DNA from: an uncultured Verrucomicrobiota bacterium
Lineage (GTDB): Bacteria > Verrucomicrobiota > Kiritimatiellia > RFP12 > UBA3636
Reading direction: 5' to 3'
Length of the DNA: 50,741 nt
Assembly: GCA_949295265.1 (NCBI GenBank)
Contig: CASFKR010000001.1
Coordinates: 1 to 50,741, forward strand
Shown: positions 1 to 50,741 of the stretch, piece by piece
Numbering within the stretch: position 1 is the stretch's first letter
How the letters are laid out: every line of letters begins with the position of its first letter
Made by a program: the position numbers and the translations under genes
Notes under the pieces: generated by a model
What the model saw: the letters and a program-made list of their open reading frames with translations, nothing else
What the model was told of the DNA's origin: nothing
The model's database searches: none

Positions 1-3000
1 CTTGCGGCGCATCAGGTAGGCGGTGAGCGCCGGCATCGGCGCCGCCGCCTTCGGGAACGGCGGCCGGCACCGCCCAGAGCGACTGCTTTCCGAGGCGCCC
101 GACGCGCACGGCATCCGGGAGCGGCGGGAGCATCGCCGAAAGCGGCGCGGCGGCTCCGCCGCCTTTTTTCGCGCCGGAGGGTGCCGACGGCAGCGGGAGC
201 ACCGATTCCGAGAAGGCCGGACCCCGCGCCTGCGGAAACCGGAAGTCCGTGCGCGGCGGGAGCGTGCCGGGCGCCAGCCGGTCAAACTCCGCATGGAAAT
301 CGAGAATCTCCGCGAGCGAGCGCGAGACGAACAGTTCCTGCCCGTCGCGCGAAACAATGCGCCACCGCATCCGGAAGGCGGGCGGGAGCTCTTCTTCGCT
401 CCAGTAATCTCGCGGCAGACGCAGGCCGAACCGGGTGTCGAGCACCGTCACGAGCGCGTCGATGAGCGGACCCTCCGGCGGCAGCTGCGCGAGCACCTGC
501 TCCGCCATCGCCGCCGTGTCGAGCGCTCGCACCTTGCCCGTGCAGTGCGCCGCCAGCGTCATGAGCGCCGCATGCGGGAGCGTCCGGATCAGGTACAGGA
601 CTTTGCCGCGAAGGGCGCCGGGCACGAGCCGCGTCGATTCCCAGAGCGGAAGCAGCGGGATTTCCGCCGGGAGCATCGAGCAGGTGATGCCGTCCGCTTC
701 GCTGTCCGGTTTGTGGACGTAGGTGAGGCGCAGGCGGCGCTCGCCCAGCAGCAGGTGGTCGGGATAGTCGCCCGCTTTGGCGGCAGGGGTTTCATCGGCG
801 TCGAGCCGGAGTTTTTCCTGCGCTTCGGGCGAAAGCGTCTTGAGCCAGTCGCGGAAGGCGGGGACATTGACGCACGAAGGCGGCAGCCCTTCATCGTAGA
901 AAGCGCACGCCGCATCGATGATGAGTTCCGCAGAGCCGGAGCGGTCTTTCTGCGTACTTTCAATGCGTTGCGCTACGCGCGCAATGTTGTCCCGGATGAC
1001 GGGCGGAACCGGCTTGGGAAAGGCGCCGAGCACGAGCCCTTCGCGGATGAAAATCTCGCGCGCCAGCGCCGGATTGACTCGCGAGATGTCGCACCGCACA
1101 TTCTCCTGCACGGTCAGCCCGTACAGGATTGCCTTGCGGAGGGCGCGTGCCGAGCCTGCGACGGGGTCCCATGATTCTGCACTGTAGCTGTAGCGCACGA
1201 GGTGGCGCGCCAGCGGCTCGATCCACATGGGATCAATCGCCGCCGCGCGCCGCGCATACAGGCGCGAGGTGTCCACGCGCTCCGCGCACATGATCCAGTC
1301 GGGCGATTTTTTGGCTTTGGCGAGACCCGACCCCGGGAAAAGCCAGAAGCGCGAGCCGTTGGCGCCCGCGTAATTGCGCACTTCCGCGTCGTAGCGCCCG
1401 ATGTTGCCGAGCAGCCCGGAGAGGAGCGCCTTGTGGAGACCGGCGGTCCCGCCGACGTCGGAGGTGAGCGTCAGTTTTTCGCGCCGCAGCAAATCGCAGA
1501 GTTGTTTGTGCACATCCTCCCATTCGCAGAGTTTGCGGTAGCTGACGAAGTTCTTCTGGCAGGCGCGCCGCAGCGCCGTCCGTGTCAGGGGCGTGGCAGG
1601 GTCGTGGAAGCGGTTCCACAGGCGCAGGAGCCCGAGGAAGTCCGAGGTTTTATCGCGGAAGGCGGCATGCGCCGCTTCGGCCTCCGCCGATTTTTCGGCG
1701 GGGCGCACCAGCGGGTCTTCGCAGGAGAGCGCGGAGACCACGATGAGCGCATCGCGCAGCGCGCCCTGCCGGTCGGCTTCAAAGAGCATGCGCGAGAGCG
1801 CGGGGTCGATCGGGAGGCGGACAATCCGGCGGCCGAGCGGCGTGAGGCGATAGCGTGTGGCGCCGGGGGACTCGCGTTCCTGGATGGCGCCGAGCGCGAG
1901 CAGTTCGCGGTAGCCCTCGCGCATGGCGGTCGCGGCCGGGGGCTGCAGAAACGGGAAGGTGTCGATGTCACCCAGCCGCCAGTCGAGCATCGAAAGGATG
2001 GCGCCCGCCAGCGAGGCCCGCCGGATATCCGGCTCGGTGAAGGCATCGCGCTTTTCGAAGTCCTCCCGGCTGTACAGGCGGATGCAGACGCCGGGTCCGA
2101 GGCGTCCGCAACGGCCTTTGCGCTGTTCGGCCGCCGCTTGCGAAATGGGCTCGATGTGCAGACGCTTTACGCGTGCCCGTGCGCTGTAGCGCGAGATGCG
2201 CGCAAGCCCGGAATCGATGACGAACCGGATGCCGGGAATGGTGACCGAGGTTTCCGCGACGTTGGTCGCCAGCACAACACGCCGCTTGCCGGGCATCCGC
2301 ATAAACGCCCGCCGCTGTTCGCCGGGCGGCAGACTCGCCAGCAGCGGAATCGCCACCACGTTCGGAAGCGCGCGTCCTTCCACGGCCTGCGTGGAGGCGC
2401 GGATGTCCCGCTCGCCGGGCAGAAAGACGAGGATGTCGCCTTCTCCGGAGCGCGCCAGGCATTCTTCCACGGCATCCGCAACGGCACCCGCCACATCGTC
2501 GTCTTCGTCTTCCCGGGGACGGTATACGACCTCCACCGGGTAGGTGCGCCCTGGAATCTCCAGAACGGGGGCGCCCCCGAAAAATTCGGAAAAGGGCCCC
2601 GTTTCGAGCGTCGCGGAGGAAAGGATAACCTTGAGGTCGGGACGGCGCGGCAGCAGCTTTTTGAGGCACCCGAGGATGAAGTCGATGTTGAGCGTGCGCT
2701 CGTGCGCTTCGTCCACGATGATGGTCTGGTAGCGGCGCAGCAGGGGATCGCCCCGGAGTTCCGCGAGGAGCACGCCGTCGGTCATGAACTTGATTTTCGC
2801 CTGCTCCGGCATGTGGCGCGCAAAGCGGTGCTGCCAGCCGACCAGGTTGCGCGCCGCACCCAGCTCGTCCGCCACGCGTTCCGCTACGGTGACGGCGGCA
2901 ATGCGCCGCGGCTGCGTGCACGCAATCAGCCCCGTTTTCGCCAGCCCTGCGCGGAGGCAGATCTGCGGCAGCTGGGTCGTTTTGCCGGATCCCGTAGCGC

Positions 3001-3106
3001 CGCGAATGATGACAACCGGATGCCGGAGGATGGTCCGCTCGATTTCCTCCACGCATCCGAGAATCGGGAGGCGCCCCTCCGTCGGCTGTTTTTCGTCATC
3101 ATTCAT
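1..3106 (-). CDS. hrpA: ATP-dependent DEAH-box RNA helicase HrpA (3' end runs off the window)
   Basis: Hand translation from the ATG at 3106 gives MNDDEKQPTEGRLPI..., Walker A GATGSGKTTQLPQI, TQPRRIAA and MTDGVLLAEL...IIVDEAHERTLNIDFILG. It is absent from the ORF track, most likely because there is no stop in the window. The + strand ORFs 23..1174 and 1202..3217 are its in-register antisense shadows. Confidence 0.93.
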   Translation of the reverse strand, partial: MNDDEKQPTEGRLPILGCVEEIERTILRHPVVIIRGATGSGKTTQLPQICLRAGLAKTGLIACTQPRRIAAVTVAERVADELGAARNLVGWQHRFARHMPEQAKIKFMTDGVLLAELRGDPLLRRYQTIIVDEAHERTLNIDFILGCLKKLLPRRPDLKVILSSATLETGPFSEFFGGAPVLEIPGRTYPVEVVYRPREDEDDDVAGAVADAVEECLARSGEGDILVFLPGERDIRASTQAVEGRALPNVVAIPLLASLPPGEQRRAFMRMPGKRRVVLATNVAETSVTIPGIRFVIDSGLARISRYSARARVKRLHIEPISQAAAEQRKGRCGRLGPGVCIRLYSREDFEKRDAFTEPDIRRASLAGAILSMLDWRLGDIDTFPFLQPPAATAMREGYRELLALGAIQERESPGATRYRLTPLGRRIVRLPIDPALSRMLFEADRQGALRDALIVVSALSCEDPLVRPAEKSAEAEAAHAAFRDKTSDFLGLLRLWNRFHDPATPLTRTALRRACQKNFVSYRKLCEWEDVHKQLCDLLRREKLTLTSDVGGTAGLHKALLSGLLGNIGRYDAEVRNYAGANGSRFWLFPGSGLAKAKKSPDWIMCAERVDTSRLYARRAAAIDPMWIEPLARHLVRYSYSAESWDPVAGSARALRKAILYGLTVQENVRCDISRVNPALAREIFIREGLVLGAFPKPVPPVIRDNIARVAQRIESTQKDRSGSAELIIDAACAFYDEGLPPSCVNVPAFRDWLKTLSPEAQEKLRLDADETPAAKAGDYPDHLLLGERRLRLTYVHKPDSEADGITCSMLPAEIPLLPLWESTRLVPGALRGKVLYLIRTLPHAALMTLAAHCTGKVRALDTAAMAEQVLAQLPPEGPLIDALVTVLDTRFGLRLPRDYWSEEELPPAFRMRWRIVSRDGQELFVSRSLAEILDFHAEFDRLAPGTLPPRTDFRFPQARGPAFSESVLPLPSAPSGAKKGGGAAAPLSAMLPPLPDAVRVGRLGKQSLWAVPAAVPEGGGADAGAHRLPDAPQ
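1582..1598 (+). repeat. 17-bp recurrent motif copy (1 mismatch), GTGTCAGGGGCGTGGCA
   Basis: Lies inside hrpA. A second degenerate 11-mer unit follows directly. Confidence 0.6.
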
Positions 3107-3351
3107 GCTTGGAAGCATAGCCGAAACAGGGGCCTTCAGCAAATTCGGACCCGGTTCCGCCGCCCGTCCGGACGCACGGTCCGCCCCGTGGAGCCGTCTC
3201 CGGAAGCTCGAACGTGAAAAACTTCACCGAAAAGGGCGGATTTTTTCGAAATCGTAGTCGGTTTCATGAAAAAATCATAAATTTCATGGGATTGAAACTG
3301 CGCTTTGGCATTGTCTTTTCAGCCGAAATGGTTCCAAAAGGGGTGATTGAC

Positions 3352-3380
3352 TTGTCAAATCCGAGTGGATTCGGTATAAA
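3352..3380 (+). promoter_or_regulatory. Probable sigma70 promoter of the HU gene
   Basis: TTGTCA (3352-3357), 17-nt spacer, TATAAA (3375-3380), about 80 nt upstream of the HU ATG. Confidence 0.6.
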
Positions 3381-3459
3381 CGGGGTGAAGAACATTCCGT
3401 CATAAGAATCGTTTTTTCAACCCCTTCACTCCATTGTCCCTCCAACGAAGGTTCGTATT

Positions 3460-3762
3460 ATGGCTACAAGTTTTCCCAAGACGAAAGTCCAGATTGTTCG
3501 CGTCCTGAGCGATCGTACGGATTTAAGTCAAACCAAGGTTGAGAAAGTGCTCGACGAATTGGCCGCGCTTGCTTATGCCGGTGCCAAGGAAAAGCATGGT
3601 TTCAACCTTCCGGGATTCGGTAAATTGGTTTTGGTTCACCACAAACAGCGCAAGGGAATCAACCCGCGCAACAAAACCTCCATCGATATTCCGGCGAAAG
3701 TCGTTGTGAAGTTCCGCGTGTCCAAAGTCGCAAAAGATGCGATTCTGTCCCATCTTTCCTGA
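3460..3762 (+). CDS. hup: HU/IHF-family DNA-binding protein
   Basis: 100-aa basic protein with FNLPGFGKL, RKGINPRNKTSIDIPAKVVVKFRVSKVAKDAI, the HU signature. Confidence 0.92.
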   Translation: MATSFPKTKVQIVRVLSDRTDLSQTKVEKVLDELAALAYAGAKEKHGFNLPGFGKLVLVHHKQRKGINPRNKTSIDIPAKVVVKFRVSKVAKDAILSHLS

Positions 3763-3764
3763 GA

Positions 3765-3940
3765 CTGCCGACCATCGTTGAACTTCGACTCTTTTCGGGG
3801 TCCCCGATAGAGCCTTACTGCTAACAGCCGAACGGCAAATAACCGCGAACCGTGATTCCCCTTGGGTGACAGGGAGTGGACGTTCACCCGAAAGAAATTC
3901 GGTAGAGCATTCTCCGAGGCATCTCGAGCGACGGTCAGAG
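3765..3940. ncRNA. Candidate rod-like structured RNA (6S-like architecture, unconfirmed)
   Basis: Long-range complementarity between 3768-3781 and 3924-3938, and between 3785-3799 and 3887-3902, separated by an asymmetric unpaired bubble. About 175 nt with no credible ORF. Confidence 0.25.
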
Positions 3941-3956
3941 ATGCCCCGGGTTTTTT
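3914..3956 (+). terminator. Intrinsic terminator downstream of HU
   Basis: Stem CCGAGGCATCTC / GAGATGCCCCGG followed by G and TTTTTT. Confidence 0.65.
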
Positions 3957-3964
3957 GCGCCTCG

Positions 3965-4240
3965 TAACGGTTTTCACCGCCAGAAAAGGGTGTCGCACGG
4001 ACGTCGAATTCCATAACGGTTTGCAACGCCAGAAAAGGCGTCGCACGGGCGTCGAATTCCATAACGGTTTCCACCGCCTGAAAAGGGCGTCGCATGGGCG
4101 TCGAATCCCGTAACGGTTTGCACCGCCTGAAAAGGGCGTTGCACGGGCGTCGAATTCCATAACGGTTTGCACCGCCTGAAAAGGGCGTTGCACGGGCGTC
4201 GAATTCCATAACGGTTTTCAACGCCAGAAAAGGGCGTCGC
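3965..4240. repeat. Tandem array of a 49-bp unit, about 5.6 copies
   Basis: Unit TAACGGTTTGCACCGCCTGAAAAGGGCGTTGCACGGGCGTCGAATTCCA starting at 3965, 4014, 4062, 4111, 4160 and 4209 (last one partial). There are no spacers. Confidence 0.95.
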
Positions 4241-4358
4241 CGGCCGGCGGCGGTTTCCCGTTTCGGCATGGAAGGCGGTTTGGCAATTTGATAGAATGGG
4301 CGGTGTCTTTCCGGACCATCCGGACCGTACATTCCGGGAAAAGTATACGAGGCGGACC

Positions 4359-5027
4359 ATGAAGATTTTACTCGTTGAGGATGACGATAAAACGGCGCGT
4401 TTTGTGGAACGGGCCTTTGCCGATGTGGGGTATGTCGTGGTTCGGGCCGCCGATGGGCTTGAAGGACTGCATGCCGTGCAGCGTGAGTCTTTCGATGCGG
4501 CGATTGTCGACGTCATGCTTCCCAAACTCGACGGGCTTTCGCTCATTGAGCAGCTCCGTTCCCGCGGCCAGCATCTTCCCATCATCGTGCTGAGCGCCCG
4601 CGATTCCGTCGAGAGTAAAATCAAAGGTCTTGAAGTGGGCGGCGATGATTATCTGGCAAAGCCCTTTTCGGTGACGGAGCTCATCGCCCGGGTACAGGCG
4701 CTCCTCCGGCGCGCTTCCCGGGAGGCGGAGGCGACGACGCTCACCGTCGAGGATCTCGTGATGGATCTCAAGACGCGCAAAGTTTTTCGCGGCGGCGAGC
4801 GCATCCTCCTGCAGCCGCTCGAATTCCAGCTGCTCGAATACCTCGTGCGCAACCGCGGGCGCGTCGTTTCCAAAACCGGCATCATGGAGCACGTCTGGGA
4901 GTACGACTTCGATCCCGGTACCAACGTGGTGGAATCCCGCGTCTGCCGCTTGCGTGAGAAAATCGACAAAGGATTCGAGCGGAAGCTGATCCGGACGGTG
5001 CGGGGCTTCGGCTATGTCCTGGATTGA
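4359..5027 (+). CDS. OmpR/PhoB-family response regulator (CusR/CzcR-like)
   Basis: MKILLVEDD, DVMLPKLDG, GGDDYLAKPF and winged-helix end LREKID...IRTVRGFGYVL. Start taken at ATG 4359. Confidence 0.93.
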   Translation: MKILLVEDDDKTARFVERAFADVGYVVVRAADGLEGLHAVQRESFDAAIVDVMLPKLDGLSLIEQLRSRGQHLPIIVLSARDSVESKIKGLEVGGDDYLAKPFSVTELIARVQALLRRASREAEATTLTVEDLVMDLKTRKVFRGGERILLQPLEFQLLEYLVRNRGRVVSKTGIMEHVWEYDFDPGTNVVESRVCRLREKIDKGFERKLIRTVRGFGYVLD

Positions 5028-6606
5028 GCGTTTTCCCGTCATCCGCACCCTGCGGTTCTGGGCGGCTTTCTGGACGACGGTGCTGTTTTTCACGCTGTTT
5101 GTCGCCTTTTTCATCGCGATTTGGCATGTGGACCGGATGATGACCTTCCGCTCCATCGAGGCCAATCTCCTGTTTATGTTCGACGAATATCACGCCGAAT
5201 ATCTGCTGGGGAGCGAATTTGAAGAGACGGGCGATTTTGTCCCGGAGGACAGTCTGCCGCTCCCGGTGCGCGAAGCCCGGGCGCACGCGTGGCCGGGTGC
5301 GGTTGCCGTGGCGTGTCTGCGCGAATCGCCGGCGCTGTATTGCCTGTGCCTCTCCTGGCAGGGGCAGGCGGTCAAGGCGCGGCTCGACGCGGAAGGGCGT
5401 GCCCTTTCCGTCGAGACGCTGGTGCCGACCAACCGCATTGAAAACCTCAATGTGCAGTTCAACGACGAATATCACGGCGTCGGCTACAGCAACGTGTTCA
5501 ATCTGCTCGTTTCCGGCGACGGACGGCAGATTCTTGCGCATTCCCGGGTGCATCCGGATGAACTGCCAAAACTGGCCGCGCTCGCCGGTACGGTTCCGCA
5601 CGGCGTTTTTCGAACCGTGAACATCGGGGAAACGGAATACCGCGTGCGATGTGCCCCCACGTTTGACGGCAATCTGTTCGTCTTCGGCACGCGCCTCGAT
5701 ACGGAGCGCGATGAGCGCATCGCCGCAATTTTCATGGTCAGCCTCGTGCTCGTCTTCCTCGCCAGTGTGGTGTTGGGTACGGTGCTGGCCGGCAAGTGCG
5801 TTTCAGGCATCGTCCGCGTGTCGGCGGCCGCGCAGAAGATTCAGTCCGGTCACTATTCCCAGCGTGTGGCGCATGGCAATGAGGGTTCAGAGATTGATGG
5901 GCTCATCGATGCCTTCAACAGCATGGTGGCGCACACGGAGAGCGTCATCACGGAACTGCGCACCATTTCAGACAACATTGCGCACGACCTCAAGACGCCC
6001 ATCACCCGTATGCGCGGCAAGGCCGAGCTCTCGCTGTATCACGACAACCCCGGCGAGCAGTCTCTCGCCGAAGATATCGCCGAGGAGTGCGACGGGATGC
6101 TCTCCATGATCAACACGATGCTGGAGATTACCCGGACCGAATACGATATTCAGCGCCGCACCCGCGGCGTCGTGGACCTCCATGCCGAAGCCATGCGGGC
6201 GGAAGACCTCTTTTCGCCGCTCGCCGGCGATTCCGGCGTGGCGCTCACCGTGACGGCGGAGGAAGCGGCTGTACTGCCGCAGGCCGATGTTCTGCAGATG
6301 CGCCGCCTTCTCGCGAATCTGCTCGACAACGCCATCAAGTTCACGCCCCGCGGCGGCCGCGTTTCGCTCACCGTGCGGCGCATTGCGCAGCAGGCGGAAA
6401 TCATCGTGTCCGACACCGGCTGCGGCATTCCGGCCGCAGAACTGCCGCACGTTTTCGAACGCTTTTTCCGCTCGGATAAAAGCCGCAACATTCCCGGAAA
6501 CGGTCTCGGGCTGAGCCTCGTTCACGCCATCGTCCATGCGCATGGCGGCACCATCCGTCTCGACAGCCGGGAAGGCGAGGGGACGACGGTCACCATCCGC
6601 CTGTAG
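5014..6606 (+). CDS. Membrane sensor histidine kinase (HAMP-HisKA-HATPase)
   Basis: Two TM segments, H-box NIAHDLKTPITR, N-box NLLDNAIKFT, DTGCGI and GNGLGLSLV. Overlaps the response regulator. Confidence 0.93.
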   Translation: MSWIERFPVIRTLRFWAAFWTTVLFFTLFVAFFIAIWHVDRMMTFRSIEANLLFMFDEYHAEYLLGSEFEETGDFVPEDSLPLPVREARAHAWPGAVAVACLRESPALYCLCLSWQGQAVKARLDAEGRALSVETLVPTNRIENLNVQFNDEYHGVGYSNVFNLLVSGDGRQILAHSRVHPDELPKLAALAGTVPHGVFRTVNIGETEYRVRCAPTFDGNLFVFGTRLDTERDERIAAIFMVSLVLVFLASVVLGTVLAGKCVSGIVRVSAAAQKIQSGHYSQRVAHGNEGSEIDGLIDAFNSMVAHTESVITELRTISDNIAHDLKTPITRMRGKAELSLYHDNPGEQSLAEDIAEECDGMLSMINTMLEITRTEYDIQRRTRGVVDLHAEAMRAEDLFSPLAGDSGVALTVTAEEAAVLPQADVLQMRRLLANLLDNAIKFTPRGGRVSLTVRRIAQQAEIIVSDTGCGIPAAELPHVFERFFRSDKSRNIPGNGLGLSLVHAIVHAHGGTIRLDSREGEGTTVTIRL

Positions 6607-6609
6607 CGC

Positions 6610-8781
6610 TTACACGAGGCGCAGAAGCACCGCGTCGCCGGGGCGCAGCGCCGTCTCTTCGCACGGTGCCGCGTCCGCCGCCGCTCCTGCCGCCGTGGCA
6701 GGGGCGTGGCACAGGCGTGCCGCTGGCGTGGCACCCGCGGCGGCGAAATTCGCCGCAAAGAGCCACTGCGTGCCGTCTGCGGCGGTGACGTGCACGGTGC
6801 GCACGTCGCCCTGCGCGCTCCAGACCGCCTCCCGCAGCGTATCCGGCGCCGTGGCTGCGGCGCATGCGCCGTCGACGGGCGTTTCGCCGCATCGCCACAG
6901 GCGTGTGCCCGTGTGGTGGACCGTGCAGATGCGCTCGGCATACAGCGAGCCGGGGCGCGGCAGTCCGCGGTGCATGAGGATGTTCTGCTCCGTTTCGCGC
7001 CGCAGCGCCAGTGTGCGGTCTGCCTCCGTGGCGCCGCCGAGGGCGCGCACGTAAAGGGCATCATCGATGCTGGCGCCATCGGCGTGGAGCGGGATGGTCT
7101 CGTTGCGCGGGGCGGGGGCTTCCAGGCGGAGCGTGAGCCCCGGTGCGCGGAGCGTGCGGAGGCGGCCGTTGAAGACGTCGTTCGGGATGAGCAGGTTGAG
7201 TCCGTACACCGAGGTCAGCTGCGCGTCTTTGAGCATGCGGGCGCGTTGCAGGCAAAGCAGCGTCGCGCCATCCGGCAAGGCCGCGACGGCCGTATGCACT
7301 TCGGCGACGGGGTAGCTTTCTTCGCCTTCGCCGATGTGCCCCTGCTCGACGGCATGCGCACAGGCGGTCGCGACGAATCCGCCGGGAAATGCATGGACAA
7401 AGCCGCTTTGCGGGTTGTTCCGGATGAGCGTCCCCTCGAGCGCCGGTGCGAGGTTGCCCTGCCATTCGGCGAAGTCGGAGCCCGTGCGCGGCACGCAGAG
7501 CGCGACGGGCCCCTGCGCGCCGTCGCGCGTAAAGGAGCGCACCGCTCCCGGGCTGAGGATGACACCGGCCGCATGATCCGGGTCGGACCACTGCCAGGGC
7601 GCGCACGGCGCAGGCTCCGGCCGGAGCGCAGGGATGGACGGAAAGCGGCGACGCCAGTGCGCCCCGTAGGAAAGCGAGAGAATGTGGTCGGATTCGAGCC
7701 GCCGCGCGTAGTAGAGGCTCAGGTCGCGCAGCCCCGCGAGGCGTTTCGAATAGCAGGAGCCGTCGCCGGTATCGTCGACTTCTTTTTTGACGAGTGAGAG
7801 CCAGCCCTGTTCCAGCGCCGGAGCATCGGTGTCGCCGAAGGCTTCCGCCGCGAAGAGCAGCACCGGAATGGCGTAGCACTGGCAGTAGGTGTAGCGCGTG
7901 CGCGTGTCGCCGCCGATGCGCAGGAGCCGTCCGTCCGGAAAGAAGAAATGGCGCTGCACATCCCAGAGGGCGCGCGCATTGTGGAAGAGAGCCGGCGGCA
8001 GGGGGCGGTCCGTTTCCTTGCAGCCGAAATAATGCATCGCAATGTGCGAAAGCGTGATGACGGCGTAGCCGATGTTGAGGTAGCCGTGATGGTCGAGACC
8101 GTACGCCGCCGAAAAATTCGCGCCCACATACGCATCGGATTCGCGGAGCCCCTGATAAATCGCGTTGGAATGCTGATCATCCGGATGCGAGATGCCCGCC
8201 AGCAGGAGCCGGTTGGCTTTGTCGAGGATGCGGTCGCGGTCCGGCAGGCCGGGCATCTCCGCCAGCGTGCGGTACAGGAAGCATCCGTTCCATGTGTTGG
8301 ATTCCGGGTGGTTGTGTCCCGTGACATGCGGCCCCGCGCTGACTTCGAAATCCTCGAGGATGCTGTTGACCTCGGCACGGCGCACGGCGTCGTACATTTG
8401 CCGGTCGGCATCGGTCAAAAAGGGCTCGAGCAGCCGGATGGCGTGGGCGGTGCGTTCCAGTCCCAGCACGGAAATCCAGTGGCAGCCCCAGTATCCGTGG
8501 TCGGTCGTGGGCAGGTCCTGAACCGCCTTGTGGGTGCGGAGGGCATACCGGAAATAGGCGAGGGCGGTTTCGCGCAGGGCATCGGCGGCGGCACTCTCCG
8601 TTTCCGGATCCATGCAGTCGGCCAGCACGGCGCAGGCTCCGGCGACGTTGAGATTGCTCTGGACGGGCCAGTGTGCTTTTTCGCCGGTTCCGTAAAACCG
8701 GGCGGAACGGTCATGCGGCGAGATGTTTTCAGCCGTCGGCAGGAATCGGGTCCAGCGGCGCATCAGCGAAAGATAGGGCAT
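6610..8781 (-). CDS. Uncharacterised ~720-aa protein, possibly a carbohydrate-active helical-barrel plus beta-sandwich enzyme
   Basis: Long ORF with normal composition and aromatic/His-rich motifs (WGCHW, NHPESNTWN, DHHGYLNIGY, RYTYCQCY). The function is a guess. Confidence 0.75.
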   Translation of the reverse strand: MPYLSLMRRWTRFLPTAENISPHDRSARFYGTGEKAHWPVQSNLNVAGACAVLADCMDPETESAAADALRETALAYFRYALRTHKAVQDLPTTDHGYWGCHWISVLGLERTAHAIRLLEPFLTDADRQMYDAVRRAEVNSILEDFEVSAGPHVTGHNHPESNTWNGCFLYRTLAEMPGLPDRDRILDKANRLLLAGISHPDDQHSNAIYQGLRESDAYVGANFSAAYGLDHHGYLNIGYAVITLSHIAMHYFGCKETDRPLPPALFHNARALWDVQRHFFFPDGRLLRIGGDTRTRYTYCQCYAIPVLLFAAEAFGDTDAPALEQGWLSLVKKEVDDTGDGSCYSKRLAGLRDLSLYYARRLESDHILSLSYGAHWRRRFPSIPALRPEPAPCAPWQWSDPDHAAGVILSPGAVRSFTRDGAQGPVALCVPRTGSDFAEWQGNLAPALEGTLIRNNPQSGFVHAFPGGFVATACAHAVEQGHIGEGEESYPVAEVHTAVAALPDGATLLCLQRARMLKDAQLTSVYGLNLLIPNDVFNGRLRTLRAPGLTLRLEAPAPRNETIPLHADGASIDDALYVRALGGATEADRTLALRRETEQNILMHRGLPRPGSLYAERICTVHHTGTRLWRCGETPVDGACAAATAPDTLREAVWSAQGDVRTVHVTAADGTQWLFAANFAAAGATPAARLCHAPATAAGAAADAAPCEETALRPGDAVLLRLV
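6695..6711 (+). repeat. 17-bp recurrent motif copy (exact), GTGGCAGGGGCGTGGCA
   Basis: Inside the 6610..8781 ORF, read as CHAPAT. Confidence 0.75.
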
Positions 8782-9094
8782 GGCAAGAGGCACGGAAGGG
8801 GGTTCAGATCTTCAAACACGGAAATGGTAGCGGAGATGATTGGCAGGATGCAAACCAAAAATGCCCCGGTTCCCCCTCATTTCCTGTACCGTACACCCCG
8901 CCACGACTCTTCTGCGTCTCTGCGGGAACCATAATGGGTATCATGGATGGTCGGGCGAATTTCCGGATTCCAATGCCGTCAAAAATCGGGATCAACCCGG
9001 ACCAGGGGCGCATTTACGATGAGAAGGTACACACGCAACGCACGCTTGGATTTTACAGTTGAGCGTGTGCCGGAAAAGTGGTATTTTTTACGAC

Positions 9095-9934
9095 ATGAGC
9101 CGTAACCGCAGAAAAAGAAATTCGGAGCACAAATCCGGTCTGGATCGTCTCCATGACTGGTTGCTTTCCCGTTTGGAACAAAACCGGGAGCGGCAATTGC
9201 CCGCATTGGGTCCGACCGAATGCTCGCTGGTCGCGTACCATTTCCGTCCGCAAGAGACAGCGGATCAGTCCTTTCAGTATCTCGAGAGTGCCATCCGGGA
9301 AACGTGGCGTCATTGCGGACTGTTGACGACGATCATTGTCACGAATGAGGTGACGGACGCCATGCGTGCCTTTGCGGAGCCCTTCGGCTTCCGTGTGCAG
9401 TTGCAAACGGAGCCCACGCTGGTTCCGAACCGTCCTGAAACGATGAGCATGGATTTGAACGGGCGGCTTGTGGAGCGCTTTCATACGCCGTACGCTCTGC
9501 TGATTCAGGAAGACGCGTTTCCGCTCCGTCCGGGGCTCGGACATTTCCTGGAAACCTACGATTTTTACGGGGCTCCGCGCACGAGCGACAGTTGGTTGGC
9601 CTCGTTCGGTCCCCGCCTGTTCAACTGCCGTCTGATGAACGGCATGTTTTCGCTCCGTACCCGCCGGTTGTGCGAACTGGTGGCAGAGCAATGGCGGATG
9701 CAGTATGCGGATGAGCCGTTCCGCCGGGAGTTCTACCACGACCGGTTCTGCACCGATACGCTGCCGCGCAAATCCTTTGCCTACCGCAAGGAGGTCAAGT
9801 TCCCCACGGCGCATGAAGCGGCGGTCTTCTGCTACGATTCCGAGAGCACATACCGGAGTCCGGTTCCGCCGTTCGGTTTCCATGGCGCCAAGGCGTTCCG
9901 GATGCTCTGCGACAGCGGCAAGTATCAGCTTTGA
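9095..9934 (+). CDS. DUF5672-like protein (putative glycosyltransferase-related)
   Basis: Motifs LLIQEDAF, YDFYGAP, NGMFSLR and PFGFH resemble the DUF5672 family as recalled. Start taken at ATG 9095. Confidence 0.7.
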   Translation: MSRNRRKRNSEHKSGLDRLHDWLLSRLEQNRERQLPALGPTECSLVAYHFRPQETADQSFQYLESAIRETWRHCGLLTTIIVTNEVTDAMRAFAEPFGFRVQLQTEPTLVPNRPETMSMDLNGRLVERFHTPYALLIQEDAFPLRPGLGHFLETYDFYGAPRTSDSWLASFGPRLFNCRLMNGMFSLRTRRLCELVAEQWRMQYADEPFRREFYHDRFCTDTLPRKSFAYRKEVKFPTAHEAAVFCYDSESTYRSPVPPFGFHGAKAFRMLCDSGKYQL

Positions 9935-10488
9935 CGCGGCATCCGCCGCCGGGCGCCGCGGCGCAGGGATCGTCCCCGCACAGGGTATTGCGCTTTCCGG
10001 AGGGAGGCGGCCGCCGCCGCCGCAAACCGGATGCATTCGATGCAGCCGATTCGGCTTTTGTAGTATTCCGGGGTGCGTTCTCCGGGCATACCGCCGTGTT
10101 CTTTGGCGGCTTGAGCCGATTCGACGCGCAACGCCAGCAGTTCGCGGCAGACGCATGAGCCGAACCGCTCTTTGAAGGCGGCGCAGAAGGTCTGCACCGC
10201 TTCGTAGGTGGCTTTTTTCGCTTCGGGTTTCAGCGCATCGCCGCTTCCGCAGGCGATGCCCGCGAGCATGGCAAATCCGGTCACGGAGCCGCAGACTTCG
10301 CGGGTGCGCCCGACGCCGCCGCCCAGGCCCAGCGAGAGATCGGCCACGAGTGCGGTGGGGAGCCCGAGCCGCTCCGCATGCGTGAGGACAACCGCCTGCG
10401 AACAGGTTGCACCTTTCCGGAAGAGGGCTTCGGCGGTGTCGGCGGCGGCACGGGCTTCCGGGGTTTCAAGAAGAGAGGGGTCAAACAT
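9925..10488 (-). CDS. C_GCAxxG_C_C family putative redox-active protein
   Basis: GATCSQAVV, LGGGVG...VCGSVTG, FGSCVCRELL and CIECI. Start taken at MFDPS (10488). Confidence 0.85.
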   Translation of the reverse strand: MFDPSLLETPEARAAADTAEALFRKGATCSQAVVLTHAERLGLPTALVADLSLGLGGGVGRTREVCGSVTGFAMLAGIACGSGDALKPEAKKATYEAVQTFCAAFKERFGSCVCRELLALRVESAQAAKEHGGMPGERTPEYYKSRIGCIECIRFAAAAAASLRKAQYPVRGRSLRRGARRRMPRQS

Positions 10489-10578
10489 GGCTGGAGGCTG
10501 GCTGGGGATGAGAAAAAAGTAAAAAAAAAACGGGAAAATGAGCGGCGGGACGGGGACGGAACCCATGGTCGGTTGCGC

Positions 10579-11781
10579 TCAGGTAGGAGACGAATCGTCC
10601 CCCGGGTCTGCCGATTGAGAAATCGGTTTCTCCGGTTTTACGAGGGCTTGGGAGAGAAAGGCGTGGCCTTCTGCGTACAGTGTTTGCAGGATCTCTGTCC
10701 GGCTCGCCGGGAGCGGCTCCAGCAGGAGGCGGAAATCCGGTGTTTCGCCGGGACGGATGAGGCGTACAGACAGCCCGAACCGGTCCAGCAGCGTTGTCAG
10801 GCGTCCGGCGGAATCTTCTTCCGGCTTTGCAAAGGCGAGGAATGGTCTGCCGAAGAGCAGGGAAAAGACCACGGCATGGAAGGAGTCGGTGACGATGGCG
10901 TCGGCATCGCGGATGGCACACAGCCACGCTTCCACGGAGGGTAGGGCGGGGAAGAGTCCCGGCGCGGGATTGTTCGGTGTATGCAGCGTGGTTGACTGAA
11001 GCGTCAGCCCCGCTGCGCGCAAGCCGTCGAGACAAGTGCGGAGCGCGGGCGTGTTGTCCGTTCGGGCGGACAGGAAACAATGCGTCAGCCGGAGCACCCC
11101 GGGGGTGCGGGGACGTGCGTCCGACGCGGGCAGGAGGCGCTCCCAGGTTTCCGGCGGCAGAAACAGCGTTGGATCCGGGCAAAGCGAGGGGCGGCGCCCG
11201 AAGAGCCGTTCGCAGATGGCGACGCCTTCCGATTCGCGCACGGAGACGGCGTCGAAGGCCTCGAGCCAGCTCCGGTAGCGGCTGAGCCGGGAACCGAAGT
11301 CGGGGTCGCTGTTTCCGAAGGAGGCGGCAACGGCAATCCTGCAGACGGGCGTCCCGTTGAGAAAACTCCCAAAGTAGAGGGGACGCGTCCAGGCCGGGTT
11401 CCAGATTTGGTCGGACCCGAAGATGACTGCGTCGACGGGATGCTGCCGAATCCAGCGCTGAAGATCGCGTTCACTTGCCACGGGGGCGGTCCGTGCGAGA
11501 TGCGCCCGGATCCACGGGCGGATCCGGCGTTCCGCCAGGGCTTCGGAGAGCCCCGGCAGAAGCGGAATGGCTTCACGGCGTCCGCGCAACCGTGCCGCGC
11601 AGCGGAGCCAGAGACGGCGCCCGAACGCCAGCGGCCAGAGTATCCACGGGAGCCGCTGAAAGCGCATGCGCAGCGCAATCGGCTCGTGCCCGAGCGCACG
11701 CAGCGTCTGCTGGAGTGCCCAGAGCTGCAGGATCCCGCCGATATTCGAATGCAGCGGAAGGGTGAGAATGGCGATTTTCAT
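10579..11781 (-). CDS. Polysaccharide pyruvyl transferase family protein
   Basis: MKIAILTL...NIGGILQ, FGSDQIWN, AASFG, VSVRE, DPTLFL and TDSFH are the family motifs. Confidence 0.9.
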   Translation of the reverse strand: MKIAILTLPLHSNIGGILQLWALQQTLRALGHEPIALRMRFQRLPWILWPLAFGRRLWLRCAARLRGRREAIPLLPGLSEALAERRIRPWIRAHLARTAPVASERDLQRWIRQHPVDAVIFGSDQIWNPAWTRPLYFGSFLNGTPVCRIAVAASFGNSDPDFGSRLSRYRSWLEAFDAVSVRESEGVAICERLFGRRPSLCPDPTLFLPPETWERLLPASDARPRTPGVLRLTHCFLSARTDNTPALRTCLDGLRAAGLTLQSTTLHTPNNPAPGLFPALPSVEAWLCAIRDADAIVTDSFHAVVFSLLFGRPFLAFAKPEEDSAGRLTTLLDRFGLSVRLIRPGETPDFRLLLEPLPASRTEILQTLYAEGHAFLSQALVKPEKPISQSADPGDDSSPT

Positions 11782-11885
11782 CGCGGGAATGCGCGTTGAG
11801 CCCAGGCCTGTCCGGAAGTGCGAAAAACGGTCGGGCTGGACAGACAGCCCGACCGTTGGAGGAAAAAGCGTCCGGCCGGGCGCCG

Positions 11886-13892
11886 TCAATAGGCGACGGT
11901 GGAGACGGCTTTGCAGAGGAATACGACGCCGACGGAGAGAATCGAGATGAGACCGGTGCCGACGAAGAAGCCGGAGGAGACGACCGGAATCATCTTGCGC
12001 CACTCACGCCCGAATTTGCGCTCGAAGTAGCACTTGCCGATCAGGGCGCCGATGAAGTTGGGGAGCACGGTGTGCGGCGCGGTCTGACCCAGACCGCGAA
12101 CGACGCCGAAGAACAGCATCGTCGGGGCGCCGAACCAGCCGAGCAGACCCATCACCGCGCCGGCGGAGCCGAAGCCCGCGAGGAACCGGCCGAGCCCGAG
12201 CGCTTCCTTGAACTGGCTGTATTCGCCGAGCGTGGAGGAGTAAATCAGGCACGTGTTTTTCGCCGTCAAATCCCAGATCTGCTCCGTGTAGGGGTAAACC
12301 GCCGAAGGAATTTCAGCCAGCGACCAGATGAAGGAGGAGAAGAACAGCGACGAGCAGATGATGATGGGGAAGAGCAGAATCTGCGCTTTCCAGATGGAGC
12401 CGAATTTGCACCCGAGAAGCTCGGCCTGCTTGTACGAAACCACCTGAATGCCGTAGTTGGACTTCGGAATCGGGATGAACCAGATTTTGACGCCCGTGTA
12501 GCCGGAGAGGATGAACGAAATTTCGGTGATGAACGGAATTTCGATAACCTGACCGGCCAGACCTTCCAGACGGGCCGTCACGTACGAAATCAGCGGCGTA
12601 TAGATGAAGGCGAAGAAGAAGAGGACGACCAGAACACCGGGATGCCAGTCGGTCAGCCAGCCGCAGACGACGATGTAGAGCACGCAGGAAATGGCGTACG
12701 TCACGAAGACCCACGGCACGGGAATGTGACCGCGCATCTTGGAGAGGCGCAGCAGGCGTTCCGCATGGTCGTGCGCCGTCTTTTCGCGCTTGCCGAGGCG
12801 CAGGGTGCGGAAGGCGACCCAGAGACCGAAGAAGGCGATGGCCAGCGAGATGCCGATCTGGAAGGAGAAGTAGAAGTCGACGTTGTTGGCGAAGAGCGTC
12901 AGAACCGTGGTGTCGCCCTGTTCCCACGTCGGCATCTTGCCGAAGTGGTACAGAATCGGGTTCATGACGAAGGTGAAGATCAGACCGACGAAGGAGCCGA
13001 CCATCGACCAGAAGGGGAGCACCATGCCGAGGATGATGTTGCCGAGGTCGAAGGAGAGACCGGTCGCCGTTGCAGGCAGGAACGACTGCGTGTACGGGGT
13101 GAAGTCCGCGAAGGGAATCTGGAAGACCATCAGCGTGCTGTCGAACAGTGCACCGGTGATGGTGGGCAGCGCCATGTACATCAGACCGAAAATCATGCCG
13201 ATGCCGGACCCGACGCAGAACATGCGCCAGCGGACGGAGGCGCCGGCGCTCTTGACGGAGCCCTCCACCTGTTCGGCGATGGCGACGATACCCTGAGCGC
13301 CGACGGGCGCCATCGGGAAGGGGAGCTGCTCGATATCCGAGGTGAGACGGAAAAGCCCGTAGCCGAGGATGGCGGAGTTGAGGCGGCCCATGATTTCACG
13401 GAACAGCATCAGCCCGATGAACGGGAGCCACGCCTTGGAGAGGAACGTGCGCGGGAGGCTGTCGAGATTCTTCGGGGCAACCCACACCGGAATGTCGGCG
13501 GCAACGCCCGTCGCCACCGCCGCATCGGAACGCACGAGGAACTGCGTGAAGAGCGGCGTATTCCAGACGTTGGTCGCCATGACCATGCCGGCCATGTAGA
13601 AGAGGATGAAGAGCTGGGCGCGCGAAAGTTTGGCGTTCGCGCGTTTGGCCACTTCGACGAAGAGCAGAACGGTCACCCACTGGGCGGCACCGCCGATGCC
13701 GGCACCGGCGACGAGTTCCATGTAGAGCGCACCGGGCACCATGACCAGTGCGACGAAGAGAGTGCCGAGCAGCGAGGTCAGGTTGAAGCCTTCCTCGAAG
13801 GAATCGGGCACGGTAAGCAGGGCCCGAAACTCTTCCAGTTCGGCGTCCTCCGTTTTAACGCGGCGGCGAAGCAGATGTTTGAGGGAGATCAT
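11886..13892 (-). CDS. OPT-superfamily-like polytopic membrane protein (putative peptide transporter)
   Basis: About 670 aa with many hydrophobic helices and an EQLPFPMA motif like the OPT ExLxFP segment. Start taken at MISLKH. Confidence 0.75.
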   Translation of the reverse strand: MISLKHLLRRRVKTEDAELEEFRALLTVPDSFEEGFNLTSLLGTLFVALVMVPGALYMELVAGAGIGGAAQWVTVLLFVEVAKRANAKLSRAQLFILFYMAGMVMATNVWNTPLFTQFLVRSDAAVATGVAADIPVWVAPKNLDSLPRTFLSKAWLPFIGLMLFREIMGRLNSAILGYGLFRLTSDIEQLPFPMAPVGAQGIVAIAEQVEGSVKSAGASVRWRMFCVGSGIGMIFGLMYMALPTITGALFDSTLMVFQIPFADFTPYTQSFLPATATGLSFDLGNIILGMVLPFWSMVGSFVGLIFTFVMNPILYHFGKMPTWEQGDTTVLTLFANNVDFYFSFQIGISLAIAFFGLWVAFRTLRLGKREKTAHDHAERLLRLSKMRGHIPVPWVFVTYAISCVLYIVVCGWLTDWHPGVLVVLFFFAFIYTPLISYVTARLEGLAGQVIEIPFITEISFILSGYTGVKIWFIPIPKSNYGIQVVSYKQAELLGCKFGSIWKAQILLFPIIICSSLFFSSFIWSLAEIPSAVYPYTEQIWDLTAKNTCLIYSSTLGEYSQFKEALGLGRFLAGFGSAGAVMGLLGWFGAPTMLFFGVVRGLGQTAPHTVLPNFIGALIGKCYFERKFGREWRKMIPVVSSGFFVGTGLISILSVGVVFLCKAVSTVAY

Positions 13893-13928
13893 TGCGTGGA
13901 ATGACGGGTGTCGAAGGTGCGGGAAAGG

Positions 13929-13945
13929 GTGGCAGGGGCGTGGCA
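13929..13945 (+). repeat. 17-bp recurrent motif copy (exact), intergenic
   Basis: GTGGCAGGGGCGTGGCA between the genes at 11886..13892 and 13980..19187. Confidence 0.75.
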
Positions 13946-13979
13946 CGGGTGCGGGCCGGGTCACGCCCGATGCGTGGAC

Positions 13980-16900
13980 TTAGCGGCTCTTTTTGCCGTG
14001 CTTGGGATTCCGGCGGGCGCGGGGGTTGGTACCGCCCTGGTTGGGGGCGGGCCTGGGCGCCTCGGGGGCCTTGGGTTCTGCAGCGGGGGCGGGGGCGACC
14101 GGAGCGGCAGGCTGCGCGGAGGCGCCGCCCGCCTGCTGATTGCGCAGGTGCGCCTCGTAGGCGGCCCCGGCACCCTGCCCGGCGATGTCCTCGAGCGTCG
14201 AGGCGCGGTAGTGCTCCACCGTCGCAATCGGGAGCGAACGCCAGAGCAGGAACTGCTCGCGCAGCTCAGCGGCAAAGGCGCGGTTGGAGCGCACCCACGA
14301 GTCCGGCGTGCCGCCGATGCGCGTGAGGTCGACCACCACTTCGTCGATGCCCTTGATTTCGAACTCCTGCGAGTACATCCGGAACCGCTGGAAGATGCCC
14401 AGGTCGAACGGAGCCAGCGAGATGTTGGCTTCGATGCCGATGTGCTCCTTGCCGTCGTTGCCGCACGGTTCCTTGAAGATGCGCACGTCCCGGGCCGCAA
14501 AGGAGCCCAGCGTGGCGTCCGCATGGTTGTTGAAGTGCTCGCGGATGAACGAGAGGATGCCGGCAAAGTCGACGGACGAAACGGTGAACGGGAAGACGAA
14601 CTCAAGTTTGTTTCCCTTCGGCGAGGGCATCTTCCACTTGCGGGCGACGCCCGGGTTGGCCGATTTCGAGGCGCGGAGCGCCGGGAAAATCGTCGAGAGC
14701 ATCACCACCGCCATCACAATCAGAATCGTGCAGACGGAGGTCAGCGAGGAGAAGTTCATCTCCGGCGGCGTGATGAGACCGCGCGAGCCGAGGAACTTGA
14801 AGAACTTCGCGACGAGCTGGCTCACGAGGTAGCCGCCCATGCCGCCGATGACGGAGTAGACCGCCGATTCCGCGAAGAAGAGCGCACCCACGTCAACCGG
14901 TGCCAGACCCAGCGCCGAGTATGTGAAGATTTCCTTTTCGCGGGCCACAATCGAGCCCATCAGCGACGAGAAGATAATCAGACCGCCCAGCAGGAGCGGG
15001 ACGATGACGTCCGAGAAGCCGGAGCCCTGCACCGCCTGCGTGAAGAAGAGGCTGTAGGCGCCTTCGGGCGTCTTCACGTGGACCGTGCCCTGGAACGCCG
15101 GGGCGAGCTCCACGCCGATGTCGTACAGCGAGAGGTCTTCCTGCCCCTCTTTGGGGTACATGGCGATGAAGTTGCAGACGTTGTGCCACCCGAAGTACCG
15201 GCGCAGGTCATCCATGCGGGCGATGGCCACGACGTCCGGCGTGAACCATTCGAAGGTGCCGGTGGGCATTTCCTCGAGCGATTCAATGGAGGCGCCGCCC
15301 GTCGCGGACGAGCCGGAGTTGGAGAGCGTCGCCTGAAAGTCCGGCGGAACCCCGCGCAGATCGTCAATCGTCGAAATCTGCTGGAGCGCGAAGGCGTCGA
15401 AGAAGCCGGCGAAGGTGAACGGCACGCCGTTGAGGCGGATTTCATCGCCCTTGGCAATCTGCGTCAGTTCGTTCGTGACGGCAGGCGGCAGGAAGAGCGG
15501 TGGCAGGGGCGTGGCAGCGGTGGCCAGCTCCGGCACGACTTTGCGGAAGCCGGCGGAGTGCTTGATCTCGGTTTCGTCCAGCCCCATGACGGCGGACATC
15601 TGGATGGACTCGCCGGATTTGGGCAGGAAGAGGACGCGTTCGGGGTTGATGCTGGTGTCGCCCGTGTCGTTGCTGCGCGTCGGGATGCGGAAGAGACCGC
15701 CGCGGCGGCAGATGTCGAAGCGGTCGCCGTAGAGCGCATTGAGCGAGTCGATGAAGCCGCTGTCGATGTGCAGGAAGGAGAGGCGGTGCAGCTCGATGCG
15801 GTTTTCATCGGTGCCGCGGCCGAGATACGAATCCACGACGCCCTGCTGCGAAGTGAACGAGGCGAACACGAGAATTGTGAACGTGAGCAGCACGACCGTG
15901 ATGCACGTGAGGAACGTCTTCAGCGGCCGGTTGCGCATGCCCGCGATGCCGATGAGGATGGCGGAGAGCGTGGTTGACGATTCGTTGACAACGCCGTGCA
16001 CCGTCGAGGCCAGGCCCTGCATCGCGCGGATTTCCTGTTTGATCTTGCCCATCATGATGCCCGACGTGATGCACGCAAGCATGATGATGACGAAGGCGAG
16101 GAAGATGACGATGGGGGCAGACGCCAGCGAGAAGGCCGGGTGCGTGAAGAAGAGGATGGCGAACGTGGCCAGGAAGAAGCCGATGAAGCCCATGAGCTGC
16201 TTGTAAATCGACGGGAAGCCGAAGATGAGGCGCTCCATCGCGAAGGCGAACGGGATGTTCAGCAGCAGCAGTACGACGACGGCCTGCACGAGGTCTTCCG
16301 TGACGCCGCGCAGCGGGCGGTAGATGCGGTTTTCGATGCAGTTCGCGAAGATGTGGTGCGCTTCCGCGAGACTCCACTTCTTTTCGGCGATGGCCGCGGC
16401 GGCTTCTTCGATGTGGTCCTTGGAGTCCGCATGGAACTTCTCGAGGTCGTCGCGGACGATGTTGCGTTCGCGGAGCACGGCGAGGCGGGCTTCGTTGAGC
16501 AGGTAGGCGTCGTTGGCGCCCTGAGCGATGTTGTTCGCGTGGAGGCGCGCATCGGTGTCGAGTTTCACGCCGACGCCCATGGCGGCCTTGAGGCGGTCCA
16601 TGCCGGGCGCATTGGTGACGGAGCCGAGGAGCATGTCGCCATTGCCGCCGATGATCTTAATCGGGTCCTGGCGGTCGGCGAAGAATTCCTTGTAGCCCTC
16701 GAATTCGTACACCACGGTGGACGCCGTCTTGTGCGGCGCATCTTTGGAGGCCACAAGCGTCTTGGGCTCGTAGAGATCGCCGCCGATGGGGTCGGGCTTG
16801 TAGCCGTCGCCGAAGGAGAGACCGCCGTAGGCGTAGAAGAGGTGAATCGGCGTGGCCACGATGCCGTAGGCGTCGGCCGCGACCGTCACGCGGTCCAGGG

Positions 16901-19187
16901 CGCCCTCCTCATTGTAGCCCACCGCCATGTTGGTGAAGAGCCACGAGGTGTAGGCGACGCTGCGCCCGATGTACGGCATGTAGATGCGCCCGTTGGCGAG
17001 GATGCGCGAGCGCGGCTGGGCGGACTGCCCGATCATCGGTTCCGGACGGCGGAACGAGGTGATGTACACGATGGCGCGGCGCGGGACGCCTTCGCTGTCG
17101 GTGGAGCCGGCCGCATAGTTGAGGTAGCGCACGCCCGTGTTCTCGTAGTAGGTGAGGCGCGGTTCGAGGCGCTGCGCGGAGAACACGTTGCGGAGCGAAA
17201 TTTCCATCGAGTTGGCGAGCTCGCCGCAGAATTCCGCCATCTGGCTGCTGAGCGGCGAGAGATCCACGAAATCGGCAAACGGCAGATTGTCGTGGAGGAG
17301 GGGCTCGCCGACGGAGGTCATCTGGAAGCCCGCCAGGCCGAGCGCCGCCGAGAGGACGGACGGCACGAGGCGCTGATACTGGTAGGAGAGGGAGTACGGC
17401 TTGTAGGTCGCGTTGAGGGCGGGCTCGTAGAGCAGGGCGGTCCAGGGTTCCTCCGCCGGAGGCTCGCCGTTGGGGCCGGGCATGTGCGCGGCGGCGATGC
17501 CGCCCCGGCCGGTGGCGCCGTAGTAGATGTTGCGGAAGGCGCTCAGGTGGCGGCCGTAGGAGCCCGTGTTGTGATCGCCGTAGCGGTAGAGGCCCGCGGC
17601 GTTGATCATCGTGAACATCCACGGGGCCTTCGCCGAGGCGAAATCAAAGTCGAAATGCCCGACGATGGAGCGCCCTTCGAAGATGTCGGCGAGCTTCATC
17701 CACGAGGCGTTGTTGTCGATCATGCGCTCGAGCTCACCGCGCCGCGTGTGGAGACGCTCGAGCACATTGCCGAGCATGCGCGCGTACATGGCGGGCACAT
17801 CGGCGACCGGGTCGGACTCCAGCCCGGCGTCCGGCAGGTATTTGCCCTTGACGAGCTGTTCGCGCAGGAGGTTGGAGGCCTCGCGCTGCGCCTGCAGATG
17901 GTCGATCTGCACGGAGAGTTCGGCGATGCGGGCGGTGGCGGCCTGCTTTTCGGCTTCGTCGCTGAACTGCGGGAGGCGGCTCTGCAGGGCGGTGCGCTCT
18001 TCGCGCAGATCGCCGATGGGCTCGCGCAGGCCGTTGGCCAGCGCCACGAGTTCGCGCTTGAGGCGGTTCTGCAGATTGCGAGCCAGCGGGCCGCGGGCAT
18101 CGATGATGTTGTTCGCGTCTGCAAACGCGATGAGTTCGCGGATGGACACCAGCTCCTCGGCGTATTTCTCGCCGCGTTTGGCGAGGTCGAGGTTGTTGAT
18201 GTTCTTGTTCGACATGTCAATCGTGTGGTAGAAGAACCGGGCGCCTTCGAGGCCCGCATACTTCGAGCCGAAGAAGACGACGATGACACGGCGGTTGAGG
18301 GGACGGCCCGAGCGCGCGAGCGAGACGGCGGTCTGCGTCAGCAGCGCCACGTTGGCGGCGGCGCGCAGTTCCGGCGAGTAATCGGGCGTGAAGCCGTAGG
18401 TGTCGAGCGTGGCGGAGAGGATGAGCACTTCCTCGGAATCGAGATTGCCTTTCCAGCCGGGTTTGCTGGGGAGCTCGACCCAGAGGTTTTTGCCGGGGAC
18501 GTCGCGGATGACGCTGCGGGCGTCGAGGACGGCCTCGCGGGTGCCGTCGGCGGTCAGGAGCCCGGCGCGTTCGGCATCGGCGCGGTCGATGTAGACGCGC
18601 GGCACCAGCGTGAGACTCGTGAAGCCGACGGCCGACATGCGCGTGTTGGCCAGCGTGGCGTCGCCGACGAGGATGACGGCGCGGGCGCCGTGCGTCATGA
18701 CGTCGCGGATGTCCGCCTCCGGAAGCGTGGCGTCGAGGACGGCAATCTTGCCCGTGAGGTCTTTGCCCTCAAAGGTCTGGATGCGCCCGTTGCCGACAAA
18801 GATGGCCGGACCGCGGATCGGCTCGGGCACGACGAACGTGGCCGGACCGTTGTCGATCATCAGCACGCCTTCGACCGGCTCGCCGCCGTAGGTCAGCGAG
18901 AGCCGTTCCGTCTCCTGACTGAGCGAGTCGAACGTCTGGTACTGCGGCTTGAGTCCGGCCTTCGCCAGTTCGTTGCTGACGACATCGAAGGCCTTGGAAA
19001 GATTTTCAGACCCGACGCGGCGGTGCGGGAAACGGGAAATGCCGTTCCAGACGCGACCGTAGACGGAGTTGTCGGGAAGAACAGGAATCTCCGCGGCTTC
19101 CTGTGCCTGTACGGGGCAGAGCAGGGCGGCCAGAGCGAGCGCGGAAAATACGGCGGAGCGGACGCGGGGGATACGGGTGTTATTCAT
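13980..19187 (-). CDS. Giant (1735-aa) fusion: signal peptide, degenerate M28 peptidase/PA domain, coiled coil and FtsX/MacB-type permease
   Basis: Signal peptide ending LCPVQA. PA-like segment GPAIFVGNG...DLTGKIAVL...GARAVILV. M28-like core EVLILSATLD...RRVIVVFFGSKYAGLEGA. MacB-like TM1 RPLKTFLTCITVVLLTF. FtsX motif SIVAREKEIFTYSALG...FFAES. Confidence 0.85.
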   Translation of the reverse strand: MNNTRIPRVRSAVFSALALAALLCPVQAQEAAEIPVLPDNSVYGRVWNGISRFPHRRVGSENLSKAFDVVSNELAKAGLKPQYQTFDSLSQETERLSLTYGGEPVEGVLMIDNGPATFVVPEPIRGPAIFVGNGRIQTFEGKDLTGKIAVLDATLPEADIRDVMTHGARAVILVGDATLANTRMSAVGFTSLTLVPRVYIDRADAERAGLLTADGTREAVLDARSVIRDVPGKNLWVELPSKPGWKGNLDSEEVLILSATLDTYGFTPDYSPELRAAANVALLTQTAVSLARSGRPLNRRVIVVFFGSKYAGLEGARFFYHTIDMSNKNINNLDLAKRGEKYAEELVSIRELIAFADANNIIDARGPLARNLQNRLKRELVALANGLREPIGDLREERTALQSRLPQFSDEAEKQAATARIAELSVQIDHLQAQREASNLLREQLVKGKYLPDAGLESDPVADVPAMYARMLGNVLERLHTRRGELERMIDNNASWMKLADIFEGRSIVGHFDFDFASAKAPWMFTMINAAGLYRYGDHNTGSYGRHLSAFRNIYYGATGRGGIAAAHMPGPNGEPPAEEPWTALLYEPALNATYKPYSLSYQYQRLVPSVLSAALGLAGFQMTSVGEPLLHDNLPFADFVDLSPLSSQMAEFCGELANSMEISLRNVFSAQRLEPRLTYYENTGVRYLNYAAGSTDSEGVPRRAIVYITSFRRPEPMIGQSAQPRSRILANGRIYMPYIGRSVAYTSWLFTNMAVGYNEEGALDRVTVAADAYGIVATPIHLFYAYGGLSFGDGYKPDPIGGDLYEPKTLVASKDAPHKTASTVVYEFEGYKEFFADRQDPIKIIGGNGDMLLGSVTNAPGMDRLKAAMGVGVKLDTDARLHANNIAQGANDAYLLNEARLAVLRERNIVRDDLEKFHADSKDHIEEAAAAIAEKKWSLAEAHHIFANCIENRIYRPLRGVTEDLVQAVVVLLLLNIPFAFAMERLIFGFPSIYKQLMGFIGFFLATFAILFFTHPAFSLASAPIVIFLAFVIIMLACITSGIMMGKIKQEIRAMQGLASTVHGVVNESSTTLSAILIGIAGMRNRPLKTFLTCITVVLLTFTILVFASFTSQQGVVDSYLGRGTDENRIELHRLSFLHIDSGFIDSLNALYGDRFDICRRGGLFRIPTRSNDTGDTSINPERVLFLPKSGESIQMSAVMGLDETEIKHSAGFRKVVPELATAATPLPPLFLPPAVTNELTQIAKGDEIRLNGVPFTFAGFFDAFALQQISTIDDLRGVPPDFQATLSNSGSSATGGASIESLEEMPTGTFEWFTPDVVAIARMDDLRRYFGWHNVCNFIAMYPKEGQEDLSLYDIGVELAPAFQGTVHVKTPEGAYSLFFTQAVQGSGFSDVIVPLLLGGLIIFSSLMGSIVAREKEIFTYSALGLAPVDVGALFFAESAVYSVIGGMGGYLVSQLVAKFFKFLGSRGLITPPEMNFSSLTSVCTILIVMAVVMLSTIFPALRASKSANPGVARKWKMPSPKGNKLEFVFPFTVSSVDFAGILSFIREHFNNHADATLGSFAARDVRIFKEPCGNDGKEHIGIEANISLAPFDLGIFQRFRMYSQEFEIKGIDEVVVDLTRIGGTPDSWVRSNRAFAAELREQFLLWRSLPIATVEHYRASTLEDIAGQGAGAAYEAHLRNQQAGGASAQPAAPVAPAPAAEPKAPEAPRPAPNQGGTNPRARRNPKHGKKSR
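15500..15516 (+). repeat. 17-bp recurrent motif copy (exact)
   Basis: Inside the giant permease, read as AATPLP. Confidence 0.75.
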
Positions 19188-19953
19188 CTTCTTCCTCGAT
19201 GCCCAGAGAATCTTTCTCGACCTTGACGTGGCGGGACTCGGCGATGCGGGCAATGCGGCCGTCGCTGATCCACACCATGCGGGAGGATACGGAGAGCATA
19301 TTGGGGTCGTGCGTCGCGCAAATTACGGTGACGCCGTCATTCTTGTTCAAATCGTGGAGCAGCCAGTGAATCTCCTTGCCGGTCTTGAGGTCGAGGTTGC
19401 CGGTCGGCTCGTCGCACAGGAGAATCGAGGGGTTGTTGGCAAGGGAGCGGGCGATGGCCACGCGCTGCATCTGACCGCCGGACATCTCTTTGGGGCGGTG
19501 ATTCCAGCGGGAGGCGAGCCCGACGCGGTCCAGCAGCGCCATGCCGCGGGCGCGCGCTTCGTCCGAGGAGACGCCGGCGAAGACCATCGGCAGGGTGACG
19601 TTTTCCAGCGCGGTCATGACCGTGTTGAGGTTGAACTGCTGGAAGACGTAGCCGATCTTGCGGCAGCGCAGGAAGGCGAGTTCCTCGGCGTTGAGCTGCG
19701 CCATGTCCACGCCGTCGATGAAGACGCGTCCCGACGTCGGGGTGTCGAGCCCGCCCACCATGTTGAAGAAGGTGGACTTGCCGGAGCCGGAGGGACCCAT
19801 GACGCAGATGTATTCGCCGCGATAGATGTTGAGCGTGATGCCGGCCAGCGCATGGACGGGCTCGGTGCCGCGCCAGAAGGTGCGCTTGATGTCGTGGACG
19901 GATACAAGGACTTCCTTGCCGACCGCGTATTCTGCTTCGTTAAAGGTAATCAT
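19180..19953 (-). CDS. ABC transporter ATP-binding protein, LolD/MacB/FtsE type
   Basis: GPSGSGKST, GYVFQQFNL, MSGGQMQRVAIARSL, CDEPTGNLD and ATHD. Overlaps the start of the giant gene. Confidence 0.95.
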   Translation of the reverse strand: MITFNEAEYAVGKEVLVSVHDIKRTFWRGTEPVHALAGITLNIYRGEYICVMGPSGSGKSTFFNMVGGLDTPTSGRVFIDGVDMAQLNAEELAFLRCRKIGYVFQQFNLNTVMTALENVTLPMVFAGVSSDEARARGMALLDRVGLASRWNHRPKEMSGGQMQRVAIARSLANNPSILLCDEPTGNLDLKTGKEIHWLLHDLNKNDGVTVICATHDPNMLSVSSRMVWISDGRIARIAESRHVKVEKDSLGIEEEDE

Positions 19954-19957
19954 GGTG

Positions 19958-21487
19958 TTATTCGACTCTCATGGCTTCCATGGGTGCCATACGGGAGGCG
20001 GACCAGGAAGGCTGGATGGAGGCCAGAGCCGCAAGCAGGATGCCGGCAGCCAGCGAGAAAAGGGCGGAAAAGATGATGTCGACCCCCGGGAAATAGGTCC
20101 AGAGATGCGCGCCGTACAGGATGGAGCAGCGGACGACCGAGATGAGGAAGCCGACCACGACGCCGATGACGCCGCCGGCCGCACCCTGCATCGCCGCTTC
20201 CATCATGAACTGCGAGAGGATGTACGCATCGGTCGCGCCCAGGCACTTCATCGTCGCAATTTCGCGATAGCGTTCGGTGATGGACATGAGCATCGCGTTG
20301 GTGATGCCGACCATGCAGACGAGGAACGAGATGAAGAGCAGGAAGAGCTGGCGGCCGGTCAGCCCGAGGAACGAGGGAATGGCGCGGGTGACCATGGCGA
20401 GCCGCTGGTTGAGCAAGGAGAGGCGGCTGACGCGCTCATACCGGTCGCTCATCTGCTGGAGCGTATCGCTGCTGAAAGAGCCTTCGAGGAGACGCACCGC
20501 GCGGCGGTCGGTGATGAACGCCATTTTTTCCTCTGCGGAGGAGCGCTTCGTTTCGTTGAACTGGCGTGCCCATTCCGTGCGGAAGCTGTTGCGGTTGAGG
20601 TGTTCGATGAGGTCCGAGTAGGTGTTGGACTCCGCCAGCTGTTCGCGCATGAGCTTCACATCCGCCTCGCTGAGCGTGAAGCCCAGCTCCGTCATCGAGC
20701 GGCGCCAGGCGTCGACGGCATCCGGTGCCGCCGCAGGAATCCAGCGGGCGTCGGAAATCTCCGTCTGACCGCCTTTGGCGAGGTCGGTCGCTTCGTTGGC
20801 GCGGGAAACGGCCGCATTCCAGCGGCGGTTGAAGTCGGTGAGTTCCGTCTTGTAGGCCGGATAGGCGGCCAGGAAGGCGTCGAGGGACTCAATCTTGCCG
20901 GGCACGCGAATCTCGATCTTGATCTTGAGCTGCTCGTGGAAGGAGTCCGAGGTCTCGAGAATGTAGTTGAGGGCGGCACGGCCGGACCGCTTGCCGATCA
21001 GGTTGAGGCGGTGCCCGGTGGGAAGCCCGTCGAGCCAGGTCGTGTAGGTGGCTTCCTGGAGCGCCAGCTGCGCCAGGCGCGAAACTTCCTCCACGGGAAG
21101 CCCGGTGACGTGCGCGGCTTCCTCGATTTCCGCCTGCCCCGCAGCGCGTTTGTGCGCATCCTTGCCGTTCACCTTGCGGGCGGCATCCGCGAGGCGGCGG
21201 ACCGTGGTGTTTTCCTGGGCGTGGGAAAGCAGGCGCGTCAGCGTTGTCTGCGCAAAACGCGCGTGCGCATCTTCGTCCATCACGCCCCCGGCAACGGAGC
21301 GCTGGAAGATGCTCTCGGAGAGCAGGAACATGAAGAAGGCGACGGCCAGCACAACGACGGCCAGCGTCAGCATGGAGCGGAAAAGCCGATGCTTGACGCC
21401 GCGCACGCACAATGTCCAGGTTTCACGCAGGGACATCGTGTGCTGCTTCTGGACATCAATTTCGCGGTAAACGGAGGAATTGCTCAT
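19958..21487 (-). CDS. FtsX/MacB-like ABC permease
   Basis: N-terminal TM RSMLTLAVVVLAVAFFM, a ~330-aa extracytoplasmic region, GITNAMLMSITERYREIATMKCLGA and C-terminal ASRMAPMEAMRVE. Confidence 0.92.
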   Translation of the reverse strand: MSNSSVYREIDVQKQHTMSLRETWTLCVRGVKHRLFRSMLTLAVVVLAVAFFMFLLSESIFQRSVAGGVMDEDAHARFAQTTLTRLLSHAQENTTVRRLADAARKVNGKDAHKRAAGQAEIEEAAHVTGLPVEEVSRLAQLALQEATYTTWLDGLPTGHRLNLIGKRSGRAALNYILETSDSFHEQLKIKIEIRVPGKIESLDAFLAAYPAYKTELTDFNRRWNAAVSRANEATDLAKGGQTEISDARWIPAAAPDAVDAWRRSMTELGFTLSEADVKLMREQLAESNTYSDLIEHLNRNSFRTEWARQFNETKRSSAEEKMAFITDRRAVRLLEGSFSSDTLQQMSDRYERVSRLSLLNQRLAMVTRAIPSFLGLTGRQLFLLFISFLVCMVGITNAMLMSITERYREIATMKCLGATDAYILSQFMMEAAMQGAAGGVIGVVVGFLISVVRCSILYGAHLWTYFPGVDIIFSALFSLAAGILLAALASIQPSWSASRMAPMEAMRVE

Positions 21488-21529
21488 AGCAGAGGTGAAA
21501 AGGGAGGCGGAGGCGCGAACGGAAATCGA

Positions 21530-23734
21530 TTAGCCGGGCATGTACCAGACGCGGTTGGGCGAGGGCGACCCGACAATCAGGTAGTAGGCGAAGTCCACGA
21601 TAATCGTGAGACCGATCAGCAGGATTTCACCGGCAATGATGCCGACGAACAGCGGCTTGCACCGCTGATAGACGCCACCACCGCCAAACCGGACAACGAG
21701 AACCTTGATGAACCACCCGAAGAAGAACGAAGCCGCCGCGCAGCCCGCCGGATAGGAACCCCAGATGAGGAACAGAATCGGGTGAATCGGGAATTTCGCG
21801 AAGCGGAACCGGATCAGGGATACGGCCATCACCGCGAGGAGCCCGTAGAAGAAGAAGTGTGTATGGATGGCATTGCCCGCAATGAGCTGGAGGCGGGCAA
21901 GCGGACCGGACTCGAGCGAGGTCTCGAAGGTGCCGGCCGCCTTCATGTCCATGAAGTGGCGCGCCGTCTGGTCGAGCCCCGTGACCGGCGGGTTGTTGGA
22001 CGCCCAGCTGTCATTCATCGGGTTGTAGTTGTAGGTCGACCATGCGGCGGCGAACCATCCGATGACCATCGCAAGGAGCGCGGCCGCGCAAATCCAGCCG
22101 AAGACCTTTTTGAGGTTGATTTTGTGGTCTTCCGCAATCTTGGCGCCCGTCCCGACGTAGGCGATGAGCGCCTCACGGGGGTCCTGCACAAAGATCGAGT
22201 TGCCGCCCCAGTTGAGGAAGGTGAGGGCATGCGGACCGATGGCGGCCGGACCCAGCAGGGAGACGAGCAGCGTGCCCGGCGTCCAGGCGGGCTGCAGGAA
22301 CGGGATGCCCGTTTCGCACACGATGCGGGAGAACACCGTGTAGAGCATGAAGAGGATGAGCGAGAAGAGCAGCGCAATCAGCCACGACTGGCAAATCCAC
22401 GAGAGGATGCAGACGAAGGCGATGAAGGTCACGATGAGGGTGCGTGCCGCCAGCACGGAGACCTCATCGGGCGCCGCCAGTTCTTCGGCGGCGGAATCTT
22501 CTTCGCCCGCCTTGGCCTTCCGGCGGATTTTCAGCCGGAGGGCGCGCGCAAACACGGCCAGGTAATATGAGCGGCCCGTGTAAAGCAGGATCAGCATGAA
22601 GCCCATGTACGCGCCGCCGCGCATGGCTTCCATCGTCTGCCCCTGCATCAGCGAACCGGTCGTCTGGTAGAACAGAATCGTGAAGATGGCCAGCAGCACC
22701 TGGGAGAGGCCGACGGTCAGCGCAATTTCGGAGCTGACGAAGTAGGCAATGCCGATGAAGGTGAAGTAAATCGTGGCACCCGAAAGCGACCAGTAATTGA
22801 TGGCTTTCTTGATGATGGGCATGTGCGTGTGCAGCGGCAGGTTCCAGCCCTTGAGGTTGGGCAGGAATTCCTGCATCGCAGGGAGGCTCTCCGGGTACCA
22901 TTTGGCGAGGTAATCGATGAGGAGCAGCAGGAAAACCGGAATGACGCCCCACCAGAACAGGCGGTTGCGGAAGATGTCCGGCACCCCGTGGTGCGGGGTC
23001 GTCATGCGCGCGAACTGGCCGGTCACCTGCGCAATCGGGTACGCCAGCTGTTCGTGGGAAGCCCACTGACGGTGTACGAGGAACTGGGTCGAAATCATGA
23101 CGAACACAAACATCGTCAGAATCGGCCCCCAAATCAGCATCGGCTTAATCCAGGCGCGCAGCGGGAGCTCCAGAATCGAGAGCGTCTCCGTGCCGCGGGC
23201 CATGCCGGTGAAGAAGCCGCGGTATACCTCTTCGTACGCCGGGGTCGAAAGGGCCATCGGATCGCCCGGCCACGGGGACGGGAAGAGCTCCGGCCGCAGA
23301 TATTCGGTGAGCAGACCGTGGAGTTCCCAGTTCTGGTGGTTCGGGAGGAAGTACCACGGCATCATGATCTGCGTATGGAAATACCGGTACAGACCCGAAG
23401 TCGGCGCCCAGCAGGCGACCAGCGTCATGATGATGACGAACGCAAGCTCACGCGCGGAAAGCGCCAGCCGGTCCGCCAGCCGGTGCTCTTTCTTGAGAAG
23501 GCGGTCCAGCAGATTCCAGAAACCGTTCCAGCCAAGACCGACCAGGAAGAAGTAGAAGAAGGGACCGGGGGGGATCTGGTGCCCGATCATGTACGTCCCT
23601 TGAAGGACCGTATCATGGAATTTGGCCGTTCCGGCAATAAACAGGATCCCGAGAAGGCTGAAAATCAGCGAACGGGGGCTGATGAACCTGTCTTTTTTCG
23701 GTTGGGCATCAGGAGTCTGTTCCGTAGTCGTCAT
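21530..23734 (-). CDS. DUF6785/DUF6784-like polytopic membrane protein (OPT-related), paralog A
   Basis: 734 aa with many TMs, RQWASHEQLAYPI, PIHPILF and RFGGGGVYQRCKPLFVG. The family assignment is from memory. Confidence 0.8.
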   Translation of the reverse strand: MTTTEQTPDAQPKKDRFISPRSLIFSLLGILFIAGTAKFHDTVLQGTYMIGHQIPPGPFFYFFLVGLGWNGFWNLLDRLLKKEHRLADRLALSARELAFVIIMTLVACWAPTSGLYRYFHTQIMMPWYFLPNHQNWELHGLLTEYLRPELFPSPWPGDPMALSTPAYEEVYRGFFTGMARGTETLSILELPLRAWIKPMLIWGPILTMFVFVMISTQFLVHRQWASHEQLAYPIAQVTGQFARMTTPHHGVPDIFRNRLFWWGVIPVFLLLLIDYLAKWYPESLPAMQEFLPNLKGWNLPLHTHMPIIKKAINYWSLSGATIYFTFIGIAYFVSSEIALTVGLSQVLLAIFTILFYQTTGSLMQGQTMEAMRGGAYMGFMLILLYTGRSYYLAVFARALRLKIRRKAKAGEEDSAAEELAAPDEVSVLAARTLIVTFIAFVCILSWICQSWLIALLFSLILFMLYTVFSRIVCETGIPFLQPAWTPGTLLVSLLGPAAIGPHALTFLNWGGNSIFVQDPREALIAYVGTGAKIAEDHKINLKKVFGWICAAALLAMVIGWFAAAWSTYNYNPMNDSWASNNPPVTGLDQTARHFMDMKAAGTFETSLESGPLARLQLIAGNAIHTHFFFYGLLAVMAVSLIRFRFAKFPIHPILFLIWGSYPAGCAAASFFFGWFIKVLVVRFGGGGVYQRCKPLFVGIIAGEILLIGLTIIVDFAYYLIVGSPSPNRVWYMPG

Positions 23735-23882
23735 TGGGAGGAGTCTTTAAACCTGTGGCAGGTTATGAAAAACGTACGGCCTGAGAATAGCAAAAAACCG
23801 CTCTCAATACAAGGAAAAGCGTGAAATCACGCCTTTGTTCTGTGCCTGTGCATGAAAGAATACAGCGTTCCATTTTGCCCGT

Positions 23883-23899
23883 TTCGCAACAGTTGCGAA
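23883..23899. promoter_or_regulatory. Palindromic operator candidate TTCGCAAC-A-GTTGCGAA
   Basis: Perfect 8-1-8 palindrome in an AT-rich intergenic region. The core GCAACNGTTGC recurs at 24028-24038. Confidence 0.5.
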
Positions 23900-24195
23900 G
23901 TCGGATGAGAATGAATGAGAAGCAACGGCATCCAACCGTCATACCGAAAAGTCGCTAATTGACAGGAAAATACGGAAACCGGAGGGTTCGAAATGAAACG
24001 GAAGCGGCAGGAGTTTTCATACCGGTTGCAACCGTTGCGGAACTGTTCGATTCCGGTTGAAAAAATGTAAGGTGTGTTAGTTTGTATGCAGGGTGTTCAG
24101 GGGTTCAATGAGGACTGCGGGAAAGAAAAAGTGTGAAAATATTTGCGTCACGGAGGCGGATGTGCACCTCCGTGATGCGGACAAAAGAACACGGA

Positions 24196-26382
24196 TCAAC
24201 CGGGCATGAACCAGATGCGGACGGGTGACTGCGATCCGGTTGCCAGGTAGTATGCGAAGTCCATCGCAATCGTGATGCCGATGACGAGAATCTCGCCGGC
24301 AATCAAGCCCACAAAGAGGGGTTTGCATTTCTGGTAGACCCCGCCGCCGCCGAAGCGGACCACCAGCTGCTTGATGAACCACCCGATCAGGAAGGAGGCC
24401 CAGGCGCAGTTGGAGGGGTAGGAGCCCCAGATCAGGAAGAGAATCGGATGGATCGGGAAACCCGCAAACCGGAACCGGAGCAGCGAGACGGCCAGCACCG
24501 CCAAAAAGCCGTACAGGAAGAAATGCTGCTGCAGGGAACTGCCCGCAATCATGCCGAGGCGCTCCACCGGGTTGGTCGCCAGCGATGTTTCAAACGTGTT
24601 CGCCGCCTTCATGTCCGAGAAGAAGCGCGCCGCCTGATTGAGCTCGGCGCGCGGCGGACTCCCGGCGGCATAGCCGTCGTTCATCGGACTGTAATTGTAG
24701 GTCGACCAGAATGCGGCAAACCAGCCGATAATCAGCGCCAGAATGGCGATTCCGCAAATCCAGACGAAGATTTTCTTCAGGTTGAGCCGGTTGTCATCGG
24801 CGAGTTTCACGCCGTTGGCCACATAGCCGATGAGCGATTCGCGCGGATCGGGCGTGAAGATGCCGTTGCCGGCCCAGCAGAAGAACGTCAGGGCATGCGG
24901 ACCGATGGCGGCCGGACCCAGCAGATACAGCAGTATGTTGGTCGGCTGCCAGGCTGGCGCCAGGAAGGGAATGCCCGATTCGCACAGAATGCGGGAGAGG
25001 ACCGTGTAGAGCAGGAAGAGCAGCAGCGAGTAGAAGATGGCCATCAGCCACGACTGGCACATCCACGAGAGCAGGCAGACGAAGCAGACGAACGCAACAA
25101 GCAGGGTGCGCGCCGCCAGAACGGAGACGTCGTCCGGTTCCGCCAGCGTTTCCGTTTCATCGTCCCCGGCCGGAACTCGCCGTTTCCGCCGGAGATAGAA
25201 CGCCCGCGCCAGAACCGCGCGGTAGTACGTACGCCCCGTGTAGAGCAGAATCAGGGAGTAGCCGAAATAGGCGCCGCCCCGCATGCATTCATGCGCCGAC
25301 CACGGCAGGAGAATGCCGTTGACCTGGTAGAACAGAATCGAGAAAACGGTCATCAGAATGCAGGAAAGCCCGACCGTGAGCGAGATTTCCGAACTGACAA
25401 AGTAGGCGATGCCGACAAAGGTAAAGTAAATGGCCCACCCCTGAATCGACCAGTAGTTGACCGACTTTTTGAGAATCGGTATGTGGTTCGTCATCGGAAG
25501 CCAGCCGCCTTTGATGTTCGGCAGGAAACTGGACAGGCTCGGAACCGCTTCCGGATACCATTTCGACAGGTATTCGATGAACAGCAGCGTGAAAACCGGG
25601 ATGACGCCCCACCAGAACAGCCGGTTGCGGAAGATGTCCGGCAGTGTATGGTGCCCCGAGGTCATGCGCGCAAACTGCCCCGTCACCTGCACAATCGGGT
25701 AGGCAAGCTGTTCGTGGGAAGCCCACTGGCGGTGCACGAGGAACTGGATGGAGGTGAGCACCAGCGCGAAGAGCGTCAGAATCGGACCCCAGATGAGCAT
25801 GGGCTGCACCCAGGCGCGGAGCGGCATCTCCAGAATGGAAATGGCTTCCCGCCCGGTGGCCAAGCCAGTGAAGAAGCCGCGGTAAACCTGCTCATACGCG
25901 CGCGTGTCGATGTTTTCCGCGCCGGGCCACGGCGTGGGGAAGAGTTCCGGGCGCAGATATTCGGTGAGCAGCGAGTGTATCTCCCAGTTGTGCTGGTTGG
26001 GGAGGTAATACCACGGCATCATGATCTGCGTGAAGAAGTACCGGAACATGCCCGAGGTCGGGGTCCAGCACGAAACCAGCGTCACGATGATGACAAACGC
26101 CATCTCCTTTGAGGAGAGTGCAAACAAATCCGCCAGACGGTGTCGCTTGCGGAGTATCCGGTCCAGCAGATTCCAGAAGCCGTTCCACCCCAGTCCGATC
26201 AGGAAGAAGTAGAAAAACGCACCCGCCGGCAACTGGTTGCCGACGATGTACGTGCCTTGCAGCACCATGTCGTGGAAGCGCGCCGTCCCGGCAATGAAGA
26301 AGACGCCCAGCAGGCCGAAAATGAGCGAGCGAAGGCTCAGAAAGCGATTTGATTTTGCCCGGAAGCCAACATCCGTTTCCAT
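24196..26382 (-). CDS. DUF6785/DUF6784-like polytopic membrane protein (OPT-related), paralog B
   Basis: 728 aa, colinear with 21530..23734 and sharing long identical blocks (PDIFRNRLFWWGVIPVF, LLGPAAIGPHALTF). Confidence 0.8.
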   Translation of the reverse strand: METDVGFRAKSNRFLSLRSLIFGLLGVFFIAGTARFHDMVLQGTYIVGNQLPAGAFFYFFLIGLGWNGFWNLLDRILRKRHRLADLFALSSKEMAFVIIVTLVSCWTPTSGMFRYFFTQIMMPWYYLPNQHNWEIHSLLTEYLRPELFPTPWPGAENIDTRAYEQVYRGFFTGLATGREAISILEMPLRAWVQPMLIWGPILTLFALVLTSIQFLVHRQWASHEQLAYPIVQVTGQFARMTSGHHTLPDIFRNRLFWWGVIPVFTLLFIEYLSKWYPEAVPSLSSFLPNIKGGWLPMTNHIPILKKSVNYWSIQGWAIYFTFVGIAYFVSSEISLTVGLSCILMTVFSILFYQVNGILLPWSAHECMRGGAYFGYSLILLYTGRTYYRAVLARAFYLRRKRRVPAGDDETETLAEPDDVSVLAARTLLVAFVCFVCLLSWMCQSWLMAIFYSLLLFLLYTVLSRILCESGIPFLAPAWQPTNILLYLLGPAAIGPHALTFFCWAGNGIFTPDPRESLIGYVANGVKLADDNRLNLKKIFVWICGIAILALIIGWFAAFWSTYNYSPMNDGYAAGSPPRAELNQAARFFSDMKAANTFETSLATNPVERLGMIAGSSLQQHFFLYGFLAVLAVSLLRFRFAGFPIHPILFLIWGSYPSNCAWASFLIGWFIKQLVVRFGGGGVYQKCKPLFVGLIAGEILVIGITIAMDFAYYLATGSQSPVRIWFMPG

Positions 26383-26520
26383 GATGGAGAGAATAAAATA
26401 AGGTTGCCGTCCTGAGGTGCGGCTGGATTGGTGCGCCTTCGGGAGAAGTTCAGAAAGTTACACTTTTCCGCAGCCGTTTGACGGGGTCTATTGTAGTCGC
26501 AAGGGAGTTTGACTGCAAGC

Positions 26521-26564
26521 AAAATTCTGATTTTCTTCGGAAAGTCGGAAAAAATCAGAATTTT
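26521..26564. terminator. Long AT-rich inverted repeat (terminator or operator)
   Basis: AAAATTCTGATTTT ... AAAATCAGAATTTT, a 14-bp perfect stem 20 nt after the isomerase stop. Confidence 0.5.
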
Positions 26565-26584
26565 CCGTGGCGCTGAGGGTGGTC

Positions 26585-27361
26585 TCACCGATTGAAGGTG
26601 TCGTTCAAAATGGTGTAAATTTTGCGCAATCCAGCCGGAGATTTGTCATCGATGGAGCTTTCAATGGAGAGCGTGTCGTTGTATCCGGAGGCGCGGACGG
26701 CATCGGCAAAGGGCGTAAAATCGCAGGGTTCATCGCCGGGGGCTTTGCGCTGGGCGGTTGTGGCCAGGTGGAGGTTGCGGATGAGGTCGCCGTTGCGGAT
26801 GATGGCTTCAGGAGAATCCTGTTCCGTCGCCCAGTGATAGCCGTCCACGAGAATGCGCACCGCCGGGGAATCGACCGCACGGACGAGCCGCGCGCATTCG
26901 TCCACCGTGTTGAGCATATTGGTTTCCGCGGCGCGCAGATTTTCAACGACGAGCGTGACGCCCACCAGTTCCGCAACGGGTGCCACGCCGCGCACGAAGG
27001 CGGTAAGCTGTTCGAATGCCTTTTCCAGGGGCCACCCGTCCGGTGATTTGCGGGACCAGCCGGAACCGAAGGTGACGGTGCGGATGCCCAGCGTCGCTGC
27101 GCGCCGCAGCGCCGTCGACGTGTAGTGAATCGCCTTTTCGGTCATGGCTTCCGGACCGCACAGCGCGTAATCACCCGGCAGCAGGCAGGTGAGATTGCGA
27201 ATGGCAATGGGGAGAGAAAAAATCTCCAGCGAGCGGGCTTGGAAAACGGGATCGGGCTCTTTGGGGCAGACCGCCCATTCCACGGTTGCGTCAAGGTAGT
27301 CAAATCCGGCTTCTGCGGCGGCATTCGCGAGTTCGGGTCCTGAGCAAATTCCGAAGATCAT
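26585..27361 (-). CDS. Sugar phosphate isomerase/epimerase (xylose-isomerase-like TIM barrel)
   Basis: AGFDY, TFGSGWSR, LVVENL...ETN, LVDGYH, NLHLA and LSIE. Confidence 0.88.
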   Translation of the reverse strand: MIFGICSGPELANAAAEAGFDYLDATVEWAVCPKEPDPVFQARSLEIFSLPIAIRNLTCLLPGDYALCGPEAMTEKAIHYTSTALRRAATLGIRTVTFGSGWSRKSPDGWPLEKAFEQLTAFVRGVAPVAELVGVTLVVENLRAAETNMLNTVDECARLVRAVDSPAVRILVDGYHWATEQDSPEAIIRNGDLIRNLHLATTAQRKAPGDEPCDFTPFADAVRASGYNDTLSIESSIDDKSPAGLRKIYTILNDTFNR

Positions 27362-27537
27362 AGGAGACGCGTGTCTGGTTGGCTCCGCAACGGGAACGGA
27401 AGGTTGCGGATTTTATGTGAGGTTGGTTTGAGGATTTGTCTCTCCCTTGGACCGTTCACTGGCAGCCCAATGGTTCCATTCCGCAAATAGCTTACCGGAT
27501 TCCGGCTCCGCAGACAACCGAAAGCTGTGCGAAAATC

Positions 27538-27572
27538 AAAAAAAGCCCCGCACGGAAGAATCCGGGCGAGGC
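27538..27572 (-). terminator. Intrinsic terminator downstream of punA
   Basis: Minus-strand hairpin GCCTCGCCCGGA-TTCT-TCCGTGCGGGGC followed by T7. Confidence 0.6.
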
Positions 27573-27600
27573 GATCGTGCGTTTTCAGGCGGCTGCCGGC

Positions 27601-28434
27601 TCAGCGGGCGGCCGTGAAGCGGTCGATGAAGTCCAGGAGGAGGCGCCCCAGCCGTCCGCTGTGCGCCCGGGCACAGTCGACGACGTCATTGCCGTCGAGT
27701 GCCTCTGCAGAAATGCCCGCCGCCAGATTGGAGACGAAGGAGACCCCGGCAACCTGCATGCCCAGCGCCGAGGCGACCATCGCTTCGGGAACCGTGGACA
27801 TGCCGACCAGATCCGCTCCCAGAATCCCGTAGGCGCGAATTTCCGCCGGGGTTTCGTAGGTCGGACCTGAGGAGAGCACATACACGCCTTCCGTCAGTTC
27901 GAGCCCCTGGCAACGCGCCGCTTCGTGGAGCAGGGTGCGCAAGGCGGGCGTGTAGACCGCCGACTGATCGGGGAAGCGGGGACCGAAGGCGGGATTATGG
28001 GGACCGCGCAACGGGCTGAGCGGGGAGAGGCGGATGTGGTCTTTGAGAATCACGATGTCGCCCGGTTTGAGGCCGGGGCGGATGCCGCCCGCCGCATTGG
28101 TGACGAGGAGGGTGCCGCATCCGAGGCGGTGGGACAGCACGGCCGGCATGACGACCGTTTCCCACTCGCAGCCCTCATACCAGTGGCGGCGGCCGCACCA
28201 GCAGAGAAGGCGCGCGCCTGACGCCGTTTCGCAGAGGCGGAGCGTACCGGCGTGGCTGACAACCGTGGCGCCGCCCAGATTCGGAATATCGGCATAGGAG
28301 ACTTCGCAAACGGTTTTCAGCGCGCCTTCCGGAAGCTGCCAGCCGGAGCCCAATTGCACGGCGAGGACCGGGTGCTTTTCGCGGAAAACGGGCGGGAGCG
28401 CCTGCAGCGCTTCCTGAAACAGAAGATCATTCAT
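27601..28434 (-). CDS. punA: Purine-nucleoside phosphorylase (trimeric PNP-I type)
   Basis: QLGSGW, GRRHWYEG, TNAAGG, GPTYETPAE, VGMSTVPE and SNLAAG. Start taken at MNDLL. Confidence 0.92.
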   Translation of the reverse strand: MNDLLFQEALQALPPVFREKHPVLAVQLGSGWQLPEGALKTVCEVSYADIPNLGGATVVSHAGTLRLCETASGARLLCWCGRRHWYEGCEWETVVMPAVLSHRLGCGTLLVTNAAGGIRPGLKPGDIVILKDHIRLSPLSPLRGPHNPAFGPRFPDQSAVYTPALRTLLHEAARCQGLELTEGVYVLSSGPTYETPAEIRAYGILGADLVGMSTVPEAMVASALGMQVAGVSFVSNLAAGISAEALDGNDVVDCARAHSGRLGRLLLDFIDRFTAAR

Positions 28435-28614
28435 CGTGGAACCAGCCTTTCGGCGAAGTGTGCCGCCGAACCCGGAGGCGAAGCGGAAGAAACGGGGTTG
28501 ACCTGCGGCGTACGGTGCCAAAGCGTCCCCTGTCGCGTAGAGGGTACCATAAAAACGGAACTTCGTCCGCGGAAGGATACCAGGTGCGCCCGGTTGCCGG
28601 GCGAGGCTGCGCGG

Positions 28615-30510
28615 CTAGGGGAGCCTGGAGAGCCAGGCGTCGAAGGCGTAATCGGAGGGACACCGCCAGTCGCCGCGGGGCGAGAGTGCCACGGTGCCGA
28701 CTTTGGGGCCGTCCGGGCAGGCGTTGCGCTTGAACTGCTGCGTGGCGAAGCGGCGCAGGAAGACGCGCAGGGCTTCGTCGATGGCTTCCGCCGTGACGGC
28801 ATCCCCGAAGGCGTGGCGCGCGAGCGCCCGCAGGCTTTCCGGCGTTTCGCCATACTTCAGGAAGAAGTACAGGAAAAAGTCGTGAAGTTCGTAGCGACCC
28901 AGAATGGATTCGGTCTGCTGCGTGCCCGGCAGCAGCTCCGGAGAGACCGGCGTGTCATTGATGTCCTGCAGAACCGATGCAATCTCGGGCGGCGAAACGG
29001 AGGCTTCGAAGGCGCACAGGTGGCGGATGAGGGACTTGGGAATCCCGCAGTTCACGTTGTACATCGACATGTGGTCGCCGTTGTACGTGGACCAGCCGAG
29101 CGCGATTTCGCTCAAGTCGCCGGTGCCGACGAGCAGTCCGCCCTCGGCATTGGCGAGGTCCATCAGGATTTGCGTGCGTTCACGCGCCTGCGAATTCTCG
29201 TAGACCACATTGTGGTTCTCGGGATTGTGTCCGATGTCGCGGAAATGCTGCTCCACGGCGGGCCCGATGGGAATTTCGCGCAGTTCCGTGTCGAGGCGTT
29301 CGGCGAGTGCCCCGGCATTGGACCGGGTCCGGGCCGTGGTGCCGAAGCCGGGCATGGTGACGGAGAGGATGAAGGAGCGCGGGAGTCCCAGCAAATCGGT
29401 GGTGTGCGCACAGGCGATGAGTGCCAGCGTGGAGTCGAGCCCGCCGGAAACCCCGAGAACGAGCCGTTTGGCATGGACGGTTTCGACGCGTTTGGCAAGC
29501 CCGGCCGCCTGAATGGCGAAAATTTCGCGGCAATTTTCCGCCTGATGTTCGGGGCTCGCCGGGACGAACGGGGTCGGGGAGAGCGAGAGATGCTCGAGCG
29601 ATGGCGAAGGCGGAACGGCGGGGACGGGGATGACCCGGACGGGGCGCACAGGCTCCGTGTCGTTAAAGCTGGTCCAGGAGGCGCGCAGGCTGTCGCACCA
29701 GGCGGGTTTGACATCGGCATAGAGTTGCGCGCCTTCGCGTTCGAAGCGCGGATTTTCCGCGAGGAGGCGGCCGTTGAAGGCGATCATCGCATGCCCGGAG
29801 AAGACGATGTCGGAGGTCGATTCATGGACGCCCGCACCGGCAATCATATAGATGGCGGAGAGGCGCGCGCTTTGTCCGGTCACCAGCGACCGGCGGTACG
29901 CGGCCTTGGCGACGAGCTCATTACCGGCGGAGAGGTTGAGCAGAATCTGTGCGCCGCCCAGCGCCAGATGCGTGGAGGGCGGGACGACCGCCCACATGTC
30001 TTCGCAGAGTTCCACGCCGAAGCGCGGGCCCGCCTCGGCGGGGGCAAAGACGAGCCCCATGCCCGCCGGGGCCGTGAAGCCGGCGAAATCGACGGTTTCT
30101 CCCGCAAATTCGCGCGCCGAGCGGAACTGGCGCTTTTCGTAGAATTCGCGGTAATTGGGCAGGTATTCCTTGAGCGGCAAACCGAGCAGGCGGCCTTGCC
30201 CGAGGACGGCGGCTCCGTTGAAGAGGCGCGAGCCGAGGCGCACGGGGGTGCCGACCACGAGAATCGCGTGGCGCCCGGCGGTGGCGCGCGCCAGTTCGGC
30301 GACCGCTTTTTCCGCGGCTTCCAGAAGCGTGCGCTGCTCGAACAGGTCGCCGCACGTATACCCGGTGACGCACAGTTCCGGGAAGAGCACGAGGGCGCAG
30401 CCATGGGCATCCGCCTCCAGGTAGCGCTTCAGGATTTCGCGCGTGTTGAAGACGGGATCCGCCACCCGCAACACGGGGACGCAGGACGCAACGCGGTAGA
30501 AACCATTCAT
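28615..30510 (-). CDS. nadE: Glutamine-dependent NAD+ synthetase
   Basis: Nitrilase domain FPELCVTGY, YREFYEKR, ELCEDMW. Synthetase domain GVSGGLDST, ENSQARERT, QQFKR. Confidence 0.96.
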   Translation of the reverse strand: MNGFYRVASCVPVLRVADPVFNTREILKRYLEADAHGCALVLFPELCVTGYTCGDLFEQRTLLEAAEKAVAELARATAGRHAILVVGTPVRLGSRLFNGAAVLGQGRLLGLPLKEYLPNYREFYEKRQFRSAREFAGETVDFAGFTAPAGMGLVFAPAEAGPRFGVELCEDMWAVVPPSTHLALGGAQILLNLSAGNELVAKAAYRRSLVTGQSARLSAIYMIAGAGVHESTSDIVFSGHAMIAFNGRLLAENPRFEREGAQLYADVKPAWCDSLRASWTSFNDTEPVRPVRVIPVPAVPPSPSLEHLSLSPTPFVPASPEHQAENCREIFAIQAAGLAKRVETVHAKRLVLGVSGGLDSTLALIACAHTTDLLGLPRSFILSVTMPGFGTTARTRSNAGALAERLDTELREIPIGPAVEQHFRDIGHNPENHNVVYENSQARERTQILMDLANAEGGLLVGTGDLSEIALGWSTYNGDHMSMYNVNCGIPKSLIRHLCAFEASVSPPEIASVLQDINDTPVSPELLPGTQQTESILGRYELHDFFLYFFLKYGETPESLRALARHAFGDAVTAEAIDEALRVFLRRFATQQFKRNACPDGPKVGTVALSPRGDWRCPSDYAFDAWLSRLP

Positions 30511-30597
30511 GGGATTTGTCTGGGCGGTCCTGCGGGGACGGGCGCGCGCCCGCGCAGGGGATTCTTCGGGGGTGAGGCTGGCGGCGGTGTCAGGCCG

Positions 30598-31221
30598 TCA
30601 GCGGGTGGGCGTGCCGGAGAGATGCGCCGCTGCAGCCGCGGCGATCGCTTTCCAGCTCGTGAAGCGGCGGACCGGCTGCGGAAGCGGATCCGGGAGGGTG
30701 AGTTTCCGGTTCCACGGGCGGTCAAACAGCGCGATGGGGCAGAGCCGGAGCCGCAGCAGGAGCGCGAGCGAAACCGGCGCGTCTTCAACCGCGAAGTCGA
30801 AGTGCATCGCCGTGAGTTGCTCGAGCGAGAGCACGTCGGGACCGTGCGCGGAGAAGCGCTGATATTTGTCGAGGTGGTACAGCGGAATGTCGGCGAGTCC
30901 GTGCGCGTCCAGCCATGCGCGCGAGGCTTCGTGGCAGTTCGGGTTGCGCCCGGTGATGACCAGCGGTTCGAGCCCCGCCCGGTGCCACGCCGCGATGGTG
31001 GCGCACGCATCGGGGATTTCCGGGATTTCAAGCAGCTTTTCCGCATGGAAAATGCGCATGAACTCCGGGTACTGCGTATCCGAAAGTCCGAGGGAGATGT
31101 GCAGGTCGAATTCCGTCATGCCCTCAAAGGTCGACGACAGACCGTAGCGCTCCAGCGCGAGTGCCCGCAATGTGACGTTCGTCTCGCAGATGCAGTCGTC
31201 AAAATCAATGTAGAGAGCCAT
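30598..31221 (-). CDS. HAD-superfamily 5'(3')-nucleotidase-like protein
   Basis: YIDFDDCICET, ITGR, AVEDAP and LFDRPWN. Confidence 0.75.
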   Translation of the reverse strand: MALYIDFDDCICETNVTLRALALERYGLSSTFEGMTEFDLHISLGLSDTQYPEFMRIFHAEKLLEIPEIPDACATIAAWHRAGLEPLVITGRNPNCHEASRAWLDAHGLADIPLYHLDKYQRFSAHGPDVLSLEQLTAMHFDFAVEDAPVSLALLLRLRLCPIALFDRPWNRKLTLPDPLPQPVRRFTSWKAIAAAAAAHLSGTPTR

Positions 31222-31254
31222 GGCGGGAAGGCGGCGGACCGCGGCGGGAGGCGG

Positions 31255-33099
31255 TTATTCGACGGTGACGGATTTGGCGAGGTTCCGCGGCTGGTCGATG
31301 GGTTCGCCGCGGAGGCGGGCCACATGGTAGGCGAGGAGCTGCTCCGCAACGACGACGGGAATGGCCGCCACGATTTCGTGGCACGCCGGGATGCGGATGA
31401 CGTCCTCCGTAAAGGCGGAGACGGATTCATCGCCTTCGCTGGCGATGACGATGACGGGCGCCTTGCGGGCGCGGCATTCCTGGATGTTGCCCATCGTTTT
31501 GTCGTGTCCGGGAATGGAGGGGGCGCACGCGATGACGGGCACGTGCTCATCGAGCAGAGCGATGGGGCCGTGCTTGAGCTCGGCGGCATGGTAGCCTTCG
31601 GCGTGGAGATACGAGATTTCCTTGAGTTTGAGCGCGCCTTCGAGCGCGGCGGGGTACATGTACCCGCGCCCGATGTAGAAGGCGTCGGTGCAGCCGGCGA
31701 TTTTTTCGGCGATGGCGCAGATGCGGTCGTTCTGCGCGAGGACGCTGCGCACGAGGTTGGGCAGCTGCTGCATCGCGCGCACGATGCAGATGCCTTCCGC
31801 ATTGGAGAGGCGGCGCGTCCGCCCGAACAGGAGTGCCATCATGTTGAGGACGGCGACCTGGCAGAGGAACGCCTTCGTGGAGGCGACGCCGATTTCGGGT
31901 CCGGCATGCAGGTAGATGCCGCGCCCGGCTTCGCGCGCAATCGTGGAGCCGACCACGTTGCAGATGGAGCAGACGAGCGCGCCTTTGCGGGCGGCTTCTC
32001 GCACCGCTGCCAGCGTGTCCGCCGTTTCGCCGGACTGACTGATGGCGATGACCCCGGTGTCGGGCGAGACGATCGGGTTGCGGTACCGGAATTCCGCCGC
32101 CTGTTCGATGCGCGCCGGGATGCCCGCCAGCTGTTCAAAGGCGTAGGAGCCGTGCAGGCCCGCATAGTAGCTCGTGCCGCAGGCCGTGATGACCAGGTTG
32201 GAGAGCGAGGCGATGTCGCGCGGCTCGAGCCGCAGGCCCGAGAGTTTCGCCGCGCCGTCCGCTTCAATCAGCCGTCCGCGCAGGCAGTTTTCCAGCGCTT
32301 CCGGCTGCTCGAAAATTTCCTTGAGCATGAAGTGCTCGAATCCGCCTTTTTCGGCGGCGCCCGGATCCCAGTCGACCGATGTGGGTTCGCGGGAAACCGA
32401 GGCGTTCGAGAGCGAGCGGATTTCGAAGCGTCCCGGCGTGAGGATGGCGATGTCGCCGTCGTCGAGGAAGGTGACGCTCGTCGTGTACGGCACAATCGGC
32501 GCCACATCGGAGGCGACGAGCGTTTCCGTGCCGTTGGAGCCGATGACGATGGGGGAGCCGCGCCGCGCCACAATCATTTCGTCCGGGAAATCGGCGGATA
32601 CCACGGCAATGCCGAAGGTGCCCTGGACATGCCGCAAGGCCGCCCGCACGGAGTCGACCAGCGTGTCGGCGCTGTTGAGCTCAATCAGGTGCGCCAGCAC
32701 TTCCGTGTCCGTTTCGGAGCGGAATTCGAAGCCGCGCGCCGTGAGCTGCGCCCGCAACTCCTGATAGTTGTCGATGATGCCGTTGTGGACGACCGCGATG
32801 CGGCCGTTGCGCGAGAGGTGCGGGTGCGCATTGCGGACGGAGGGCACGCCGTGCGTCGCCCAGCGCGTGTGCCCGATGCCCACCGTGGCGTCGGCCGTCA
32901 GCGGATGCGTGTCCAGTTCCCGCTGCAGGGCGTCGATTTTCCCGACTTCGCGGCGCAGCAGAATTTCGTTATTCCCATTCACCGGCGCAACGAGCGCAAT
33001 GCCGGAGGAGTCGTATCCGCGATATTCCAGCTTGCGGAGTCCGGCGATGAGACGGGGAGTTGCAGAGTTAGGACCGATGTAACCGACAATTCCACACAT
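31255..33099 (-). CDS. glmS: Glutamine--fructose-6-phosphate transaminase
   Basis: MCGIVG, LEYRGYDS, GHTRWATHG, SQSGETADT and PRNLAKSVTVE. Confidence 0.98.
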   Translation of the reverse strand: MCGIVGYIGPNSATPRLIAGLRKLEYRGYDSSGIALVAPVNGNNEILLRREVGKIDALQRELDTHPLTADATVGIGHTRWATHGVPSVRNAHPHLSRNGRIAVVHNGIIDNYQELRAQLTARGFEFRSETDTEVLAHLIELNSADTLVDSVRAALRHVQGTFGIAVVSADFPDEMIVARRGSPIVIGSNGTETLVASDVAPIVPYTTSVTFLDDGDIAILTPGRFEIRSLSNASVSREPTSVDWDPGAAEKGGFEHFMLKEIFEQPEALENCLRGRLIEADGAAKLSGLRLEPRDIASLSNLVITACGTSYYAGLHGSYAFEQLAGIPARIEQAAEFRYRNPIVSPDTGVIAISQSGETADTLAAVREAARKGALVCSICNVVGSTIAREAGRGIYLHAGPEIGVASTKAFLCQVAVLNMMALLFGRTRRLSNAEGICIVRAMQQLPNLVRSVLAQNDRICAIAEKIAGCTDAFYIGRGYMYPAALEGALKLKEISYLHAEGYHAAELKHGPIALLDEHVPVIACAPSIPGHDKTMGNIQECRARKAPVIVIASEGDESVSAFTEDVIRIPACHEIVAAIPVVVAEQLLAYHVARLRGEPIDQPRNLAKSVTVE

Positions 33100-33249
33100 G
33101 AGGGAGCAAAAAGGGGAGCAGGAGATGAACGAAGGCCGCCGTGGGTTGCGGCGCTGTGCCAGAATGCGCAAATCCTATCAAATCTGCTCCTGTGTTGCCA
33201 CTTCCGCCCGCGTGAAAACGGCGCTGCGTCCGCCGGTGCGGCCGCGCGC

Positions 33250-33654
33250 TCAGGTTCCGGCAGAGAGCGCAAAGGAGTAGGGCAGGTAGTCGGCAAGCGT
33301 GCGCGTGACGCCGTCGCCTTCCCGGAGCGGAATGACGCGGACTGGCAGATCCGGCGGACAGAATTCCGCGAGCACCTGACGGCAGGCGCCGCAGGGTACC
33401 GCCGGTGCCACGTCCGTGCCACCGCAAATGACGAGCGCCCGGAATGTGCGCTTGCCTTCCGAGACGGCTTTGAACATCGCCGTGCGTTCCGCGCAATTGG
33501 TGAGTCCGTACGACGCATTTTCAATGTTGCAGCCCGTCCAGATCTGTCCGTCGGCGTCGAGCAGGGCTGCCCCGACGGGGAAGTGCGAATACGGGATGTA
33601 GGCGCGTTGAGCCGCTTCCCGCGCGGCGGTCATGAGCGAATTCCAGGGAATCAT
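33250..33654 (-). CDS. cdd: Cytidine deaminase (homotetrameric type)
   Basis: PYSHFPVGAA, NIENASYGLTNCAER and PCGACRQVL. Confidence 0.95.
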   Translation of the reverse strand: MIPWNSLMTAAREAAQRAYIPYSHFPVGAALLDADGQIWTGCNIENASYGLTNCAERTAMFKAVSEGKRTFRALVICGGTDVAPAVPCGACRQVLAEFCPPDLPVRVIPLREGDGVTRTLADYLPYSFALSAGT

Positions 33655-33712
33655 CGGGGGCTCCGGGTGGGGGTGAAAGAAAGAGGGCGGGCGGCATCGG
33701 GTCAGCAGAGGC

Positions 33713-34486
33713 TCAGATGATGCCGAGACGCGCGAAGGCGTGGGCCAGCCCGTCGTCATCCACGCTGTCCGTCACGAAATCGGCGGCTTCCTTGACGTCG
33801 GGCGTGGCATTGCCCATGGCGACACCGACGCCGGAATGCCGGATCATCGGGATGTCGTTGCCGCCATCGCCCAGCGCCGCCGTTTCTTCGAGCGCAAGTC
33901 CGTACTTCTTGCACATGACGTCGATGCCGTGGGCTTTGGACGCGCCCAGCGGAACGACGTCCGTAAAGGTGGGATGCCACCGCATGGTGTCGCAGCCCGG
34001 CATCCATTGCAGCACATCGGCGTCGCGCGCTTCCTCCAGGAAACACATGCCCTGAATCCAGTTGCCTTTCACAATGTCGGCCCACGGGGTCGCTGTTTCC
34101 GGCTCTGCGAGTTTCAGAAGCGTGCAAAAGGCGCGGACCGAGTCGTCGATGGCACTCACGACAAGGCGATGGGCATCGACGAAAATCCACGTGACGCCTT
34201 CCGGCGGGTTTGCGGCCAGCTGCTCAACCGCCGCATGCGGCAGAAAGTTCTGCTCCAGCGGCTGCCGGTTTTCATCGTAGGCGGCGGAGCCGTTTGCCGT
34301 CACCCAGCCGTCGAAGTGGATTTCCGGGAACGGCGGCGTAATGTACAGCGGACGCCCGGTGGCGATGAAGACGCGGACGCCGCGTTGCTGTGCGCGCGCA
34401 ATGGCATCGCGGGCCGATGCCGGTACTGTATGGGTGCGAAACGAAACCAGTGTCCCGTCAATATCGAGAAAAACCGCCCGGATCAT
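33713..34486 (-). CDS. Cof-type HAD-IIB hydrolase
   Basis: FLDIDGTL, IATGR, SKAHG, LGDGGNDIPM and VAMGNA. Confidence 0.92.
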   Translation of the reverse strand: MIRAVFLDIDGTLVSFRTHTVPASARDAIARAQQRGVRVFIATGRPLYITPPFPEIHFDGWVTANGSAAYDENRQPLEQNFLPHAAVEQLAANPPEGVTWIFVDAHRLVVSAIDDSVRAFCTLLKLAEPETATPWADIVKGNWIQGMCFLEEARDADVLQWMPGCDTMRWHPTFTDVVPLGASKAHGIDVMCKKYGLALEETAALGDGGNDIPMIRHSGVGVAMGNATPDVKEAADFVTDSVDDDGLAHAFARLGII

Positions 34487-34651
34487 GAGAGGGCTCCGTG
34501 TGCAAATGGGTTTCCCGGCACCTTCCCTTTCCTTCAGGTGCAAACCCGCCGGGAAAATAGTAATGGTAGCCGGGAGCGGCGTCCGGGTCAATGCGTTTTC
34601 GTAGAAAATCCGATGTGCAGCCAGTGGTTTTCCGGAAGTCCGTGCCCGCGC

Positions 34652-35458
34652 TCACGAGGAAAAATGGACGGGGTAAGGTGCGCGCGGCGGCAGGCGCGGA
34701 TACGAGACGGCGGGATAGCCGAACGCCATGGCCGCGGCGGGGGTCACTTCTTCCGGGAAACCCAGCATCGGAACCAGTCCGGCCGCAAAGCTGCTGAACG
34801 CAATCATCGCAAAGCCGTCCCAGACCGTTGCGATGCCTTGCGCGAGCGCCAGCAGCTCGAACGACGTGAGCGCAATGACCGCATCGGTCGCCATGGCTTG
34901 CGGGCCCGTGCCCGCCACCACCAGATGGGGTGCATTCCGGAAGAGCACATCCTGTCCGGCTTCAATCATGGGCCGCAGCAGCCGCAATTCCCGTTGCGCG
35001 CCCGAAAGCGTGTTTTCGCGGATGGCCGTGAGCAACGCCCCATTGGCCTCGCGCCGGAGCCGCTCCATCGCTTCGCCGGAGAAAACCGCGAATACGAGTC
35101 GGCGCCGGTTGACTGCGGTCGGTGCGCTGGAAACAACGCGCAGCATGCGTTCGATGGTCTCCCGCGGCACCGGGACATTCCGGTAACGCCGCACCGAGCG
35201 GCGGGCGGCAATGAGGTTCGCGACGCCCGTGGCGTTCGGGAGCGCGCCCGGTGCCGGGCACTCGCTTGCGGGAACGCCATTGAGCGTGATGGACCCCGTC
35301 GGACAAATCGCGAGGCAATGTCCGCACCCGATGCAACGGCGGTCGGCATGCGCCCCGGGTACGGGACGTCCCTCCTTGAGCTGAAGCAGCCCCGTGACGC
35401 AATCCGAAACGCAAAGCCCGCAGCCCGTGCAGCGGGATGAATCAACCGTGAATTCCAT
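34652..35458 (-). CDS. Nitroreductase family protein with N-terminal 2x[4Fe-4S] domain
   Basis: CTGCGLCVSDC, CIGCGHCLAICP, RRSVRRY and APTAVN. Confidence 0.92.
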   Translation of the reverse strand: MEFTVDSSRCTGCGLCVSDCVTGLLQLKEGRPVPGAHADRRCIGCGHCLAICPTGSITLNGVPASECPAPGALPNATGVANLIAARRSVRRYRNVPVPRETIERMLRVVSSAPTAVNRRRLVFAVFSGEAMERLRREANGALLTAIRENTLSGAQRELRLLRPMIEAGQDVLFRNAPHLVVAGTGPQAMATDAVIALTSFELLALAQGIATVWDGFAMIAFSSFAAGLVPMLGFPEEVTPAAAMAFGYPAVSYPRLPPRAPYPVHFSS

Positions 35459-35495
35459 GGCAGTGGTGTGGCAAAGGCCCGTCCGGGACCGTTTT

Positions 35496-35512
35496 GTGGC
35501 AGGGGTGTGGCA
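35496..35512 (+). repeat. 17-bp recurrent motif copy (1 mismatch), intergenic
   Basis: GTGGCAGGGGTGTGGCA. A more degenerate copy lies at about 35457-35472. Confidence 0.65.
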
Positions 35513-35524
35513 GGTGGGGGCGGT

Positions 35525-36814
35525 TCAGGAGGCTTTGAAGCGGAAGGCGGAAAGCGCCATGGTCTGCAGTTCTTCGGCTTCCTGCTTCGAGCGGGCATGG
35601 AGCCGCAACAAGGAGTCGCCCGGGGCGACGCGCGTTCCGGCCGCGAGAATCCGGTCCGCGCCGACCGCATAGTCGATGGCGTCGGTCACCGCGCGGCGTC
35701 CGCCTCCGAGCAACAGCACGAGGCGTCCGACCGTTTCGGCATCGACCGAGGCGATGACCGGGGTGTCCGCCGTTTCCGGTGGTGCGGGAACATCGACCAC
35801 ACAGGCCGCCGCCGGAAGGACGGCTTCAGGCGACTCAGCGATGCGCGGATTGCCGCCATGTGCTTCAACCATGCGTGCAAAGACGTCGAGCGCCGCGCCC
35901 GAAGCGAGCTTTTCCGCGAGCAGCGCGCGCGCCGCCGCTTCGTCTGCGGCCACGCCGGAGAGCGTCAGCATCGGCACCGCCAGATCCAGCACCAGACGGA
36001 GCGTCGACGCCGGACCGCGCCCTTGCAGCATTTCGACCGATTCCCGGATTTCCAGCGCATTGCCGACCGCCGCGCCGATGGGCTGATTCATGTCGTTGAC
36101 AAGCGCCGTCGCCTTGCGGCCCGCTCCCCGCGCGCCGTTGACCAGCGACTCCGCCAGTGCGCGCGCCTGTTTCGGCGTTTTCATGAAGGCGCCCGATCCC
36201 CATTTGACATCGAAGACGAGCGTTTCTGCGCCTTCAGCCAGCTTTTTCGAGAGAATCGATGCCGTGATGAGCGGAATGGAGGGCACCGTTCCTGTGACAT
36301 CCCGAAGCGCATAGAGTTTGCGGTCTGCCGGTGCCAGACGATCGGTCTGACCAATGATGGAGCATCCGACCCGCTCGAGAATGTCGCGGAATTTTTCCAC
36401 CGGAACGGAGGTCTGGTAGCCCGGGATGGAATCGAGTTTGTCGAGGGTGCCGCCGGTTATGCCCAGTCCGCGTCCGCTGATCATGGGAACGGCCACGCCG
36501 CAGGCGGCCACGAGGGGTGCGAGCGGGATGGAAAGCTTATCGCCGATGCCGCCCGTCGAATGCTTGTCGGCGGTGGGCCGCGAGAGCGTCTCCCAGGTCA
36601 GCGTGTCGCCGGAGCGCATCATCGCGTCGGTCAGCGCGAGCGTTTCCTCATTCGTCATGCCCTGAAAATAGACGGCCATGGCGAAGGCGGCCATCTGATA
36701 TTCCGGCAGCTGATTGTTTGTGAAGCGGTTGATGAGCTCTTTAATCTCTTCTTTGCTGACGGCTTTGCCGTCGCGTTTCGCTTCAATGACCCATTGCGGG
36801 ACAAAATCTTTCAT
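35525..36814 (-). CDS. pdp: Pyrimidine-nucleoside/thymidine phosphorylase
   Basis: DKHSTGGIGDK, SGRGLGITGGTLDKL, ALRDVT, SILSKKLA and DVKWGSGAFMK. Start taken at MKDFV. Confidence 0.93.
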   Translation of the reverse strand: MKDFVPQWVIEAKRDGKAVSKEEIKELINRFTNNQLPEYQMAAFAMAVYFQGMTNEETLALTDAMMRSGDTLTWETLSRPTADKHSTGGIGDKLSIPLAPLVAACGVAVPMISGRGLGITGGTLDKLDSIPGYQTSVPVEKFRDILERVGCSIIGQTDRLAPADRKLYALRDVTGTVPSIPLITASILSKKLAEGAETLVFDVKWGSGAFMKTPKQARALAESLVNGARGAGRKATALVNDMNQPIGAAVGNALEIRESVEMLQGRGPASTLRLVLDLAVPMLTLSGVAADEAAARALLAEKLASGAALDVFARMVEAHGGNPRIAESPEAVLPAAACVVDVPAPPETADTPVIASVDAETVGRLVLLLGGGRRAVTDAIDYAVGADRILAAGTRVAPGDSLLRLHARSKQEAEELQTMALSAFRFKAS

Positions 36815-36990
36815 GGTGAATGGCTCGTGTTTGTGCGGGAAAACGCATCGGACCGAACGTCCCCCGGATGGAAATCCCAAAACCAAGGTTTCTGACTGAT
36901 TCCATCATACCCTATCGCCTGAAATCCCTCAAGGCAATGCCACTTCCGCCTCTCCCGGAGGGGCGGGTGCCCCGGTTTCGTCTTTCCTCC

Positions 36991-37031
36991 CGTTCCGACC
37001 AAAGTGTCAAATAAGGGCTTTCTCCCGGCGG
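36991..37031 (+). repeat. Dispersed 41-bp repeat, copy 1
   Basis: CGTTCCGACCAAAGTGTCAAATAAGGGCTTTCTCCCGGCGG, 36/41 identical to 40977-41017. Confidence 0.8.
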
Positions 37032-37453
37032 TCCCGCCTGCGCATAGTCGACGCATGCGAAGCCGATAAGGCGCCTATCGCCGGGATTGGGGGCACTGAA
37101 AATACAAAAACAGAGGCGCTGGTCTCGCTTCAATACTCTGGAATAACGATCCGGCGAAGAGTCTACCAGTGTCCCTGACAGGCACAAGAATGAAGGAACG
37201 AATAAAGTCAACAACAGTTGCAGGCTGTGTGAGAAAACCTGGAAGATCTGACCGGTAGCGGCGGCTGTTGGCAAGGTACACTTTCTGAGCGTGCGCCTTC
37301 TTCATTCGTTCGTGCGCAAAATAAAAGGCTCTGCGGGCAGAAGCCGGCAGAGCCGAAAAGCAATGACAATCTGTTTGTTTAGAACGAGAAGGTAACCTGA
37401 GCACCGGCGTGGAGTGCTTTCCATTCCGTCAGGTAACGTTCTTGAAGACGCTG

Positions 37454-37906
37454 TCAGTTATTGACGCCGTCCAAAGTAATCCCTGCTTTATTGAGGTCTT
37501 CTTTGCCCTGTGGATCGTAAAGATAGTAGTAGAGCAGTTCCCGTTCATTGAGCGTATTGGCGTCAATGGCCGCCTGTGGAATGCCCCAGAGAATGGAAAG
37601 CGGCCAAAAGAGCAGATTGACGGCACCATAAATCGCCTGTGTTGAATCACTTCCCTGACCAAAGGCCAGGTAGAAGTTTCCGAATCCCGGGAGGATGTTC
37701 AGCAGGGCTGCTGCAGCCGGGTTGTTAGGACGCTCAAAATAGCCGACCGGGTGATCAATCGTCACGCTGGCCGCTTCCAATTGCCGGAGCTGAATGGTCT
37801 CCTGACGGGATAAATGCGCACAGCCGCCCCCCAGAATGAGGAGGAACAGGCACAGCGACAACATGCTCAGTTGCGTTACAGAAAAGATTGGTTTGTTTTT
37901 GTTCAT
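37454..37906 (-). CDS. Putative membrane lipoprotein with TM2-like hairpin (low-GC islet)
   Basis: MNKNK..., hydrophobic stretch, lipobox-like LGGGC, then NPAAAALLNILPGFGNFYL and LLFWPLSILWGIP. Confidence 0.7.
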   Translation of the reverse strand: MNKNKPIFSVTQLSMLSLCLFLLILGGGCAHLSRQETIQLRQLEAASVTIDHPVGYFERPNNPAAAALLNILPGFGNFYLAFGQGSDSTQAIYGAVNLLFWPLSILWGIPQAAIDANTLNERELLYYYLYDPQGKEDLNKAGITLDGVNN

Positions 37907-38107
37907 AATGTTCAAGTGTAGGTTCGTTTTATCTGGAATGAATACTTTCTTTAGTTCCAACTGATATTCTTTTCTTCGGTTGTGAATGTAGTAGAGATTA
38001 GATTTTTAAGCTTGCCTCTGTCTGAATGCCGAAACAGCAGACACATATGTTAGGCGTAAATGCAATGTAAATCGAAAGATTAGACGGAAATGGAGTGAAT
38101 GAGCTTG

Positions 38108-38479
38108 TTAGAAAAAGTAAAATCTTCTTTCTCGTCCCCCGAAGGGGTGCGCCCCCGGGGACGGACGGGCGGGCACGTCTTGAATGATAACACTTCTTGT
38201 GAAAAAAAAAAACGAAAAATCTGAATTCGAAGGTAAATAATCTGTCGCCGTCTTCGGCACCCTTTGAGTGTGGACTAACTCTTCAATTCTCAATCGGTTA
38301 ACCACTTTGGAGCATTTGGGACTGCGCAAAACGATCTGTCTTTTGCCGTAAAAGAGGCTGTTTTGCCGAAAAAATCCTGTCACAAGAGCTGGAAAGACGG
38401 TTCCGAATCCCGGGAGAAGATTCAGCAGACCCGGCAGCCATATGCTCCGTCGAGCTGCAGATGGGATTGGGTTGTTCAT
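38108..38479 (-). pseudogene. Degenerate paralog fragment of the 37454..37906 gene
   Basis: LLNLLPGFG vs LLNILPGFG. DNA TTCCGAATCCCGGGAGAAGATTCAGCAG vs TTCCGAATCCCGGGAGGATGTTCAGCAG. Similarity is lost downstream. Confidence 0.45.
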
Positions 38480-38956
38480 GCTCTTCTGTGGGTTTTGATG
38501 GGTTTAGGAGGAAAATGAGGCTGCGATCCGGTTTTATTTTCGCCTTGCCGGATGCGTGAAGGCAGACTGTCTTTTGAGCGGATGACAATCCGCAGCCATA
38601 TCGTACTAATAAACACCAAAACAGACGAAAAGTCAAGGGCGACAATGAAAAACCTGTACACGCATTTTGTGCTGGAAAAGACTGAAAACTCAATGTCAAG
38701 AGGTAAATGCCGGTTCAGGCAGATTTTTTGACGTCCAGTTGGAATTCTGAATAACTCTCCATTCCTCAATGAGTTACGCTTCTGTAAAAGCCGTATTTGC
38801 GTATTCAGACGTATTTTTTTATCCGCAAAAGAGCCTGTATTTTTGCATAAAAAATCGCTGCAGAGAAACTCCGATTCGGCCGGTGTCCGTCGGCCTCTCC
38901 GCCGATACTTCGCCGCGCAGGCTTCGTTGCGGCCCCGGTGCTGGCTGTGAAGCGTG

Positions 38957-39101
38957 AGGATTCGCTTCGCTTATCCTTCGCAGTACAGTTTGACCCCTTC
39001 AGGGTCGGAATATAGGGGGCGTTCTATCTCGGGATTCGCCGACGCTCATCCCGAGGGCGGCAATCTGCCGCTTGAGATAGTGCGCACCCCTTCGGGGGTC
39101 G
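38957..39101. repeat. REP-like cluster of short hairpins
   Basis: Two similar units GGATTCGC...ATCC...CCCCTTCRGGG. Hairpins at 38992-39006, 39028-39055, 39057-39071 and 39086-39099. Confidence 0.6.
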
Positions 39102-39159
39102 TAGCGGCAGCTACGCTGCGCTGGCACCGCATGGCGCCGTTGCGCGCTGACCTCATCGC

Positions 39160-39222
39160 ACTGGGGCTACTGGGGCAACTGGGGCAACTGGGGCTACTGG
39201 GGGCACTGGGGCAACTGGGAGT
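39160..39222. repeat. 9-bp tandem repeat (ACTGGGGCW), 7 copies
   Basis: ACTGGGGCT ACTGGGGCA ACTGGGGCA ACTGGGGCT ACTGGGGGC ACTGGGGCA ACTGGGAGT. Confidence 0.9.
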
Positions 39223-39412
39223 ACTGCGCTAGCTCATCTCCGTGCGCTGGCGAATTGTCCTGTTCGGCGTGTCAGCGCTGGCTCTGCCGTGTGGTCCCGC
39301 TTCCGTGTGGCTCGCTCCAGAGGCTTTGCCGCAGTTTTACGGTGTCCATACACCATTTGCCCCGCCGTGACAGGAACACGGACGGGGCTGAAAGGCAGCT
39401 GGAACTGCGGGT

Positions 39413-39498
39413 TGGTGCCTGAGGCGGGAATCGAACCCGCACGCTCTTGCGAGCAAGGGATTTTAAGTCCCCTGTGTCTGCCATTTCACCACCCAGGC
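39413..39498 (-). tRNA. tRNA-Leu(TAA)
   Basis: GCCTGGG/CTCAGGC acceptor stem, anticodon loop CTTAAAA, long variable arm, GGTTCGATTCC and encoded CCA. Confidence 0.97.
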
Positions 39499-39505
39499 GG
39501 GTATG

Positions 39506-40780
39506 TCAGTGCTTGAAGGAGCGCTGACCCGTAAAGACCATGGCTACATTGTGCTCGTTGCAGCAGTCAATGACATCCCAGTCGCGAAGTGCACCTCCGG
39601 GCTGGACAACGGCCGTCACGCCTTCGCGGATGCCGACCTCCAGACCGTCCCGGAAGGGGAAGAAGGCGTCGGAAACCATGGAGGCGCCGATGAGACCGCC
39701 CTTTTGCGCGGCGGCCGCTTCATCCGCCTCGGCACGGCGGCGCGCGCCTTCTTCCGCGCCGAATTTCTGGTCGAGTTCGTTGTACGGCGTCTGCCATTTC
39801 TCCCATGCAATCCAGTCGGCGAGTTTTTTGTAGGCTTTGTCGCGGGCGATTTCCGCCACGCCCACGCGATCCTGTTCGCCGGTGCCGATGCCGACCGTGG
39901 CACCATCCTTGACGTAGAGGACGGAGTTGGACGTGACGCCCGCTTCGACGAGCCAGCCGAACAGCAGGTCATCGAGCTCAGCAGGGGTGGGCTGACGGTT
40001 TACGCGGTGCATCGTGCCATCTTTTTTGCGGAAGCACTCCGCCGGGAGGAAATCGGCGGTGGTCCGGGCTTTGGGCACGAACGACCACTGGGCGACAAGG
40101 CCGCCATCAATGAGCGACTTGAAATCGATAAAGCGCGATGCGGCAAAATCGGCAAGCCGCGCCATGTTGCCGATTCGCATGACGCGCAGATTTTTCTTTT
40201 CCGCGAAAATATCCATCACGCCGGGCGCGAATTCCGGAGCGACCACGACCTCGGCATAGTTTTCCGCGATGAGACGCGCCGTTTCGACGTCGCATTCGCG
40301 GTTGAGCGCGATGCACCCGCCGAAGGCGGCCAGCCGGTCGGCTTTGTTTGCCCGGTAATAGGCATCCGAGAGGGAGTCAGCCCAAGCAACGCCGCACGGG
40401 TTGTTGTGCTTGATGATGACGGCGCACGGCTTCTGATGGAGATAGCGCAGGATGTTGAGCGCGTTGTCGGCATCCGTCAGGTTGATTTTGCCGGGGTGTT
40501 TGCCGCTCTGCAGCAGTTCGGGTTCACTCGCGAGGGTCTGTCCGGGCTGGATGCACTGGACATCGCCGAGGACGAGATTGCCGTTGATGAGCTTGTAGAC
40601 GGCGGCCTCCTGACCGGGATTTTCCCCGTAGCGAAGCCCTTTGGCCACGCCGTCAATCAGCCAATGCACCTTTTCGTAGACGAGGGTCTGGGTCTTGGGA
40701 CCGTCGATAAAGCGGATTTCCATTCGCGGCGTGAAATGGTCATCCATGATGGTTTTGTAAGCTTGCTTGAGATCGTCCAT
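39506..40780 (-). CDS. purH: PurH-family protein, AICAR transformylase-type region only (no N-terminal MGS-like domain)
   Basis: LRYGENPGQ, IIKHNNPCGVA, AFGGCIALNR, SNS, GEQDRV, SDAFFPFRD, VVQPGG and FTGQRSFKH. Start taken at MDDLK. Confidence 0.85.
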   Translation of the reverse strand: MDDLKQAYKTIMDDHFTPRMEIRFIDGPKTQTLVYEKVHWLIDGVAKGLRYGENPGQEAAVYKLINGNLVLGDVQCIQPGQTLASEPELLQSGKHPGKINLTDADNALNILRYLHQKPCAVIIKHNNPCGVAWADSLSDAYYRANKADRLAAFGGCIALNRECDVETARLIAENYAEVVVAPEFAPGVMDIFAEKKNLRVMRIGNMARLADFAASRFIDFKSLIDGGLVAQWSFVPKARTTADFLPAECFRKKDGTMHRVNRQPTPAELDDLLFGWLVEAGVTSNSVLYVKDGATVGIGTGEQDRVGVAEIARDKAYKKLADWIAWEKWQTPYNELDQKFGAEEGARRRAEADEAAAAQKGGLIGASMVSDAFFPFRDGLEVGIREGVTAVVQPGGALRDWDVIDCCNEHNVAMVFTGQRSFKH

Positions 40781-40976
40781 CGTCTTCGTGCATTCCGGGG
40801 TTAAAGGTGCGGAAATGGTAGCATATGCGCCGCGTTTATGAAAGTGCGCGCCGTGTTTCAGCCTTATCCCGGATTTTTGAGCCACACGGAGGAAGGTTGT
40901 GAAACTCAGCCTCGCGAAGAATTTAGATAATTGAGCCACACGGAGGGGCGAAGCCCCCTTCTGAAGTCTCTACTAA

Positions 40977-41017
40977 CGTTCCGACCAAGGTGTTAAATAA
41001 GGACTTTTTCTCGGCGG
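40977..41017 (+). repeat. Dispersed 41-bp repeat, copy 2
   Basis: CGTTCCGACCAAGGTGTTAAATAAGGACTTTTTCTCGGCGG. Confidence 0.8.
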
Positions 41018-41311
41018 CAGAGCCGCCTGAACGAAGTCAGTGCAACCATTGGAACGACGGCAAAGTTATTTTACTGAGACTTTCGGGTGAAAAAGGATTG
41101 GCGGACTATTCACGAGTATCTAGTCTTAAAAAGAGGCTGCAGGAGCCATCTTTCAAGAAATCTGGATCAATTATCCCGAAAAAAAAAGGATAAGCGCCCC
41201 GCGTTTTCCGGGGATTCTCGGTAAATCGTCGGTCGCGCAGGCGGTTCAACCTGAGTCCGCGCAGACACAACGGGGGAGGACGGATGAGGAGGCACGGATG
41301 TGCCATTCTAC

Positions 41312-41416
41312 GCATGATTAGCCCCCCTTCGATGGTCGTGGCCGCGCGAGCGCGACAGCGGTGCGGCGTGGGCGTGGTGGTATCGTTGCGCTGAAAGCCT
41401 TGCCGACATCTGCGGC
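41312..41416 (+). repeat. Dispersed ~100-bp intergenic element, copy 1
   Basis: 41371-41416 matches 46051-46096 at 40/46. The upstream GCATGATT...CCCCTTCG...CGCGCGAG segment is also shared. Confidence 0.8.
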
Positions 41417-41732
41417 TGCCGGGTTGCTGGGTCTGCGGTAGCTCCGCTGCGTGCAGTAACGAGCCGTCGTGTTCGTCCTGTACGTCCTGTCTGTCCTGTC
41501 TGCGCTGGCTGCGCGTCTGATGATTGCGTCAGAAACCGGGGCAGCCACTCCCTCCGGTTGGCTCAACCGACGCAATTCGCGTGCGCGTACGCGAGCGTGA
41601 CAAATTATATGAAATGGTTTGGTTGTGAGGACGGGCTCATTTTGCTAGACTCCGCACCCATAAAATCACGGAGAAGGTCATGTACGCTTTGGTGCAAGGG
41701 TTCTCCGCAATCTCTTTTATTTTACGAATTGT

Positions 41733-42554
41733 ATGGACTATTCGGATGTTTTGCGGAATGCGGGTACGCTTCTGGAAAAGATGCGCCGCGCCGCGCCACT
41801 TGTACACTGCCTGACGAATCATGTGGTGACGAATTTCACGGCAAACGCGCTGATGGCTGCGGGCGGCGCCCCGGCGATGATTCACGATCCGGAGGAAGCC
41901 GGAATCTTTGCCGGCGTGGCCAACGCACTCCTCGTGAATCTGGGAACGCTCGAGCGGGAACAGGCGCAGGCCATGCGCGCAGCGGTCCAGGCGGCCGTCG
42001 CGGCGGGTCGCCCCTGGGTGCTCGACCCGGTTGCCGTGGGTGCGTTGCCGTTCCGGACGGATTTTGCGCGCGAAATGCTCGCCCTCAAGCCCTCGCTGGT
42101 GCGGGGTAATGCCAGTGAAATTCTGGCGTTGAGCGGCGGCAAAAAGGGCGGGCGCGGCGTGGACAGCGTGGACTCCGTGCTGGATGCCGAAGCGGCTGCC
42201 CGCGCGCTTGCGGAGCAGACCGGCGGCGCGGTTCTCGTGACGGGCGCCGTCGATCTCGTGACCATGGCCGGACGCCCCGAAAGTGTCCTTTGCTGCAATG
42301 GTACGCCGCTGTTGACGCGCGTCACGGGCGTCGGGTGCTCGCAAGGCGCGATTGCCGCCGCGCTGTGCGCCTGCTGCGAGCGCGACTGGCTTATGGCCGG
42401 TGCGACGGCGGCGCTTCTGGTTGGGCTTGCCGGCGAAGTGGCGGAAAGTGAAACGCGGCGTCCCGGTTCCTTCCAGATTGCCTTTCTGGATGCGCTCGAT
42501 GAAGTGGACGCGGAGCTGATTCTCCGTTCCGGAAAGGGGGCAGTGGAAACATGA
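41733..42554 (+). CDS. thiM: Hydroxyethylthiazole kinase
   Basis: PLVHCLTNHVVTNFTANAL, NLGTL, VLDPVAVGA, RGNASEI and VTGVGC. Confidence 0.96.
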   Translation: MDYSDVLRNAGTLLEKMRRAAPLVHCLTNHVVTNFTANALMAAGGAPAMIHDPEEAGIFAGVANALLVNLGTLEREQAQAMRAAVQAAVAAGRPWVLDPVAVGALPFRTDFAREMLALKPSLVRGNASEILALSGGKKGGRGVDSVDSVLDAEAAARALAEQTGGAVLVTGAVDLVTMAGRPESVLCCNGTPLLTRVTGVGCSQGAIAAALCACCERDWLMAGATAALLVGLAGEVAESETRRPGSFQIAFLDALDEVDAELILRSGKGAVET

Positions 42555-43207
42555 GCGTCCTGGCGCCCGAGCAATATGCCGTTTATCTGATTACCGATAA
42601 TCCCTCGCGCTATGCGGGGGATTTTCTGGAAAATGTCGAAGCGGCGGTTGCCGGCGGCGTGACGCTCGTGCAGTATCGCGACAAAGAATCGGACGGACGC
42701 CGCCTGTACGAGCGGTGTCTGCGCCTTCGCCGTATGCTTCGCGAGCGCGGCATCCCCCTGTGCGTCAACAATCTGCCCGGGCTGGCTCTCGCGGTGGATG
42801 CGGAAGCCGTCCACGTCGGGCAGGAAGATATGCCGCCGGAAGCGGTCCGCCGCGCCGTGGGCCGCCGCATGGACATCGGCTGGAGCGTCACATGCGCGGC
42901 GGAAGCCCGTGCGGTGGACCGTTCGCTCGTGGATGCCGTTGGAATCGGTCCGGTATTCGATGCTCGTGCCACGAAGGCGGATGCGGCCGATGCGATGGGC
43001 CTCGCCGGGCTGGAGGAAATCGTGCGCCTGTGCAGCGGGCTGCCGACCGTTGCCGTCGGCGGCGTAACCGTCGAACGCGTAGAGAGCTTTTTCCGGACGG
43101 GCGTCGATGGCGTATCGGTCGTGTCGGCTTTTTCAAAATCGGAGCATCCGGGGGCCGTCGCTCAGGCGCTTCTGGAAGCCCGCAAGCGCGTGAAGAATCT
43201 TGCATGA
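42551..43207 (+). CDS. thiE: Thiamine-phosphate synthase
   Basis: GGVTLVQYRDK, VHVGQED, GPVF...TK and VAVGGV. ATGA overlap with thiM. Confidence 0.94.
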   Translation: MSVLAPEQYAVYLITDNPSRYAGDFLENVEAAVAGGVTLVQYRDKESDGRRLYERCLRLRRMLRERGIPLCVNNLPGLALAVDAEAVHVGQEDMPPEAVRRAVGRRMDIGWSVTCAAEARAVDRSLVDAVGIGPVFDARATKADAADAMGLAGLEEIVRLCSGLPTVAVGGVTVERVESFFRTGVDGVSVVSAFSKSEHPGAVAQALLEARKRVKNLA

Positions 43208-44118
43208 AGTTTTCTCGCGCGCTTTCTGTTTTCGCGGCGCTGATGCTGGCTTTTGCACCCGCCGGGCGTGCCGCACCCGCCGACGTCGGCGCGGCGCCGG
43301 ATGCGGTCCGCACCGCCGCAGCGACGTTGCCGCCGCTGGCGGGACTGATGGAGCGCCTGGCGGCGGGACGCTGGACGTGCGTCACGCTTGTCCGCGCGGG
43401 TCAGGATCCGCATACCTACGAACCGACGCCCCGCCAGCTCAAGTCCGTGATGGGCGCCGCGTTTCTCGTCGGAAGCGGCATGCCGTTTGAGCAGGTGCTC
43501 GGCGAACGCCTCCGGAAACTTGCGCCGCAACTCACGCTCATCGTTCCCGAGGTGCCCGCCGAATCGAAGCCTGCGCACGAATCCGCTTCTGCGGCCGTCG
43601 CGCCGCAGGAACATGGGCATGACCATGGTGCGGGCGAGCCGCATTGCTGGCTCGCCCCCGCCTGGCTCGATGTCGCCGCCGCGCAGATTTCCGCGGCGCT
43701 GACCGCCGCCGACCCCGCCGGGCGCGAAGCGTACGCCGCCGCGCTGGCTGCGTTCCGTGAAGCCCTCGCGCAAACCCTTGCGGATTTGCGCTCGCGCACC
43801 TGGCCAGCCTCCGCCTTCGTGGCGGTTCATCCCGCGTATGGCGGGTTTGCGCATGCCGCCGGGCTCGAACAGCTCGCCCTCGAGGAAAACGGTCAGGCCC
43901 CGGGGCCGCGCCACCTCAAGGAACTGCGCGACCGCGTGCGGGTACTTGGCGTTCAGGTGCTCTTTGTGCAAAATCAGACCGAGGCGCGGCGTGCCGCCCC
44001 CTTGGTGCGCGCACTGGGGTTGCGCACGGTGGAGGTCAATCCGCTCGGGCGCGACCCGCTGGCCACGCTCCGCGCGCTTGCGGACGGGATCTCCGAGCCC
44101 GCTCCGGCGCAGCCGTAG
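43204..44118 (+). CDS. ZnuA/TroA-family metal ABC substrate-binding protein
   Basis: Signal peptide MKFSRAL..., DPHTYEPTP, His loop EHGHDHG, PHCWL and VHPAYG. ATGA overlap with thiE. Confidence 0.9.
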   Translation: MKFSRALSVFAALMLAFAPAGRAAPADVGAAPDAVRTAAATLPPLAGLMERLAAGRWTCVTLVRAGQDPHTYEPTPRQLKSVMGAAFLVGSGMPFEQVLGERLRKLAPQLTLIVPEVPAESKPAHESASAAVAPQEHGHDHGAGEPHCWLAPAWLDVAAAQISAALTAADPAGREAYAAALAAFREALAQTLADLRSRTWPASAFVAVHPAYGGFAHAAGLEQLALEENGQAPGPRHLKELRDRVRVLGVQVLFVQNQTEARRAAPLVRALGLRTVEVNPLGRDPLATLRALADGISEPAPAQP

Positions 44119-44249
44119 CGGGCATCGGCGGCGTCGCGCATCGCAACCCGCCACGCACGGCCGCCCCATCGCCCGCCGTCCTGCAGCGTCCGACCCTGCC
44201 CGGACTCTCCCTTTTTTCTGTTTTTCGAACGCTTCAGCCAACTGCTTGT

Positions 44250-45872
44250 ATGAGTCTGCGCGGAAACATCGGGCGCGTCATGTCCGGCACTATGCTCAGC
44301 CGCATTCTGGGGCTGGTGCGGGAGATGTTGCAGTCGCGCCTCATTGGTGCGGGCATGGAGCAATCGGCCTTTTCGTTTGCGTTCTGCATCCCGAACCTCA
44401 CACGCCGCCTGTTCGGTGAAGGCGCGCTGACTGCGGCCTTTCTCCCGGTTTTCAAGGGCGAAATCGAAGAAGCCCGCTGGGCCTCCGCACAGCGGCTGGC
44501 GCGTGCCGTTTCGAGCATGATCTTTCTGCTGCTGGGCGCGGCCACGCTCCTCGTTATGCTTGGCATCACCGGGTTTCTGGAGGCGGCGGAGCCCGGTACG
44601 CGCGTCGGACTGACGCTCTCCCTGACGCGCACCATGCTCCCGTACGGCGTACTGATTTGCGGTGCCGCCTTCGGGATGGGCATTCTCAATGCGCTCAACC
44701 GCTGGAATGCCGCATCGTTTACGCCGTGCCTGCTCAATATCGTCTGGATTTCCGGGCTCGGTCTGGTCGCTTTTCTGCCTGGACTGGATGCCGCGGCGCG
44801 GGTGCGCATCCTGAGCGGTGCCATTCTCCTCGCGGGCGCGCTCCAGCTCGCATTCATGGTCTGGTGCGTCCGCCGCGCCAAGCGCGTCGAAGGACAGGGC
44901 GTCACGCTGGCACTGACACTGCAGGGGTGGCGCGATCCGCTGACGCGCCGCGTCTGGCACAAGACCTTTCAGGGCGCCATCGGCGCCGGTGCCAATCAGC
45001 TGTGCACGTTTGCCGACCAGATTCTCGCACAGTTGGCGTCGCCGTGGGCAGCCGGGGTCATCGGCTATGCCGACCGCCTGATGGAGCTGCCGCTCGGCGT
45101 TGTCGGCGTCTCGGTCGGTACGGTGCTGCTGCCGACGCTCAGCGGCGCTTTCCGGCGCAAGGAAACCGGCGAGGCGCAGCGCATTTTTCTCAAGGCAACG
45201 GGGGACATGCTCTTTATCATGATTCCGGCGGCGGTCGGTCTTGCCGTGCTGGCACCCGACATCACGCGCGTGGTCTATCAGGGACGCGCCTTTGACGAGC
45301 TGGCGACGCTCCGCGTCTCCCGTGCACTCATCTGCTATGCACCGGGCCTCGTTCTGTTCGGTCTGAACAAAGCGCTCACGCCGTGGTTCCATGCGCAGCA
45401 GGATATCCGCACGCCGATGCTCGTGACGCTCTGGATGGTCGGTGCCAACCTCGTGCTGAATGTACTGGCGGTCTTCTGTCTGCCGGTTGAATGGCGGCAT
45501 GCGGGCATTGCGTCCAGCACGGTTTTGTGCGCGCTCTTCACCTGTGTGTCGCTTCTGATTCTCGCGCGGCGGGGCGGATATTTCCCGAGCCTCCGGGCCC
45601 TGGGCCGCAAGGTGCTGGCGATGACGCTGGCCGCGGGCGTGATGGGCACCGTGCTCCTGCTGACCGCGCCCGTGCTGCGCGCCGCGGCTGTCCCGTCCTT
45701 CCTGACCGTCGATTTCCTGCGCCATGTCTGGACGCTCGGCCTGCAGGTCGTGCTGGGTGCCGCCCTCTACTTCCTCACGGTAATTCCCCTCCTGCGGGGC
45801 GGCGGGCGGGGAACCCCCGCTGGTAGTGCCGGCCGGGGCGGCGGTGCCGCCAACTCTGCCGGCTGGCGTTAA
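44250..45872 (+). CDS. murJ: Lipid II flippase MurJ/MviN
   Basis: SRILGLVRE, IPNLTRRLFGEGALTAAFLPV and YADRLMELPLG. Confidence 0.93.
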   Translation: MSLRGNIGRVMSGTMLSRILGLVREMLQSRLIGAGMEQSAFSFAFCIPNLTRRLFGEGALTAAFLPVFKGEIEEARWASAQRLARAVSSMIFLLLGAATLLVMLGITGFLEAAEPGTRVGLTLSLTRTMLPYGVLICGAAFGMGILNALNRWNAASFTPCLLNIVWISGLGLVAFLPGLDAAARVRILSGAILLAGALQLAFMVWCVRRAKRVEGQGVTLALTLQGWRDPLTRRVWHKTFQGAIGAGANQLCTFADQILAQLASPWAAGVIGYADRLMELPLGVVGVSVGTVLLPTLSGAFRRKETGEAQRIFLKATGDMLFIMIPAAVGLAVLAPDITRVVYQGRAFDELATLRVSRALICYAPGLVLFGLNKALTPWFHAQQDIRTPMLVTLWMVGANLVLNVLAVFCLPVEWRHAGIASSTVLCALFTCVSLLILARRGGYFPSLRALGRKVLAMTLAAGVMGTVLLLTAPVLRAAAVPSFLTVDFLRHVWTLGLQVVLGAALYFLTVIPLLRGGGRGTPAGSAGRGGGAANSAGWR

Positions 45873-45999
45873 CCGACCGGCCATGATTGCCCGTTGCGCG
45901 CATATGGGGAGGTTACGCTGCCTCGGGTCCCCGGGTACTGCCTCCGCAGCACCCGATGGTGCCTTTTTCAGTCGGCAGATTGCGGTGCCGCCTGAGGTT

Positions 46000-46096
46000 G
46001 CATGATTCGATCCCCTTCGCGGGTTGTGGTCGCGCGAGTACGGCGGCAGCGGCGCGGTGGTATCGCTGCGCTGGAAGCCTCGCCGATATCTGGGGC
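46000..46096 (+). repeat. Dispersed ~100-bp intergenic element, copy 2
   Basis: Homologous to 41312-41416. Confidence 0.8.
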
Positions 46097-46194
46097 CACT
46101 GGGGGGCACGGTTGTGCCTTTGATGGGGCCACTGGGGGCACGGTTGTGCCTTTGATGGGGCCACTGGGGGGCACGGTTGTGCCTTTGATGGGGC
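46091..46194. repeat. 32-33-bp tandem repeat, 3 copies
   Basis: TGGGGCCACTGGGGG(G)CACGGTTGTGCCTTTGA at 46091, 46124 and 46156. Confidence 0.93.
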
Positions 46195-46374
46195 TGCTGG
46201 AGCAACTGCACCTGGGCGTGCTGCACTGGCTTCGCCTTCGTGCGGCTCAGTGAGCAAAATTCCCAGCGGGCAAAGCCCGCCGGGAAAATGGATTGCCTGA
46301 ACACCTCAGTCGCATCGTTCGATGGGCCAGCGCTTGCGTGTACAATCACCGCCCGCACCAGCCATTGGATTGGC

Positions 46375-48741
46375 TCAGGGGAGGGCGGAGAGGGCGGCGG
46401 CAAAGGCTGCCGCGGCCGTTTCATCGCCCTTTTTCAGGGCATTTTCGCGCTCGGCTTTGAGGGTCTTTTTATGGTCGGCCGTAATGGCGGCCGTACGGCG
46501 CTCGGCATCTTTGCGAATCTGCTCGAACCGCCGCCGGAATTCCTCGGAATTGATGCGCGGTCCCACCGCAAACGGCTCTTTCGGGAAGGTGCGTTCTTCC
46601 TGGAAGCGGCGCCATTCGACGTCGAAGCGCTCCGCCGCATCGTAATTGCCTTCCTGATGCGCCTGATTGCGCGCTGTCACCAGCATCCCGAGATAATCCT
46701 TGCGCAAGACGTCCTCGGCGGAAGCGGCTGCACGCCGTTCCGTGGCAAGCCGGTTCTGATAGGCGCGTTCATAGGCGGAGAGCAGAGGCGGATCCGGCTC
46801 CCATGCCGCGATATCCGGAATACCGCACCAGGCCGCATAGGCAGTCAGCGGCTTGTTCAGCACGGGAAGCGAAGCCAGCGAGCGGTACGGCATCCAGAAG
46901 CGGCTCGAGGAACTGCGGCGGATGCGCAGCGCATGCGGCGCCACCGCCAGATAGAGAATGGCCAGGAGCGCCGCCACGTACCCCAGCCGCCGCAATGCCA
47001 CCACATGGCGGTGCCGCCGCACCCGGCTGCGCAGCCGCGCACAGTGGTTTTCGCCGGCAACCGAGCGGATCGTGAGCGAGGCGAGCAGCCGTTCGGCATG
47101 CTCCCACTCGTGGTGCCGGATGATCTGCTCAATGCGGTCGAGACTCCGGTTTTCGATGAGCGCGGGCAGTGCGGCGCGCTCCGAGCGGTATTCATCGTCT
47201 GGGTTGTTGGACAGGTGGGAAATTTCCTCGATGTACGCCTGCACATTCTCGTAGTTGCCGAGCTTCATTTCCTGCGGAATGAGCTGGCGCAGACGGTTCC
47301 GGCGCTCGACCGCCTTGCGCGCGTCCTGAACCGCCTCCTGCATCGTCTCGCAGAGGCGCTGCCCGCGGGGACCGGACGGCTTGAAATTGGCGGGAATGGC
47401 CAGCGACGAAGCCAGCCCGTAATCGTGGTTGTCCGCGGCGTCGCGCAGCTGTTTGAGGGCGCGATGGACCGATTCGTACGCCGCCTGATCGGCGCCGCAG
47501 GCACCGCAGAACTGGATGCCGAAGCGCATCTCGGCCCCGCATTCGAGGCAGGCGGTCTGACCGTCCCAGCCGCACCCGTCGCAAAACCGCTTTTCGATGG
47601 GGTTTACGGTGTTGCACCATTTACAGTGCCACGTGGTCCGGGTCGTCGGGATGTTGGGGCGGGCGTCCGCCAGCAGCGCCACCAGATCGGCGTCGAAGGC
47701 GGCGGCGGACTGATAGCGGCGTGCCGGATTGGTCGCCAGCGCCTTGGACAGCACGGGACGAATCGCGAAGGGTAGCTCGTCTTCGCGGAAAAAGCGCGGA
47801 TTTTTCCCGGTCAGCGCGAAAAAGAGCAGTGCGCCCAGACCGTAGACATCGGAGCGCTCATCGCACAGAGAGGCGTCCGTTTCCTGTTCCGGGGCGCCAT
47901 ACCCGAGGGAAAGCAGTTTTTCGCCGGGAACGGTCAGCGTACCGGCATTCTGGAGGCTGTTTTTCGCCTTTCCGGAGAGATGCGCCAGACCGAAGTCGGC
48001 GATTTTCGGCTCGCCGTCTGCATCCAGCAGGATATTGGCGGGCTTGAGATCGCGGTGAATGACGCCGGCCGCATGCGCCGTTTCCATGGCGCGCCCAATC
48101 TTCAGGAGGAGCGTCAGCGCATCGCGGAAGGAGTACACGCCGACGTCCAGCACGCGCCGCTCGAAGGTCTGCGGCGGGCGGGGCTGACCGGGCGCGGGCG
48201 GCGGCAGGGCCGAAGCGACGTACTCCATGACGAGGAAGGGGCCGTCGGCGTCCTCGCCCACGGCGTAGATGTGGACGATATGGGCGGAGTTGAGCGCGGC
48301 GGCGGTGCGGGCTTCGCGCAGAAAGCGGGCGCGCAGGGCCGAATCATCGCGATGGGCGGACCGGAGGCGCTTGATGGCGACGGGCCGCCCGAGACGGCGG
48401 TCGATGGCAAGCCAGACGATGCCCATGCCGCCTTCGCCGATGATCGAGCGGACCTCGTAATCCGAGGCGGGGGACGGCAGGGGCGCACCTTGGATGCGCG
48501 CCGTCCGGGCGCTCTGGATGACGACGACCGGCGTGTCGTCCGCCGCTTCCGCCGCCGGAGGCGCCAGGAACGTGCGGCGGGACGGCTGTGGCAGGGGCGT
48601 GGCAGGGGCGAGCCCCGCAGGCGGGGTCACATCCGGCGCAATCGGACGGTTGGCGAGCGAAGGAATGCGCGCCGTTGCCGCGAGGGTGGCATCGTTTTCG
48701 GGACCGTTCCCGGTCTGAGACGTTGCGTCGGAAGGATTCAT
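46375..48741 (-). CDS. Hanks-type Ser/Thr protein kinase with double zinc ribbon and TM segment
   Basis: IGEGGMGIV, VAIK, HRDLKPAN, DFG and APE. CKWC/CDGC/CLEC/CGAC. TM LGYVAALLAILYLAVAP. Confidence 0.92.
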   Translation of the reverse strand: MNPSDATSQTGNGPENDATLAATARIPSLANRPIAPDVTPPAGLAPATPLPQPSRRTFLAPPAAEAADDTPVVVIQSARTARIQGAPLPSPASDYEVRSIIGEGGMGIVWLAIDRRLGRPVAIKRLRSAHRDDSALRARFLREARTAAALNSAHIVHIYAVGEDADGPFLVMEYVASALPPPAPGQPRPPQTFERRVLDVGVYSFRDALTLLLKIGRAMETAHAAGVIHRDLKPANILLDADGEPKIADFGLAHLSGKAKNSLQNAGTLTVPGEKLLSLGYGAPEQETDASLCDERSDVYGLGALLFFALTGKNPRFFREDELPFAIRPVLSKALATNPARRYQSAAAFDADLVALLADARPNIPTTRTTWHCKWCNTVNPIEKRFCDGCGWDGQTACLECGAEMRFGIQFCGACGADQAAYESVHRALKQLRDAADNHDYGLASSLAIPANFKPSGPRGQRLCETMQEAVQDARKAVERRNRLRQLIPQEMKLGNYENVQAYIEEISHLSNNPDDEYRSERAALPALIENRSLDRIEQIIRHHEWEHAERLLASLTIRSVAGENHCARLRSRVRRHRHVVALRRLGYVAALLAILYLAVAPHALRIRRSSSSRFWMPYRSLASLPVLNKPLTAYAAWCGIPDIAAWEPDPPLLSAYERAYQNRLATERRAAASAEDVLRKDYLGMLVTARNQAHQEGNYDAAERFDVEWRRFQEERTFPKEPFAVGPRINSEEFRRRFEQIRKDAERRTAAITADHKKTLKAERENALKKGDETAAAAFAAALSALP
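48588..48609 (+). repeat. 17-bp recurrent motif copy (exact), extended to two full 11-mers
   Basis: GTGGCAGGGGC GTGGCAGGGGC in the kinase N-terminal linker (APATPLP). Confidence 0.75.
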
Positions 48742-48862
48742 GGCGTGGAAAAAGCAAACATCATCCGGAACCCGCAAACGGACGGGGCGGACGATGCTCG
48801 GAGGAGCCGGGCCGCAACCCCGGCGGTTTCTGTTGGGGAAAAGGGAAGGGGGCGCGGCGGGA

Positions 48863-50401
48863 TTACTTGCGGTACCACTCGGGCGTTACACCGAGATTGT
48901 GGATTTTGTAATGGATGACGCGCGGGGAAAGCCCGAGATCGCGCGCGGCGGCGGACATATTGCCGCCGTTGCGCTTGAGGGCTTCGACGATGAGTTCGCG
49001 CTCGAAGGAGTTGACGAGCGTCGTGAACGAGGCATCGCCGTTGGGTAGCGCATTGGATTCGGCGATGTTCTTGCCGGTCTGGAGCGACGGCGGCAGGTTG
49101 TAGCCGTGGATACAGTCGTCGGACGAGGTGAGAATCGCGCGCTCAATGCAGTTTTCCAGCTCACGGACATTGCCCGGCCAGTGATAGCTCATCATCATGT
49201 TGATGGCGGGCGTGGAGATGCGCTTGACCGACTTTCCGTAGCGGAGATTGTCCTTTTCGATGAAGTGATTCGCCAGCGGAATGATGTCCGTACGGCGGTG
49301 GCACAAATCGGGGAGGACGATGGGGAAGATGTTGAGGCGGTAATAAAGGTCCTCGCGGAACTTGCCTTCCTCCATGAGTTTTTCGAGGTTGCGGGAGGTG
49401 GCGGCGATGATGCGCACATCCGAATGCAACTCCTCATTGGAGCCCACGCGCGAGAAGGTGCGCTCCTGAAGGAAGCGCAGCAGCTTTACCTGCACGGGGA
49501 GCGACAAATCGCCGATTTCGTCGAGGAAGAGCGTACCGCCGTCGGCGGCTTCCGCGCGCCCGATGCGGCGCGTCACGGCACCGGTGAAGGAGCCTTTTTC
49601 GTGACCGAAGATTTCCGATTCGACGAGATTTTCTGGAAGCGCGGCGCAGTTGAGGGCGATGAAGGGGCGCTTGCTGCGCCCGGAGAGCCGCTTGATGGCG
49701 GAGGCGACGAGCTCCTTGCCCGTCCCGGAAGAGCCGCGGATGAGCACCGTGGCATCCGAAGGGGCGACCTGGCGGATGAGCGAGTAGACGAGCTGCATCT
49801 CGCTGGAATTCCCGACAAATTCGGACAGCGAATCGCCGGACGGCGTGAGCGCCTCCCGCAACCGCTGATTTTCCGCCATCAGGGCGCCGCGCTCTTCAAT
49901 CTCCTGGCGGCGCGTCTGCACGGCATCCGCGACGATGGTGCCGACAATTTCCAGCAGCAGGCGGTCACCCTGCAGATCGACGGACTCATCGGTCGGCCGC
50001 TCGACGGAGAGCGTGCCGATGATGGAATCGCCATGCTTGATGGGGACGCAGATGAAGGAAACGTGCTCATCCCCGCGATGGGCGCCGGTGCGGTTCAGAA
50101 AGCGTTTGTCCTTGGAAATGTCCGAAACCACCTCCGGAATGCCGGAAAACGCGACACCGCCGGTGACGCCTTCCCCGATCCGGTAGTGCCCGCGCCGTTT
50201 TTCGCGTTCATCGAGCCCTTCGTTGGCCTCGATGCGAAACTCCTCGCCGTGCCGCATCGTAAAGGTGCAACGCAGCATCCCGAGCTTCCGGTTCAGGATG
50301 TCCAGAATGTTATCCAATAAGGCGCCAACGTTTCGCTCGGAAAGGACCGCGTGTGCTACTTCACGGATAACCGTAAGCGATTTTTTCTCGTCAGGCGTCA
50401 T
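48863..50401 (-). CDS. Sigma54-dependent activator, GAF-AAA+-HTH (NifA-like)
   Basis: GAF segment GEGVTG...[50 protein letters not shown] and a Fis-type HTH. Confidence 0.93.
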
Positions 50402-50448
50402 GATGGTATTCGGTTGGCTCCTGAGGAATCACCCTATTCTTTCTTGTA

Positions 50449-50538
<90 letters not shown>

Positions 50539-50741
50539 AATCGGGGAAACCCAAATAGGCTTCGTTGTGTAGGGGGAACGATATCAAAATCGCATTTGCT
50601 GATGCAAGCGAAAAAGCGGGTCCGGGAAAAGATTTTCCGGAACCCTTGATTGCCGAAGTAAACGCACCTGATTCGATGCGTTTACTTTTGCAATCCTGGA
50701 CGGGTCGGGGTTCGGGTGCTGCAATCGAGGCTGGGAAGGCT

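What the first reader, a model, noticed from the sequence alone, without database searches (positions are those of the whole stretch)
11886..26382. Candidate undescribed transport machine: three OPT-like membrane proteins plus a MacB/FtsX-type ABC system with a pseudo-peptidase ectodomain
Seen: six co-oriented genes, with the ATPase 4 bp from the small permease and overlapping the giant one. They encode two ~730-aa polytopic paralogs, an FtsX permease, a LolD/MacB-type ATPase, a 1735-aa FtsX fusion and a ~670-aa polytopic protein. All three non-ABC membrane proteins share an E-Q-L-x-[FY]-P-[IM] segment (EQLAYPI twice, EQLPFPM). No solute-binding protein, MacA adaptor or TolC is in the cluster. 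Known: MacB/FtsX/LolCDE (type VII) ABCs work by mechanotransmission rather than through a pore, and OPT/YSL proteins are secondary importers of peptides or metal chelates. Inference: a heteromeric complex in which the ABC part drives a large extracytoplasmic receptor that hands cargo (peptide, glycopeptide or oligosaccharide) to OPT-like channels. I know of no functional characterisation of such a combination.
Basis: partly seen in the sequence, partly recalled or inferred. Interest (0 to 1): 0.85.

Follow-up and report, generated by a model that had tools for sequence, protein, structure and literature searches.

The report
Conserved ABC and OPT-fold membrane machine
A gene set that joins an ATP-driven MacB/FtsX-type membrane motor, carrying a huge inactive-peptidase head, to transporter-like proteins of the OPT fold is real, travels as one unit in several bacterial phyla and has never been studied, so its job (my best guess: capture and uptake of peptide-like nutrients) is still open.

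Summary
Six co-oriented minus-strand genes (11886-26382) encode two DUF6785/DUF6784 paralogs, a small FtsX permease, a MacB/LolD-type ATPase, a 1735-aa FtsX protein and a divergent OPT protein. An AlphaFold model of the DUF6785 protein (pLDDT 95) matches only the barley YS1 transporter (Z 22.4), so all three polytopic proteins belong to the OPT fold. The giant protein's ectodomain (pLDDT 93) is a complete M28/PA aminopeptidase fold. In all 61 relatives it lacks the four catalytic or metal positions tested, and it carries an inserted coiled coil.

The module is self-contained. It occurs in 25 loci labelled Kiritimatiellia, Lentisphaerae, Planctomycetota and Spirochaetes. Gene order is sometimes permuted, gene content stays constant, and the flanks are not conserved. 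In a 301-genome sample, the same 44 genomes hold both OPT-fold families.

The parts fall into three paralog pairs, which suggests two (ATPase, FtsX, OPT-fold) triads.

Physical coupling, cargo and direction of transport remain untested. I found no literature on it. I call it a new variant of type VII ABC systems, of high interest.

The parts
24196..26382 (-). Gene A: DUF6785+DUF6784 polytopic protein (728 aa). It is a tandem paralog of B (69% identity) and an extra copy not seen next to B in the closest relatives L005 and L006.
21530..23734 (-). Gene B: DUF6785+DUF6784 polytopic protein (734 aa) with an OPT/YSL fold.
   Evidence: Pfam. AF2 model with pLDDT 95.1. Foldseek matches only HvYS1 (E 6e-8). 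VIA-align 7wsr_A: Z 22.4, rmsd 4.0, 543 aligned; next best Z 6.1.
19958..21487 (-). Gene C: small FtsX-type permease (509 aa). It has four hydrophobic segments (38-56, 381-399, 439-457, 471-489) and a ~320-aa extracytoplasmic domain between TM1 and TM2.
19180..19953 (-). Gene D: MacB/LolD-type ABC ATPase (257 aa) with intact Walker A, SGGQ, Walker B and H-loop.
13980..19187 (-). Gene E: giant FtsX protein (1735 aa from the ATG at 19187). Layout in E numbering:
- signal-peptide-like N-terminus;
- M28/PA pseudo-peptidase fold (~39-665) with an inserted coiled-coil hairpin (~335-503);
- beta-rich domain and helical stalk, to ~960;
- three extra conserved TM helices (~962-1044);
- one FtsX unit (TM1 ~1091-1109, periplasmic domain, TM2-4 to ~1510);
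- conserved cytoplasmic C-terminal domain (~1530-1670).
11886..13892 (-). Gene F: divergent OPT-superfamily polytopic protein (668 aa from the ATG at 13892).
   Evidence: Pfam OPT 33.8 bits against a 25.8 cut-off. 13 of 23 relatives match OPT. Start position.
11823..11857 (-). Terminator-like hairpin 29 nt after the stop of F: a 12-13 bp perfect stem followed by UUUUU. This is the likely end of the operon.
   Evidence: Sequence. Fold -25.7 kcal/mol, z -6.5, 0 of 200 shuffles fold as well. The consensus scan did not list it.

Best explanation
The genes encode one self-contained envelope module built from three paralog pairs.
- Two MacB/LolD-type ATPases: D, and an unlinked D' on contig C102.
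- Two single-unit FtsX permeases: the small C and the giant E.
- Two kinds of OPT-fold polytopic protein: B (with its extra copy A) and F.

Shown:
- The parts and their folds.
- Loss of the peptidase catalytic set in E.
- Strict co-occurrence and co-location of the parts across phyla.

Inferred:
1. C and E form the heterodimeric membrane part of a type VII (mechanotransmitting) ABC system powered by D and D'.
2. ATP hydrolysis moves E's large extracytoplasmic head, which is an M28/PA pseudo-peptidase with a coiled-coil arm. The head acts as a receptor or clamp for a peptide-like or glycopeptide-like ligand in the periplasm.
3. The ligand is then taken across the inner membrane by the OPT-fold proteins B and F, as cation-coupled importers.
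4. The module arose by duplication of an (ATPase, FtsX, OPT-fold) triad. Extra stand-alone B copies may use the same engine.
For: Module conservation:
- 23 of 32 loci with at least 9.5 kb downstream of the B homologue carry C-D-E-F in that order. One more locus is permuted and 8 have none.
- 25 loci hold all of C, D, E and F. Their record labels are Kiritimatiell* 5, Verrucomicrobi* 4, Lentisphaer*/Victivallales 5, Planctomycetota 7, Spirochaetes 1, unlabelled 3.
- A second arrangement, D-E-F-B-C-D', and a third, D-C-D-E-F-B, keep the same six parts.
- No Pfam family recurs in more than 3 of 132 flanking ORFs from 24 loci.

Phyletic pattern in a 301-genome phylum sample:
- The B family is found in 48 genomes (44 strong matches, 4 weak).
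- The F family is found in 44 genomes, the same 44.
- E-ectodomain matches occur in 29 genomes, all within those 44, and in 0 of the 257 others.

Paralog pairs:
- D' is the closest paralog of D in this genome (53% identical). Both have intact motifs.
- The FtsX units of C and E are 26% identical over 121 aa, E 2e-4.
- B has the OPT fold and F matches Pfam OPT. Both share the E-x-L-x-[FY]-P core.

E ectodomain:
- Z 23.4 to the Aeromonas aminopeptidase, with 251 of 291 residues aligned.
- Profile match to the PA-containing aminopeptidase 2ek8, E 1.2e-15.
- In 61 relatives, 0 of 61 carry His at E260 or Glu at E309 and E310, and 60 of 61 carry Pro at the bridging-Asp position.

Background from papers:
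- All characterised OPT members are cation-symport importers. Prokaryotic ones are predicted to be peptide porters, and some OPT proteins carry fused protease domains (PMC3061005, passages read).
- Type VII ABC systems each work with a periplasmic partner: EnvC, LolA, MacA-TolC or TesA (abstract starts of PMC12646458 and PMC5985334 in the listing).

Other points:
- A separate, better LolCE candidate exists elsewhere in the genome, so this module is not the Lol system.
- The patchy distribution (41 of 149 genera) fits an accessory, nutrient-type function.
Against: - No result here shows that the proteins touch each other.
- No fused forms were found. F with longer lengths gave none (weak evidence). 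Four longer E homologues carry no ABC or OPT domain.
- The type VII systems named in the listing extract, expel or activate; none of them imports. Import through an attached secondary-transporter fold would be without precedent.
- B and F are far from any characterised OPT. They have no sequence match to solved YS1. The NPG and KIPPR motifs are absent from A, B and F. B and F are not detectably similar by profile comparison (probability 0.1).
- Peptide as cargo rests only on analogy.
- Stand-alone B copies sit beside GntR/LacI-type regulators and GH92, GH95, DUF2961 and esterase-like genes, which points to glycans at least as much as to peptides.
- The genome also has two SBP_bac_5-type binding-protein genes, so it does not depend on this module for peptide uptake.
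- Which alignment columns are the M28 metal ligands is recalled motif knowledge. The last two ligand positions were not aligned by any tool; D515 and H511 are conserved.
Confidence: 0.4

Rival explanations
1. Extraction or export machine. The type VII ABC part (C, E, D, D') pulls an amphiphilic or lipid-anchored molecule out of the outer leaflet of the inner membrane, as LolCDE and YbbAP do, and passes it to E's head for delivery outward. The OPT-fold proteins supply the molecule from the cytoplasm or act as membrane scaffolds.
For: - The type VII systems named in the abstracts listed act on substrates in the periplasm or outer leaflet (PMC12646458, PMC8333309, abstract starts only).
- An E homologue has a MacB-like periplasmic core domain: L089, 34 bits against a cut-off of 27.
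- E has three extra, highly conserved TM helices with invariant charged residues. These could form a lateral substrate site.
Against: - There is no adaptor, outer-membrane factor or LolA-like carrier in or near the module.
- All characterised OPT members import (PMC3061005).
- The patchy distribution (48 of 301 genomes) argues against a core envelope-biogenesis role.
- A separate LolCE-like gene exists elsewhere in the genome.
Confidence: 0.2
2. FtsEX-like regulator. ATP-driven movement of E's coiled-coil arm and degenerate peptidase domain switches a separate periplasmic hydrolase on and off, or exposes a substrate, by analogy with FtsEX-EnvC. B and F import the products released, such as muropeptides or glycopeptides.
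For: - E combines a catalytically dead peptidase fold with a ~170-aa helical hairpin inserted into it.
- This is the same combination (degenerate peptidase plus coiled coil) that I recall for EnvC. FtsEX-EnvC is named as a type VII system in the abstracts listed.
Against: - No hydrolase gene is conserved next to the module.
- The module is missing from most genomes of the phylum (253 of 301 without a B-family match), unlike a division function.
- EnvC is an M23/LytM protein, not M28 (recalled).
Confidence: 0.15
3. Co-regulated but mechanistically separate transporters: a MacB-like pump and OPT-type importers that merely share an operon because they serve one physiological task.
For: - 8 of 32 B-family loci with enough flank stand alone, without the ABC genes, so OPT-fold proteins of this family can be encoded apart.
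- D' is unlinked in this genome.
- No fusion proteins were found.
Against: - The six-part content is kept through at least three different gene orders and across phyla.
- Exactly the same 44 of 301 genomes hold B and F.
- E is followed directly by F in all 29 complete loci examined.
- The three-pair symmetry of the parts is hard to explain by co-regulation alone.
Confidence: 0.15

Closest known systems
Type VII ABC systems (MacAB-TolC, LolCDE-LolA, FtsEX-EnvC, YbbAP-TesA)
   Same: - FtsX-domain permeases with TM1, an extracytoplasmic domain and TM2-4.
- MacB/LolD/FtsE-like ATPases with intact motifs.
- A large extracytoplasmic working part.
- An E homologue carries MacB_PCD.
   Different: - The permeases are a heterodimer candidate (C plus E), and there are two different ATPases.
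- E carries a ~930-aa fused M28/PA pseudo-peptidase head, three extra TM helices and a conserved cytoplasmic tail.
- There is no MacA, TolC or LolA partner, and no TesA-like hydrolase partner.
- The conserved partners are two OPT-fold polytopic proteins.
- All NCBIfam equivalog cut-offs are missed by a wide margin.
OPT/YSL transporters (TC 2.A.67; barley YS1, PDB 7wsr and 7wst)
   Same: - B has the whole YS1 fold: Z 22.4, 543 of 600 residues aligned.
- F passes the Pfam OPT cut-off.
- Sizes are similar (~670-730 aa, many TM helices).
   Different: - There is no sequence-level match to YS1.
- The NPG and KIPPR motifs are absent.
- B is filed in Pfam as DUF6785/DUF6784, not OPT.
- B and F are always encoded with a type VII ABC set in the genomes sampled. 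The OPT review did not report such an association: its single occurrence of 'ABC' refers to a different peptide-transporter family.
M28 pseudo-peptidase receptors (transferrin receptor; GPAA1 of GPI transamidase) and PA-domain M28 aminopeptidases (2ek8, BSAP, PaAP)
   Same: - M28 fold with an inserted PA domain.
- Matches to TfR1 (Z 21.8) and to the GPI-transamidase chain 7wld_G (Z 17.6).
- Loss of catalytic residues, as in receptor-type members. That TfR is non-catalytic is recalled.
   Different: - The domain is fused to an FtsX permease.
- It carries a long helical hairpin inserted into the peptidase fold, a further beta-rich domain and a helical stalk.
- The ligand is unknown.
ECF transporters (analogy only, recalled)
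   Same: - Two different ATPase subunits.
- Possibly a shared energising module that serves several scattered membrane 'specificity' subunits. Four full-length B matches against two F matches in G163, G154 and G277.
- Stand-alone B genes occur.
   Different: - The folds are unrelated.
- No evidence here shows that stand-alone B proteins use the ABC part.

Membership tests
Type VII (MacB/FtsX-type) ABC superfamily | FtsX-domain permease with TM1, an extracytoplasmic domain and TM2-4 | tested here: met
   C: FtsX 64.2 bits and 4 hydrophobic segments. E: FtsX 40.9 bits, with TM1 at ~1091-1109 and TM2-4 at ~1395-1510.
Type VII (MacB/FtsX-type) ABC superfamily | Cognate MacB/LolD/FtsE-like ATPase with catalytic motifs | tested here: met
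   D: best NCBIfam models are LolD (220 bits) and MacB (217 bits). Walker A, SGGQ, Walker B and H-loop are present in D and D'.
Type VII (MacB/FtsX-type) ABC superfamily | MacB-like periplasmic core domain (PF12704) | tested here: inconclusive
   No PF12704 hit in the window's C or E. The E homologue in L089 has one at 34 bits against a cut-off of 27.
Type VII (MacB/FtsX-type) ABC superfamily | Mechanotransmission without substrate passage through the membrane dimer | not testable with these tools
   Needs structures in different nucleotide states, or biochemistry.
MacAB-TolC efflux pump | MacA adaptor and TolC-type duct encoded with, or used by, the pump; MacB equivalog score | tested here: not met
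   MacB equivalog: 51 bits (C) and 217 bits (D) against a cut-off of 966. No adaptor or duct gene in the window's flanks. No family recurs in more than 3 of 132 flanking ORFs; only the top 25 of 156 families were visible.
LolCDE | LolC/E and LolD equivalog scores | tested here: not met
   lolCE model: 40.7 bits against a cut-off of 362. LolD model: 220 bits against 308. A better LolCE-like gene lies at G000:C6:19918-21141 (269.7 bits, also below the cut-off).
OPT family (Pfam PF03169) for F | Score above the Pfam gathering cut-off | tested here: met
   33.8 bits against 25.8, in two stretches. 13 of 23 F-family members match at E <= 0.01.
OPT family (Pfam PF03169) for F | NPG and KIPPR motifs, reported for many OPT proteins (PMC3061005 passage) | tested here: not met
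   Absent from F and from 23 of 23 relatives. The paper says 'many', not all, so this lowers the claim but does not exclude membership.
OPT/YSL fold for A and B | Whole-chain structural match to a solved OPT/YSL transporter | tested here: met
   B model with pLDDT 95.1. 7wst and 7wsr are the only Foldseek hits at E <= 0.001. Z 22.4, rmsd 4.0, 543 aligned; next best Z 6.1. A was not modelled; it is 69% identical to B.
OPT family (Pfam PF03169) for A and B | Sequence match to the OPT model | tested here: not met
   Only DUF6785 and DUF6784 are matched. Profile comparison with the F family gives probability 0.1.
DUF6785/DUF6784 (PF20581/PF20580) | Scores above the gathering cut-offs | tested here: met
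   A: 232.6 and 78.6 bits. B: 234.9 and 65.6 bits. Cut-offs are 25 and 26.4.
Peptidase family M28 (E ectodomain) | M28 fold | tested here: met
   1rtq_A: Z 23.4, rmsd 2.8, 251 of 291 aligned. Profile match to 2ek8 at E 1.2e-15. The Pfam M28 score of the window protein is 19.7, below the 21.3 cut-off. Three distant relatives score 27-32 bits.
Peptidase family M28 (E ectodomain) | Co-catalytic metal ligands and catalytic Glu | tested here: not met
   In 61 relatives: E260 is R/T/S/N/P (no His), E272 is Pro in 60 of 61, E309 is H/R/S/Q/G (no Glu), E310 is Y/A/N/H/M (no Glu). The columns were assigned from the HMMER alignment plus recalled M28 motifs. The last two ligand positions were not aligned by a tool.

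The most novel reading that the evidence does not exclude
A new class of hybrid transporter: a pseudo-symmetric assembly of two (ATPase, FtsX permease, OPT-fold protein) triads. ATP-driven mechanotransmission by a type VII ABC heterodimer loads or gates proteins of a secondary-transporter fold. The giant pseudo-peptidase head acts as the built-in substrate receptor. The ABC part may serve as a shared engine for several scattered OPT-fold specificity subunits, much as ECF modules serve S-components.
Probability: 0.3. Interest if true: 0.9.

Novelty: new variant of a known kind. Interest (0 to 1): 0.75.

Why it matters
- Only four kinds of type VII ABC systems are named in the abstracts I saw: MacAB-TolC, LolCDE-LolA, FtsEX-EnvC and YbbAP-TesA. 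Each is defined by its extracytoplasmic partner. This module would add a fifth kind. Its partner is partly fused (an M28/PA pseudo-enzyme) and partly two polytopic proteins of the OPT fold.
- That pairing of a primary-active mechanotransducer with a secondary-transporter fold has no counterpart that I know of.
- It gives a first structural assignment to Pfam DUF6785/DUF6784 (OPT/YSL fold).
- It gives a testable context for bacterial OPT-type proteins, none of which I know to be characterised biochemically.
- The giant-protein family is large: 456 clusters at 50% identity at E <= 0.001, mostly 1.6-1.9 kaa.
- The module sits in gut and sediment polymer degraders of the PVC group. It could therefore be an unrecognised route of nutrient capture in these hard-to-culture bacteria.

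Tried and rejected
- **Complex prediction.** B (734 aa, alignment A3) with E residues 860-1115 (alignment A4) gave 'no answer', score 0.00 in both runs, and the controls were not run. This is no evidence either way. Later gene-order data (D-E-F and B-C-D' triads) suggest that E with F might have been the better pair.
- **hhalign of B family against F family.** Probability 0.1, E 0.54. The only local alignment lies on the shared motif.
- **Sequence and profile searches of B and F against PDB sequences.** No YS1 hit.
- **Is E a duplicated FtsX?** E's three extra TM helices against its FtsX TM2-4 gave probability 1.2, so duplication is not supported.
- **ESM Atlas.** E's C-terminal domain gave no usable hit. 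C gave only 'hypothetical protein' FtsX clusters.
- **Fusion search.** F with longer lengths found none (weak evidence). Four long E homologues (1919-2101 aa) have no ABC or OPT domain. An apparent 2324-aa frame over F in G266 is an alternative-frame ORF across E, not a fusion.
- **Rfam and tRNA scans.** Nothing lies inside the cluster.
- **Promoter/terminator consensus scan.** Not above shuffles (17 found against 12.8 +/- 3.6), and it missed the hairpin after F.
- **RNA libraries.**
  - Four metatranscriptome runs from two coded studies hold short contigs over all six genes, but also over the flanks. Bins with depth, of 30: X10 28, X15 16, X18 23, X19 17.
  - One contig bridges the D/E junction (19126-19342).
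  - One covers the 3' end of A plus the A-B spacer (23951-24308).
  - Contigs cannot show strand or a single transcript, and DNA carry-over is possible. Expression and co-transcription are therefore not shown.
- **Literature.** DUF6785/DUF6784 gave 0 papers. FtsX / OPT family / Planctomycetes and Kiritimatiell / Lentisphaer / OPT family / MacB / FtsX-like permease listed nothing that describes this combination. These are full-text searches of open-access papers and bioRxiv only. Supplements were closed and not consulted.

Full report
**1. What is in the window.**

Six genes lie head to tail on the minus strand between 11886 and 26382.
- A: 24196-26382, 728 aa.
- B: 21530-23734, 734 aa.
- C: 19958-21487, 509 aa.
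- D: 19180-19953, 257 aa.
- E: ORF 13980-19253.
- F: ORF 11886-13964.

E most likely starts at the ATG at 19187, giving 1735 aa. That start gives a basic N-terminus followed by a hydrophobic, signal-peptide-like stretch. F most likely starts at the ATG at 13892, giving 668 aa. Alignments to 23 full-length homologues begin at ORF residues 20-40.

With these starts, D begins 4 nt after C ends and E overlaps D by 8 nt. The spacers are 87 nt (E-F), 42 nt (B-C) and 461 nt (A-B). Twenty-nine nt after the stop of F there is a perfect 12-13 bp hairpin followed by UUUUU. It folds at -25.7 kcal/mol, z -6.5, and 0 of 200 shuffles fold as well. I read it as the end of the operon.

No Rfam family or tRNA lies inside the cluster. 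The flanking genes have no evident link to the cluster. They encode a polysaccharide pyruvyl transferase, a xylose-isomerase-like TIM barrel, a PNP_UDP_1 phosphorylase, NAD synthase and GlmS.

**2. The parts.**

Pfam results:
- A and B: DUF6785 plus DUF6784.
- C: FtsX.
- D: ABC_tran.
- E: FtsX at residues 1420-1530 of the ORF, plus a sub-threshold M28 hit (19.7 bits against 21.3).
- F: OPT, 33.8 bits against a cut-off of 25.8.

NCBIfam places D nearest to LolD and MacB, but all equivalog cut-offs are missed by far. D has Walker A, SGGQ, Walker B and the H-loop.

C has the four hydrophobic segments of an FtsX unit, with ~320 residues between TM1 and TM2.

E has these membrane elements:
- an N-terminal hydrophobic segment;
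- three closely spaced TM helices at ~962-1044;
- a TM1 at ~1091-1109, preceded by the motif GMRNRPLKTFLT, which I recall as typical of MacB-type TM1 regions;
- ~285 extracytoplasmic residues;
- TM2-4, up to ~1510;
- a conserved cytoplasmic tail.

The three extra helices are not detectably a second FtsX unit (hhalign probability 1.2). C and E therefore each contribute one FtsX unit. The two units are 26% identical over 121 residues (E 2e-4).

**3. Are the polytopic proteins OPT-like?**

F passes the Pfam OPT cut-off, and 13 of 23 family members match OPT at E <= 0.01.

A and B do not match OPT by sequence. The B-family and F-family profiles are not significantly similar (probability 0.1). Neither family hits solved YS1 by sequence.

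An AlphaFold2 model of B built on 112 sequences has mean pLDDT 95.1 and pTM 0.94. In Foldseek its only matches at E <= 0.001 are the two entries of the barley Yellow stripe 1 transporter (6.4e-8 and 2.0e-7, probability 1.00). In the Foldseek-independent search of 48,161 chains, 7wsr_A scores Z 22.4 (rmsd 4.0, 543 residues aligned over model residues 15-728), and the next chain scores 6.1. Yellow-stripe proteins belong to the OPT family (PMC3061005, passages read). DUF6785 plus DUF6784 is therefore one complete OPT/YSL fold.

E-Q-L-x-[FY]-P-[IM] occurs three times in 101,478 six-frame residues of the window, once in each of A, B and F. Its core, E-x-L-x-[FY]-P, is kept in 111 of 112 B-family and 23 of 23 F-family sequences.

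The NPG and KIPPR motifs reported for many OPT proteins are absent from A, B and F. These are therefore very divergent members of the superfamily.

**4. The giant protein's head.**

A profile of 25 E homologues matches the PA-domain aminopeptidase 2ek8 at E 1.2e-15. It also matches B. subtilis YwaD at 2.4e-10, PaAP/keratinase at 1e-7, and weakly the PA region of the transferrin receptor.

A model of residues 25-960, built on 61 sequences, has pLDDT 93.0 and pTM 0.92. Its structural matches are:
- Foldseek: 2ek8 at 1.1e-17, followed by BSAP, PaAP, transferrin receptor 1 and glutamate carboxypeptidase II.
- VIA-align: Aeromonas aminopeptidase 1rtq_A, Z 23.4, rmsd 2.8, 251 of 291 residues aligned, spanning model residues 15-640.
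- VIA-align: the PA-containing 3iib, Z 22.3, 381 aligned.
- VIA-align: TfR1, Z 21.8.
- VIA-align: chain 7wld_G of the GPI transamidase complex, Z 17.6.

The fold is interrupted by a ~170-residue helical hairpin (model helices 311-479). It is followed by a beta-rich region and three long helices that lead to the membrane. The region after ~650 was barely tested by the fold searches.

I read the HMMER alignment to 2ek8 against the M28 motifs that I recall (H-x-D, D-D, E-E). The columns for the first His ligand, the bridging Asp, the catalytic Glu and the Glu ligand then fall at E260, E272, E309 and E310. In 61 relatives these columns are:
- E260: R23, T17, S8, N5, P2.
- E272: P60, T1.
- E309: H34, R12, S6, Q3, G2.
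- E310: Y47, A7, N4, H1, M1.

None keeps the catalytic residue. The two later ligand positions were not aligned by a tool; a conserved H511 and D515 remain. The label 'pseudo-peptidase with a PA domain' is therefore supported.

Three more distant E homologues pass the Pfam M28 cut-off, at 27-32 bits.

**5. Conservation of the set.**

A degenerate-pattern scan of 185,579 species genomes with a B-family alignment gave 135 confirmed stretches, of which 79 loci were kept. I ran phmmer with the six window proteins against all stop-to-stop ORFs of these loci. The counts are:
- 32 loci have at least 9.5 kb downstream of B. Of these, 23 carry C, D, E and F in that order, 1 carries them upstream in a permuted order (L082), and 8 carry none.
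- C follows B in 36 of 54 loci with at least 1.7 kb of room.
- 25 loci in all hold C, D, E and F. Their record labels are Kiritimatiell* 5, Verrucomicrobi* 4, Lentisphaer*/Victivallales 5, Planctomycetota (including one Brocadiaceae) 7, Spirochaetes 1, unlabelled 3.

A second ATPase gene (D') follows F in 21 of 23 loci that have a complete F and at least 300 nt beyond it. The exceptions are L006, the window's closest relative, and L018.

In the window's own genome the best match to a D' sequence (82% identity) lies on another contig, at C102:6121-6930, next to an SMC gene. D in the window is the second-best match at 57%. D and D' of this genome are 53% identical, and both keep all catalytic motifs.

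Four further loci from the same class show other orders. L089, L090 and L092 read D-E-F-B-C-D'. L091 reads D-C-D-E-F-B. In these loci B is long (~985 aa, with an insertion that matches no Pfam family) and C is short (~220-270 aa).

Gene order changes but the six-part content does not. E is followed directly by F in all 29 complete loci.

The flanks are not conserved. Among 132 flanking ORFs from 24 loci, no Pfam family occurs more than 3 times (13 ORFs were dropped to meet a size limit, and only the top 25 of 156 families were visible).

**6. Phyletic pattern.**

I sampled 301 genomes of the window's phylum, all at least 80% complete.
- DUF6785 matches 48 genomes, in 41 of 149 genera. Whole families are without a match (0 of 15 and 0 of 12 in the window's own order).
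- The F-family profile at E <= 1e-30 matches 44 genomes.
- Those 44 are exactly the 44 strong B-family genomes. The other four B matches are weak, with E from 2e-7 to 8.5e-4.
- A single-sequence search with E's fast-evolving head at E <= 1e-10 matches 29 genomes. All 29 are among the 44, always in frames of ~1,450-1,890 aa, and none is among the other 257.
- At least three of the 15 B/F-positive genomes that this query missed (G173, G251, G221) do have a divergent E.

Related genomes are not independent, so I give no statistic.

The module is thus an accessory, probably mobile unit rather than core envelope machinery. A better LolCE-like gene exists elsewhere in this genome (269.7 bits).

The E-head family is large. 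Among 1.84 billion cluster representatives, 456 match at E <= 0.001, 167 at <= 1e-10 and 40 at <= 1e-30. Most are 1.6-1.9 kaa long. All named homologues are 'hypothetical protein'.

**7. Stand-alone copies.**

- Eight of 32 B-family loci with enough flank lack the ABC genes.
- Three loci show B directly followed by E: L071 and L083 from one Planctomycetota MAG, and L078. L052 from that MAG shows the same pair on the other strand.
- Some genomes hold at least four full-length B matches against two F matches (G163, G154, G277). At most four candidates per genome were scored, so these are lower bounds.
- Among 64 ORFs beside stand-alone B genes, GntR occurs in 4 and LacI-type binding domains in 2. 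Single cases include GH92, GH95, DUF2961, glucosamine-6-P isomerase and an acetyl-xylan-esterase-like protein. This is a weak hint towards carbohydrate-linked substrates.
- No sampled genome has the B family without the F family.

**8. Reading.**

The parts form three paralog pairs: D/D', C/E and B/F. In one arrangement they lie as two contiguous triads, D-E-F and B-C-D'.

I infer a heterodimeric type VII ABC core (C and E with D and D'), whose ATP cycle moves E's head, working with the two OPT-fold proteins.

The direction (uptake) and the cargo (peptide-like) rest on three points:
- the known behaviour of OPT transporters (PMC3061005, passages);
- the peptide-binding ancestry of the M28/PA head;
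- the accessory distribution of the module.

None of this is shown. The type VII systems named in the abstract starts I saw (PMC12646458 and PMC5985334) extract, expel or activate rather than import. I therefore keep an extraction/export model, an FtsEX-like regulator model and a 'merely co-regulated' model as rivals.

**9. Habitat and expression.**

Near-identical DNA is held by coded runs labelled as bird, chicken-gut and gut metagenomes, from 7 studies. Two of the rows may be the source of the window itself.

Four metatranscriptome runs from two studies hold short contigs on all six genes and on the flanks. This does not prove transcription.

**10. Novelty.**

I found no paper naming DUF6785 or DUF6784, and none describing a type VII ABC set combined with OPT-type proteins. 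In the OPT family review, the only occurrence of 'ABC' refers to a different peptide-transporter family. The searches cover open-access full text and bioRxiv only.

I rate the module a new variant of a known kind: a type VII ABC system with a new, partly fused partner set.

Noticed in passing
G000 contig C102 (locus L088) 6121-6930, minus strand: The module's second ATPase (D', 82% identical to the D' of L013) stands alone here, overlapping the start of an SMC gene (2372-6427), far from the rest of the module.
   Followed up: partly
L089 14888-17869; L090 14764-17724; L092 2315-5269; L091 10163-13099: A long B-family variant (~985 aa) has a ~330-aa insertion, with no Pfam match, between DUF6785 profile positions ~125 and 138. 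It is paired with a short C (~220-270 aa) in a different gene order.
   Followed up: partly
L049, L052, L056, L064, L071, L083 (one Planctomycetota MAG): One genome holds a canonical cluster, three B-E pairs without C-D between them, and two stand-alone B genes. This suggests that B-E specificity pairs have multiplied.
   Followed up: no
L072 10013-21945: Here the B, C, E and F homologues are each split into two or three ORFs. This is either a decaying copy or assembly errors.
   Followed up: no
window 28252-33720, plus strand: A 1822-aa ORF with no Pfam match lies opposite the NAD synthase and GlmS genes. It is most likely a spurious high-GC shadow frame. Similar frames occur in L093 (2353-8859 on the minus strand, 4377-9371 on the plus strand).
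   Followed up: partly
window 39413-39498 and 50449-50538, minus strand: tRNA-Leu(taa) and tRNA-Ser(gga). GC content drops to ~0.55 between 36 and 42 kb, against ~0.65 elsewhere.
   Followed up: no
window 10579-12003, minus strand: A polysaccharide pyruvyl transferase gene sits directly downstream of the terminator-like hairpin, in the place where D' lies in most other loci.
   Followed up: no
window 13900-23800: The stretch is held at 0.4-1.0 word share by coded runs labelled as bird, chicken-gut and gut metagenomes, so the host organism appears to live in bird guts.
   Followed up: partly

Follow-up and report, generated by a model that had tools for sequence, protein, structure and literature searches.

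What does a bacterial ABC permease do with the fold of an aminopeptidase on its periplasmic side? The question arises from a minus-strand open reading frame (positions 13980-19253, stop-free on translation) in the 50,741-nucleotide stretch of DNA analyzed here (the window). Translation probably begins with the ATG at 19187, which gives a protein of 1735 amino acids; this ATG overlaps the stop codon of the ATPase gene upstream (ATGAATAA) and is preceded by a GAGGA-like site. We refer to the protein as GIANT (giant FtsX-family permease) and found 65 full-length-type homologues. An earlier note on this DNA had read it as a PA-containing M28 peptidase fold that has lost its metal ligands, fused to an ABC permease; the strings that it quoted (SATLD, ELRAAAN, FFGSKYAGLEGA, REERTALQSRL, and IAELSVQIDHLQAQREASN) all occur in the translation. 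A signal peptide, probably cleaved after VQA and before QE, is followed by the PA and M28 fold, a beta-rich domain, a three-helix stalk, three extra transmembrane (TM) helices, the FtsX core, and a cytoplasmic domain. The N-terminal periplasmic ectodomain, headed by the PA and M28 fold, comprises 930 residues, and the TM helices number seven, the three extra ones plus the four of a MacB/FtsX-type core. The parts, with approximate residue borders and the evidence behind each, are as follows.

13980..19187, minus strand: GIANT, whole gene, 1735 amino acids plus stop (open reading frame and translation)
19101..19187, minus strand: signal peptide, residues 1-29, hydrophobic core 9-27 (hydropathy and sequence)
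18888..19073, minus strand: N-terminal part of the M28-like domain, about residues 39-100, with a conserved R56-x-x-G59-S motif (HMMER alignments to 2ek8)
18453..18875, minus strand: probable PA (protease-associated) domain inserted into M28, roughly residues 105-245 (alignment to 2ek8 and BSAP)
18198..18440, minus strand: M28-like middle part, about residues 250-330, with SATLD, SPELRAAAN, and GSKY (alignments; Pfam M28 matches 250-338)
17679..18185, minus strand: helical insertion, about residues 335-503, four long helices (DSSP of the model)
17193..17669, minus strand: M28-like C-terminal part, about residues 507-665, with GHFDFDF (510-516) and LLHDNLP (630-636) (VIA alignments)
16650..17126, minus strand: beta-rich ectodomain part, about residues 688-846 (DSSP of the model)
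16299..16532, minus strand: three long stalk helices, about residues 886-963 (DSSP; model helices 857-878, 884-905, and 909-934)
16047..16292, minus strand: three extra TM helices, about residues 966-1047 (hydropathy and a second model, low pLDDT)
15852..16046, minus strand: cytoplasmic loop with a short helix, and TM1 of the FtsX core, about residues 1048-1112 (hydropathy and second model)
15018..15851, minus strand: periplasmic domain of the MacB/FtsX core, Porter/Sabre-like, about residues 1113-1390 (model pLDDT about 90)
14664..15011, minus strand: FtsX domain, TM2 to TM4, about residues 1393-1508 (Pfam FtsX and MacB/LolC matches)
14232..14615, minus strand: cytoplasmic alpha/beta domain, about residues 1525-1652, order b-a-b-b-b-b-a (model pLDDT 80 to 87)
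13983..14180, minus strand: low-complexity tail rich in Ala, Pro, Gln, and Lys, about residues 1670-1735 (sequence; unconserved, mean identity 0.03)

The kinship of the head was visible in sequence searches. Against PDB sequences, GIANT on its own matched 2ek8 (E = 6.3e-4, residues 59-347), and the family profile matched both 2ek8 (E = 4.5e-17) and BSAP/YwaD (6hc6; E = 2.1e-11). The Pfam Peptidase_M28 family (PF04389) scored 19.7 bits on the whole protein, borderline against the cutoff of 21.3, 21.5 bits on the ectodomain alone, and 23.9 bits in a six-frame search of the genome. The match covers only profile positions 11 to 98 of 193, and 21 of 47 family members were recognized at an E value of ≤0.01. 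Pfam PA (PF02225) matched 8 of these 47 relatives (best E = 4.9e-4), with no match to the query itself at an E value of ≤1, and a profile of residues 495-680 (25 sequences) found no PDB sequence at an E value of ≤10.

We then compared an AlphaFold model of the ectodomain (residues 30-965; pLDDT, 91.7; pTM, 0.91) with known structures. Foldseek returned 87 matches at an E value of ≤1e-3, 2ek8 among them (E = 9.8e-18). In VIA-align, the Aeromonas aminopeptidase 1amp aligned over 252 of 291 residues (Z = 21.0; rmsd, 2.8) and BSAP over 367 of 407 (Z = 21.0), PA-containing enzymes covering 367 to 382 residues of the head. The alignments to M28 enzymes begin at model residue 10 (protein residue 39), shortly before R56, which is invariant across the family, and extend to model residue 635 (protein residue 664). 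A Foldseek-independent search of 48,161 chains put the same M28 families on top, with M20 and M42 lower (Z = 14 to 17). The predicted head is a complete M28 aminopeptidase fold, similar beyond chance, and sequence profile and model agree in making it homologous to the PA-domain M28 aminopeptidases. The proposed M28 fold and its order of elements stood up to profile and structure comparison alike. The order is that of Aneurinibacillus AM-1 aminopeptidase (2ek8), Bacillus subtilis BSAP/YwaD (6hc6), and Pseudomonas aeruginosa PaAP (8acg): an N-terminal M28 part, an inserted PA domain, and the remainder of M28.

The catalytic motifs tell a different story from the fold. The cocatalytic zinc ligands of M28 we take to be His, a bridging Asp, Glu, Asp, and His (AAP residues 97, 117, 152, 179, and 256). 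Alignments to M28 enzymes replace the first His by T260 (SATLD), the bridging Asp by P272 (SPELRAAAN), and the Glu-Glu pair by K309-Y310 (GSKY), just as the earlier note had described for the HxD, GAxD, and EE motifs. It had also asked, by way of a homologue alignment, whether the loss is family-wide. Of 64 sequences compared (GIANT together with 63 taken from the 80 loci), 3 have His in the column equivalent to H97; in the bridging-Asp column, none has Asp and 57 have Pro. Glu is found in 0/64 both at the general base (K309 in the query; His in 25, Gln in 24, Arg in 6, and others) and at the ligand Glu (Y310). The last two ligands were placed by motif order, since sequence alignments do not reach them; on that placement they are possibly D513/D515 and H632, with Asp in 40/64 at the D515 column and His in 12/64 at the H632 column. 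As a control, an ordinary M28 protein of the same genome retains SHYD, GANDG, DGEEA, IDMVGD, and WHTEQD. Judged from sequence, the head is predicted to be catalytically dead, its zinc ligands and general-base Glu having been replaced throughout a family that spans several phyla.

The old active site appears to be remodeled rather than decayed. Within the head, conservation is highest at residues 250-330 (identity of 0.54, versus 0.27 to 0.45 in its other parts). R275 (63/64), N279 (63/64), D262 (59/64), H511 (57/64), and P636 (64/64) are near-invariant, and position 633 is acidic in 60/64. We infer from these alignments which residues fill the old metal site; alignments of GIANT to M28 enzymes disagree in register after P272.

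A PA and M28 fold outside the membrane, without a working metal site, recalls the transferrin receptor and nicastrin, and the earlier note had invoked both. In fold and logic the likeness stood: TfR1 matched the ectodomain by Foldseek (E = 4.4e-14) and by VIA-align (3kas; Z = 19.8; 380/633 aligned), ranking no better than active enzymes. Close kinship seems doubtful, the family profile giving E values of 0.12 for nicastrin and 0.3 for TfR. The Pfam model for the nicastrin large lobe matched 1 of 47 family members (E = 5.5e-6); nicastrin was not among the matches listed in three structure searches of the ectodomain, which bears neither way. Both eukaryotic proteins cross the membrane with a single TM helix and lack an ABC module. 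A C-terminal helical domain is present in TfR and GCPII, whereas GIANT has its helices inserted into the protease-like domain itself. TfR and nicastrin are demonstrated ligand binders; for GIANT, binding is our proposal.

The long helical stretch was said to follow the M28 domain. It is real, with four helices in the model (residues 335-358, 367-407, 411-447, and 464-503 by DSSP), but it lies inside the M28 fold, where it separates the former EE helix from the core strand that follows. The distance from Y320 to H511 is 165 to 324 residues in all 64 sequences examined, versus about 50 residues over the corresponding stretch of the canonical M28 encoded by this genome. Beyond the M28 fold come about 300 further ectodomain residues, namely the beta-rich domain and the stalk; in the second model, the last stalk helix is continuous with the first TM helix. 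Neither the beta-rich part (residues 688-846) nor the stalk was covered by any row of the three ectodomain structure searches. GIANT differs from the PA-domain M28 aminopeptidases in three respects: the replaced zinc ligands and catalytic Glu, a helical insertion of 165 to 324 residues in the catalytic domain, and fusion to about 1000 more residues, including the seven TM helices.

In the membrane part, hydropathy and the second model bore out the proposed three TM helices before a MacB-like core and the cytoplasmic domain after it; membrane helices in this model have low confidence (pLDDT of 55 to 70). The three extra helices (mean identity to the query, 0.75) and the loop with TM1 (0.79) are among the best-conserved parts of GIANT. 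Pfam FtsX (PF02687) matches residues 1398-1508 (E = 2.5e-10; 40.9 bits against a cutoff of 25.5), and MacB (5lil) was found with this domain by sequence (E = 2.4e-4). Foldseek with the core gave LolC (7mdx; E = 2.9e-7) and MacB (5lil; E = 2.9e-6), with HrtB and YbbP also matched. Between TM1 and TM2, the periplasmic domain (model residues 182-434) aligned by VIA to MacB (3ftj) over 174/214 residues (Z = 10.5; rmsd, 3.8), YknZ (10.2), LolC (9.8), and LolE following at Z values of 9.3 to 10.2. The Porter and Sabre subdomains are used here as defined in PMC5985334. Taken together, the FtsX and Porter/Sabre-like domains place GIANT, by sequence match and model, among the predicted permeases of the type VII (MacB/FtsX-type) ABC class. 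With the FtsX score of 40.9 bits and an adjoining ATPase gene, fusion of a dead M28/PA fold to an ABC permease holds as proposed. The cytoplasmic alpha/beta domain (mean identity, 0.70) had no Pfam or NCBIfam match. A Bet v 1/Aha1/KA1-like fold was considered for it (1vjh, Z = 7.8; Aha1 C-terminal domain, 7.5 to 7.7; KA1, 7.4 to 7.5) and set aside, as Z values of 7.4 to 7.8 are middling and in the common range of the tool.

GIANT is embedded in a conserved gene cluster, of which the window contains the following members besides GIANT itself.

11886..13964, minus strand: OPT-like permease, 692 amino acids (Pfam OPT E = 2.1e-8, 33.8 bits against a cutoff of 25.8, partial coverage)
19180..19953, minus strand: ABC ATPase 1, 257 amino acids, LolD/MacB/FtsE type (Pfam ABC_tran E = 1.8e-32)
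19958..21487, minus strand: second, ordinary FtsX/MacB-type permease, 509 amino acids (Pfam FtsX E = 1.5e-17)
21530..23734, minus strand: DUF6785/DUF6784 polytopic membrane protein, copy B, 734 amino acids (Pfam E = 2e-69 and 4.8e-18)
24196..26382, minus strand: DUF6785/DUF6784 polytopic membrane protein, copy A, 728 amino acids (tandem paralogue of copy B, 68 to 69% identity)

ABC ATPase 1 lies directly upstream of GIANT in 49/52 loci. Its NCBIfam matches to LolD (E = 2.7e-65), MacB (4.3e-64), and FtsE (1.3e-56) all fall under the equivalog cutoffs. The two genes, which overlap at the ATG and the stop codon, are probably translationally coupled, and the protein is the predicted cognate MacB/LolD/FtsE-type ATPase of GIANT. 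The second FtsX permease is upstream in 43/46 loci and a DUF6785 gene within 8 kb upstream in 34/40. The most tightly linked partner is the OPT-like permease, directly downstream in 64/65 loci and 47 to 92% identical to its counterparts elsewhere. A second ATPase is encoded in 51/56 loci and a PqqD-like protein in 20/28; in this genome, these two and a protein of ~300 amino acids lie outside the window (on C102, C114, and C4, respectively). The PqqD-like matches are weak (E = 1e-7 to 3e-5 in the loci; 18.3 bits, below the cutoff, in this genome). PDB sequence searches with the OPT-like protein, DUF6785 copy B, and a profile of the ~300-amino-acid protein gave no matches, and NCBIfam has no family for the OPT-like protein, the ~300-amino-acid protein, or DUF6785. 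A relationship between the OPT-like protein and DUF6785 was rejected as too weak (hhalign probability of 25%; E = 7.7e-4; one R..E.LP[FY]P motif in common). A complex prediction for GIANT residues 945-1118 with the OPT-like permease, run without controls, scored 0.16 and 0.04 against a mark of 0.32 and speaks neither for nor against binding. TonB-dependent receptor genes occurred downstream in only 2 of 12 loci scanned. This multigene system with OPT-like permeases, like the insertion inside M28 and the roughly 300 extra ectodomain residues, was absent from the earlier note.

The family comprises 1052 clusters (50% identity) at an E value of ≤1e-30, with at least 574 species-level genome matches. 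By record titles, it ranges over Kiritimatiellia, Lentisphaerae/Victivallales, other Verrucomicrobiota, Planctomycetota, Polyangiales/Myxococcales, Fibrobacterota, and Chitinivibrionales. Our search of full-text literature, a coverage that excludes subscription journals, found no published work on the GIANT family, DUF6785/DUF6784, or FtsX-M28 fusions.

Compared with known type VII systems (MacAB-TolC, LolCDE, FtsEX-EnvC, HrtBA, and YbbAP-TesA), GIANT shares the FtsX domain, the Porter/Sabre-like domain between TM1 and TM2, and an adjoining LolD/MacB/FtsE-type ATPase gene, and the two different FtsX-type permease genes of the cluster recall LolC/LolE. It adds the three TM helices, the N-terminal ectodomain, and the C-terminal cytoplasmic domain; most of its loci encode two ATPases, and the partners are OPT-like and DUF6785/6784 proteins, with no MacA or TolC genes found in the window or the flanks of 12 loci scanned. 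We propose, with a probability of roughly 0.6, that GIANT is a permease subunit of a type VII ABC mechanotransducer serving OPT-like permeases and that its noncatalytic head binds or gates. The head would have turned from an enzyme into a module for binding or gating. As the LolD/MacB-type ATPase turns over ATP in the cytoplasm, the FtsX stalk helices and the Porter/Sabre-like domain would shift, and the three-helix stalk and four-helix insertion would transmit this motion to the head. In the role of a receptor, the head would thereby retain, let go of, or gate a ligand in the periplasm on behalf of the OPT-like and DUF6785/6784 proteins. According to PMC5985334, type VII systems act in the periplasm and not by substrate transport across the membrane.

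The weakest step of this reading is the cargo. Our candidate is a peptide, given the joint occurrence of three things: the fold of an aminopeptidase, a permease of the OPT family, and a PqqD-like protein (of the peptide chaperone type). The peptide theme is based on family names only, the OPT match being partial and the PqqD matches weak. Taken furthest, the cluster (GIANT, the second FtsX permease, two ATPases, OPT-like, DUF6785/6784, and PqqD-like proteins, and the ~300-amino-acid protein) might encode a new kind of envelope machine of up to eight genes in which the ABC motor drives a dead aminopeptidase "hand" that captures or gates peptides for OPT-fold permeases, with the PqqD-like, chaperone-like protein at the other end, in the cytoplasm. 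We regard this version as doubtful. If true, it would be ATP-assisted peptide trafficking unlike that of ordinary ABC importers, OPT symporters, or MacAB-type pumps.

A head of this kind could instead switch or restrain another periplasmic enzyme when the ABC motor moves, without binding cargo. The LytM domain of EnvC is noncatalytic. In FtsEX-EnvC, ATP-driven motion passing through a coiled coil frees this domain, which binds amidases, as described in PMC7668044. The common design (long helices and a domain of peptidase fold on a type VII ABC core; PMC7668044) speaks for such a regulator, as does the presence of the helical insertion in every one of the sequences examined. EnvC, however, is soluble and a protein in its own right, its fold is LytM (M23), and its amidase targets are known, whereas in GIANT an M28 fold is fused to the permease. 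We found no conserved hydrolase gene in the cluster, the constant partners of which are polytopic membrane proteins and not periplasmic enzymes. The system is also patchy: with this query (E ≤ 1e-10, which may undercount divergent copies), the head was detected in 29 genomes out of the 301 from the phylum, unlike a core cell wall function. The same patchiness counts against the main reading. An EnvC-like role is, on balance, unlikely.

The M28/PA head might also be a ligand-free spacer or scaffold, there only to fix how high the complex reaches into the periplasm, where it sits, or how it oligomerizes, much as the protease-like domain helps to form the dimer of the transferrin receptor, a protein of the same fold. 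In the ten most distant rows, head identity is 0.16 to 0.39, versus 0.48 to 0.61 for the membrane and cytoplasmic regions. GIANT thus evolves fastest in its head, which fits a specific receptor and a mere spacer equally well, and its most conserved positions are also positions of the fold core. A pure spacer, however, need not keep new, near-invariant polar residues such as R275, N279, and H511 exactly in the former active-site motifs, and we give this explanation little credence.

That GIANT is still an enzyme, using a rebuilt site with one metal or none for peptidase, cyclase, or other hydrolytic activity, seems very improbable. In its favor, the conserved polar residues D262, H511, and D/E633 lie in segments lining the old site, so that a new single-metal site is possible, and His or Gln mostly occupies the old general base. 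Glutaminyl cyclases of the M28 fold, which use a single zinc, are the top structural matches of the head (4f9u, Z = 21.3, 271/298 aligned; 7d1b, Z = 21.1). Their ligands, however, presumably correspond to the bridging-Asp, ligand-Glu, and second-His columns, which are not retained (0/64, 0/64, and 12/64). H511 shares a strand with D515, which comes four residues later, and so probably points away from the old site. A MacAB-TolC-type efflux pump was set aside because no adaptor (MacA-type) or outer membrane channel gene was found in the window or the flanks of 12 loci scanned, and a housekeeping role because so few genomes of the phylum (the 29/301 above, a possible undercount) carry the head.

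Dead enzymes are familiar as binding modules in eukaryotes, the transferrin receptor and nicastrin being examples. Under the binding or gating reading, GIANT has this fold built into a mechanotransducing ABC permease of bacteria, in a cluster that is widespread. Were its cargo established, the type VII ABC systems would gain a fifth functional type, and a function would be found for the OPT-like and DUF6785/6784 proteins of bacteria that matter in the gut, in sediments, and in polysaccharide degradation.

The giant FtsX-family permease is encoded by an open frame that runs from 19253 to 13980 on the minus strand of the window, with no stops on translation. Its start is likely the ATG at 19187, which shares bases with the stop codon that ends the ATPase gene upstream (ATGAATAA) and is preceded by a GAGGA-like site; from there the protein has 1735 residues, and its closest database relative (99% identity) is of equal length. 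All strings quoted in the earlier note are present in this translation.

The N-terminal head, comprising a PA domain and an M28-like fold, is a homologue of M28 peptidases that does not carry the catalytic signature of the family. In the single sequence the likeness is borderline: Pfam Peptidase_M28 scored 19.7 bits against the whole protein (cut-off, 21.3) and 21.5 bits against the ectodomain alone (residues 30-965), and PDB 2ek8 matched at E 6.3e-4. Firmer support is given by a family profile of 42 sequences (the query plus 41 of 65 homologue matches, with near-duplicates and partial proteins removed), which matched 2ek8 at E 4.5e-17 and B. subtilis BSAP at E 2.1e-11; the aligned region takes in the PA domain and extends through the first half of the catalytic domain. 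For residues 30-965, AlphaFold gave a confident model (pLDDT 91.7, pTM 0.91). Foldseek placed PA-containing M28 aminopeptidases at the top (2ek8, E 9.8e-18), followed by transferrin receptor 1 (TfR1; E 4.4e-14) and glutamate carboxypeptidase II (about E 4e-12). VIA-align matched the model to glutaminyl cyclase (Z 21.3), Aeromonas aminopeptidase (Z 21.0, rmsd 2.8, 252/291 residues), BSAP (Z 21.0, 367/407) and TfR1 (Z 19.8, 380/633). A Foldseek-independent search of 48,161 representative chains gave the same ranking, with M28 enzymes and cyclases at Z of about 21 and the related M20/M42 enzymes at 14 to 17. Since the structure matches cover model residues 10-635 (add 29 for protein numbering), the complete catalytic-domain fold is present and not the first half alone. 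The M28 likeness proposed from sequence is confirmed. In the search of representative chains, the ectodomain model also matched a human GPI-transamidase chain (7w72_A; Z 13.9).

We placed the metal ligands by two concordant HMMER alignments to 2ek8. The SHHDS motif of that enzyme aligns to S-A-T260-L-D262-T, so that the ligand His is replaced by Thr and the helper Asp is retained; the bridging Asp of GANDDASG aligns to P272, and the EE of FGAEENG aligns to K309-Y310. The same columns were counted in 64 aligned sequences, one from the query and the rest from 63 of 80 related loci; in the remaining 17, the contig did not include the N-terminal part or no N-terminal match was obtained.

Residues in the first four ligand and catalytic columns of 64 aligned sequences
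First ligand: His 3/64
Bridging ligand: Asp 0/64; Pro 57/64
General base: Glu 0/64; His 25, Gln 24
Ligand Glu: Glu 0/64; Ala 29, Tyr 25

No sequence alignment to PDB enzymes was obtained for the last two ligands, and their positions follow motif order: the fourth, in GHFDFDF, has Asp at 515 in 40/64 sequences and at 513 in 21/64, and the fifth, in LLHDNLP, has His at 632 in 12/64 and Arg in 27/64. The genome's ordinary M28 gene, used as a control, retains all five motifs (SHYD, GANDG, DGEEA, IDMVGD and WHTEQD). Losses occur across Kiritimatiellia, Lentisphaerae, other Verrucomicrobiota, Planctomycetota, Polyangiales and others (taxa from record titles). The loss of ligands claimed for this one protein is, judged from the alignment, ancient and family-wide. 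The old active site has not simply decayed: R275 (63/64), N279 (63/64), D262 (59/64), H511 (57/64) and P636 (64/64) are nearly invariant, and no other part of the head is as well conserved as residues 250-330. R275 would lie in the old metal site, in a stretch past P272 where the two 2ek8 alignments diverge in register.

The "coiled-coil" stretch consists, in the ectodomain model, of four long helices (residues 335-358, 367-407, 411-447 and 464-503). The helices themselves are therefore real, but they form an insertion within the M28 fold, bounded by the former EE helix on one side and the next core strand on the other, and do not follow it as the earlier note had it. The distance from Y320 to H511 is 165 to 324 residues in all 64 sequences, compared with about 50 in the canonical M28 protein of the genome. 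C-terminal to the fold, two models show a beta-rich part (~688-846) and then three long helices (~886-963) entering the membrane; no structure-search match covers either part. Hydropathy and the second model (residues 940-1680; pLDDT 74.3, low in the membrane helices) place three TM helices at ~966-1047, in agreement with the extra helices described before the MacB-like core. A cytoplasmic loop and the FtsX core come next; the core has four TM helices, and a periplasmic domain of 278 residues separates TM1 from TM2. This is the core of a type VII ABC permease: Pfam FtsX scores 40.9 bits, Foldseek returns LolC, MacB, HrtB and YbbP (25 matches at E ≤ 1e-3) and MacB has a matching periplasmic domain (3ftj, Z 10.5, 174/214 residues). 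Pseudoenzyme and ABC permease are thus fused in one protein, as had been proposed. The predicted cytoplasmic domain after the core is also present, as an alpha/beta domain (~1525-1652; pLDDT 80-87 in the second model) that gave middling fold matches only (Z 7.4-7.8) and no family match in Pfam or NCBIfam. The N-terminal signal peptide, together with the seven TM helices, places the head in the periplasm and the C-terminal domain in the cytoplasm. The cytoplasmic domain and both sets of TM helices, extra and FtsX, are the most conserved (mean identity 0.70-0.79), and the helical insertion is the least (0.27).

On the same strand and in this order, the window encodes two tandem DUF6785/DUF6784 proteins, a 509-aa ordinary FtsX permease, an ATPase of the LolD/MacB/FtsE type (ATPase 1), the giant permease and a 692-aa OPT-like permease. 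We scanned one genome per species (at least 574 encoding stretches among 600 pattern matches), kept 80 loci and counted partners wherever a locus had enough flank.

Partners of the giant permease in related loci
OPT-like permease, immediately downstream: 64/65
ATPase 1, immediately upstream: 49/52
509-aa FtsX type: 43/46
DUF6785, within 8 kb upstream: 34/40
Second ATPase (ATPase 2), past the OPT-like gene: 51/56
PqqD-like gene (~135 aa): 20/28
~300-aa gene: 20/28

No gene for a MacA-type adaptor or outer-membrane channel was found in the window or in the flanks of 12 loci scanned. The window itself is without the last three partners, which we located on other contigs of the genome, each several kb from a contig end.

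Cluster parts elsewhere in the source genome
Contig C102, 6145-6861: ATPase 2, 79% identical to that of a relative
Contig C114, 3238-3603 (frame in the extracted locus L086, 3223-3612, plus strand): PqqD-like protein, 41% identical to that of a relative
Contig C4, 55601-56464 (extracted locus L085, 5587-6483, minus strand): ~300-aa protein, 39% identical to that of a relative

The system in this genome is thus split over at least four places. The ~300-aa protein (e.g., L041:6281-7171 and L077:6314-7252 in related loci) had no Pfam, NCBIfam or PDB sequence match; a few Trp, Pro and Arg positions do not vary among eight aligned sequences, four of which have a Cys-Cys pair near the C terminus.

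Further features of the window
9925-10566, minus: C_GCAxxG_C_C family gene, after the OPT-like gene
10579-12003, minus: polysaccharide pyruvyl transferase, after the OPT-like gene
21530-23734 and 24196-26382, minus: the DUF6785/DUF6784 pair, 68-69% identical to one another
28252-33720, plus: 1822-aa open frame without a Pfam match, opposite real NAD synthase and GlmS-type genes
36001-42000: lower G+C (0.55-0.57 versus ~0.65 elsewhere), containing tRNA-Leu(taa) at 39413-39498
50449-50538: tRNA-Ser(gga), close to the window end

Most related loci have a single DUF6785/DUF6784 copy; L021 and L022 have two. By tblastn over the related loci, the GCAxxG gene was matched only in the closest relative (L001) and the pyruvyl transferase in none; neither gene seems to be part of the system. 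The 1822-aa frame most likely arose by chance, the DNA being G+C-rich.

Of 301 genomes from the phylum, the head was detected in 29, every time within a frame of 1457 to 1890 residues, so the system is an accessory one of fixed architecture. A head profile (47 sequences), searched against 1.84 billion representatives, reached E ≤ 1e-30 for 1052 clusters; most of the 150 clusters listed have 1550 to 1900 residues, and the shorter ones may be fragments. A full-text search, with most subscription journals outside its scope, returned no publication that deals with this family or with DUF6785/DUF6784.

The earlier note compared the head with transferrin receptor and nicastrin. The logic and the fold are indeed alike, but close kinship is not supported: against the family profile, nicastrin reached E 0.12 only and TfR E 0.3 only, despite the TfR1 fold match. 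Among 47 family heads, a single one hits Pfam 'Nicastrin large lobe' (E 5.5e-6).

We put the probability that the head is a non-catalytic binding or gating module at roughly 0.6; its receptor role is inferred. The three features that suggest a peptide cargo are the co-occurring aminopeptidase fold, OPT-family permease and PqqD-like protein, and the bolder reading of the whole cluster as a peptide machine is doubtful. On contig C114 a Peptidase_M3 (oligopeptidase) gene (976-3180 in L086, plus strand) directly precedes the PqqD-like gene, and an SBF-family transporter gene follows it; this arrangement may again point to peptide handling, or be coincidental. A head that regulates another enzyme, as EnvC does, is unlikely. 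Just as unlikely is a mere spacer or scaffold. A rebuilt catalytic site is very improbable.

As passages of PMC5985334 describe type VII ABC systems, cytoplasmic ATP turnover moves stalk helices and periplasmic domains, and the work is done outside the membrane rather than by passing substrate across it. In FtsEX-EnvC, according to passages of PMC7668044, a coiled coil relays the motion to a peptidase-fold domain. From the mechanics of both, we read the giant permease as the putative effector subunit of such a motor. The helical stalk and three extra TM helices would tether a dead, remodelled aminopeptidase head to the membrane, and this head may serve the co-encoded OPT-like and DUF6785/DUF6784 proteins by binding or gating a ligand in the periplasm.
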